Source of the DNA: Cetorhinus maximus
Lineage: Eukaryota
Length of the DNA stretch: 64,000 nt
Reading direction: 5' to 3'
Assembly: GCF_964194155.1 (NCBI RefSeq)
Contig: NC_135907.1
Coordinates: forward strand, 21,080,001 to 21,144,000
The position numbers were made by a program, and so were the translations under genes. Below, one piece after another: positions 1 to 64,000 of this stretch. The notes under the pieces were generated by a model, which ran no database searches, was not told where the DNA came from, and saw only the letters and a program-made list of their open reading frames with translations. Within the stretch, counting starts at the first letter, position 1. Each line of letters starts with the position of its first letter.

Positions 1-650
1 GCCAATGAAGGAGAGCATTCCATATGCCTTCTTTACAACCTTGTCTACTTGAACTGCTGCCTTCAGGGACCTGTGTACTTGTACACCAAGATCTCTCACT
101 TCATCTACCCTTCTCAGTATATTCCCATTTATTGTGTAATCCCTGTAACTGTTTGACCTCCCTAAATGTATGACCTCACACTTCTCTACGTTAAAATCCA
201 TCTGCCACTTTACCGCCCACTCCGCCAACCCATCTATATCGTTTTGGAGATTATGACTATCCTCTACACTATCCACTACTCGGCCAATCTTTGTGTCATC
301 TGCAAATTTCCCAATCGTGCCCCCCACGTTCACGTCCAAATCATTAACACAAACTGCAAGGGTCCCAACACCGAGCCATGTGGAACACCACCTTAGACAA
401 CTTTCCATTCGCAAGGGCATCCATCGACCATTACCCTTTGTTTCCTGTTACAAAGCCAACCTTTTATCCAGTTTGCCACATTACCCTGAATCCCATGGGC
501 TTTTACTTTCCTGACCAATCTGCCTTGTCAAATGCCTGGCTAAAATCCATGTACACAACATCCACTGCACTACCTTCATCAACCCTTCTTGTCACTTCCT
601 CGAAGGATTCAATCAAATTTGTGAGGCAAGACCTTCCTTTAACAAATTCT
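1..650 (-). mobile_element. CR1-type LINE ORF2 fragment (degenerate)
   Basis: Plus-strand ORFs 166-662 read like the antisense frames typical of CR1 RT fragments (e.g. LSNAWLKSMYTTSTALPSSTLLVTSSK); no intact sense frame. Confidence 0.7.
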
Positions 651-738
651 CCTCTAGATTAAAAAGGAGAAAATCTATTCACAAAAGGCAATTAATTCAC
701 ACACTCCACAACCCCCCCCAAAGTTTATTCAAATCAAC

Positions 739-885
739 CTTGACGTCCTCCAGGATGATCCGGCCTCCACGTTTATTTTGGAATTTCATCAGTTTCTCAG
801 CGTGCTCCCGTTCCTCATGTGACTGCTCCTTGAAGAACTCAGCAAAGTGACGCAGGGCAACATCATCCCGGTCAAAGTAAAAGGA
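739..885 (-). pseudogene. Ferritin copy A: isolated exon 2 (exon 1 missing; exons 3-4 not in window)
   Basis: 147-nt exon with AG/GT encoding [49 protein letters not shown]; cognate promoter at 1428-1590 but no exon 1 sequence between them. Confidence 0.8.
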
Positions 886-1427
886 CTGGAGGGAGAGAAA
901 AAACAGAAGGGAGTCGTCAGGCAGATGTTATCCAATGGGAATGCAAAAATAGTACCAATATCATGGTAGATGAGTTACCCATTCTCTATCTCAATACTTT
1001 GCTTTCAATTAAAGGGGCTTACAGCTTAAGGAAACAATGTTTTCTTGCTAAAGAATTTGTTTCATTAGATGATGATGTTGAAAGACTCTATGAAATAAAC
1101 AAGGCACCTGGTTGTATTAGAAGACGTGAGTGAGCAATAATATTTCTTGGAAGTAGTAGTGATCTCAGCTATCAACCTGCACTTGGGTAAAGAAGGAACT
1201 TGAAGTTAAAGAGGAAAGCAGTTTGTTTTCAGCAGTTTAATATTGTCAGTGGCAAGTGCAGGGATCCAGCTTCAGGAATACCAGACAGGGTTGTCAGCAT
1301 TTTACTCAATTAGAAAATGAGATAAAAACTGGTCAGAACCAATGTTTTACTAATTAATTATCTCATTTTACCCAAGTTAGAAAAGTTGACGCACGCACGA
1401 GCGAGCGAGAGGAAGAGAGAAGCCTTG

Positions 1428-1590
1428 TATTTATACTACTGGACAGGGAATGACATCATCAATGATGATTGACAATCCTGGTTAGCCAATCAAGAATCTG
1501 CCATGAATCCAGGCACCAATTAACAAAGGAGAGTGGGTGGAGTGAGAGACCCAGAGCCAATTAGAGCTTTGGAATACAGGCAGTTTTGGA
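1428..1590 (-). promoter_or_regulatory. Ferritin-type promoter of copy A (TATAAATA plus CCAAT boxes)
   Basis: TATAAATA on minus strand at 1428-1435, TGACATCA and several CCAAT motifs; homologous to the promoters of the other copies. Confidence 0.7.
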
Positions 1591-1609
1591 TGATTATTCT
1601 GTGATTACA

Positions 1610-2720
1610 ATATAGGAACAGGAGGAGGCCATTCTGCCCTCCAGTCTGTTCCACCATTCAATTATATCATGACTGGTCTGTGTCTTAATGCCATTTGTCC
1701 ACCTTGGTTCCATATGCCTTCATAGCCTTAGCTAACAAAAACTACAATCTCTGTTTTGAAATGTTTATTTGATCAAAGTATTTTTGTGGGGGGGACTGTT
1801 CCAAACTTCCATTCTCCTTTATGTGAATAAACATTTCCTAATGTCAGCCCTGAATGGCCAAAATCTAAACATAAGATTATATCCCCTGTTCTAAAGGAAA
1901 TAATTTCTCTCTATTGACCTAATCAAATCTATCAATCATCATCAACATCACAATTATAATCATCCAGTAATCTTTTATGCTCAAGGGAATGCAAGACTAG
2001 TCTATGCAAACTGTCCTCATCATTTAACCCTTTTAGCCCTGGTATCATTCTGGTGAATCTGTGCTCCATCCCCTCCAAGGCTGATATATCAGAACTGAGC
2101 AAAGAACTACAGATGTGTTCCAACCAGAGATTTATGTAACTGTAGCAAAAACCTCCATCCCTTTCTATTCCATGATCCTTGAGATGAAAACTAACATTCT
2201 ATTTGCTTTTTGAACTAACTTCTGTACGTGTGCCTGAGGTTTTAGCAGTTTCTGTATGTGGACCCCTTAATCGCTCTGCACCTCCTCAGTTCCAAGCTCC
2301 TCACTATTTAGAAAACACACTGATTTTTTTATCTTTCTTGGCCCAAAGCGGATGATCTCGCTCTTCCTCACATTGAACTTCATCTACCAGGGTTTTACCT
2401 ACTCACTTAATCAATTCAAGTGACTTTGCAACTTTCTGTTCCCATCTGCAGGACTTATTGTACCCCCGAACTTAGTGTCGACAGCAATCATGGATATTCA
2501 GTTCTCTAACCCTTCATCGATGTCATTTAGAAATTTAATGAAAAGCTGAGGCCCCAGTACAGATCCTGGGGAAGAAAACTAATCACATCTCGACAATTGG
2601 CGTACACTTCCATTATCCCTCTCTCTCTCCCACCCCCTAACCAATTTCCCAACCATATCTAGAGGTTATACCAGATTCCATTTTTCCCCAATAATCTCTG
2701 ACATGGACCCTGTTCAATGA
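1610..2720 (-). mobile_element. CR1-type LINE 3' fragment (degenerate)
   Basis: Starts with a CR1 3'-tail-like sequence (ggaacaggaggaggccattc); minus ORF 1932-2123 DISALEGMEHRFTRMIPGLKGL...LHRLVLHSLE resembles the CR1 ORF2 C-terminus. Confidence 0.7.
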
Positions 2721-2789
2721 AGAATTCAACATTGGTTTTATTGAATTTACTCCAAGGCCCCCTTGTTCAGAGGGAATCTTTTTTTAAAA

Positions 2790-3045
2790 AGTGTCAGCCA
2801 CATTGCTATGGGTCTGGAGTCACACGTAGGCCAGATTTCCTTCCCTAAAAGACATTAGGAACCAAATGGTTTTTAACTACAATTGACAATGGTTTCATGG
2901 TCAGCATTAGACTTTTAAATCCAGATATTTATTGAATTCAAATTCCACCATCTGCCATAGTGAGATTCAAACCAGGGTCCCCAGGGCATTATCCTGAGTC
3001 TCTGGATTACCAGCCCAGTGACAACATCACTATGACACCACCAGG
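2790..3045 (-). mobile_element. tRNA-derived SINE (HE1-like), partial
   Basis: Reverse complement of the SINE at 3350-3700 (gtcactgg..agtaatccagagac..., tgtgactccagacc). Confidence 0.6.
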
Positions 3046-3349
3046 TAATTTCAGATGGTATCAAATATAATTGGATCTACATTAACCAATCACTTGGAGA
3101 ATTGACAGACAACTTGGCAGGATTGGGTTGGTGGTGTTCCAGGATACCAGAATTCAGAATGTTGACCGGATTGACCAGCAGACCATCCACACCAATCTCA
3201 AAAATCAATGACAATTGGGAGGTCAGGTTGGAGGAAATTTTCAAACATTAGTATTGCCTTTGAGGAATAAGCATGGGAGAGGGGGCATTAAACACATGAC
3301 AACTGCCACACTGATTAGTTAAACCTGGGTGTGGTCATTTAGGGAAATC

Positions 3350-3705
3350 TGTATAGTGGTAATGTCACTGGACTAGTAACCCAGAAGCCTAGGCTAATGC
3401 TCTGGGGAATACTGTCCCACCACAATAGCGGGTGGAACTTGAATTTAATTTTAAAAAATCTAATTGGAAGCTAGTCCCAGTAATGGTGACCACCATGAAA
3501 CTGATCAATTGTGTTAAAAACCCATCTTGTTTACCAATACCCTTTGGATAAGGATGACAGATTTTCTTCCCCAAGTCTGGCTTACATGTGACTCCAGACC
3601 CACAGCAATGTGCTTGACTCTTAACTGGTAGAGAAGCCACTCAGTTCAAGGGCATTTAGGGATGGGTAACAATGCCACTGGCAAGAATGGTGTCTCATCC
3701 CATGA
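3350..3705 (+). mobile_element. tRNA-derived SINE (HE1-like)
   Basis: tRNA-like head (tagtggtaatgtcactggactagtaacccaga), central tgtgactccagacccacagcaatg, and a 3' tail (agggcatttagggatggg) shared with the HER1-like LINE fragments. Confidence 0.65.
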
Positions 3706-4349
3706 GAGAGAGAGTTAGAAACCACAGAAAGAGTGGACATTTTAGGAAATCATGAAATAAAATTCCCATTATAGACACACAGAAGCTGATATATCAGTGC
3801 TTGAGGTGCAAACAATCCATCCAAAGACAGAATCCAAAAAAGGTGGTTAATGCTGTATTATATATACACAGGCCTAAACCAGTGAGATTTGTGACAATCT
3901 GAACAGAGTCACTTGAACTGCCCAGACTTATGCACAAGTCTAAATCAGATTCAGGGAAAAGGGACTAGCATAAGCGAAGACACTAATTCACCCCTTCCCC
4001 TGAGAAAACCTCAACTATGACGTTGATCTGGATGTAGGAATAACCCTCCAGTAGAATTGCCGTTTTACAGTTGAAGTCTAACAAAGCTTCTTGGTGAGAA
4101 TTGGGAGATGCAAGCATTTAAATCAAGCTAAGAAATCAGAGAGATGGGGAGAAAAGCATGAAAGCAAAGATGTAGAAAAAAGTCTTAATGGGAAGATGTT
4201 ATTGCTAGGTATCATTACTAATGATTAAAAAGAAAAACAGTTTAAATGAACACTTTTATTTTATATTCAGTAAGAGGAAACTGAACTAGTATTGGGTTAC
4301 ACTTTCATTTCCACAATATAGATCAATAAGTGGGATTTCAAAAACCCAG

Positions 4350-6350
<2,001 letters not shown>

Positions 6351-6391
6351 CTAGAAAGTTCCAGAACTGACCCTTCTAACACAAGCTCTTG

Positions 6392-6545
6392 TATTTATAA
6401 TACTGGGCCAGCGACAATGATGATTGACAATTCCCAATAGCCAATCAGGAATCTGCCATGATTCCAGGCACCAATAAGGGAGAAGGGGTTGGGGTGTGAT
6501 TCCCAGAGCCAATCAGCTTTGGAATGCAGGCAGTTTTGGATGATT
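6392..6545 (-). promoter_or_regulatory. Promoter of ferritin copy B
   Basis: TATAAATA (6392-6399, minus) about 60 nt upstream of the ATG, with three CCAAT motifs. Confidence 0.7.
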
Positions 6546-6559
6546 ATTCTGTGATTGCA

Positions 6560-7610
6560 ATGTAGGAAGAGGAGGAGGCCATTCAGCCCCTCCAGTCTGT
6601 TCCACCATTCAATTATATCATAGCTGGTCTGAATTTAATTCCATTTGTCCACTTTGGTTCCATATGCCTTCCTACCTTTACCTATCAAAAAGCTAAAAAG
6701 CTCGGTTTTGAAATTTTTCCTTATTCCCAATGTTCCAGGCAGAAAGTGTCTAGATTCCCATTTTCCTTTGTGTGAGGAATTGCTTCCTAGCATTGCCCTT
6801 AAGTGGCTAAGACCTAATCTGAAGATTACATCCCCTTTTCCAGAGCAAGTTGTTTCTCTCCATCTACTTTATCAAATCTATTCATCAACTTCAATACCCC
6901 AATTATAAATATCCCATATTCTTGTGTACTCAAGGGAATGTGAGACTATTCTGTCCAAACTGTCCTCATAATTTAAGCCCTTTACACCTGGTACCATTCT
7001 GTTGAATGTGCGTTGCCCTCATTCCGAGACTAATACGTAAGAACTGAACACTGTACTCCGGATGAGATCTATCCCGTACTTTATATAACTGTAGCAGGAC
7101 ATCCACTCTTTTATATTCCAGCTCCCTTGAGGTGAAGGCTGAAATTCTATTAGTCTTTTCAATTTGTTTTTCTTTCTATCCATTAATTTTTAGAAATTTC
7201 TGTACCATTTCCTCCCCATTTAGTAAATACTCTGATTTATCTTTCTGGATTCAAAGTAAATGTCCTCACACTGAACTCTCTCTCTGCCACAGTTTTTCCC
7301 ACTCGCTTTATCAATGTCCTCTGCAACCTCCCTCTCCCATCTGTACTATTTATTGTGCCATCTAACTTAATGTCATCAGGAAACTTGAATATATGGCTCT
7401 CGATTCCTTTTTCTACGCTATTTATAAAGATAATGAGAAACAGAGGCCCCTTCACTGATCCTGAGGAGATGACTAGTCCCATCCTACCAATTCGAGTGCA
7501 CATCCATTACACCTACTCTCTTCTTCCTATATCCTAACTAATTTCCAACAATGTTTAAAGGTTGTATCCAATTGCCATGTTCCTAATAATCTATGGTGTG
7601 GAACTTTGTC
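6560..7610 (-). mobile_element. CR1-type LINE 3' fragment, same insertion position as the one upstream of copy A
   Basis: Paralogous to 1610-2720; minus ORF 7237-7503 GPLFLIIFIN...FKFPDDIKL is a decayed RT FADD region. Confidence 0.7.
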
Positions 7611-7805
7611 AGTGATGTAATTGTGGTTGGTTTCTTTGACTTTCCTCAAGCTGAATCTGATAGTGTGTCTTCTCAGAATCAGAGCTTCACAATATATCTC
7701 AGATTGATGGGTTTGCAAATGGGAATTCCACCCTGTAGATAGTGTTGAACACAACTGGATCCATGTTAACCAGCTCATTGAAGAGGATCTTGGACGACAG
7801 GCGGG

Positions 7806-8420
7806 TGTTATGGCACAGCCGATGGTAAATGCTGAGCTGCTCAAATCCCAACTTGAAACAACTGCCAGAACGGTTTTCGAATTTGTATAATTTTCGAGAT
7901 GTGGGCTTTGAATGGACTAGTAATGAGGCCGCCGAGTCTGCTAGGTTTCTTACAAAACTAAATTAAACCTTTATGAATAGAAGAAGTGATTTGAAGTACC
8001 TACATAGATCTACAAATTACTACTATGATAACTTCTAAATCTCCTGAACAATTTAACTCCCAATTACATTTTCGTTAAGGCAACAGTAAGACACATAGCT
8101 TTTAAAAGACCCAGGCAAAGTAATTCACGATACCCTGAAACAGTCGAATTCAAAGTGATTTTTCTTAACTTCAGTTCTCTTTAGACAGCAGCTTGAGGTT
8201 TAGATCCTGGAGGCTTTTTACACTCATTAGATCTTAGAGTGCCTTCCCTTGCTCACAGCCTTCTCTCCTTTACCCCTATTTTCCCCTTTGAATACAAATT
8301 CCCATTGTTTCACTATGTCTTTGGACTTTACCTCTCTATTGGTAAAATTTTCGGCACAAATCTACCAGTAATCTTTGAGAAAAATATACGCATGCTTTCT
8401 TAACATCTCCTGGCTAGGTT
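7806..8420 (-). mobile_element. LTR-like repeat (partial), same family as 25836-26560 and 47230-47748
   Basis: Starts tgttatggcacagccgatggtaaatgctgag, near-identical to 25836 and reverse-complementary to the ...accaaatgcagtcataaca end at 47748. Confidence 0.5.
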
Positions 8421-8427
8421 TTATACC

Positions 8428-9380
8428 CACAATGTAGGGTGTTTTGGCTACCTGCCCCAAATATTTTTGCATTTGCTCATCCAAGATTCTAAGCACATGT
8501 CTTGGAGTAGAGAGGTGGAGGCAGCAGCTGAACAAATGCCCACCTGCCTAAATGTAGTTATATGTCTATCGCAACCCAACCTCCACCAAAAAAAAAACAG
8601 TGAGTGGTTTGTGACAGTCTAGTCTAGTCTAGTATAACATACCTCAATCGCATGTCTTACAAAATGCAAGTCTGAAGCAGATACTCTCCAGACTGAGGAG
8701 AAAATAAAAAGCGAATGCACTAATAGTGTCCTTTCCCAGTTTCACCTGTTTCACCAATAACATGAGAAGTATTATATCTTCCTGACAGGAGGTGGGGTCC
8801 AAAGCACGTCCATAACAAAAACTTCCACAATGTTGATCGCAAAAGAATGAAAGAGGCCAAGTTACATCAGACAATAACCAACCAACGAACTGGAAAATGG
8901 AATGTGCATCAGTGCAGAGTTTCAAACTGAACTCTTCACTAAACTGCAATGTGGAGTTTTAACCCCATCAAACTTGAGCTGCAAAATCCTGTGTTTTGCC
9001 CCTTCCGCAAGTCTCAAGTTTGAGACTGTGGAATGAGGAATGATTTTATACCCGCAATGTAGTGTGTTTGGCTACTTGCCCCAAATATTTCTGCATTTGC
9101 TCACCCAAGATTCTAAGTACATCTCTTGGAGAAGAGAGGTGCAGGCAGCAGCTGAACAAATGCCCACCTGCCTAAACGTGGTCAATCTTTGATTCTATAG
9201 CAACCTGACCTCCCAACCCCCACCAAAAAAAACCAGTGAGTGGTTTGTAACAATCTAGTATAAAATACCTCAAATCCCACATGTCTTACAAAATGCAAAT
9301 CTGAAGCAGAGACTCTCCAGACTGAGGAGATAATAAAAACAAGTGAATGCACTAATTGTGTCCTTTCCCAGTTTCACCTG
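8428..9380. repeat. Local direct duplication of about 325 bp (8428-8750 and 9054-9380)
   Basis: caatgtag..ggctac.tgccccaaatatt ... cctttcccagtttcacctg occurs twice, separated by about 300 bp of unrelated sequence. Confidence 0.85.
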
Positions 9381-9599
9381 CAGCTACTAGAAAGCCCCTT
9401 TGCAGCAGGAATTGAGAGAATACAGTTGCAGAAATTGCAGACTTCAGAAATTCCCTGCAAGCTTTTTAGTGATGAGCAGAAGTCAGTAAACTAGCCTGGG
9501 CAGGCATTGGATCAAATCTAGGAAGTTGGACAGATATGTTAAAATTTTAAATGAAATCACATTTTTTCCCAAGAATCTTTGCGAACTGGGTTTGACAAT

Positions 9600-10350
9600 G
9601 GTATAATAGTAATTCCTCAGGACCAATAAGCCAAGGACCAGGCTAACACTCTAGGACATGGGTTCAAATGCCATAATGGCAGCTGGTGAAATTTAACTCC
9701 AAGAAATCTAGAATTGAGAAGCTAGTCCTTGGTAACGATGACCATGTATTGTTGTTAAAACTCATCTGACTCACTCATGTTCTTTAGGGAAGGAAAGCTG
9801 CCATCCTTACCTGGTCTGACCTTTGTTTATGACAATTTTCATGGGCACGAGGAATGATTGGAGAAGTTGGGACTTGGAGAGAAGGACAAGAGGAGACTGG
9901 TCAAGTTTTCAAAACCATGAGGGGTCTGGGCAGAGTAGATAGGGTGACACTGTTCCTGCTTGTAAACTGATCGAGAACCAGAGGACATAGTTTTAAAGTG
10001 TTTTTCGAAAGAAGCAACTGCAGAGGGGGTGAAAAAGGAAACTTTGTCCACACAGCGAGTAGCTAGAGTTCCCAATGCACAGCCCGGAAGTGTGGTGGAG
10101 GTAGGTTCAATCGAAGCATTGTATAGGGACAGGGGGACAAGAGGAAAAGGCAGGAGGTTGGCATCAAGTTAAAATGCTCCGAGCTGATGCAGACACAATA
10201 ATGACACTCCTACATTGTAACAATTATGATACATGTGACTCCAGATCCACAGAAACTGTTGACTCAACCACCCTCTGAAACGATCCAGCAAGCCACTCAG
10301 GGGAAACAAATGCTGCCCTTGCCAGCAAGGCCAGTCCCACAAAAGGAATT
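9600..10350 (+). mobile_element. HE1-like SINE interrupted by a CR1 3' fragment (about 9830-10225)
   Basis: SINE head/body at 9600-9820, CR1-like gagaagttgggacttg...ggacatagttttaaagtg segment, then SINE resumes at acatgtgactccagatcc (about 10230). Confidence 0.55.
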
Positions 10351-10462
10351 AAAATTAGCTGAAGAATTATGGAGATAACAACTAGTTCCATGAATACGGA
10401 TTTATTTCCATAATCAGTAACAGAAATCAGGATTGGATTACAATTCAACTCCAAAATCCCAG

Positions 10463-11055
10463 TCAATGAAGAGTGAGCATGTCCAACAGGTACTCTCCCA
10501 TACCATTCTCAGGGGCTCCCAGTCTCTTCAGGTTGGTGATGTGATCTCCAAGCTTCTTGACCATCTTCACTTGCTCATCCAAGTAGTGAGTCTCCAGGAA
10601 GTCACAAAACTGAAAGAAAGACAATGGGAGAGAAATTAAAGATATTAGAGGGGGTCTTTCCTGGATGAAAATAAGATAAGAACTTTTGTCACGGAGTAAA
10701 AACACTGCTCATGGGTTATGCAGGTAATTCTGGTTAAAATGTGCCCAGGTAGAAAGTCAATTCCAATCAACTGGGAGTGAGTGAGTGACTCAAGAAACAG
10801 ATCTCACAATCTAAATGCCTGGGAACTGGGATCCAGGTCTACAAGGTTTCCATTAGTCATTTACAGTCTTCATTGGAAACCTATATGCAATTCTAGAGTG
10901 AAGGGCAGATTCCAATATCAGCAACTTACATGAGGGTCAGTGTTCCCCAAGGAGAGCTTGTGCAGATCCAGCAGACTCTGGTTCACATTCTTCTCCATCT
11001 GCAGAGCTCTCTGCATTGTCTCCAGACCATTGCTCCACTCATCCTACTCTGGTTT
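10463..11055 (-). pseudogene. Ferritin copy C: exons 3-4 only, premature stop
   Basis: Exon 3 11055-10930 has CAG>TAG at 11046-11044; exon 4 10609-10463 [13 protein letters not shown]...LTLH*; exons 1-2 not found upstream. Confidence 0.88.
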
Positions 11056-11959
11056 CTGAAAGGGGAAGAGAAGTCTTGTTAGTGCTACTGGGAATTGGAA
11101 AATTCTTAGGATGCTCTATTGGAAACCAATACTGGACATTGGATCAGTCCATTGGCTAAGAGTGAGATCACAGATTCATAAAGCCCAAAGTCTTTTTTTG
11201 GGGAAATGACTCACCCATAAAAGTGCACATCTCTACATCAGTCTTAGCCAAGCACTAAAGTTTAAGCCATTAGTTTGCTGCACAGGAACACGAGGAACCC
11301 ATCCTTTTGATCCTTCTCTAGCCATTTGGTTAGGATGGTCAAGTACCAAAGCCACACCAACTCATCCCCTGCCCATTCTCAAGTCAATAGTAGCTGTTTT
11401 AGTCACTTCAGATACGAGGAACCAGAGGATGTAGTAGTAGTAGGTAAACTATTTAAAAATAAGATTCAATAATAGCTTTGAAGAGAGAATTGGGTATGCA
11501 CATGAGAAGGAAATAAATTGCAGTGTTATGGGGAAAGAGCAGGGGAGTGGGACTATTAAGGAAGTTATTTCAAAGATCCAGCACAGGTCTCACTGATTGA
11601 ATGGCCTCTTCCTGTGCTTTCTGAATCCATGGTGAGTTAAAGAACATCCGAATATCATTTCAATCAGATTCAAATCATCTCCAGCCACACTGAAAGTTGA
11701 CCATTAAAGGACACATCTAACATACAACATTGACAGGCAGGAAAAGACCAGCTTCTCCATAAGGCCTGTCCCAAAACCCACTGCAGCAAATGGAGACGTG
11801 TCTGTGGGTGACACTGGATTCAGTGATGTTCACTCCCTCTCACTCTCACATTTCCATTTCTCTGTCCAATGGTTGCTTTGAAAATTCCCTCATGACGACT
11901 TGATTGCTTTGAATATTGTATCAGCTTCACAATTCATTGCAAGGGGAATAAGAGAGAAA

Positions 11960-12690
11960 CCGACACTCTCACCTTGATATTCAATGGGCTTTACGATTGC
12001 TGAATGCCCCACCATCAACATCCTGGGGGTCATATATTGACCAGAAACTGAACTGGACCAGCCTCATGAATATTGTTGCTACAAGAGCACTTAAGAGGCT
12101 GGGATTTCTGTGGTGAGCAACTCACCTCCTGACTCCCCAAAGCCTGTCCACCACCTGCACAAGTAAGGAGCATGATGGGATACTCCCCACTTGCCTGGAT
12201 GTGTGCTGCTCCATCAACACTCAAGAAGCTCAAAACCATCCACAACAAAGCAGTCCCGCTTGCTCATCACCCCATCCACCACCTTAAACATTCACTTCCT
12301 CCACCACCGATGCACAGTAGCAGCAGTGTGTGTACCATCTACAAGATGCACTGCAGGAACTCACCAAGGCTCCTTCAACAGCACCTTTCAAACCCACGAC
12401 CTCTACCACCGAGAAATACAAGGGCAGCAGATGAATGGGAACATCACCACTTGCAAGTTCCACTCCAAGTCACACACCATCCTGACTTGGAACTATATCG
12501 CCGTTCATTCACTGTCGCTGGGTCAAAATCATGGAAAGCCCTTCCTAACAGCACTGTGGTTACATCTACACCACATGGACTGTAGCGGTTCAAGAGTGTG
12601 GATCACCACCACCTTCTCAAGGGCATTTGGCAGTGGGCAATAAATGTTGTTCTAGCCAGCGACACCCAGATCCTGTGAAAGAATAATAAG
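11960..12690 (+). mobile_element. HER1-like LINE 3' fragment
   Basis: Broken frames MMGYSPLAWMCAAPSTLKKL / WNYIAVHSLSLGQN; ends in the agggcatttggcagtgggcaataaatg...gccagcgacacc tail shared with the SINEs. Confidence 0.7.
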
Positions 12691-12794
12691 TCGTAATAAA
12701 CTTGACCAGATTATGAAAAGCCACTTCAGCAAAAGTAACAATTTATTATTAAATTGTAATGAGAGTTAAACCGCAAGATAATTTCAGATTTGAC

Positions 12795-12938
12795 GCAGTG
12801 ACATCATCGATAATAATGTCACAAACCTATCTGTATTCCAAAGCTCTGATTGGCTCTGGGAAACCCCAACGCCCTCCTTTGTTCATTGGTGCCTGGATTC
12901 ATGGCAGATTCCTGATTGGCTATCCAGTAGTATAAATA
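12795..12938 (+). promoter_or_regulatory. Promoter of ferritin copy D
   Basis: TGACATCA, three inverted CCAAT (ATTGG) boxes, TATAAATA at 12931-12938. Confidence 0.7.
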
Positions 12939-13008
12939 CAGGAGCCTGGGTTAGAGAGGAGGTCACATTGTTGTTTGAACTTACTTTCTACCACCTTAAA
13001 AGGTTACA

Positions 13009-14879
<1,871 letters not shown>

Positions 14880-15164
14880 ACTGACTGCAGGGAACAATCT
14901 TATTGTTTGCTATTGTATTTGAACAGCCTGAGGTAGTTCAAGGAACTGTTCAGATTTGGGCTTCATTGTGAATGCTAACCCTAAATAAATAAAATATGGA
15001 CTGCATTTTGGCTCATGTTTCTTGTAAATAGTTGTTTGTTTTCAGATTTATACAGTTTGCAAATGAGGTAAATGTTGACAGTCTCTAATTTGGGGTAAGC
15101 CTATTCTGAGTAGAAATGCTGCCTTGCATTGATCTAGTGCCTTTGCACAACCAAACTTGCGAGA

Positions 15165-17630
15165 TCAGTGGTAGATTCTATGGGGTATCTTGTTTGGGAG
15201 GAAAATCTCAATCTGACCCTAGCTGGCTGAACAAGGAACAGTTTGCTACTGGTGATGAATGAATATTCTTTTTTTTTCTCTTCAAGAACAACTCAATCCT
15301 TCAAACCTGTTTATACCAACTGTTGCAAAATGTAGGAAATCTTTATCAGTCCATTTGATGTTCCAAACATTTCAGTCCAGGAGTCAAATCCATTTCTTGC
15401 TCTGGATACATAGATGAGTTGAAGCTTTATATCCATGGAATTACTAGAAATACACTGGGGGAGCTCACTCCCTTCACCACATACTCCGGAGCTGCTCCTT
15501 TCAGTATTCTGGTGAGCTTTGTGAACAAAAGTAGGAAATAACAGCCGTGCAGACCTGGCTTCTGGGCGCTCTGAGCTCCTGGTACTAAATGGAATTATAA
15601 CTTGGTCATTGAGCAATACTGATATACCATCTTTAACTTGAGGGAGGGGAAGTGGTGATCTTCCTTGTTGGAAGAAGATTGAAATTGGTTCTGAAATCTG
15701 TCTCCAGACTCCCAACTGAATCTAAAATTAGGTTAGACTTTGAAGGGAGAGTAAAAGTTGGCAAACTATAGTTGAGCAAAATCTAATCCTTTGGCTCAGC
15801 AAGGAGTGAATGTAGTCAATTAAAAACAGAAGGTAATACCAAGCATGTTAAATGTTTCACTTAACACACCCTGTTCCATTAAATTCAATACCAGCAGCAC
15901 CTCCATAGATGTCTTTTTGACATTTAGTCCCAGTGGACATTTCATAGCCAATAGGAATCATCCTTTCCAAATCCTACTGCATCTCCATTAGTCTCCTTAA
16001 TCCTCAATGATTGAAGCTTTGTTGCTATGACTGCATTTATCCAATGTTTAACAGTTAATCTTAGGAACCTGGATGAGGACAATGTAACTAGAATCTTCAG
16101 TTATGAGATTGTTTATCATGTTAATGTCTTTATATCTCATGTTTTCATATTCCACAAATGGTAAAGGATGATTCTTGGCATTGTGAGCTTTTCATACCCA
16201 TCACCATCCCCACTCCCTACAGGCTGTGATACTGAATTCAAAGATTCCTGTGGAAAAAATAAATCAATAGTTTCCTCAATCAGTAGCCACAGATCTACAT
16301 CAAAGTTTCTGTTGGCCATTGAGTGACCATGTGATGTCCATCAGTTTGGACAAAGCTCTTTGTGCCCACAGGACATTCACTGTATCTCAGATCCTTGTTG
16401 ACCCTAACAGGTGTAAACACCTGGATACATTTCCTGTTCAGGTGGATCAACTGTGCCCATCGGTGGCGTCTCTCTCGAGTGGCTCGTGCCTGCAGAGTGA
16501 CTGGTGGCTCCAGATGTGAATCACTGTCACCTCCATCTGGCCCAGCTAAACTTGAGTTTTAATCCAAGGAAACACATCTGATCGCCTGATCCAGGACTGA
16601 TCCACTTCTGTAATGAAATGGGATGTGCACACGTGGAATCTCAGTGAAACAGTAACATGAGGGGAAAGAGCCAGAGGGAGAGATGTGGAGAATTATTTTT
16701 AAGCAGTGAGTTGTTGTGATCTGGAAAGCACTGTCTGAAAGGATGGTGGGAACAGATTTAATAACTTTGAGGGAAATGGGTATATACATGAAAATGAAAT
16801 ACATTTGTAAGGTTATTGGTAAAGAGCAGGGGTGTGGGACCAGATGGATAGTTCTTATAAAAAAACCCAGCACAGGGCACATGGGTTGAATGGCCTCCTT
16901 CTGTGCTTTATGAATCTACAGTGAGTTAAAGAGCTTCTGAATATCATTTCATTCAGATTCAAATATTCTCCAACCACTTTGAAAATTGACCATTAAAGGA
17001 CACATCTAACATACAACATTGACAGGCAGGAAAAGACCAGCTTCTCCATAAGGCCTGTCCCAAAACCCACTGCAGCAAATGGAGACGTGTCTGTGGGTGA
17101 CACTGGATTCAGTGATGTTCACTCCCTCTCACTCTCACATTTCCATTTCTCTGTCCAATGGTTGCTTTGAAAATCCCCTCACGATGACTTGATTGCTTTG
17201 AATATTGTTTCAGCTTCATCTTTCCTGGCAAATAACAAACTTGTCCAGATTATGAAAAGCCACTTCAGCAAAAGTAACAAATTATCATTAAATTCAAATC
17301 AGAGCGTTAAACAATGAGGCATTTTCACATTTGAAGAAGGTCAAGGAACCCAAAAGCAGTGACATCATCAAGACAAATCTCCCAAACCTGCCTGTATTCC
17401 AAAGCTCTGATTGGCTCTGGGTCTCACTCCCTCCCCCACAAACCCTCTTCTTTGTTAATTGGTGCCTGGATTCATGGGAGTTCCTGACTGGCTATCGGGA
17501 ATTGTCAATGATCATTGGTGATGTCATTCCCTGTTTGAATGCAGGATGTCCCAGTTGTATAAATACAAGAGCTTGTGTTAGAGGGGATCAGTTTTTGAAC
17601 TTTCTAGGTTATACTGAGCAGTAATATTGA
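15165..17630 (+). repeat. Intergenic spacer of the duplicated ferritin unit
   Basis: Highly similar to about 20485-22950; more diverged copies at about 27220-28480, 49650-55540 and 58450-61510. Confidence 0.85.
17358..17565 (+). promoter_or_regulatory. Promoter of ferritin copy E
   Basis: TGACATCA/TGATGTCA, ATTGG at 17410, 17458 and 17514, TATAAATA at 17558-17565. Confidence 0.7.
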
Positions 17631-17632
17631 AG

Positions 17633-19715
<2,083 letters not shown>

Positions 19716-20039
19716 ACTGACTGCAGGCAACAATCTTATTGTAGTCATATAATATGGACCTGCTAGTTCCCAGTAGTTCAAGGAACTGTTCAGATGTGGG
19801 CTTCATTGTGAAACCTAACCCTAAATAAATAAAATATGGACTGCATTTTGGCTTATTGTGATTTGTTTAAATGGCTGCTTGTTTTCAGATTAATGCAGTT
19901 TGCCTTTTTACAACAGTGGTTGAATTGCAAATGAGTGAAATGTTGGCAGTCTCTCCAATTTGGGATAAGCCTATTGGAACTGAATAGAAATGCTCTCTTG
20001 CATTGATCTAGTGCCTTTGTACAACCAAATTTGCGACTT

Positions 20040-20470
20040 CACAGAATCACAGTGCAGGAGAGGCCCTTCGGCCCATCGAGTCTGCACCAACACATGAGAA
20101 ACACCTGACCTACCTACCTAATCCCATTTACCAGCACTTGGCCCATAGACTTGAATGTTATGATGTGCCAAGTGTTCATCCAGTCACTTTTTTGAAAGGA
20201 TGCGAGGCAACCCGCCTCCACCACCCTCCCAGGCAGCGCATTCCAGTGTCAGCACCCTCCTGGGTTTTAAAAAAAAAAAAAAAAGTTTTTCCTCACATCA
20301 ACTCCTCACCCACCACTGCCCCTCACCTTGAGCTTTATGCCAACTTGTGACTGACCCTTCAACTAAGGGGAACAGCTGCTCCCTGTCCATGCCCCTCATA
20401 ATCTTGTACACCTCGATCAGGTCGCCCCTCAGTCTTCTCTGCTCCAATGAAAACAACCCAAGTCTGTACT
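20040..20470 (-). mobile_element. CR1-type LINE 3' fragment inserted into the E-F spacer
   Basis: Minus ORF RLGLFSLEQRRLRGDLIEVYKIMRGMDR (CR1 C-terminus); absent from the homologous D-E spacer at about 15160. Confidence 0.8.
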
Positions 20471-22956
20471 TGAGCCAGATCAATGGTAGATTCTAAGGGG
20501 TATCTTGTTTGGGAGGGAAATCTCAAATCTGACCCTAGGTGGCTGAATAATGAGCAGTTTGTCACTGGTGATGAATATTCTTCTGTGTTTTTTTTTGTAT
20601 TAAGAACCACTCTCAATCCTTCAAACCTGTTCTATACCGACTGTTGCAAAATGTAGGAAATCTTTATCCGTCCATTTGATGTTCCAAACATTTCAGTCCA
20701 GGAGTCAAATCCATTTTTTGCTCTGAATACATAGATGAGTTGAAGCTTTATATCCATGGAATTACTAGAAATACACTGGGGGAGCTCACTCCCTTAACCA
20801 CATACTCCGGAGCTGCTCCTTTCAGTATTCTGGTGAGCTTTGTGAACAAAAGTAGGAAATAACAGCCATGCAAACCTGGCTTCTGGGAGCTCTGAGCTCC
20901 TGGTACTAAATGGAATTATAACCTGGTCATTGAGCAATACTGATGTACCATCTTTAACTTGAGGGAGGGGAAGTGGTGATCTTCCTTGTTGGAAGGTGAT
21001 TGAAATTGGTTCTGAAATCTCTTGAGATTCCCAACTGAATCTAAAATTAGGTTAGACTTTGAAGGGAGAGCAAAAGTTGTCAAACTATAGTTGAGCAAAA
21101 TCTAATCCTTTGGCTCAGCAAGGAATGAATGTAGTAAATTAAAATCAGAAGGTAATACCAAGCATGTTAAATGTTTCACTTAACACACCCTGTTCCATCA
21201 AATTCAATACCAGCAGCACCTCCATAAATGTCTTTCTTTTTTACTTTTAGTCCCAGTGAACATTTCATGGCCAATAGGAATCATCCTTTCCAAATCCTAC
21301 TGCATCTCCATTGATCTCCTTCATCCTCCATGATTGAAGCTTTGTTGCTATGACTGCATTTATCCAATGTTTAACAGTTAATCTTAGGAACCTGGGTGAG
21401 GACAATGTAACTAGAGTCTTCAGTTATTAGAATGTTTATCATGTTAATGTCTTTGCATCTGTCAAGTTTTCACATTCCACAAATGGTAAAGGATGATTCT
21501 CGGCATTGTGAGCTTTTCATACCCATCACCATCCCCACTCCCTACAAGGTTGTGATACTGAATTCAAAGTTTCCTGTGGAAAAAATAAATCAATAGTTTC
21601 CTCAGAATCAGTAGCCACAGATCTACATCAAAGTGTCTGTTGGCCATTGAGTGACCATGTGATGTCCATCAGTTCAGACAAAGCCTTTTGTGGCCACAGG
21701 ACATTCACTGTATCTCAGATCCTTGTTGACCCTAACAGGTGTAAACACCTGGATACATTTCCTGTTCAGGTGGATCAACTGTGCCCATCGGTGGCATCTC
21801 TCTTGAGTGGCTCGTGCCTGCAGAGTGACTGGTGGCTCCAGATGTGAATCACTGTCACCTCCATCTGGCCCAGCTAAACTTGAGTTTTAATCCAAGGAAA
21901 CACATCTCATCGCCTGATCCAGGACTGATCCACTTCTGTAATGAAACCAAATGTGAACAGGAGATCTCAGTGAAACAAAAACACGAGGGGAAAGAGCCAG
22001 AGGGAGAGATGTGGAGAATTATTTTTAAGCAGTGAGTTGTTGTGATCTGGAAAGCACTGTCTGAAAGGATGGTGGGAACAGATTTAATAAGTTTGAGGAG
22101 GGTATATACATGAAAATGAAATACATTTGTAGGGTTATTGGTAAAGAGCGGGGGTGTGGAACCAGATGGATAGTTCGTATAAAAAAACCCAGCACAGGGC
22201 ACATGGGTTGAATGGCCTCATTCTGTGCTTTATGAATCTACAGTGAGTTAAAGAGCTTCTAAATATCATTCCAATCAGATTCAAATACTCTTCAGCCACA
22301 TTGAAAGTTGACCATTATAGGACACATCTAACATACAACATTGACCGGCAGGAAAAGACCAGCTTCTCCATAAGGCCTGTCCCAAAACCCACTGCAGCAA
22401 CTGGAGACGTGTCTATGGGTGACACTGGATTCAGTGATGTTCACTCCATCTCACTGTCACATTTCCATTTCTCTGTCCAATGGTTGCTTTGAAAATTCCC
22501 TCATGACGACTTGATTGCTTTGAATATTGTATCAGCTTCACCTTTCCTGGGAAATAACAAACTTGTCCAGATTATGAAAAGCCACTTCAGCAAAAGTGAC
22601 AAATTATCATTAAATTCAAATCAGAGTGTTAAACAATGAGGCATTTTCACATTTGAAGAAGGTCAAGGAACCCAAAAGCAGTGACATCATCAAGACAAAT
22701 CTCCCAAACCTGCCTGTATTCCAAAGCTCTGATTGGCTCTGGGTCTCACTCCCTCCCCCACAAACCCTCTCCTTTGTTAATTGGTGTCTGGATTCATGGG
22801 AGGTTCCTGACTGGCTATCGGGAATTGTCAATCATCATTGGTGATGCCATTCCCTGCTTAAATGCAGAATATCCCAGCAGTATAAATAGAAAAGCCTGGG
22901 TTGGAACAGGTTAGTTCTAGAACTTTCTAGGTGATAGTGAACGGTAATAGTTAAAG

Positions 22957-25333
<2,377 letters not shown>

Positions 25334-25835
25334 AGTGAATTTACTGTAGGGATCCAGTTTGTGTTTAGTACCATATTTGTATAATTGACCTTTGGACCTG
25401 GGCCTAACAGCTTGTGAAGTTGTACAAAGATCTCTTGAGACCTGGGCTCACTTCTGAAATGTACTAAAATAAAACGCAGTTTGTATTGAAGAGTTTATCT
25501 CTGTTTTCAGGTTAATGTGTCTAACTTTTTGCCAGTTAAGGTACTGGATTGTGAACTGCTTTATCACAGGCCCCTGCAGTTAGTCTGTCAACATGTAATT
25601 CAGTCTAATTCATTGTTTGGAGTAATCTTTAATTCTTTTGTGCATTTCAATATGTTGTAACCATTTATTGCAATATAATAGAATGCATTTGTTGTAGAAC
25701 CAGATTTGATACTTGAGCCATTTAGGGAAATGGGCGACCAAACTCTTAATCAGCAGTAGGTTTCTAAAGAGTGTTAAAGACCCTTCTATCCCAGCAATAC
25801 CCTCAGATACAATCCCAGTGAAGAATTACCACTAT

Positions 25836-26560
25836 TGTTATGGCACAGCCGATAGTAAATCCTGAGTTCTTCAAATCCCAAAGGGAAACACCTGCTGCAA
25901 TTTGTATAAATGTCAATGTGTGCCTTGAATTTATTAGTAATAAGACCACCAAGCCTCCTAGGTGTTTACAAAACTCGATTAAACATTTACTAATAAGAGA
26001 AATGATTTTAAATACACAAAGATCTACAATTTACTATGATAACTTCTAAATCCCCTAGTTAATCTAACTCCCAGTTACACTTTTGTTAAGGCAATAGTAA
26101 GACAGCCTTTATGGCAAGGTAACACAATACCCTGAGCCAGTTGAATTCAAAGTGTGTTTTCTTAACTTCAGTTATTTGAAAACAGCAACTTGAGACTTAG
26201 ATGGTGACCATTTTTTTCCCAAACTTTTTAAAAAATGCCTACACTTACGCACAGCCTTTGTTCCTTTTATACATATTTTCCCCTTTGTATGCAAGTTCCC
26301 ATTGTTTCACTGTCTTTAGACTTTATCTTCCTGTAATTAAAAACCTCCCCAGTAAGTTTTACCAGTAATCTTTTGAGGGGGGGAAAAAAATAAACAGTTT
26401 CTAAACTTCACCTGGCTAGGTGACACATTTCACCCCTCCTTTGCAAGCAATTTAGTCTAGTTTATTTAAGACTGCAAATGTCTTTTTACTAATGGTCTAA
26501 ACTTACCCCATGTTTACATCAAAGCTTTCAGACCAGCTGTCTTTAATCCAATTAAGTCTT
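25836..26560 (-). mobile_element. LTR-like repeat (same family as 7806-8420); may extend to about 27200
   Basis: Colinear similarity with 7806-8420 over about 600 bp; it replaces the normal spacer sequence. Confidence 0.5.
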
Positions 26561-28487
26561 TCACATACCCCCTCCTGCTATTTTACTATAAGTTCTACTA
26601 ACATTTAGAATTATATCTTCCCCACACTATCTTAACACCAAAGCTGATTCCTTTGGCTGACCCAGTTGTAAACCGTTTTCTTCTGGTGGATTTCTGAGCA
26701 TTTGCTCGATGCTTTTTTTTTTTCAAGCTGGTATCTCTCTCTCTGACAAACCCAAAACCACACTCAACTCACTCTTACTTCAAATGCAGAGCAAACACGA
26801 GTTTCCTAAACTCAGTTTCCCCCAGCCGTCTTACAGTATTTCTTTGCTGAGAGCTTAGAATTCCTGTTTTCACTCTACCATATACACACTCAACAACTTT
26901 TCTGCCTTTCTCTGTGTCCCTGCGTCACCGGACCCTTGTCACTAGGCAACAGCACCATTCTTTTCTACCTTGTTTTTCCCAAATCACTAAACCCCAACTC
27001 CCTTTTTAGCCAATCTCTCTGTTTTGAGGGGTGTCAAACTGCATTAAAAATGCATGTATACAAACAAACCCAGAAAGCTTGATGTTTTTTTTGCTAGGAA
27101 ACCCTCCGGACTGTCTGGCATGGAGATTTCAGAAAATTGAAATAAAACTATTTATTCCACCTTTCTTGACACAAAAGTATAAATGCTAATTAGACCTGGT
27201 TATACATCATTCTGAACAATACCCATCACCATTCCTGTTTCTTGTAGGTTGTGAGATGGAGTTCAAAGATTTTCCTGTGAAAAGGATCAATCAATATTCC
27301 CTCAGAACCAGTATCCACAGACCTTCATCAAAGCCTCTGGTGTCCAGCTGGGTGGACATTGAGTGACCATGTGATGTCCATCAGTTTGGAGCAAGCCCTT
27401 TGTGCCCATAAGACATTCACTGCATCTCAGATCCTTTTTGACCAGAACAGGTGTAAACACCGGGGTGCATTTTCAGTTCAGGTGGGTCAACTGTGCCCAT
27501 TGGTGGTGTCTCTCCTGAGAGGCTCATGCCTGTAGCGTGATTCGTGGCTCCAGATGTGAATCACTGTCATCTCCATCTAAACCAGAGCTTTAATCCAAGG
27601 AAACACATGACATCACCTAATCCAGGACGGATCCACTTCTGTAACAAAACCAGATGTGAACGTATGGGATTTCAGAGAAACAGTAACGTGAGAGGAAAGA
27701 TCCAGAGGGAGAGATGAGGAGAATTATTTTTAAGCAGTGAGTTGTCACAATCTGGGATGCACTGTCTGAAAAGATGGGGGAAGCGGATTCAATAAAAACT
27801 TTGAAGAGGGAATTGGATATATACATGAAAAGGAAATAAATTTGCAGGTTTATGGGGAAAGAGCAGGAGTGTGGGACTAATTAAATACTTATATCAAAGA
27901 GCCAGCACAAGTCCCAGCAGTTGAATTGTCTCCTCCCGTGTTTTATGAATCTATAGAGAGTTAAAGAATATCCGAATATCATTTCAATCAGGTTAAAATA
28001 TTCTCCAGCCACATTGAAAGTTGACCACAATAGGACAAATCTAACACACAACAGTGGTGAGCAGGAAAAGACCAGCTGCTCCATCAAGCCTGTCCCAAAG
28101 CAGCTTCAACACTTACAAACTTGTCCAGATTATGAAAAGCCACTTCAGCAAAAGTAACAAATTATCATTAAATTCAAATCAGAGCGTTAAACAACGAGAC
28201 ATTTTCACATTTGAAGAAGGTCAAGGAACCCAAAAGAAGTGACATCATCAAGACAAATCTCCCAAACCTGCCTGTATTCCAAACCTCCCCATATCAGATC
28301 ACCCCCACCCCCTCTCCTTTGTTAATTGGTGCCTTGACTCATGACACTTTCCTGACTGGCTATCTGGGATTGTCAATCATCATTGATGATGTCATTCCCT
28401 GTTTGAATACAGCATAACCCTGTAGTATAAATACAAGAGTTTGTGTTAGGGAAAACTGGTTATACAGCTTTCTAGGTAATAGTGAAG

Positions 28488-28589
28488 ATGGCTTCCCAAG
28501 TGCATCAGAACTACCACAAGGACTGTGAGGATGCTGTTAACCAGCAGATCAACCTGAAGCTCTATTCCTCCTATGTTTACCTCTCCATG
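28488..28589 (+). pseudogene. Ferritin copy G: promoter plus exon 1 only (E27K), cut in intron 1
   Basis: TATA 28426-28433; [34 protein letters not shown]|gt; intron 1 homology stops at about 28772. Confidence 0.85.
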
Positions 28590-29221
28590 GTGGGATTTGT
28601 ATTCTTTGTCACTATGTTCTGTAAAGTTGCAAATTCTCTATGACTTTATATGAGATGACTTTATAAACTATATTTCTCTTCACTTTTTTCCCTGGGGTGA
28701 AAGAATCATTGAGCAGTGTGTAATACAGGGTGATGTGAAGTGAATGGACTGTTTCCTGTAGCAGCTGCTCTCAACTGAGGAAATGTATCCGGGTGTTTAC
28801 ACCTGTTCTGGTCAAAAAGCATCCGAGATGCAGTGAACATCCTGTGGTCACAAAGGGCTTTGCCCAAACTGATGGACATCACATGGTCACTCAATGGCCA
28901 CCCAGATGGACAACAGACACTTTGATGGAGATCTGTGGTTACTGGTTCTGAGGGAACTATTGATTGATCCTTTTCACAAGAAACTCTGAATTCAGTATCA
29001 CAACCTCTAGGGAGTGGGGATGGTGATGGGTGTGACAAGCTCATGATGCTGGGAATTATTGAATCTTCATACAGCAAAAAAAAATCAAAGTGACCAGAAG
29101 CAACTTTGAGATGCTGAGTCATTAAAGTGGAATGACTGAAAAACCAAAGTTTCTCTAATTCCCTTTATTGTCGTGTCTGCAACTTTAAGGAACCACTGCT
29201 TGTGAACAACATATTTGATCC

Positions 29222-30859
29222 TAAACAAAAACAGAATTACCTGGAAAAACTCAGCAGGTCTGGCAGCATCGGCGGAGAAGAAAAGAGTCGACGTTTCGAG
29301 TCCACATGACCCTTCAACAGAACTGAAGTATAGTTAGGAGAGGGGTGAAATATAAGTTGGTTTAAGGTGGAGGGCGGGGGGAGAGAAGTTGAGGGGGGTG
29401 TGGTTGTAGGGACAAGCAAGCAGTGATAGGAGCAGATAATCAAAAGATGTCACAGACAAAAGGATCAAAGAGGTGTTGAAGGTGGTGATATTATCTAAGA
29501 AAAGTGCTAATTAAGAATGGGTGGCAGGACACTCAAGGCACAGCTCTAGTGGGGGTGGGGTGGAAAGACTGACAAGGTATTAGTTGTAGATTTAAAAATA
29601 ATGGAAATAGGTGGGAAAAGAAAAATCTATATAAATTATTGAAAAAAAAACAAAAGGGAGGGGGAAGAAACGGGGTGGGGATGGGGGGAAGGGGAGTTTA
29701 AGATCTAAAGTTGTTGAATTCAATATTCAGCCCGGAAGGCTGTAAAGTGCCTAGTCGGAAGATGAGGTGCTGTTCCTCCAGTTTGCGCTGGGCTTCACTG
29801 GAACAATGCAGCAAGCCAAGGGCAGACATGTGGGCAAGAGAACAGGGTGGAGTGTTAAAATGGCAAGTGACAGGGAGGTTTGGGTCTTTCTTGCGGACCG
29901 ACCGCAGCTGTTCTGCAAAGCGGTCGCCCAGTTTGCGTTTGGTCTCTCCAATGTAGAGGAGACCGCATTGGGAGCAACGAATGCAGCAGACTAAGTTAGG
30001 GGAAATGCAAGTGAAATGCTGCTTCACTTGAAAGGAGTGTTTGGGCCCTTGGACGGTGAGGAGAGAGGAAGTGAAGGGGCAGGTGTTGCATCTTCTGCGT
30101 GGGCATGGGGAGGTGCCATAGGTGGGGGTTGAGGAGTAGGGGATGATGGAGGAGTGGACCAGGGTGTCCCGGAGGGAACGATCCCTACGGAATGCCGTCA
30201 GGGGGGGTGAAGGGAAGATGTGTTTGGTGGTGACATCATGCTGGAGTTGACGGAAATGGCGGAGGATGATCCTTTGAATGCGGAGGCTGGTGGGGTGATA
30301 AGTGAGGACAAGGGGGACCCTATCATGTTTCTGGGAGGGAGGAGAAGGCGTGAGGGCGGATGCGCGGGATATGGGCCGGACACGGTTGAGGGCCCTGTCA
30401 ACGACCGTGGGTAGAAAACCTCGGTTAAAGAAGAAGGAGGACATGTCAGAGGAACTGTTTTTGAAGGTAGCGTCATCAGAACAGATGCGACGGAGGCGAA
30501 GGAACTGAGAGAATGGGATGGAGTCCTTACAGGAAGCGGGGTGTGAGGAGCTGTAGTTGAGGTAGCTGTGGGAGTCGGTAGGCTTGTAATGGATATTGGT
30601 GGACAGACTATCATCAGAAATTGAGACAGAGAGGTCAAGGAAGGGAAGAGAAGTGTCAGAGATGGACCATGTGAAAATGATGGAGGGGTGGAGATTGAAA
30701 GCAAAATTAATAAATTTTTCCAGGTCCCGACGAGAGCATGAATCAGCACTGAAGTAATCATCGATGTACCGGAGAAAGATTTGTGGGAGGGGGTCGGAGT
30801 AGGACTGGAACAAGGAATGTTCCACATACCCCATAAAGAGACAGGCATAGCTGGGGCCC
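29222..30859 (-). mobile_element. Penelope-like element, 5'-truncated copy (RT C-terminus plus GIY-YIG)
   Basis: ORF 30834-29698 with RYIDD, CPRRRCNTC linker and LVCCIRC...YIGET motif; 3' region homologous to 35791-36237. Confidence 0.92.
29284..29326 (-). ncRNA. Minimal type I hammerhead ribozyme-like motif of the PLE
   Basis: Sense strand CAGTT-CTGTTGA-A-GGGTC-atgtg-GACTC-GAAAC-GTC-GACT; core position 6 is non-canonical. Confidence 0.55.
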
Positions 30860-32263
30860 TACACAGTTGCATGGTCCCACAGCTCAAAGATGGCAAATTC
30901 ATTAAGTCAGTGCAGTTCTCAACAAGTTCCTCAAATTAACTTGTAAACATGGATAATTGCAGCCGTAGCATCAACCTTTGAATCTACTTATAGGAGCAAA
31001 GGCAACATTGGAATTCGAGCAGGATGAGTTATTTGGTATGGAATGTTCCTGGTGCCCAAATATATACATGAGTTGGTTTTATAAATTGATAGGCATGGGG
31101 GGTAGTGGAAGGTGAAGCAGCTTTTTAACTCATCATATTTTAAGTTATTTGCTTTACATATTCACTCCATCCAGAAGGATTAGATTGGAGTATGGTTCCA
31201 CACCCCTGTTCCTCACCCTTCAATATATCTACCTGACTTGCAGTGACAGCTAACCTAAATTCACTTGACAGAACAAGAAAGATTTTCAGAACCATCTTCC
31301 TTACCTTATACTTTCACTCACACTAAAGGCCAGAAGAATTATGACATCTCTGGCTGATTGCCCCAATAGTCACCAGTTTCATTCCTTTTAGGATGTTGAA
31401 TGACAGTGTTTTTGATTTGGGGGGAGGGGGTGGAAAAAGTAGTGGGGCTCATACTGAGCATTGCAGTCAGGGCTCAAAGCTTACCAGGAAGTCTGAAGCT
31501 ATTATGAATTTGGTTAAGTGTTTTATGGTATCGCACAGTCAGAACTGAGATTGGCAGAAGCTTATTAATTGATGAAATTGTCTCCTCTCCCACTGCTGCC
31601 TCCAAAAAAAAACTAGTCAGGTCTTTGGACTGACATAGTGCAAGACTAAATTCATTATTTACCTATTCGCACAAAAGTTGCAGCATCTGATTTTTTGGTG
31701 TAATGAGGGAAAGTTGTCATTGATGCAGAGAGTCACCATGCAATGGGAATAGTTCCTTGTATTTATGCTGCTTCAAGCCAGATAATTAGTTGCTCCCCAA
31801 ACTTGTTGCCCTCTAACACAGCTTCCTAAGTTTGGGGTCACTGAACATCACTCCTTAAGTGGGGTCAGCATCAGATTGTTCAGTAACAATTCATGAATCA
31901 TCTTGGGAATATTTTTACCACATTAATAAGGCACTATGTATACCAAGTCGTCATTTTGCAACAAGTTTGAGAAGAGCACATCTTCCCAGATGTAAAGAGC
32001 TGAACACCTGGATAAAGCGGTTACACAGCTCAGTGTAACAATCATTCCTTTCATTTTCTCCACCCTGGATATCGTTTGAAATTTAGGAAGGAAGGAAGCA
32101 CAAGTCAGTCCAATAGTAAGCAGTTTATTTACAAAATGTTACATTTTACATCAAGACCAGGTCACAACTGATGCAAAAGCCACTATTCCCTACAGGACTG
32201 GATTGTTCCATCTCAGATTATACAATACTAGTATTAAACACAAGTTTGTCCCCTGCAGTCAGT

Positions 32264-33209
<946 letters not shown>

Positions 33210-34565
33210 TGAAGTGGATTATAACTGCACACCCAATGGGGACTACCCTAGATCAAGTGCACTCCCTTAATAATCATCATCTTCACTTGGGTTCAAAGCA
33301 ACCACCTCAGACACTCGTTTGGGTCTAAAGTAGTGAACTACACCTCTCCCAAGGAATACGATTATCAAGAGATATTACCTTCTTCCAGATGGCCAAGTTA
33401 TTTAACAGGCTAAGTTATAATCACACAGATATTACAGGTGTCCGCAAGTCTCTCTTTAAAAAAAAATGCAATCTTCCCACTTTCAAAAAAATAGAAGGTG
33501 GGTTCTTAAACGGCATAGATTAGACTACGAGACATTATACATTAAATTTGTAAATAAGTTAGTGAAGAATTATTTAACATACAATAGAGTAGATTAGTGC
33601 ATGACTATAAAAAGATAAAGAATAGTCTTTGTTCTAAGAGAATCCAGTGAAAAAGACTTAATACTATGCTGCGGTGAAAATTACTTTGAATGTTTGATGG
33701 ATATCCATAACTAATGTGTTATCTTAAATCTCCAAATGGCTCAGTTGAGTAGTGGGGCTCATACTGAGTGTGGCAGTCAGAGCGCAAAGCTGGGGTCATC
33801 CAAAATTACACTATTTGTCTTTAACTTCAATGCCCCTATCACCCCTGGGTTGCTGACCTACATCAGTCCCTGATCAAGTAATGGTTTGATTTTAAAATTC
33901 TCATCGTTCTTTAATTGCTTCATGGCCATCCCTCCCTATCTCTCATCTTCTCCAACCTTCCAAGATCTATTGGTGGCTGTCTCTTTAGCATCCCCCTACA
34001 CACCTTGAAACCTGCCTTTTTGACTATCTATCCTTAGTTGTGCCATAGATGTTTTATGATGCCCCTGCAAACCACTGCGTTATTAAGTTATGGACAGCTG
34101 CATGCCACCTTTGTAATGAGAAGTATCAACCCCAACTTCTTACCTACAAGAGAAATCTGAGGGTTTTTTTATTGCTTGGAAATGGCTAGAAGTCACTGGA
34201 CAATTTTAGGTGTTTAACAGTGTTACAGTAATTTATCTTTTGTTGTATTGGGCAATTATTGTTGCCATTTATTTTACACATATTAACTACAATCAGGATG
34301 TGATTTATTGCAAAGTACACAGAATCAAGATTACACCATGACATAATTAGAAGGTCCAATGAATGTCAAGACTCAATCCCATGATCTGTTACATAATAAC
34401 TGTTCAAGTTGTTACAGCCAAAGCAACCACTCAATCTAACAAGGAGGCAGACTTCAATTCATTTTTTAATAATCCATTTATTCAGTTATTTCACATCAAG
34501 AGCACCAAATAGAATCATTCCCTAAAGGACAGAGTTAGGGTCTCATGACATAATCCCCACAGTCA

Positions 34566-34739
<174 letters not shown>

Positions 34740-35847
34740 TTACACCCAGCATCAGATAAGAATCTGAGCTCCCCTTCAAGAGTTGGATTTTTTTTTTGCA
34801 CCTTCTAGTCAAGTGATACAATTGAGATTGATGGAATTACTGCATTAGACTGATGCACAGTAGGTGGGGAGTACCTGTCCACAATTGGCCAACCTCACTG
34901 CTGATCCCAGCCCCAAAACTGAACCCAGGAGGGACACCACAACAACCAATAGAGGTGAGGTCATTTGAACTGGCTCAAAGACAAGTTCCCATCAACTCCA
35001 CTTTACCCAAAAACCCACATTAAAACAGCTTACATGAGGGTCAGTGTTGCCAGAGGAGAGCTTGTGCAGATCCAGCAGACTCTGGTTCACATTCTTCTCA
35101 ATCTGCAGAGCTCTCTGCATTGCCTCCAGACCATTGGCCCAATCATCCTGCTCTGGCTTCTAAAAGAGGAAAGGCAGGCAGCTCATTTACAATGGATTAA
35201 TGAAAATACATGAGAAAGTACAAGAAAAACAGGGATGAAAAAGCAGGTAGAAGCTCAAATTACCAGAAACCAGCGTCAAAATCACAGGTTAATTTTTGGA
35301 TGTGGGAGTCATTGGCTAGGTCAGCATTTATTGTTCATCCCCAATTGCCTTGAGGGGGAAAGACCTTCTGTAGTCCATGTGGTGTAGGTACACAGCACCA
35401 CATTATTAAATTCAGAATAGCAGAATCAAGTTAAACCAAGAAGCATTAAAATAAAATTAGTCTAAGGGGATCAAGGCAGGCATTCACTCATTCCATTAAA
35501 CTCAACCTTGACATCCTCCAGGATGATCCAGCCTCCACGTTTATTCTGGAATTTCATCAGTTTCTCAGCGTGTTCCCGTTCCGCATGTGACTGCTCCTTG
35601 AAGGACTCAGCAAAGTGACGCAGGGCAACATCATCCCGGTCAAAGTAAGAGGACTGCAGGTAGAGACAAAAATGGAAAGGAAGAGTCAGAATTAGACCCA
35701 AATCTCAACCATGGCCAACTAAAGAAAAAGAAATGGCATCTAGGTCGATAAGTTACTATTCTCTACCTCAAACACCTTGTATTCAATTATAAAAACAGAA
35801 TTACCTGGAAAAACTCAGCAAGTCTGGCAGCATCGGCGGAGAAGAAA

Positions 35848-35890
35848 TCAGTCAACGTTTCGAGCCCTCATGGCCCTTCAGCAGAACTGA
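35848..35890 (-). ncRNA. Minimal hammerhead ribozyme-like motif (PLE 3' copy)
   Basis: TCAGTT-CTGCTGA-A-GGGCC-atgag-GGCTC-GAAAC-GTT-GACTGA on the element sense strand. Confidence 0.55.
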
Positions 35891-36237
35891 AGCATAGTTT
35901 CAACAAGGGAGAAATATAAATTGGTTTAAGGTGGGTGGGGGGGAAGAGACACATTGAGGGTGTGGTGTGAGCAGACAATCAAAAGATGTCAGAGACAAAA
36001 GGGTCAAAGAGGTGCCGAAGGTGGTGGTCTTTGTCTGAGAAAAGTGCTAACCAAGAATGCAAGACAGGACACCCAAAGTACAGCTCTAGTGGGGGTGGGG
36101 TGGAAAGACTAAAGGTTTTAGTTTTAGATTTAAAAATAATGGAAATAGGTGGGGAAAGAAGAATCTATATAGATTATTGAAAAAAAAGGTGGGTGGGGGG
36201 GGGAAAGAAACGGGGTGGGGATGGGGGGAGGGGGAGT

Positions 36238-38991
36238 TCAAGATCTAAAGTTGTTGAATTCAATATTCAGCCCAGAAGGCTGTAAAGTGCCTAGTCGGAA
36301 GATGAGGCGCTGCCCCCCCAGTCCGCGCTGGGCTTCACCGGAACAATGCAGCAAGCCAAGGACAGACACGTGGGCAAGAGAACAGGGCGGAGCGCTAAAA
36401 TGGCAAGCGACAGGGAGGTTTGGGTCTTTCCTGCGGACAGACCGCAGGTGCTCCGCAAAACGGTCGCCCAGCCTGCGCCCGGTCTCTCCAATGCAGAGGA
36501 GACCGCACCGGGAGCAACGAATGCAGTAGACCAAGTTAGGGGAAATGCAAGTGAAATGCTGCTTCACTTGAAAGGAGTGTTTGGGCCCTTGGACGGTGAG
36601 GAGAGAGGAAGCGAAGGGGCAGGTGTTGCATCTTCTGCGTGGGCATGGGGAGGCGCCATAAGTGGGGGTTGAGGAGTAGGGGGTGATGGAGGAGTGGACC
36701 AGGGTGCCCCGGAGGGAACGATCCCTACGGAATGCTGTCAAGGGGGGTGAAGGGAAGATGTGTTTGGTGGTGGCATCATGCTGGAGTTGGCGGAAATGGC
36801 GGAGGATGATCCTTTGAATGCGGAGGCTGGTGGGGTGATAAGCGAGGACAAGGGGGACCCTATCATGTCCCTGGGAAGGAGGAGAAGGCGTGAGGGAGGA
36901 CGCGCGGGATATGGGCCGGACACGGTTGAGGGCCCTGTCAACGACCGTGGATGGAAAACCTCGGCCAAGGAAGAAGGAGGACACGCCCGAGGAGCTGTCC
37001 CTGAAGGTAGCGTCATCAGAACAGATGCGACGGAGGCGAAGGAACTGAGAGAATGGGATGGAGTCTTTACAGGAAGCGGGGTGTGAGGAGCTGCAGCCGA
37101 GGCAGCCGTGGGAGTCGGCAGGCCCGCAATGGATATTGGTGGACAGTCTATCATCAGAAATTGAGACAGAGAGGTCAAGGAAGGGAAGAGAAGTGTCAGA
37201 GATGGACCATGTGAAGATGATGGAGGGGTGGAGATTGGAAGCAAAATTAATAAATTTTTCCAGGTCCCGACGAGAGCATGAAGCAGCACCGAAGTAATCA
37301 TCGATGTACCGGAGAAAGAGTTGTGGGAGGGGGCCGGAGTAGGACTGGAACAAGGAATGTTCCACATACCCCATAAAGAGACAGGCATAACTGGGGCCCA
37401 TGCGGGTACCCATAGCCACACCTTTTATTTGGAGGAAGTGAGAGGAGTTAAAGGAGAAATTGTTCAGTGTGAGAACAAGTTCAGCCAGACGGAGGAGAGT
37501 AGTGGTGGATGGGGATTGTTGGGGCCTCTGTTCAAGGAAGAAGCTAAGGGCCCTCAGACCATCCTGGTGGGGGATGGAGGTGTAGAGGGATTGGACATCC
37601 ATGGTGAAGAGGAAGCGGTTGGGGCCAGGGAACTGGAAATTGTTGATGTGACGTAAAGTGTCAGAGGAATCACGGATGTAGGTGGGAAGGGACTGGACAA
37701 GGGGAGAGAGAAGGGAGTCAAGATAATGAGAAATGAGTTCCGTGGGGCAGGAACAGGCTGACACGATCGGTCTGCCAGGACAGTTGTGTTTGTGGATTCT
37801 GGGTAGGAGGCAGAAGCGGGCCGTCCGAGGTTGGGCGACTATCAAGTTGGAAGCTGTGGGAGGAAGATCTCCAGAGGAGACGAGGTCAGCGACAGTCCTG
37901 GAAACAACGGCTTGATGTTCTGTGGTGGGGTCATGGTCCAGGGAGAGGCAGGAGGAAACGTCTGCGAGCTGACGCTCAGCCTCCGCGAGGTAGAGGTCAA
38001 TGCGCCAGACAACAACAGCACCACCCTTGTCAGCGGGTTTGATGACAATGTTGGGGTTGGACCTGAGAGAACGGAGTGCAGTGAGTTCAGAGAGAGACAG
38101 ATTAGAATGGGTGAGAGGAGCAGAGAAATTGAGACGGCTAATGTCACGCCGACAGTTCTCAATGAAAAGATCAAGAGAAGGTAAGAATCCAGAGGGAGGG
38201 GTCCAAGTGGAGGGAGAATATTGGAGGTGGGTAAAAGGATCCGTTGAACGGGGAGAGGACTCCTGCCCAAAGAAGTGAGCACGGAGACGAAGACGGCGGA
38301 AGAAGAGTTCAGCATCATGCCGAGCCCGAAATTCATTGAGATGAGGGCGTAAGGGTATGAAACTAAGTCCTTTGCTGAGCACTGAACGTTCAGCATCGGA
38401 GAGGGGAAGGTCAGGGGGTATAGTGAATACGCGGCTGGGGCTGGGATTGGAAGATGGGGTGAGGACGGAGGGACAAGCAGGGGTGGAGGGTCCCCGATGG
38501 GTGTTGGAGTCGATGAGTTGTTGGAGCTTGCGTTCCTTAGCACTTGAGAGAAAGAGAAAAAGTTTCTTGTTGAGGCGACGGATGAGGCGAAGAATAAAAT
38601 GAAACTGGGGGCACGCGCAGCTTTGAAAAAGGGTGCGGCGGTGCTGCTGGAGGGAGAGGTCAAGTGTGTTCATATGGCGGCGCATGGCACTGAGTGTGGA
38701 TCTCAGAATGCGACGGGAACAGCAGTCCGAGAAACGTTTTATGTCCCGGAGATACCTGTAATCCTGGGTGGGTTCGAAACAAGAGGGATGGAATTTCAGT
38801 TGAAATCCACGTGGGGTGAGTCGGAGACGGAGACAGTCACTGAGAAAGGAGATATGGCTGTGAAAGCGGGTTTTAGTAAACACCTTGTCAAACACCAGGA
38901 GAGAAATGGAAAGCAATGAAGGTGAGCAGGGCAGAAGAGACAGTCGGAAATCCTGTCGGAGGACAGAACCATACTTCTTCCAAGAGGGCAT
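36238..38991 (-). CDS. PLE (Neptune-like) reverse transcriptase / GIY-YIG endonuclease, 917 aa
   Basis: KPADKG, PGRPIVS, DVQSLYT, GVAMG, RYIDD RT motifs; CxxxxCxxC linker; VYCIRC...(Y>C)IGET...RFAEH...HF endonuclease motifs. Confidence 0.93.
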   Translation of the reverse strand: MPSWKKYGSVLRQDFRLSLLPCSPSLLSISLLVFDKVFTKTRFHSHISFLSDCLRLRLTPRGFQLKFHPSCFEPTQDYRYLRDIKRFSDCCSRRILRSTLSAMRRHMNTLDLSLQQHRRTLFQSCACPQFHFILRLIRRLNKKLFLFLSSAKERKLQQLIDSNTHRGPSTPACPSVLTPSSNPSPSRVFTIPPDLPLSDAERSVLSKGLSFIPLRPHLNEFRARHDAELFFRRLRLRAHFFGQESSPRSTDPFTHLQYSPSTWTPPSGFLPSLDLFIENCRRDISRLNFSAPLTHSNLSLSELTALRSLRSNPNIVIKPADKGGAVVVWRIDLYLAEAERQLADVSSCLSLDHDPTTEHQAVVSRTVADLVSSGDLPPTASNLIVAQPRTARFCLLPRIHKHNCPGRPIVSACSCPTELISHYLDSLLSPLVQSLPTYIRDSSDTLRHINNFQFPGPNRFLFTMDVQSLYTSIPHQDGLRALSFFLEQRPQQSPSTTTLLRLAELVLTLNNFSFNSSHFLQIKGVAMGTRMGPSYACLFMGYVEHSLFQSYSGPLPQLFLRYIDDYFGAASCSRRDLEKFINFASNLHPSIIFTWSISDTSLPFLDLSVSISDDRLSTNIHCGPADSHGCLGCSSSHPASCKDSIPFSQFLRLRRICSDDATFRDSSSGVSSFFLGRGFPSTVVDRALNRVRPISRASSLTPSPPSQGHDRVPLVLAYHPTSLRIQRIILRHFRQLQHDATTKHIFPSPPLTAFRRDRSLRGTLVHSSITPYSSTPTYGASPCPRRRCNTCPFASSLLTVQGPKHSFQVKQHFTCISPNLVYCIRCSRCGLLCIGETGRRLGDRFAEHLRSVRRKDPNLPVACHFSAPPCSLAHVSVLGLLHCSGEAQRGLGGQRLIFRLGTLQPSGLNIEFNNFRS

Positions 38992-39138
38992 TTTTTTGAA
39001 GAGAGGTGGCAGTCAATCAAACACAAAGATAAAAACAAAAAGCTAAAAGCTACTGCGGATGCTGGAAATCCAAAACAAAATAAAAACAGAATTACCTGGA
39101 AAAACTCAGCAAGTCTGGCAGCATCGGCGGAGAAGAAA

Positions 39139-39181
39139 TCAGTCAACGTTTCGAGCCCTCATGGCCCTTCAGCAGAACTGA
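39139..39181 (-). ncRNA. Minimal hammerhead ribozyme-like motif (pseudo-LTR copy, upstream of the ORF)
   Basis: Identical to 35848-35890. Confidence 0.55.
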
Positions 39182-41121
39182 AGCATAGTTTCAACAAGGG
39201 AGAAATATAAATTGGTTTAAGGTGGGTGGGGGGGAAGAGACACATTGAGGGTGTGGTGTGAGCAGACAATCAAAAGATGTCAGAGACAAAAGGGTCAAAG
39301 AGGTGCCGAAGGTGGTGGTCTTTGTCTGAGAAAAGTGCTAACCAAGAATGCAAGACAGGACACCCAAAGTACAGCTCTAGTGGGGGTGGGGTGGAAAGAC
39401 TAAAGGTTTTAGTTTTAGATTTAAAAATAATGGAAATAGGTGGGGAAAGAAGAATCTATATAGATTATTGAAAAAAAAGGTGGGTGGGGGGGGGAAAGAA
39501 ACGGGGTGGGGATGGGGGGAGGGGGAGTTCAAGATCTAAAGTTGTTGAATTCAATATTCAGCCCAGAAGGCTGTAAAGTGCCTAGTCGGAAGATGAGGCG
39601 CTGCCCCCGCATGGGCCCCAGTTATGCCTGTCTCTTTATGGGGTATGTGGAACATTCCTTGTTCCAGTCCTACTCCGGCCCCCTCCCACAACTCTTTCTC
39701 CGGTACATCGATGATTACTTCGGTGCTGCTTCATGCTCTCGTCGGGACCTGGAAAAATTTATTAATTTTGCTTCCAATCTCCACCCCTCCATCATCTTCA
39801 CATGGTCCATCTCTGACACTTCTCTTCCCTTCCTTGACCTCTCTGTCTCAATTTCTGATGATAGACTGTCCACCAATATCCATTGCGGGCCTGCCGACTC
39901 CCACGGCTGCCTCGGCTGCAGCTCCTCACACCCCGCTTCCTGTAAAGACTCCATCCCATTCTCTCAGTTCCTTCGCCTCCGTCGCATCTGTTCTGATGAC
40001 GCTACCTTCAGGGACAGCTCCTCGGGCGTGTCCTCCTTCTTCCTTGGCCGAGGTTTTCCATCCACGGTCGTTGACAGGGCCCTCAACCGTGTCCGGCCCA
40101 TATCCCGCGCGTCCTCCCTCACGCCTTCTCCTCCTTCCCAGGGACATGATAGGGTCCCCCTTGTCCTCGCTTATCACCCCACCAGCCTCCGCATTCAAAG
40201 GATCATCCTCCGCCATTTCCGCCAACTCCAGCATGATGCCACCACCAAACACATCTTCCCTTCACCCCCCTTGACAGCATTCCGTAGGGATCGTTCCCTC
40301 CGGGGCACCCTGGTCCACTCCTCCATCACCCCCTACTCCTCAACCCCCACTTATGGCGCCTCCCCATGCCCACGCAGAAGATGCAACACCTGCCCCTTCG
40401 CTTCCTCTCTCCTCACCGTCCAAGGGCCCAAACACTCCTTTCAAGTGAAGCAGCATTTCACTTGCATTTCCCCTAACTTGGTCTACTGCATTCGTTGCTC
40501 CCGGTGCGGTCTCCTCTGCATTGGAGAGACCGGGCGCAGGCTGGGCGACCGTTTTGCGGAGCACCTGCGGTCTGTCCGCAGGAAAGACCCAAACCTCCCT
40601 GTCGCTTGCCATTTTAGCGCTCCGCCCTGTTCTCTTGCCCACGTGTCTGTCCTTGGCTTGCTGCATTGTTCCGGTGAAGCCCAGCGCGGACTGGGGGGGC
40701 AGCGCCTCATCTTCCGACTAGGCACTTTACAGCCTTCTGGGCTGAATATTGAATTCAACAACTTTAGATCTTGAACTCCCCCTCCCCCCATCCCCACCCC
40801 GTTTCTTTCCCCCCCCCACCCACCTTTTTTTTCAATAATCTATATAGATTCTTCTTTCCCCACCTATTTCCATTATTTTTAAATCTAAAACTAAAACCTT
40901 TAGTCTTTCCACCCCACCCCCACTAGAGCTGTACTTTGGGTGTCCTGTCTTGCATTCTTGGTTAGCACTTTTCTCAGACAAAGACCACCACCTTCGGCAC
41001 CTCTTTGACCCTTTTGTCTCTGACATCTTTTGATTGTCTGCTCACACCACACCCTCAATGTGTCTCTTCCCCCCCACCCACCTTAAACCAATTTATATTT
41101 CTCCCTTGTTGAAACTATGCT

Positions 41122-41164
41122 TCAGTTCTGCTGAAGGGCCATGAGGGCTCGAAACGTTGACTGA
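41122..41164 (+). ncRNA. Minimal hammerhead ribozyme-like motif (inverted copy)
   Basis: Identical to 35848-35890 in opposite orientation. Confidence 0.55.
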
Positions 41165-43189
41165 TTTCTTCTCCGCCGATGCTGCCAGACTTGCTGAGTT
41201 TTTCCAGGTAATTCTGTTTTTATTTTGTTTTGGATTTCCAGCATCCGCAGTAGCTTTTAGCTTTTTGTTTGTATTCAATTATGCTTAGTTATTTAAAAAA
41301 GACTAAGAAGTCACTTCAAATCAAGTCCAAAGTCATTGTGTCATGCAGCCTAATTATAACGTGCACTGCAAGCTCAATATTGTGCTTCATCATACTCACT
41401 TGTACAGATGGTCATGGAATCTACCACAGGCAGAAAATGGGATAATTTGCTTAACTACCTACCGTTTAAATCTGGGTGTCAGAGATGAATGAAATAGCCA
41501 CCATTACGTTCAAAGACCTTCTACAACAGGTGGGCTGTAGACAAATCATTTCCTCACCTCCCAGAAACATACATATTCTCCTATAAATCCAGGATTAACA
41601 GCACCCTTTCAAACATTTAAGCGCACTTGAATTAACCCAGTAGGGATGCAGAATGAAAGCTAGCCATGAAGCTGTTACTGATTAAGCTTTGATTGCAATA
41701 CTGTATTAACATATTTCTTAATTACTCAACTTTAAATCATGGCCATATCTAGAAATAAGAGGAACATTGACACTGTCACTTTCATTAGGATTACTCATTT
41801 TAGTACACAACATGAGAGCTAAAAATTTCATTAGAAGTTCTAGTATAGAAAATGAAGTTACAAATTTACAATATTCAGAATGCTACAGCAACAAACTACA
41901 GGAGTTTATTATTGATCATAAAAGAGTAGAAAGAAATTGCATTATATTACAACTTTAAAAAAAACATTACATATGGACCAACAGGCTATTGAAATAGTTC
42001 AAAAAATATAAAACTCACCATGGAGAGGTAAACATAGGAGGAATAGAGCTCCAGGTTGATCTGCTTGTTAACAGCATCCTCACAATCCTCCGTGGTAGTT
42101 CTGACGCACTTAGGAAACCATTCTAACCTACTAAACCAACACAATTTTCTCCCAAGTTTTTACACTTAAGTTAGTGAGACCAAACCATCTTTAATACCAG
42201 GGCCGACATTCCAGCTGATGAGTAACTATTCCCAGTAACCAATCAGAACTCTATGCCCATCAGAGGCCCCCAATCAAAAATGAAATGCAGTGGAGGTGAT
42301 AATGTGGGACAGGGAACGTTTTGATTGGATGATTTGAGCAGACAAGTGCAAAATACTGGACAGGGGAAGCAAAAATAACCAATAACGTTCTTCATGAACA
42401 GGACTCTTTCCTAAAGTTAAACAGGAGACACTGTGTTACCCCAGTGTCATCAGGTCTTTGGCCACAGGATGCAGATGTTTTGGGATGGAGGGGGAGGGAG
42501 TGGTGCAAGTTTCAGTTGGAGGATCTGACTCGCTAGTCCTGACAAAATCAGCAATTTGTCATTCTAGGACTGCTTATGCTCATGGGGTTCCAGGTGGGGT
42601 TGGGGGTGGGGTGGAGGCCGGGGATGGGGGTGGGGTGGGGAGTGGTGTCACTCTGTTTGCCCGCTTCTCTCCCACAGTCTTGTCGACCTCTGGGCAGCCA
42701 GTAGAGAGAGCGTATGTGGCATTCACCAGTACATTTGATGCCATCCGCGGCCAGGCGGCATCTAGGATATAGAGTGTCTTGCAGACGTCAATAATAAGAT
42801 CCTGATTTACTAGGCAAGGTACCCTTTAGTTGTAATGACACTTATCCTCACATTGGCACCTATTTAGTTGACTGGATGATCCCATGTTAGGAGTGGCCTA
42901 AAAGCAAGATATTTCACTCCTGATCTTGGCCTTCTGGTGTAGAGGGAAACAGGAGGTTGGAGGACCTCCTCATGGTTCAGCCCCATGGGCTTGGCCTCCC
43001 ATAGGTCCAGCAGAGCGTAGTCGAGGGGATTGTTTAGCCTGGCTGCCCATGTCTCTTTTGTGGCTATGCCTGTGCCTGGGTGTACCTGGTCAGGTGGTAC
43101 ATAATGCCTATCTATAACTTGAGATTCCTGCGATCGATGGGCATCAGAGGGACTGAAACGTATAGGTAATAATGAACAGGAGGTTTTCC

Positions 43190-43905
43190 TTTATTCATTC
43201 ATAGGATGTGGGCGTCGCTGGCCGGGCCAGCATTTATTGCCCATCCCTAATTGCCCTCGAGAAAGTGGTGGTGAGCTGCCTTCTTGAACCGCTGCAGTCC
43301 ATGTAGTGTAGGCACACCCACAGTGCTGTTCGGGAGGGAGTTCCAGGATTTTGTCCCAACGACAGTGAAGGAACGGCCAATATTTTTCCAAGTCAGGATG
43401 GAATGGCTTGGAGGGGAGCTTCCAAGTGATTGTGTTCCCCTGTGTTCATTACCCTTGTCCTTCTAGATGGTAGTGGTCGTGGGTTTGGAAGGTGCTGTGT
43501 AAGGAACCTTGGTGAATTCCTGCAGTGCATCTTGTAGATGGTACACACTGCTGCTACTGTGAATCGGTGGTGGAAGGAGTGAATGTTTGTGGATGGGGCG
43601 CCAATCAAGTGGGCTGCTTTGTCCTGGATGATGTCAAGCTTCTTGAGTGTTGTTGGAGCTGCACTCATCCAGGCAAGTGGGGAGTATTCCATCACACTCC
43701 TGACTTGTGCCTGGTGGACAGGCTTTGGAGAGTCAGGAGGTGAGTTACTCGCTGCAGGATTCCGAGACTCTGACCTGCTTTCATTGCCACGGTATTTATA
43801 TGGCTGGTCCTGTTTTGTTTCTGATCAATGGTAATCCCCAGGATATTGATAGTGAGGGATTCAGTGATGGTAATGCCCTTGAATGTCAAGGGCGATGGTT
43901 AGATT
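43190..43905 (-). mobile_element. HER1-like LINE 3' fragment
   Basis: MMEYSPLAWMSAAPTTLKKLDIIQDKAAHLIG; tail gggcaattagggatgggcaataaatgctggcc on the minus strand. Confidence 0.75.
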
Positions 43906-44101
43906 TTCTCTGCGGAAAGGATCAATCAATAGTTCCCTCAGTACCAGTAATACTGGCCTTAACTAAAGTCTCTGGTGTCCATCTAGCTGTGGGCCTTGAG
44001 TGACAATTTGAAGTTCCTTTTCCACAGAGATTTGTCACGATTTGGAATGCACTACGTGGAGGAAGAAGATTTAGCAATACCTTGAAGAGGGAATTGAATA
44101 T

Positions 44102-44330
44102 TGTAGTAACTGTAGCTTTAAGGAATGTACTAACTGTAGCTTTAAGACTTATTGTATTGTGTAGTATCATGTGACAGTGAGTGAACCAGCCCCAAGCACC
44201 GGGAACCTTAGGGGTGGAGCTTGTACCTAGTTGTGGATCTTGATGGAAGCATGTAACTGCTGCTGAAGCCCTCTAAATAAAGTTCACTGTTTCTTATGAG
44301 GAGGTTGTCTGGAAAATCAGGTCAATAACA
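44102..44330 (+). mobile_element. Short solo LTR (229 bp)
   Basis: TGT...ACA ends, internal AATAAA, imperfect 5-bp TSD aatat/gatat; the empty site (gaattggatatatacatg) is seen in other spacer copies. Confidence 0.65.
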
Positions 44331-44789
44331 GATATATACATGAAAAGGTAAAGGATTGCAGGTGTAGGGGGAAGGAGCAAGGTAGTGGGACTAATGACTA
44401 GCTCTTTCAAACTGTCAGCACAGCCACCGTGGGGTAAATGGCCTCTTTCTGTGCTCAATGAATCAAGGATGAGCCAGAGAGGTAAAGAACATCCAAGTCT
44501 CATCATTTCAATCAGATTCAAATCATCTTCAGCCTCATTGAAAGTTGACCATTAAAGGACACATCTAATATACAACATTGATGGGCAGGAAAAGACCAGC
44601 TTCTCCATCAAGCTTGTCCCAAAACACACTGCAGCAAATGGAGACGTGTCTGTGGGTGACACTGGATTCAGTGATGTTCACTCCCTCTCACTCTCATATT
44701 TCCATTTCTCTGTCCAATGGTTGCTTTGAAAATTCCCTCACGATGTCTTGATTGCTTTGAATATTGTTTCAGCTTCACCGTTCCTGGCA

Positions 44790-45312
44790 AGGGGAAGAAG
44801 AGAGAAGTCAACGTTCTCCCCTTGATATTCACTAGCATTACCATCGCTGAATGCCCCATCATCAACATCCTGGGGGTCACATATTGACCAGAAACTGTAC
44901 TGGACTAGCCATATAAATACTGTTGCTACAAAAGCAGTTAAGCGGCTGGGAATTCTGTGGTGAGTAACTCACATCCTGACTCCCCAAAGCCTGTCCACCA
45001 TCTACACGAGTAAGGAGCATGATCGTACTCTCCACCTGTCTGGATGAGTGCTGCTTGATCAATATTCAAGAAGTTTGAAACCATCCAGAACAAAGCAGCC
45101 CCGCTTGATTATCACCCCATCCTCCACCTTAAACATTCATTCCCTCCACCACCGACGCACAGTGGCAGAAGCGTGTACCATCTACAAGATGCACTGCAGT
45201 AACTCACCAAGGCTCCTTCAACAGCACCTTCCAAACCCACAACCTCTACCACCGAGAAACACAAGGGCAGCAGATGCATGGGAACATCACCACTCGCAAG
45301 TTCCCCTCCAAG
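44790..45312 (+). mobile_element. HER1-like LINE fragment (same insertion as at about 11941)
   Basis: Same left junction (caaggggaa.aagagagaa) as at 11941; flanked by a duplicated 140-bp block. Confidence 0.7.
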
Positions 45313-45570
45313 TCTGTGGGTGACACTGGATTCAGTGATGTTCACTCCCTCTCACTCTCACATTTCCATTTCTCTGTCCAATGGTTGCTTTGAAAATTCC
45401 CTCACGACGACTTGATTGCTTTGAATATTGTTTCAGCTTCTCCGTTCCTGGCAAATAACAAACTTGTCCAGATTATGAAAAGCCACTTCAGCAAAAGTAA
45501 CAAATTATCATTAAATCAGAGCGTTAAACAACGAGACATTTTCACATTTGAAGAAGGTCAAGGAACCCAA

Positions 45571-46012
45571 AATAGGCCATTCGTCTCCTCGTGTCTGCAC
45601 CATTTGAAAAAAGAGAAAAATGAAACTAGCCACTCATTTTTAATCTCACCTTCCAGCACCCGGCCTATAGCCTTGCAGGCATTTCAGGCGCAGATCCAGG
45701 CACCTTTTAAATGAGTTGAGAATTTCAGCCTCAATCACCAATTCGGGCAGTGAATTCTAGACACCACCACCCTCTGAGTGAAAAACTTCTCCTCATGTCC
45801 CGTGTAATCTTTCTACCAATCACCTTAAATCTATGCCCCTTGATGATTGACCCCTCAGCTAGAGGAAACAAGTCTTTCCTGTCTACCCTATCTAGGCCTC
45901 CAATAATTTTGTACACCTCAATTAGGCCACCCCTCAGCTTCCCCTGCGCTTAGGAAAACAATCCTAGCCTGTCCAATCTTTCCTCATAGATGCAATTTTC
46001 AAGCCCTGGCAA
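45571..46012 (-). mobile_element. CR1-type LINE 3' fragment in the promoter of copy J
   Basis: Minus ORF YKIIGGLDRVDRKDLFPLAEGSIIKGHRFKV; interrupts ggaacccaaa|...|catcaaga of the conserved promoter. Confidence 0.8.
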
Positions 46013-46268
46013 CATCAAGATGAATCTCCCAAACCAGTTTGTATTCCGAAGCTCTGATTGGCTCTGGGTCGCACTCCTTCCCCCACACCTTTGTCAATTG
46101 GTGCCTGCATTCATGGCCGATTCCTGACTGGCTATCAGAGATTGTCAATTATTCGTGATGTCATTCCCTGTTTGAATGCAGGATGTCCCAGTTGTATAAA
46201 TACAAGAGCTTGTGTTAGAGAAGATCAGTACTAGATTTTTCTAGGTAACTGTAGCAGTAATATTGAAG

Positions 46269-49250
<2,982 letters not shown>

Positions 49251-52200
49251 ACTGACCATAGGAGCAAACTGCTGTTTACTATTCAATTTGTATAGTTGAG
49301 ACCTTTGACCCAGTAACTTGTAATGTGGCACAAAGAACTAACTATAAATAAACTGTTCAACATGAAGTGGATTTTGCCTTGTGTTAAATGGTTGTTTTTT
49401 GGATTAATGCAGTTTACTTTTTACACAAGTTGGGACACTTTGTTTAACAACTTGCATTACAATTGCAGTGAAGCAAATGCATGTCATATGTTGACACTCT
49501 AACCCCCAATTTGGTGTAATCCATAATTCTTTATCTCGTTCCAATGTATTAAAACACTTGTGCATTTCAATACAATAGCTGGCACTGACCCAGCACTTTC
49601 TGTTGTGCAGCTAAACATGACACCCCTTAGAATCTACCACTGACCTTAATGGCTCAGGGTATCTTATTTGTGAAGGAAATCTCCAATCTGACCCTAGCTG
49701 GTTGAATAAGGGACTGTTTGCCACTGGTGATGAATATTCTCCTGGCCTTTTTGCATCAAGGGGCAACTCTCAGTTCTTCAAACCAGTAAAATACTAGCTG
49801 CTGAAAAACTAAAATGGATCCTATTTGTTCTGGATAGATTCATCCAGGGTATTAAGTCCCTGGAATTAGTTGTGAAATACACTGGGAGTGCTGCTTTTGA
49901 TGATTCCTGTAAGATTAGGAGCAAAGTAGCAAATGACCCTGATGCAGACTAGGGCCTGAACACATGTACTAAAGGGAATTATGACTGGGTCATTGGACTA
50001 TGCAGCCTGCAATGCCATATTACTTGCCTCTAACGAGAAGGGGAATGGTAATTACTTGTTAGAAATTGGTTCTGAAAACTGGTCTCTAGACCCCTAATTG
50101 AATCTGAAGGGAGAGTGAAAATTGTCAAACCAGTTGACAAAATCTAATGGTTCAGCAGGGAGTGAATGGAGTCAATACCAAGCAAGGTAAATATTTCACT
50201 TCGAGACCCCTGCTCCATCAATTTATAAAACTCTATCAGCAGCTCCATAAATGTCTCTTACGTTTAGTCCCGGTAAACATTTCCTACCCAATAAGAATCA
50301 TCCTTTCCAAATCCTACTGGATCTCCATTGGTCTCCTTCACCCCTCTGAAGCTTTGTTGCAATTGCTGTGGTTACCCATTCCGATTTTAGAAACTGGGTG
50401 AGGGTAACGAAATTAGCCTTCGGTTACCAGGATCTGTCATGTTAATGTTTTTTTGCATCTCGAGGTTCCATGAAAATCCACAAGTGACAAAGGATGATTC
50501 TCAGTATCATGAGCTTTTCATATCGATCACCATCCCCACTCCCTACAGCTTGTAATAGTGACTTCAGTTTCCTGTGAAAAGGATCAATTAATATTCCCTC
50601 AACCAGTAGCTGCAGACCACCATCAAAGCCTCTGGTGCCCATCTGGCCATTGAGTGATGTCCATCAGTTTGGACAAAGCCCTTTGTGGCCATAGGACATT
50701 CATTGCATCTTATTGTTTTTGACCAAAACAGGTGTAAACACTGGATATACTGTTCAGGTAGGTCAACTGTGCCCATCGTTGGCATCTTCAATGAGAGGCT
50801 TGTGCCTGTAGCATAATTGGTTGTTCCAGATGTGAGTCACTGTCAACTCTATCTGGCCTATCTAGACCAGTGTTTAAATCCAAGGAAACGCATCTCATCA
50901 GCTAATCCAGGACTGATCCACTTCTGTAATGAAAGCAAATGGCAACATATGGGATCTTGGCGAAACAGTAACATGAGGGGAGAGGTAAGATTTTTTAAGC
51001 CGCATGTTATGATCAGGAATGCACTGTCTGAAAGGATGGTGGAATCACAGAGGTGGATTTACAGTCAGTGGGCCCTGTGCTCAGATTCATTTTTGCACCA
51101 CCCAGGACCCAAAGGCTGTAAAACAACTTTTCTTAATGTTCTAGCTGTGTATATAAACATCAAGTTTAAAGTAGTATTCCACTGACTGGAGTCTGTAACA
51201 ACGCTCAGCCTTACACCACAGGATACCTGTGATTTGATACTGCTGATGGTGGTGTTATGTTGGTGGAATCCACCTCCCTTGTGTTCACTCTTAATGTTTT
51301 ACTGGTCCTTACCTGCAGCGCACAGGTGCTGTCTACTGTCTGAGGTGTTGATCTGCTGCGAGGGTTGTCAGGAGTGAGCTGCCCTGTAGTCTGGGAGGGC
51401 TGAGACCCAGACACAAGTGGAGGTGGAGAGAGTTTCAGACTGGGCTGCTTGTTCAGTCTCACTTCTGACTGATCAGGGGGTCTGCGTGTGGTTGTTTTCA
51501 GAATGCGAGTCTCGGATTGGCTGTGATCAAACACTGAACCAAAAAAAACCAAATCGCACACTCCTCTGACTAATATTACACAAGCAACGGCCCACAGTGC
51601 CGCAGGGGAAATCTCCTTCATCTTATGTGTAGGGCACAGTTCACCAGGCAAAAACTCGGAGAGGCAGGTCATGGAATGACACGTGCATTAGGAATGCACA
51701 GACACTCAGGATGCCACCACACGTAAAATAACACCAAAAACACCTCACAAATATCTTACACTGCCACTCCAGGCTCACGGTGACACAGAATGATTCTAGT
51801 CAGACTTTTACAACACAACCAACTCTTGACTGGAGACATGCTCGAAGGGGCACAGTCTCAGTTTTTCTTCGTTCTTTGAAAATACCACTCTGAAAATGGA
51901 ACAAACGCTTCTCACGACTGACCAACTAAAAAGTGTCTAATGAAGCTTTGGAAGTCCAGTGATGTATTCTTGTTAGCAATTCAGTGCATTTAAATAAGGC
52001 CTTGCAGTCAGATAGTTAATCAGCTCTTTATCAAACATACATTTTGCAATCACATTAAAACCTGCAGATGCCGGGAACCTGAAACAGAACCAGAAAATAC
52101 CGGGAACACTCTGAATGGGAGCTTTGAAAGACCCACTCATTTTTTGGACAAATGCATTTTCGATTATACTATTTCCTAGCAATCCTTTTGTAGAGTAGCC

Positions 52201-52675
52201 TACATTGAGGGGATGTTTGAGTGAAGCGTGGGAAGCAGATCACACACCCATTTCCACACGTGGATCACGGATCCATGAGTATTTTGAACAGCTAGAGATC
52301 TTTCAAAGTGGGTCATGTTCATCGTTTCGTAAAAAATTGAGGCTTGGCAGGGTTTATAATCTGTGTTCATACAGTTTCTGAAGAAAACGTCTAAGAATTG
52401 AAATAATTTGAAAGCAGCTCAATCTACACCGATTGAAAAACCATGGGAAACACAAATTAATATTGAAATAAAATCAGGGTAAGGGATGTTATTAGCATTG
52501 AGTGCAGTTCTCCCTTTGGTTTAATGAGGTTTTTTCTAGGCTGCTTTTGTAGTACACGTATTTAAGAAAATATTTTTTAAAAGTCCAGGCAATCTTCAGT
52601 ATTTGCTTTTCCCAACTTAAAAACTTGCGGGCAAAGTTCATAAATGCATTGCCAGCTGTTTCTATTCAGACATTG

Positions 52676-53380
52676 CCCCTTGAGATTCAATGGGATTACC
52701 ATCGCTGAATCCTCCACTATCAACATCCATTGACCAGAAACTGAACTAGACTAGCTATGTAAATACTGTGGTGACAAGAACAGGTCAGAGGTCAGGAATC
52801 CCGTGGTGAGTAACTCACCTCCTGACTCATCTCCTGTCCATCATCGACAAGGCACAAGTCAGGAGTGTGATAGAATGCTCTCCACTTGCCTGGATGAGTG
52901 CAGCTCCCACAACGCTCAAGAAGTTCGACACCATCCAGGACAAAGCAGGCCGCTTGATAGACACCCCATCCACAAACATTCACGCCCTCCACCACCGACG
53001 CACAGTAGCAGCAGTGTGTGTACCATCTACAAGATGCACTACAGAAACTCACCAAGGCTCCTTAGACAGCATCTTCCAAACCCATGACCACTACCATCTA
53101 GAAGGACAAGGGCAGCAGACAAATGGGGACACCACCAGCTGGAAGTTCCCCTCCAAGCTACTCACCATCCGGACTTGGAAATATATCACCGTTCCTTCAC
53201 TGTCGCTGGGTCAAAATCCTGGAACTCCCTCTCTAACAGCACTGTGGGTGTACCTACACCACATGGACTGCAGCGGTTCAAGGAGGCAGCTCACCACCAC
53301 CTTCTCAAGGGCAATTAGGGATGGGCAATAAATGCTGGTCTAGCCAGCGAAGCCCACATCTCACGAACAAATAAAAAGAA
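52676..53380 (+). mobile_element. HER1-like LINE 3' fragment
   Basis: IECSPLAWMSAAPTTLKKFDTIQDKAGRLI; tail gggcaattagggatgggcaataaatgctggtctagccagcg. Confidence 0.75.
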
Positions 53381-54001
53381 GGCATCTCAAGGATGGAAAT
53401 TAACTGAGGGGTTGAGTAATCCAAAAAGACCCCAGAAAAATCTGTACTGAAGGTCACTTTCTAGTTCAGCTGGAAGAGCATTACAAATCTGCTAAGAAGT
53501 CAATGTTTGTATCGAATGTCCTTTAGTGATACTTTCTGGATTGTTACTGTTTTTAAACAAGTGGCAAAAGCTGCCCAGTTGCCGAATCCAACACGAAATC
53601 TGTTCGACACTGCGCGACATTTTTACCCAAATATAAATTAAGCCTGTTAATCGGACGTTCGTTATTGAGAACGTGTGCAATTATCTGGTCTTTCCTGTTC
53701 TGCTGTGAGTGAAGCTATTCATCCAATCACAGGTGATTCCTCCCTGCAGCCATTAGCCAGTCCTGACTGTGCTGAAAAGCCGGGAATGCCGGGTTAATCT
53801 GACACACAGAGACCTCGCGTCCTCTTGCTGATGCCTCGCGATCTGCTTCAGGAGGAGGACATTCCATTTGGTTCCGAGAATTGACAGGGGGGAATGTTTT
53901 GAAGCTCATTCATTTTGGGGACCCCCCCCACCCAACTCATTTTGGGGCACTGTGCCAGAGCACGGTGTGTTTAATTCTAAATCCGTCCCTGTGGAAGCAG
54001 A

Positions 54002-54360
54002 TAAGACATAGACATAAGACATAGGAGCAGAAATTAGGCCATTCGGCCCATCGAGTCTGCTCTGCCATTCAATCATGGCTGATAAGTTTCTCAACCCCAT
54101 TCTCCCGCCTTCTCCCTGTAACCTTTGATCCCCTTACCAATCAAGAACCTATCTATCTCGGTCTTAAATATACTCAATGACCTGGCCTCCACAGCCTTCT
54201 GTGGCAATGAATTCCATAGATTCACCACTTTCTGGCTAAAGAAGTTTCTCCTCATCTCTGTTCTAAAAGGTCTTCCCTTTACTCTGAGGCTGTGCCCCCA
54301 GGTCCTAGTCTCTCCTACTAATGGAAATATCTTCCCCACGTCCACTCTATCCAGGCCTTT
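54002..54360 (-). mobile_element. CR1-type LINE 3' end with short-repeat tail
   Basis: GLDRVDVGKIFPLVGETRTWGHSLRVKGRPFRTEMRRNFFSQKVVNLWNSLP; (tatgtct)n-like tail at 54002-54022. Confidence 0.85.
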
Positions 54361-54548
54361 CAGATTCAATAATAACTTTCAAGAGGGAAATGGATATATA
54401 CATGAAAAGGAAATAAATCTGCGGGGTTATTGGGAAAGGGCAGGGGAGTGGGACTAATCGGATAGTTGTTTCAAACATCCAGCACAAGTCCACGGGCTGA
54501 ATGGCCTCCTTCTGTGCTTTATGAATCTATGGTGAGTTAAAGAGCTTC

Positions 54549-54844
54549 TGTGGTAAAGTGAGGTACCCTGTCCCTTTAAGAGAATGCAAGTGTACTGATC
54601 ATGTGACAGCACTGACGAATCACTGTACAGCGCAGGCAACTAGGAACCGTAAGCCTAGTTCTGGAGGTTTCTGAGTGAGCACGTATGATCTGGTGCTCTG
54701 CCCTATGTCTCAATAAACCATCACTGTTTATTCTTACATCAGTCTCTCCCCATTATTGATTGCAAGCAGCAATCGCTGAGAATGTAGGAAGGTGTGCAGC
54801 TAGGGTGCGGTTGGCCAATGAATTCATTTACCCAAGACATAAAA
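54549..54844 (+). mobile_element. Solo LTR (296 bp) with 5-bp TSD
   Basis: TSD gcttc at 54544-54548 and 54845-54849; starts TGT, internal AATAAA; empty site aaagagcttct in other spacers. Confidence 0.7.
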
Positions 54845-55545
54845 GCTTCCAAATATCATTTCAATCAGATTCAAATATTCTCCAACCACTTTGAAAATTG
54901 ACCATTAAAGGACACATCTAACATACAACATAGACGGGCAGGAAAAGACCAGCTTCTCCATCAAGCCTGTCCCAGAACACACTGCAGCAAATGGAGACGT
55001 GTCTGTGGGTGACACTGGATTCAGTGATGTTCACTCCCTCTCACTCTCACATTTCCATTTCTTTGTCCAATGGTTGCTTTGAAAATTCCCTCACGACGAC
55101 TTGATTGCTTTGAATATTGTTTCAGCTTCACCTTTCCTGGCAAATAACAAACTTGTCCAGATTATGAAAAGCCACTTCAGCAAAAGTAACAAATTATCAT
55201 TCAATTCAAATCAGAGCGTTAAACAACGAGACATTTTCACATTTGAAGAAGGTCAAGGAACCCAAAAGCAGTGACATCATCAAGACAAATCTCCCAAACC
55301 TGCCTGTATTCCAAAGCTCTGATTGGCTCTGGGTCTCACTCCCTCCCCCACAAACCCTCTCCTCTGTTAGTTGGTGCCTGGATTCATGGAAGATTCCTGA
55401 CTGGCTATCGGGAATTGTCAATCATCATTGGTGATGCCATTCCCTGTTTGAATGCAGGATGTCCCAGTTGTATAAATACAAGAGCTTGTGTTAGTGAGGA
55501 TCACTTCTGGAACTTTCTAGGTGATAGTGCACAGTAATATTGAGG

Positions 55546-57972
<2,427 letters not shown>

Positions 57973-59572
57973 ACTGACTGCAGGGAACAATGTTTAGTAT
58001 CATAGGTCAAAGGGCTCATGATACTGACAGCTTGTGTTGTACAGGGAGCTGTTGAGACCTGGGCTCCATTCTGAATGTACTAACTGTCAAATTTCAATAT
58101 GGACTGGATTTTGTCTTTTTGTCTTTTTGAATGTTTGTCTAATTTCTCATAAATGCTGCTTTTAAAAAATCACCAGGAAGGGCATTGGTTTGTGGGACCA
58201 GTGCAATTATAACAAATTGGATTTTGACTAACTCTAATTTGGTGGAGTCCTTAATTCTGTGCATTTCAATATATTGCAGCAAGATAGTAACGCTCTAATA
58301 CAACAGTCTGCATTGATCTAGTGCCTTTGTTTGTTTGGCATCCAAATTTGACACCTGAGCCCTTTTTTTCAACACCTCCTCCATTTCAGGACAGTAATAG
58401 TTTTTTTTAAGAAGTCTCTTGTTTGAGAGGAAGTCTGAGACTTGAGCCTTGCTGGCTGAAGGAACTGTTGCCATGGGTAATGACTGTCCTCTGCCTTTTG
58501 CATCAATAGCAACTCTCAACCCTTCAAGCTGATCAAATACTGCCGCAGTTAGTATTTGAAATACAAGAGATGCTTTAGCATTTCAGTCCAAAAATCTAAT
58601 CTACTTTCTATTCTGGATAGGGTAGTTTGGATAGGTGTTTATAATCCATGGAGTACCTTGTGGAGTGCTTGCTCACTTAACCAAATGTCCTGTGGGCTCC
58701 ATTTAATGTTCTGGTGAGCCTTGAGTGAAGTTGCAAATAATAGCCATGCAGGTTCTGGGAGCTCCCTAAACTTCTGGTACTAAAGGGAAATACAACTGAG
58801 CCACTGGGCAATACTGACTGAGTTGTCATGTTGACTTACTGACCCTCTTAAGGGAGGGGAAAGTAGTGATCTCCTTGTCAGGGGGGAAGACTGAAATTAG
58901 CTCTGAAACTGTCTCTAGGCTCCCAATTTGAGTAGAACTTTTGAAGGGAAAGTACAAGTTGGCAAAATGCAGTTGACAAAATCTAATGGTTCAAGGAGTG
59001 GATTTAGTCAATTAAAAACAAATAGCTTGACACTGAGCAAGTTTAATATTCCACTTAACTGACTCCTGCTCTCTTAATTTATAAGACTCAATACCAGTAG
59101 CTCCTCCATTAATGTCTCTGTTTTACATTTAGTCCCAGTGACCATTTCACACCCAGTGGGAATCATCCTTTCCAAATCCTGCTGGTTCTCCATTGGTCTC
59201 CTTCACCCCTGTGAATGATTGAAGCTTGGTTACTATGACTGCATTTATCCAATGTTTAACAGTTAATTTCAGGAACTTAGTTGAGAACTGCAGTGAGAAC
59301 AATGAAATTAAAGTCTTCAGTTATTAGAATCTGTCATGTAAATGTCTTTGCATCTCTCAAACTTCCATGAAAATCCACAAATGGTGAAGGATGATTCCCA
59401 GCACTGAGCTTTTCAAACCCATCCCCATTCCCTACAGGCTGTGATACTGAATTCAGAGTTTCCTGTGGAAAGGATCAATTAATAGGTCCCTCAGAGCCAG
59501 TAACCACAGACCTTCATCAAAGTCTCTGGTGGCCATTGAGTGACTGTGTGATGTCCATCAGTTTGGATAAAA

Positions 59573-60449
59573 TGTCATGAACATATAATTTTTCATGATA
59601 TTGTGATTTATTATAAAAGTGGGTTAATAGTGAGGTTTATGGCTTAGTTTTGCTGTGTGTGCAATTTAATTGAATTGGAGACAGCTAGGCTGGAGGCTTT
59701 GAGTTATCAGAAAGGTAGCTAGGTTTAAAATGCTAAACGTGTAAACATGGCTAAGTTTTAGAATGTGAAGTGAGTTAAATTTGCATTTTTAGATAAATAA
59801 ATTAGGTTAGTTTGAATTTCAAGAGATGGCAGGATGTTACACTTAGCTAGAAGGAGCCAAGACAAACCATGTTTATTTTTCCCAAAGGTTATTGATAAAA
59901 TTAGTACCATGAAAAGATTTCTATTATGAGAGGGATAAAGTTCCAAAAACATATGGGAACAATGGAATTTACATTAAAAAGGAAGAAACATGTATAAAGG
60001 AGATGAGGCTATGTGTCAGAAGGGAGAAGGATTTCTAAGACCTAACACAAACGTGAGAAGCCTCCAGCCTCTGTGCATCAAGTTGCTGTCTACAGGAACT
60101 GAAGCTGAGAGTGCAACCGTCCAGAGTATGATGTTGCTTTGCTTGGGTCTATTTAAATCTATTTGTTTTTACAGTTGCCTTAACAGAGGGGTAACTGTGA
60201 GCTAGATTAATTAGGGGGTTTAGGACTTACATACGTCTACAAATTACTATTGTAATATGTGCTTGAAATCTTTTGATAAATTTTAATTTAGTTTTCTACA
60301 AACTCTGAAGTCATGGTAGTCTCATTACACCTGAATTCAAGGCACACTCTCGAAATAAAATGCAAATTGCAAAACAGTTGTGACCGTGTGATCAAGTTTC
60401 CCTCATGGATTTGATCTGCCTACCACTCATCATCTGCCACATCATTACA
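59573..60449 (+). mobile_element. Solo LTR (877 bp) with 4-bp TSD
   Basis: TGTCATGA...CATTACA ends, TSD aaaa, inserted in the spacer site ttggacaaagccctttgtg; related 3' fragment at about 46790-46928. Confidence 0.7.
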
Positions 60450-61513
60450 AAAACCCTTTGTGACCACAGGACATTAACAGCATCTCGGATCATTTTTGAC
60501 CAGAACAGGTGTGAATACCCAGATACATTTTCTGCTCAGGTCGATCAACTGTGCCCATCGGTGCTATCTCTCCTGAGTGGCTCATGCCTATAGCGTGATT
60601 AGTCGCTCCAGATGTGAGTCACTGCCACGTCCATCTGGCCCATCTAAACCAGAGTTTCATTCCAAGGTAACACATCTCATCACCTAATCCGGGATTGATC
60701 CATTTCTGTAATGAAACCAGATGTCAACACATGGGATCTCAGAGAAACAGTAACGTGAGCGAGAAGATCCAGAGGGAGAGATGAGGAAAATTCTTTTGAA
60801 GCTGTTGTGATCTGGAATGCACTGTCTGAAAGGATGGTGGAAGCAGAGTGAAGAGGATATTGGATATATGCATGAAGAGGGAACAATAACATACAACATT
60901 GATGGGCAGGAAAAGACCAGCTTCTCCATAAGGCCTGTCCCAAAACACACTGCAGCAAATGGAGACGTGTCTGTGGGTGACACTGGATTCAGTGATGTTC
61001 ACTCCCTCTCACTCTCACATTTCCATTTCTCTGTCCAATGGTTGCTTTGAAAATCCCCTCACGACGACTTGATTGCTTTGAATATTGTTTCAGCTTCACC
61101 GTTCCTGGCAAATAACAAACTTTTCCAAATTATGAAAAGCCACTTCAGCAAAAGTAACAAATTATCATTAAATTCAAATCAGAGCGTTAAACAACGAGAC
61201 ATTTTCACATTTGAAGAAGGTCAAGGAGCCCAAAAGCAGTGAAATCATCAAGACAAATCTCCCCAATGTGCCTGTATTCCAAAGCTCTGATTGGCTCTGG
61301 GTCTCACTCCCTCCCCCACAAACCCTCTCCTCTGTTAATTGGTGCCTGGATTCATGGGAGGTTCCTGACTGGCTATCGGGAATTGTCAATCATCATTGGT
61401 GATGTCATTCCCTGCTTGAAGACAGGATGTCCCAGTTGTATAAATACAAGAGCTTGTGTTAATGAGGATCAGTTCTAGAGCCTTCTAGGTGATTGTGAGC
61501 AGAAATAGTGAAG

Positions 61514-61616
61514 ATGGCTTCCCAAGTGTGTCAGAACTACCACAAGGACTGTGAGGATGCTGTTAACAAGCAGATCAACCTGGAGCTCTTATTCCTCCTA
61601 TGTTTACCTCTCCATG
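61514..61616 (+). pseudogene. Ferritin copy L: exon 1 with +1 frameshift; remainder outside the window
   Basis: TATA 61439-61446; exon is 103 nt (ctcTtattcc) ending ATG|gtgagt. Confidence 0.8.
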
Positions 61617-62631
61617 GTGAGTTTTGTATTCCTTGTCACTACTTTCTGGAAAGCTAGAATTGCTCCACTTCAATGAAGTAACTTTATAAACTCTATTTCA
61701 CTTGACTTTCTTCTGGGGGTGAAAGCATCATTTGAGCAGTGAGTGCTTCCAGTGTGTGATACAGGGTGATGTGGAGTGAACAGACTGCTCCTTGTAGTAG
61801 CTGCTCTCCATTGAGGGGTTTAATAGATGAAACTAGGTCAGCTGCTGCCTGAGTTTGTAACTGATGAGCACAAACCTGGTCAAGTGGTTGTTAACATTAG
61901 ACCAAGTTCAGTTTCAATGGGGGTGTCTGTAACTAGGGAAATATTAGCAAGTCCCCACTTGTTTTCTTGCCTTTTTAGTTGCAAGTGAAGCACAGACTCC
62001 TGGTGTTTAGGGTGCCTAGAATTCTAATCTATATAGTTTTAAGACTTTAACGACAGCTATTTCTTGTTCCATTCTCATGGGTGGGTTATGCATTTATGTA
62101 GTGCCTTTCATTTCCTCAGGATGCCCTGAATTATTTCATTGTTAATGCATGCATTATTTTGAAATGCAGTAACCAATTCGTGCACAGCAAGATTCCACTA
62201 ACAGCCAGCTCTCTAGCATTGGGAGGTAATAATCAAATTGTCTATTTTAGTTTGATTTGCTTGGGGGCTAAATGTTCTACACAACACTAGTGAAACCTCT
62301 CTTACAAACAGTGCTGAGAAACCCTCTCTTCCCTAGGAGAAGATGAAGCCTTGGTTTAACACTTATCGGAGTGATGGGAAGAATACTATGCCTCAAACTA
62401 AACTGAGGTGTTTGATATGAAAGAATGGCACATTGTCTGGTTGCTGGATGTACCTACCTCCCCCACCCACTCCCAGCCTCAGAGTTTGTTATAGGACTCT
62501 AGGAATTGCCTGGGAATTTTCAACTTCCAATGGGACTCTTTGGGGTTTGAAGTCTCTAGCTCCTCAGTCAATTGGAGACTTTGAACAGTTTCTTAATCAT
62601 TCATGGGATGTGGGCTTTGCTGGCTGGGGCC

Positions 62632-63976
62632 TGTAGGGGGTGGTGGTGTATCAGCTTCACTTGACTTCTGAGCGGTTCGAATCGCTCCCACTCCCTGGGT
62701 TCTAGACCTTGGACTTATTTAGGGGTTGTGACAAAGTGCAGCAGACAACTGGTTTTGGTGCAAAAAAAAAACTGAGTTTATTGAAGTCACAAATGAACTT
62801 ATAACATTAGGATTACATTGAGATGATATAGACTTACAAAGTACACTTAGTTAAGAAAGGGGAATACACTGCATAATGAGGGAAAATCACGCTACTAATC
62901 CCCTTACCCTTGTCCCACCCCCAAAACCTAACTAAATTGAACTAGGAGAGGTCAGGGATGATGCTCACCAACCAGGGTTCCTTGACAGTTCGCATTCCAG
63001 CCAGGTAAGCCGGTTGCAGTTTTGGGGTACGCTGTGTGTCCTCTGGGGCCTGACGTCCCCACGTGGTCCTGGTCTGTGGAATCGGCGAAGGTTCTTCAGT
63101 TGGGTGGAGGGCGCGGTTGTGGGTGTTCGATCTTCATGGAGGGTTGCGGCCTTGTTGTCTTCAGTTGAGCCTGTCACCCTGTGCCCCTCGCCATGATGTT
63201 GCCTGCGGGCCTGCAAACCTCCAGATCTCCTTCCTCCTGCTTAAACTCTGTTTCAACTGCTCACCCTCTCCCCTTAATCCGTGAAGTGTAGATGGTGGTA
63301 AATTGCAGCTGTTAAGTTGGGTGATTTTGGTAGAGCTGACTTTGGCAGACTTGCAGTCTGTTGGAGACACTTGTTGGCTTGTCCCAGGGGATGGCATCCT
63401 GGTTCTCTCTGCCAGGTAACTGAAGAGACTGTCTTGTTTATTTTTTTAACTTGTGGTCTCTGCTAGAAAACACTTGCCTCCCGCCGCCCCCCCACCCCTC
63501 CCCCCTGCCGAGAGAGAGGGTAAGGGATCGAGATCATCTGCTTGTTTTTGCAGGGGTGACTGACTGGTATTTCTTCTTGTTTCTGTCACTCTCTTGAACT
63601 GAAAGCCATTGAATGTGTGGAGTATTGATAGGTTCGCATAATTGCATTGATTGCTGCCTTCCTGCCTTAGTAGTTAGTAGCGATTAATTATGCAAGATTT
63701 TGATGGGCTTTAGTTTTGTGTAAGATTAAGTCTTTCTCTGGGTTGATTGTTTTAAAGGGAAGAATGTGTATTCTGTCTCCTCTTGTTGTCTGGCTTCAGG
63801 TAACAATCCACACTGCACAAAACAAGCCCAGGCATGTCCAGTCCCAGGCCTTCATGGGCCTAACCTCCTGTCTGCAGGGTTCTACACTTAACTCAGTAGT
63901 TGGGTCCTCTGCCATAAAACTCCAAAAGTCATATCCTCGTTGATATGAAAAATGTGGGAATTTTGAGAACCCTTCA
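62632..63976 (-). mobile_element. LTR-like element (1345 bp) with 4-bp TSD, nested in an HE1/HER1 tail
   Basis: TGTAGGGGGT...ACCCTTCA ends; TSD ggcc (62628-62631 and 63977-63980) splits gatgtgggc..tgctggct.ggcc|agcatttattgcccatccct; AATAAA on minus strand near 62780. Confidence 0.65.
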
Positions 63977-64000
63977 GGCCAGCATTTATTGCCCATCCCT

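Follow-up and report, generated by a model that had tools for sequence, protein, structure and literature searches.

A shark-wide ferritin array that lacks iron-responsive elements, is very probably transcribed in the germline or early embryo, and has exons more alike than its introns

The DNA stretch analyzed here (the window; 64,000 nucleotides from the basking shark, Cetorhinus maximus) holds a dense tandem run of ferritin copies, which raises the question of what such an array is for and how its exons have stayed alike. Exon mapping placed 12 ferritin units between positions 739 and 61616, five with open four-exon frames and seven broken, in agreement with the initial annotation, which had counted 12 copies, five intact and seven dead. 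The exon matches lie far above chance (TBLASTN E down to 6e-30); relative to unit 5, the reference copy, window exons show 91–99% identity, apart from two lesioned exons at 80–84%. All five open units combine AG/GT splice sites with an open frame, four of them encoding 176 aa and one 173 aa.

Unit 5 (17633–19715, plus strand; exons at 17633–17734, 18825–18971, 19154–19279, and 19560–19715) encodes 176 aa and retains 7/7 of the residues that we take to define the ferroxidase center (E27, Y34, E61, E62, H65, E107, and Q141 in human H numbering). Units 4 (13009–14879), 10 (46269–49250), and 11 (55546–57972), also of 176 aa and on the plus strand, keep the full set; in unit 4, the three-fold channel is altered by H118Y and E134K, and the promoter is internally deleted; unit 11 carries E134K. 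Unit 2 (4353–6332, minus strand; 173 aa) belongs to a short C-terminal class, with H65N at the ferroxidase site and a TATA box 67 nt before the ATG. All seven residues are therefore present in four of the five open window copies; the figure for open copies as a whole is 15 of 19, and the other four have lost a ferroxidase residue.

Each dead unit carries its own lesion. Unit 1 (739–1605, minus strand) consists of a promoter with a TATA box (~1427–1605) and an orphan exon 2 (739–885), exon 1 having been deleted directly after the TATA box, and unit 3 (10454–11055, minus strand) has only exons 3 and 4, with a stop in exon 3. Unit 6 (22957–25333, plus strand) has a +1 frameshift in exon 2, a lost acceptor, and a 21-bp duplication in exon 3; its exon 4 is still identical to the array majority, and the 3.4 kb upstream of it are 93% like the upstream region of unit 5. 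Only a promoter and exon 1 are left of unit 7 (28488–28589, plus strand), in which intron 1 breaks at ~28780 into inverted spacer DNA. Unit 8 (32264–33216, minus strand) comprises exons 2–4; exon 2 has suffered three deletions and no longer has its splice sites. In unit 9 (34563–42121, minus strand), exon 1 (42019–42121) has a stop, a +1 frameshift, and no TATA box, and exons 2–4 (35653–34563) are open. Unit 12 (61514–61616, plus strand) has a +1 frameshift in exon 1; its exons 2–4 lie past the window end, with an 8-bp deletion in exon 2.

When the annotation was extended along the scaffold, as had initially been proposed, the array was found to continue rightward for ~131 kb, which brings the total on this chromosome (C30) to 37 units, including three scraps; 17 units are intact. 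The window covers the leftmost third of a run of ~35 ferritin copies. The array had been described as running off both ends of the window, but this holds only for the right end: the first 3.2 kb to the left hold three exon-4 scraps, and the other 97 kb of fetched left flank contain no ferritin exon. At its right end, the array adjoins three divergent ferritin genes on the same chromosome.

An assembly artefact, in the form of uncollapsed haplotypes or mis-joined repeats, would fit two near-identical long blocks further right in the array (97.1% over 7.2 kb and 96.3% over 3.5 kb). However, the 364 kb of assembly sequence contain no N, no pair of window ferritin units is ≥96% alike over 600 bp, introns differ by 18–34% among window units whose lesions are separate, and similar arrays occur across many shark assemblies. 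Haplotype duplication, which the initial annotation had named as an outcome that would overturn its reading, is refuted for the window by this divergence and the gap-free sequence. We consider an artefact extraordinarily improbable, and a real ferritin array nearly certain.

The array protein matches the Ferritin family (PF00210, 128.9 bits) and is of the animal four-exon type, with exons of 102, 147, 126, and 156 nt; based on its sequence, it is an H/M-type ferritin predicted to be ferroxidase competent. Amphibian and teleost M ferritins (PDB 4mjy, 1mfr, and 1bg7) are its best matches in the structural database (E 1e-77), and they have the same length of 176 aa, are colinear with it, and have the ferroxidase residues in common; however, the M ferritin match is barely above that to H chains (262 vs 253 bits), and the array differs in forming a separate chondrichthyan clade (97/95) without an iron-responsive element (IRE). 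FTH1 likewise has four exons and a ferroxidase center and is ~73% identical in amino acids, but it is a separate, IRE-bearing gene on C9. FTH1 orthologues lie tail-to-tail with BEST1; no bestrophin was found on C30, so the array lacks FTH1 synteny, and the separate H gene adjoins the bestrophin gene on C9. The FTL/M-ferritin locus shares a chromosome with GYS1, RUVBL2, and BAX, and C30 carries GYS (25.9 Mb), TIP49 family (RUVBL; 19.8 Mb), and Bcl-2 family (25.4 Mb) genes, with the array at 21.1–21.3 Mb; the fit to the FTL/M-ferritin chromosome is thus at family level only, with marker genes 1.3–4.6 Mb away.

The ferritin tree that had been suggested as a check placed the array clade outside the vertebrate H clade in the best topology, although a union of the array with H is not rejected (p-AU 0.206). 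In both a quick tree and a careful one (38 chosen rows, with the long row D4 left out), the array clade includes proteins of Carcharodon, Heptranchias, Pristiophorus, Chiloscyllium, and Heterodontus. A sequence labelled nematode (P0111) clustered with the light chains of reptiles and was no longer used as an outgroup. At least five shark orders have array-type proteins, which form a group with a chimaera gene, and the array majority protein is 91–95% like its counterparts in other sharks. The expansion is shark-wide and not species-specific, contrary to the lineage-specific event first proposed; two reports (PMC13214024; bioRxiv 10.1101/2024.09.09.611499) already describe a shark tandem ferritin expansion with ovary expression.

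According to those reports, the "FTH1b" clusters of sharks (Yang et al. 2026, PMC13214024) and the Greenland and white shark clusters (bioRxiv 10.1101/2024.09.09.611499) resemble the present array in their intron-bearing tandem copies, in having one large and some small clusters, and in truncated copies with only exons 3–4; rays and chimaera have fewer copies than sharks, and the array here is smaller than the published clusters. The name FTH1b may mislead, because the quick tree puts the teleost fth1b protein inside the H clade and separates it from the shark array. The terms "IRE," "iron-responsive," and "conversion" are absent from the main texts of both reports. What we add to the published work is the loss of the IRE, the array-type retrocopies, and the pattern of exon versus intron divergence.

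Rfam identified no IRE in the window at E ≤ 10 and none in the fetched array loci; it did identify one at the neighbouring gene D3 (42.6 bits) and one at FTH1 (42.7 bits). Our own stem-loop scan found an IRE in 0 of 38 array leaders and in two of five other genes. A decayed IRE was also considered and rejected, as none of the 38 leaders holds a stem-loop with a CAG(U/A)G loop. The array leader is ~45 nt long, downstream of a common TATA promoter, and TATAAAT lies 49–79 nt before the ATG in 31 of the 38 leaders. An example of the promoter module common to the array (17361–17632, plus strand) contains CCAAT-like boxes, TGATGTCA, and TATAAAT at −75, followed by a short leader without an IRE. Judged by these leaders, the array does not appear to be of the IRE/IRP-regulated type. 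The loss of the IRE had been overlooked in the initial annotation.

Dispersed retrocopies point to where the array is transcribed. Among 38 dispersed ferritin copies collected with a non-array query, from a sample in which 150 of 290 candidates were scored, 29 are array-type, eight derive from FTH1, and one from D3. Most of the sampled array-type retrocopies (26/29) span an exon junction, and nine have a poly(A) tail; seven of the eight near-full-length ones start ≤47 nt from the ATG, two of these 29–31 nt after the TATA box, and one aligns to 70 nt before the ATG, upstream of the predicted start. Per template gene, FTH1 has the higher yield (eight from one gene vs 29 from ~19 open array genes). 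Because 29 of the 38 copies derive from array-type mRNA, this mRNA was very probably made in the germline or early embryo. Retrocopies do not separate ovary from testis or embryo, and the preference for the oocyte comes from published work on a different shark. A GT..AG joint of exons 1 and 2 was found in three of four sequencing runs; these three stem from other organisms, and that they are RNA is a guess. The comparison ran from the promoter of unit 4 through its intron 3, and some read contigs are H-type, judged by loose ends. The sequencing-run search listed no RNA run as carrying array sequence; the single run sharing its species label with the best-matching DNA runs did not cover the exons, which counts neither for nor against transcription. 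An oocyte heteropolymer of array subunits with those of a second array (E62K) is conceivable, but the E62K array left none of the 38 sampled retrocopies even though it served as the query.

We regard stocking of the oocyte as the probable main role of the array. Of the roles guessed at in the initial annotation, the oocyte gains support from the retrocopies and from published ovary expression, and the immune and structural roles gain none. Ferritin is stored in the eggs or yolk of amphibian, snail, and schistosome, based on work cited in an excerpt of PMC1488847, and a title cited there describes schistosome ferritin mRNAs without IREs; that excerpt reports no large tandem arrays, and a signal peptide is absent from the array proteins. 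Alternatively, the array could be driven by stress transcription and work in somatic tissue, as an antioxidant system, against ferroptosis, or in immune withholding of iron, a kind of role proposed for the Greenland shark and demonstrated for the hadal snailfish gene fthl27 (PMC10746142). Some shark copies are transcribed in fin and blood (PMC13214024), which speaks against strictly ovarian expression and favors this alternative, as does the 14-copy snailfish tandem with its cell assay; loss of the IRE is compatible with any transcription-driven use. However, the snailfish amplification arose recently in a single species and is expressed across most tissues, whereas the shark array is old and spans the sharks; moreover, ovary-specific expression has been published for the Greenland shark cluster, array-type mRNA predominates among the sampled retrocopies, and the clade is common to short- and long-lived sharks. 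We consider a somatic role distinctly unlikely.

The initial annotation had noted near-identical exons amid diverged introns, and the distances match that description: among array copies, p is 0.048 over coding sequence, 0.048 at four-fold sites, and 0.17–0.24 in alignable introns (global intron alignment over all 171 pairs gives p = 0.28, near the shuffle floor of 0.35, so the intron comparison was restricted to pairs that align). The step in divergence is located at the exon edges, four-fold p levels off at 0.03–0.05 irrespective of intron distance, and the distance to the majority sequence is 3.4% for dead exons and 2.8% for live ones. Silent sites thus differ by ~5% and introns by ~20%, and the exons of dead copies are nearly as uniform as those of live copies. 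We take this to point to exon-limited gene conversion, which probably acts on top of birth and death. The dead copies could also have died recently. Copies on another chromosome (C2) have the same four-fold plateau, and conversion between tandem neighbors does not account for this.

Under the birth-and-death model of Nei and Rooney, there are reportedly many pseudogenes, duplicates of mixed age, and silent divergence near intron divergence. In its classical form with purifying selection, the copies would be independent, their exons alike through selection on protein or codons, and the dead ones recent. The many pseudogenes (20 of the 37 units on C30 are broken or scraps) and mixed-age duplicates are found here, and this part of the initial birth-and-death reading stands; of 140 variants, 75 occur in just one copy, a PHI-like recombination test is not significant (P = 0.089; incompatibility 0.145 within exons and 0.212 between), and white shark copies are interleaved with those of the basking shark in the quick tree. 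However, the near-equality of silent and intron divergence is not found, and homogenized silent sites, dead copies included, are the pattern of concerted evolution, which fits gene conversion better than the classical model. The dN/dS ratio, calculated as initially suggested, is ~0.6 among array copies, a sign that individual copies are weakly selected; unit 2 and a copy 121 kb from it have an identical exon 3, although their introns differ by ≥24%; and in the three youngest pairs, four-fold sites and introns have diverged equally fast (0.021 vs 0.022, at few sites). The classical model alone therefore seems unlikely. Near-identical exons in such an array should not be equated with young or functional copies.

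Taken together, we hold with moderate confidence that this is an IRE-less M/H-type array, transcribed in the germline or early embryo, likely serving as an oocyte ferritin stock, with exons likely kept alike by short-tract conversion. Without an IRE, array mRNA would escape IRP repression, and output would therefore be set by promoter and copy number. Selection would act on summed output, and therefore single copies could drift or die, with exons held similar enough for mutual conversion, whereas introns and UTRs would drift apart until conversion no longer reaches them; units would be built and broken by duplication, inversion, and retroelement insertion. If so, the array would be a compact vertebrate case of exon-limited homogenization, with exons of 100–150 bp. 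The shark expansion has been proposed to bear on the long life of the Greenland shark via ferroptosis; if it instead represents iron-blind egg provisioning in all sharks, copy number should track egg size, yolk load, or reproductive mode and not lifespan, a prediction directly testable across shark genomes.

A bolder version, in which an iron-blind egg ferritin program has its exons kept uniform on three chromosomes by RNA-templated gene conversion, appears very unlikely. Abundant germline mRNA would be reverse-transcribed, and the cDNA would overwrite the exons of live and dead copies; the sharp boundary at exon edges would follow from this. Homogenization does end at exon edges, extends to C2 and C15, and takes in dead copies, and the 29 sampled retrocopies prove reverse transcription of array-type mRNA; however, UTRs are not homogenized, the promoter core is conserved too, and exact intron loss was found in 0 of 48 array units.

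Intron 1 of unit 9 contains a young retroelement of ~5.5 kb (35791–41268, minus strand), with a 924-aa frame (36238–39012), a 1618-bp inverted copy at 100% identity, and a 14-bp target duplication. It need not be the cause of the death of unit 9, whose exon 1 bears its own stop and frameshift. Pfam gave RVT_1 at E = 1.8e-6, just under the curated cut-off, and no GIY-YIG match, although a GIY-YIG motif is visible by eye; we presume the element to be Penelope-like from its anatomy (reverse transcriptase and GIY-YIG in one frame, and an inverted partial copy). An older, truncated piece of a Penelope-like element (29223–30859, minus strand) is 90% like the young one.

Based on self-comparison and exon mapping, the window holds 12 ferritin units, in agreement with the copy count and list of lesions in the initial annotation. 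Five retain all four exons with AG/GT splice sites and an open reading frame. The remaining seven are disrupted, their lesions being missing exons, stops, frameshifts, a 21-bp duplication, loss of splice sites or rearrangement. Identity between any two units stays below 96% over 600 bp, and we therefore rejected haplotype duplication as an explanation. The array had been described as running off both ends of the window; in the gap-free 364 kb that we fetched around it, it continues rightward for ~131 kb beyond the window, whereas on the left it is reduced to three exon-4 scraps. Across this region of contig C30 (NC_135907.1), on which the window spans 21,080,001-21,144,000, the array totals 37 units, 17 of them open. 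Satellite copies occur elsewhere in the 4.0-Gb genome, on contigs C2 (seven units, two open) and C15 (four units in the 20 kb seen, none open). Two array proteins encoded outside the window are identical to NCBI-labelled Cetorhinus maximus proteins. Two C-terminal classes, of 173 and 176 aa with distinct 3' UTR families, occur together within the array (window 4353 and 10466, and six open copies outside the window), and both classes, with their 3' UTR families, are also found among the array retrocopies.

The array end adjoins three divergent ferritin genes (D1, D2 and D3), and a fourth, D4, lies 30 kb past them. D1 (C30:21,283,451-21,292,182; fetched loci L014-L015), a single divergent ferritin directly adjoining the array, carries E61K and H65Q and has no iron-responsive element (IRE). 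D2 (C30:21,299,582-21,310,343; L016-L017) is a four-exon ferritin; translation from its first in-frame ATG would add 58 Arg-rich residues, none acidic, that resemble a mitochondrial presequence, which makes it a candidate intron-bearing mitochondrial ferritin. D4 (C30:21,345,846-21,365,404; L053-L055) is divergent and L-like, with E107Q and Q141S, and no IRE was found in the 300 nt upstream. A second, IRE-less ferritin array of at least 10 units lies at C30:15.84-15.91 Mb (L094-L100); its promoter has a related CCAAT/TGATGTCA/TATA module, the copy examined carries E62K (L-like), and its grouping with reptile light chains in the careful tree is weak (89/93). Glycogen synthase, TIP49 and Bcl-2-family genes, which we take to be neighbors of FTL, are also present on C30. 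The true H gene (FTH1) is on contig C9, adjoining a bestrophin gene. Three glycogen synthase genes were located (C9:88.7 Mb, C12:53.2 Mb and C30:25.9 Mb), one more than the two of mammals.

Rfam searches for IREs were negative across the window and the fetched array loci and positive at D3 and FTH1, with one element each; a separate stem-loop scan concurred, with IREs in 0 of 38 array leaders versus 2 of 5 other genes. TATAAAT occurs 49-79 nt 5' of the ATG in 31 of the 38 leaders, with a common CCAAT/TGATGTCA module upstream of it. The cleanest long leaders, present in two retrocopies, start 29 and 31 nt past the TATA box, which gives a leader of ~45 nt; otherwise, five retrocopies start nearer the ATG, and one alignment extends further upstream. 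By established IRE/IRP biology, an mRNA of this kind would escape repression when iron is low. Four consecutive array copies (C30:21,194,418-21,214,917; L006-L008) have a differing upstream region without TATAAAT, which may reflect an alternative type of promoter or a leader exon lying further 5'; three of the four are open and nearest to the majority sequence.

The best structural matches of the array proteins are M ferritin, with H chains nearly equal. By human H numbering, 15 of the 19 open copies (17 on C30, two on C2) have the full set of seven ferroxidase residues. In a careful 38-row tree, array-type proteins and a Callorhinchus gene form a starred clade outside the H clade; uniting the array clade with H chains is not rejected (p-AU 0.206). 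Array-type proteins were returned from sharks of at least five orders, and those of the seven other sharks compared are 91-95% identical to the majority array protein. The expansion is therefore not lineage-specific, contrary to the initial proposal, and it is already published as shark-wide; the window array is a real, further member of it. The Greenland shark preprint (bioRxiv 10.1101/2024.09.09.611499) reports 155 and 179 copies, and three clusters syntenic with white shark; PMC13214024 describes "FTH1b" copies as generally more numerous in sharks, with 59 in Greenland shark. An earlier preprint (10.1101/2025.02.19.638963) leaves ferritin unmentioned. In literature searches covering largely open-access papers, no publication addressed the missing IRE, the retrocopies or gene conversion in shark ferritin.

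Among the 19 open copies, divergence is 0.048 in coding sequence (p) and 0.048 at four-fold sites (dS 0.072, dN/dS 0.60), and alignable introns diverge by 0.17-0.24. The three youngest pairs diverge equally at four-fold sites and in introns; beyond them, the four-fold value plateaus at 0.03-0.05. In the 34 pairs with alignable introns, divergence changes at the exon edges (exons 0.01-0.09 versus most intron bins 0.12-0.25), confirming the near-identical exons amid diverged introns noted initially; values are 0.07-0.14 in intron bins upstream of exon 3, 0.19-0.28 in the leader, 0.17-0.23 in the 3' UTR and 0.06-0.08 in the promoter core. Dead exons differ from the majority by 3.4% (n = 64) versus 2.8% for live exons (n = 76). 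Silent sites are diverged in comparisons of the array with D1-D3 and with the second array (dS 0.8-1.3), between which no exchange is expected.

The low silent divergence within the array, its rise where exchange is not expected, the exon-edge step and the dead-exon uniformity are predicted by conversion among exons; selection on protein alone does not predict them. Recent death of copies could mimic the dead-exon uniformity without conversion, and the same four-fold plateau in the C2 copies counts against exon conversion, as does a PHI-like recombination test that was not significant (P = 0.089). A bolder alternative is that exons were converted from an RNA template, but the UTRs are divergent and exact intron loss occurs in 0 of 48 units.

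Using a non-array ferritin query and scoring 150 of 290 candidates, we identified at least 38 dispersed ferritin loci. By best nucleotide match, 29 of the 38 are array-type, eight derive from FTH1 and one from D3; none in this sample derives from D1, D2, D4 or the second array. An exon junction is crossed in 26 of the 29 array-type retrocopies, and a poly(A) tail is visible in nine. Because heritable retrocopies require mRNA in the germline or early embryo, array genes must at some time have been expressed there as spliced mRNA. Relative to gene number, FTH1 has the higher retrocopy output. One full-length array-type retrocopy (L061; C2:157,530,534-157,531,055) is stop-free across the match and could be a working retrogene. 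Reads of four runs were aligned to unit 4 (13009-14879, + strand); the exon 1-2 joint appears in three, all from other organisms and only guessed to be RNA, one of which has an array-type leader end. The assignment of array expression specifically to ovary comes from the Greenland shark preprint (bioRxiv 10.1101/2024.09.09.611499); PMC13214024 has some copies transcribed in fin and blood too.

Drawing on the observed array, locus, IRE loss, shared promoter, ferroxidase residues, retrocopies and low silent divergence, we propose that ferritin synthesis may be iron-independent and driven by promoter and gene dosage, stocking oocytes with ferritin as an iron store and oxidant buffer in large yolky eggs. 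Pooled output would be under selection while individual copies drift, and DNA-level conversion would act only on segments whose similarity selection maintains. With exon-limited homogenization, the missing IRE and the retrocopy record, the shark expansion is sharpened into an egg-provisioning model that can be tested.

Intron 1 of the dead unit 9 (34563-42121, − strand) contains a young, full-length retroelement (window 35791-41268) with an open 924-aa frame, a 1618-bp perfect inverted copy and a 14-bp target duplication. Its reverse-transcriptase match is weak, and we take it to be a putative Penelope-like element based on its anatomy. Related pieces recur at window 29223-30859 and further along the array.

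Follow-up and report, generated by a model that had tools for sequence, protein, structure and literature searches.

A tandem array of four-exon ferritin genes without a 5' iron-responsive element in the shark Cetorhinus maximus

Do the clustered ferritin genes on C30 of Cetorhinus maximus carry the 5' iron-responsive element (IRE), and what sets their output if they do not? A 5' IRE counts as a hallmark of cytosolic ferritins in vertebrates (PMC4117605). The window analysed, a stretch of 64,000 nucleotides (C30:21080001-21144000) of a 3.99 Gb genome, contained nine exon-1 copies of a ferritin gene and three fragments (Table 1). An earlier note on this DNA had claimed that eight copies lack the IRE and escape iron-dependent translational control; copy letters were assigned here by window order, an inferred mapping onto the letters of that note. 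We interpret the locus as belonging to a tandem array, shared among sharks, of cytosolic ferritins with four exons, a CCAAT-TATA-initiator promoter and no IRE, probably supplying bulk ferritin to the ovary or oocyte under transcriptional, IRP-independent control (probability about 0.68).

Table 1. Ferritin genes, fragments and copy D promoter elements, in positions of the window
Feature	Position	Strand	Remarks
Fragment A	739..1588	-	TATA promoter (1435) and exon 2; exon 1 absent
Copy B	4350..6399	-	intact, 173 aa; TATA at -67; H62N in ferroxidase centre
Fragment C	10454..11055	-	only exons 3-4; stop in exon 3
Copy D, inverted CCAAT boxes (n = 3)	12849..12919	+	ATTGG at -160, -124 and -94
Copy D, TATA box TATAAATA	12931-12938	+	read in the sequence; ATG at 13009, 78 nt apart
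Copy D, initiator-like TCACATT	12963..12969	+	predicted start near 12965; sister-copy retrocopy 5' ends at the matching place
Copy D, predicted 5' UTR	12965..13008	+	about 44 nt, no IRE
Copy D, ferritin gene	13009..14879	+	intact, four exons, 176 aa
Copy D, exons	13009-13110, 13998-14144, 14315-14440, 14724-14879	+	GT-AG introns
Copy D, poly(A) signal	14984..14989	+
Copy E	17558..19715	+	intact, 176 aa; TATA at -75
Copy F	22881..25333	+	broken by a frameshift in exon 2 and by a 21-nt duplication in exon 3; TATA at -76
Copy G	28426..28589	+	promoter and exon 1 only; TATA at -62
Fragment H	32264..33216	-	exons 2-4; frameshift in exon 2
Copy I	34563..42121	-	broken by a stop and a frameshift in exon 1; TATAAATA absent; ATG at 42121
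Copy J	46195..49250	+	intact, 176 aa; TATA at -74
Copy K	55471..57972	+	intact, 176 aa; TATA at -75
Copy L	61439..61616	+	frameshifted exon 1; TATA at -75; remainder past window end

The box TATAAATA, which the earlier note had placed about 60-80 nt above the ATG, was found at 62-78 nt in eight of the nine exon-1 copies of the window, five of them intact (B, D, E, J, K) and three broken (F, G, L). TATAAAT[AG] occurred in that range at 12 of the 2422 ATGs of the window, the eight ferritin copies among them. Across the array, TATAAAT lay within 95 nt of the ATG in 23/29 copies of the main array, 5/5 on C2 and 2/2 on C15, and four of the six main-array copies without it carried TTTAAAT near -92. 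Inverted CCAAT boxes averaged 3.1 per upstream 190 nt in the array versus 0.59 in the window. Many copies carried TGATGTCA upstream, which we take to be an ATF/CRE-like motif. The calls of TCACATT in copy D and of TCAGTT elsewhere rest on an initiator consensus that we assume. One array leader matched the core promoter of FTH1 with equal TATA spacing (score 29, p = 0.004; the best of 30 leaders and one of four tests), which may be taken as a hint of likeness and nothing firmer. The element CTTTCTAG in array leaders was rejected as a splice acceptor, because retrocopies run through it.

An exon-2 search of the genome gave 69 matches. The main array extended from about C30:21.077 to 21.275 Mb and, in the 304 kb around the window, comprised 29 exon-1 copies, of which 17 were intact. 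Offshoots were located on C2 (five copies, two intact) and C15 (two copies examined, both broken, and two further exon-1 fragments). In total, 19 of 36 exon-1 copies were intact and 17 were broken. The array genes had four exons and three GT-AG introns and encoded proteins of 173-176 aa that started with MASQV; the ATG followed directly after the short leader, and a mitochondrial leader was absent. The closest named proteins were from sharks. The same genome contained two IRE-bearing ferritins, FTH1 on C9 and a single gene at C30:21.31 Mb (the C30 IRE gene), located 170 kb past the window and outside the array end. As to parentage, a glycogen synthase gene and a Bcl-2 family gene were located on C30 at a distance of 4 Mb and gave support at chromosome level only. 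Long open frames at 36241-40771 (intron 1 of copy I) and 29701-30935 (after copy G) in the window are presumably retrotransposon remnants.

Several divergent ferritins were also observed. A second cluster at C30:15.85-15.91 Mb (L032-L038) contained eight exon-1 copies, three of them intact, with E59K in the ferroxidase centre and a CCAAT-rich promoter. Its TATA box was near -113 in several copies, and Rfam gave no IRE there. Divergent genes flanked the C30 IRE gene: L017 (C30:21283463-21292182, minus strand), which was L-like in having K58 and Q62 at ferroxidase sites and lacked an IRE over 1 kb, and L023-L024 (21345846 onward). Beside the array, a divergent four-exon ferritin (L018:5582-5857; C30:21299582, plus strand) had an in-frame N-terminal extension of 58 aa with zero acidic residues, a hydrophobic stretch and Arg/Gly-rich composition, partially matched in a Heterodontus protein (P0001). 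The extension may represent either a mitochondrial leader or a signal peptide, and this gene would then be a candidate for a shark ferritin with introns that is organellar or secreted. At 4.5 kb upstream of this gene (L018:1068-1108; C30:21295068, plus strand), a decayed IRE-like hairpin with the loop CAGUCA (28.5 bits) lay about 35 nt past a TATA-like run, with no coding exon seen after it. A very divergent ferritin-like gene with introns (L042, C9:93653319-93655490; 33-42% identity by exon) was located 6 Mb from FTH1.

Searches for the IRE were negative in the array and positive in the two control genes. At the gathering score, no Rfam match was obtained in the window, in the 150 kb downstream or in 100 kb of the other clusters, and in the window no Rfam IRE family matched at E values up to 10. 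The motif C-N5-CAGWGN was absent between the TATA box and the ATG of every window copy; in copies E, F, K and L it occurred only at -282 to -284, upstream of the TATA box and with 1-2 of 5 stem pairs. Since absence of the motif from 40 nt is the chance expectation, this result is informative only in comparison with IRE-bearing paralogues, which the same searches recovered (42.7 bits for FTH1, L001; 42.6 bits for the C30 IRE gene, L002). A genome-specific model, built from these two IREs and run with filters off, had its best window match at 19894-19934 (15.5 bits, E = 0.06), past the poly(A) signal of copy E. Over 60 loci, the model returned the two true IREs, five decayed IREs in retrocopies and one decayed hairpin, and the 10 other matches had E values of 0.17 or more. 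A genome-wide search, in which 82 of about 2.1 million candidates were scored, gave at least two IREs in the genome. When coding sequence, 3' UTR and the 1 kb upstream were scanned with permissive rules for loop and stem, both control IREs were recovered and no IRE was found in the 19 intact array copies; the sole variant-loop hairpin among these was at -108, upstream of the TATA box of that copy. Rfam, the genome-specific model and the motif scan thus bore out, for the window and for the remainder of the array, the claim that the cluster ferritins have neither an IRE nor a C-N5-CAGUGN hairpin. The element TGTTTGAAC, present in many leaders and resembling an IRE 3' arm, was considered as an IRE remnant, and decay in place was not supported: 30 array leaders compared with the leader of the C30 IRE gene scored no better than 500 dinucleotide shuffles (mean p = 0.09, best p = 0.44).

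Processed retrocopies were used as a proxy for transcript 5' ends, as a fossil 5' RACE. Of 22 dispersed candidates, 21 were examined (C1:231.7 Mb was left out), of which 16 were array-type, four derived from FTH1 and one from the C30 IRE gene. Several had poly(A) runs following a signal. Per gene, the yield was higher for FTH1 (four from one gene) than for the array (16 from about 36). The retrocopies show that array genes were transcribed in the germline at some past time. The method was validated by the two longest FTH1 retrocopies, which started at TATA +27 and +31 and kept the IRE; overall, the hairpin was kept in 5/5 retrocopies of the IRE genes (28-48 bits). Among the array-type retrocopies, four of the five longest ended at -45 (L043), -47 (L048), -41 (L057) and -37 to -42 (L058), equivalent to TATA +29 to +39, at the initiator-like motif TCAGTT. 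The fifth, L049, ended at -67 to -78, reaching to or through the TATA box. The remaining ones stopped at -22 or later, and one (L061) was only 77 nt long. None of the five longest had an IRE at E below 0.1 or an extra exon.

In related organisms, contigs from three of four sequencing runs (organisms B, C and D, RNA by our guess) contained array-type transcripts with exon 1-2 and 2-3 joints at the predicted GT-AG sites; the stretch compared ended inside exon 4. Two of these contigs, each from a different organism, had 57 and 68 letters of unread sequence before the ATG. The remaining run, X1, yielded contigs of the C30 IRE gene and none of array type; contig depth cannot rank genes. Together with L049, the two longer contigs show that leaders can exceed 50 nt. 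The start site is therefore likely to be about 30-39 nt after the TATA box, judged from these ends, with a dominant leader of 30-50 nt and longer ones besides, none seen with an IRE. The 5' UTR of roughly 30-50 nt proposed earlier agrees with four of the five longest retrocopies and is too short for L049 and the two contigs. An upstream IRE exon was looked for in the retrocopies and in the 1 kb upstream and was not found. In the 3' UTRs of the 19 intact copies, neither a CPE nor a miR-430 seed, in the forms we take these motifs to have, was present; lacking a CPE, the array thus has no positive sequence sign of oocyte mRNA control.

The array proteins were conserved over the long term and nearly neutral in recent divergence. 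All seven residues of the ferroxidase set, which we take to be E24, Y31, E58, E59, H62, E104 and Q138 as positioned by aligning the array proteins with solved H and M chains, were kept in 15/19 intact copies, and four had lost one. Together with a dN of 0.18 versus a dS of 1.44 from the array to the C30 IRE gene, this indicates long-term constraint. A quick tree was built from 102 rows, made up of 27 of our own models and 75 proteins hand-picked from 211 for full length and taxon spread, none of them from the Greenland shark. In this tree, the array clade (SH-aLRT 99) included proteins from Heptranchias, Pristiophorus, Heterodontus, Scyliorhinus, Mustelus, Chiloscyllium, Stegostoma and Carcharodon. 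K19 and M141 were diagnostic for the clade across these eight shark genera, and Met141 was present in most array proteins. The C30 IRE gene was placed in its own shark-and-ray clade (97). The array clade contained no ray protein, each search having contributed its best 120 hits; neither the array sister group nor the grouping of the C30 IRE gene with amphibian M ferritins was firmly placed in the quick tree. Among themselves, the intact copies had a mean dS of 0.07 and a pairwise dN/dS of 0.61. Distinct changes numbered 42 synonymous and 98 non-synonymous, and omega was 0.64-1.0 depending on the transition bias assumed, its departure being significant only at kappa 1 (observed transition share 0.65). 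Neutrality cannot be rejected once transition bias is allowed. The pattern fits birth and death of redundant copies inside a conserved lineage. Copies D and K (14724-14879 and 57817-57972), as well as broken copies, had Lys for Glu131, a residue that we take to belong to the three-fold iron-entry channel.

This divergence bears on the first alternative, that the array is mostly a duplication by-product of an unstable region, with a single loss of the IRE, of no benefit, in the founder gene and with drift in most copies. The 17 broken copies out of 36, an omega near 1 at realistic transition bias and the loss of a ferroxidase residue in four intact copies all agree with it. We nevertheless regard it as improbable, since the clade was kept in eight shark genera with its diagnostic residues, dN/dS to outside paralogues was 0.12-0.26, and the array-type transcripts of other organisms differed at just 10-13 of about 370 coding letters.

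The expansion itself and its ovary expression have been published. The largest 'FTH1/FTL' cluster of the Greenland shark was reported as ovary-specific (Sahm et al. 2024, 10.1101/2024.09.09.611499), and Yang et al. 2026 described an 'FTH1b' expansion in sharks generally, with some copies transcribed in fin and blood (PMC13214024), so that the array is not silent outside the ovary. As in those reports, the array consists of large tandem clusters of full-length ferritins, ancient and shared among sharks, with a large cluster beside some small ones; white shark proteins were in the same clade as the Cetorhinus maximus array. What ties the array to the Greenland shark cluster is the tree, together with the description in print, and not synteny. 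The term 'IRE' was absent from the main texts of both papers and from the five supplementary files of Yang et al. in a term search, the available text of the 2025 preprint of Yang had no ferritin text, and that of the Hin preprint held nothing on zebrafish fthl genes. In the literature searched, most subscription papers being outside its scope, the missing IRE of the array was not found. What the present analysis adds is the promoter anatomy, the IRE loss, the evidence from retrocopies and the finding of K or Q at the R23 site (below). The earlier note had not touched on the expansion as known, shark-wide and ovary-specific, on the two remaining IRE-bearing ferritins or on the many broken copies.

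Transcription in fin and blood, together with the TATA promoter and TGATGTCA upstream in many copies, would also be compatible with stress- or immune-inducible somatic ferritins that dropped the IRE so that low iron cannot block an antioxidant response. A precedent is the tandem fthl27 expansion of hadal snailfish, read as a dosage gain and reported to protect cells from ROS (PMC10746142). We consider this account distinctly unlikely, because the main cluster was reported as ovary-specific and the 16 retrocopies require germline or early-embryo mRNA. Unlike the array, fthl27 comprises 14 recent copies expressed in most tissues. A hidden IRE, supplied by an upstream exon or promoter (for example if splicing joined exon 1 of the C30 IRE gene to array exons) or by a non-canonical IRP site, is very improbable: the IRE at C30:21.31 Mb is upstream of the minus-strand copies on the same strand, L049 and two contigs have longer leaders and the hairpin at L018 is IRE-like, but each array copy comes with a promoter and an exon 1 of its own, none has an IRE within 1 kb upstream when intact, and in the retrocopies array exon 1 is followed directly by array exon 2, with 5' flanks that match no unique array sequence (no match for L048, L049, L057, L058 and L059; only multi-locus repeats for the others).

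With an IRE-less array preferred, the question is which known ferritin system it resembles. Like vertebrate H and M/L ferritins, the array genes have four exons, three introns, ferroxidase residues and a TATA promoter; unlike these, they lack a cap-proximal 5' IRE and have K or Q at the R23 site and Met at 141. The leader was about 40 nt versus about 135 and 205 nt in the two IRE genes of the genome. In salmon, the H1, H2 and M1-3 ferritins were all described with an IRE (PMC4117605). The parallel to FTMT drawn in the earlier note held only for the missing IRE: the array proteins start at MASQV without a mitochondrial leader, and their genes retain three introns. FTMT is likewise IRE-less with a kept ferroxidase centre, tissue-restricted and gonad-biased, but it is single and intronless with a leader of about 60 aa, whereas the array is multi-copy with three introns and no leader (PMC3925988). 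On the best reading, the logic of the array may be closer to that of snail yolk ferritin (Biomphalaria, Lymnaea), the mRNA of which has no IRE and which exists alongside an ordinary soma ferritin (PMC10799875). Schistosome ferritins are a further IRE-less, egg-linked case (by a title in the reference list of PMC1488847), and secreted tick ferritin 2 was described as likewise IRE-less. The array proteins (173-176 aa) have neither the signal peptide nor the 42-aa insertion of snail yolk ferritin; they are therefore probably cytosolic and stay in the cell in which they are made. We infer an independent origin of the array and snail yolk ferritin.

Arginine 23 of human FTH1 was reported to be needed for NCOA4 binding (PMC4592949). 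Arginine was present at this site in both IRE genes, whereas K occupied it in 16/19 intact array copies and Q in 3/19 (copy D, with ferroxidase residues kept and K131 for E, has Q), so that the array proteins lack this H-type feature of NCOA4 cargo. K at this site also occurred in some invertebrate ferritins of the tree. As a tentative extension, the array may represent a third, amplified class of egg ferritin, in which the lack of an IRE (IRP-free synthesis) and of R23 (poor NCOA4 ferritinophagy) would give a long-lived maternal iron store.

How the array would work can be outlined from these features. Without an IRE, IRP repression would be absent and output would be set by transcription and copy number; copy number would raise dosage, with single copies being born and lost. 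The claimed escape from iron-dependent translational control is thus made plausible by 19/19 intact copies without an IRE, by retrocopy ends that fit a proximal promoter and by the negative search for an upstream IRE exon. The schedule would be developmental, probably ovarian, rather than set by iron demand. Extrapolating from the published Greenland shark cluster, expression in the ovary would serve to stock or detoxify iron for yolk-rich eggs, and an oocyte that stocks or buffers iron would gain from ferritin made ahead of the iron rise.

Loss of iron control in the animal is not implied, as both ordinary ferritin genes retain canonical IREs, and iron control of somatic ferritin would thereby be intact. 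A large, intron-bearing, ferroxidase-competent family without IREs would offer a regulatory reason for the unexplained shark expansion and its ovary expression, and it bears on claims that tie ferritin expansion to longevity. If the array is indeed a third class of egg ferritin, it would be the vertebrate counterpart of the IRE-less yolk ferritins of snails and schistosomes, and egg provisioning would take the place of 'ferroptosis and longevity' in the interpretation of the Greenland shark expansion.
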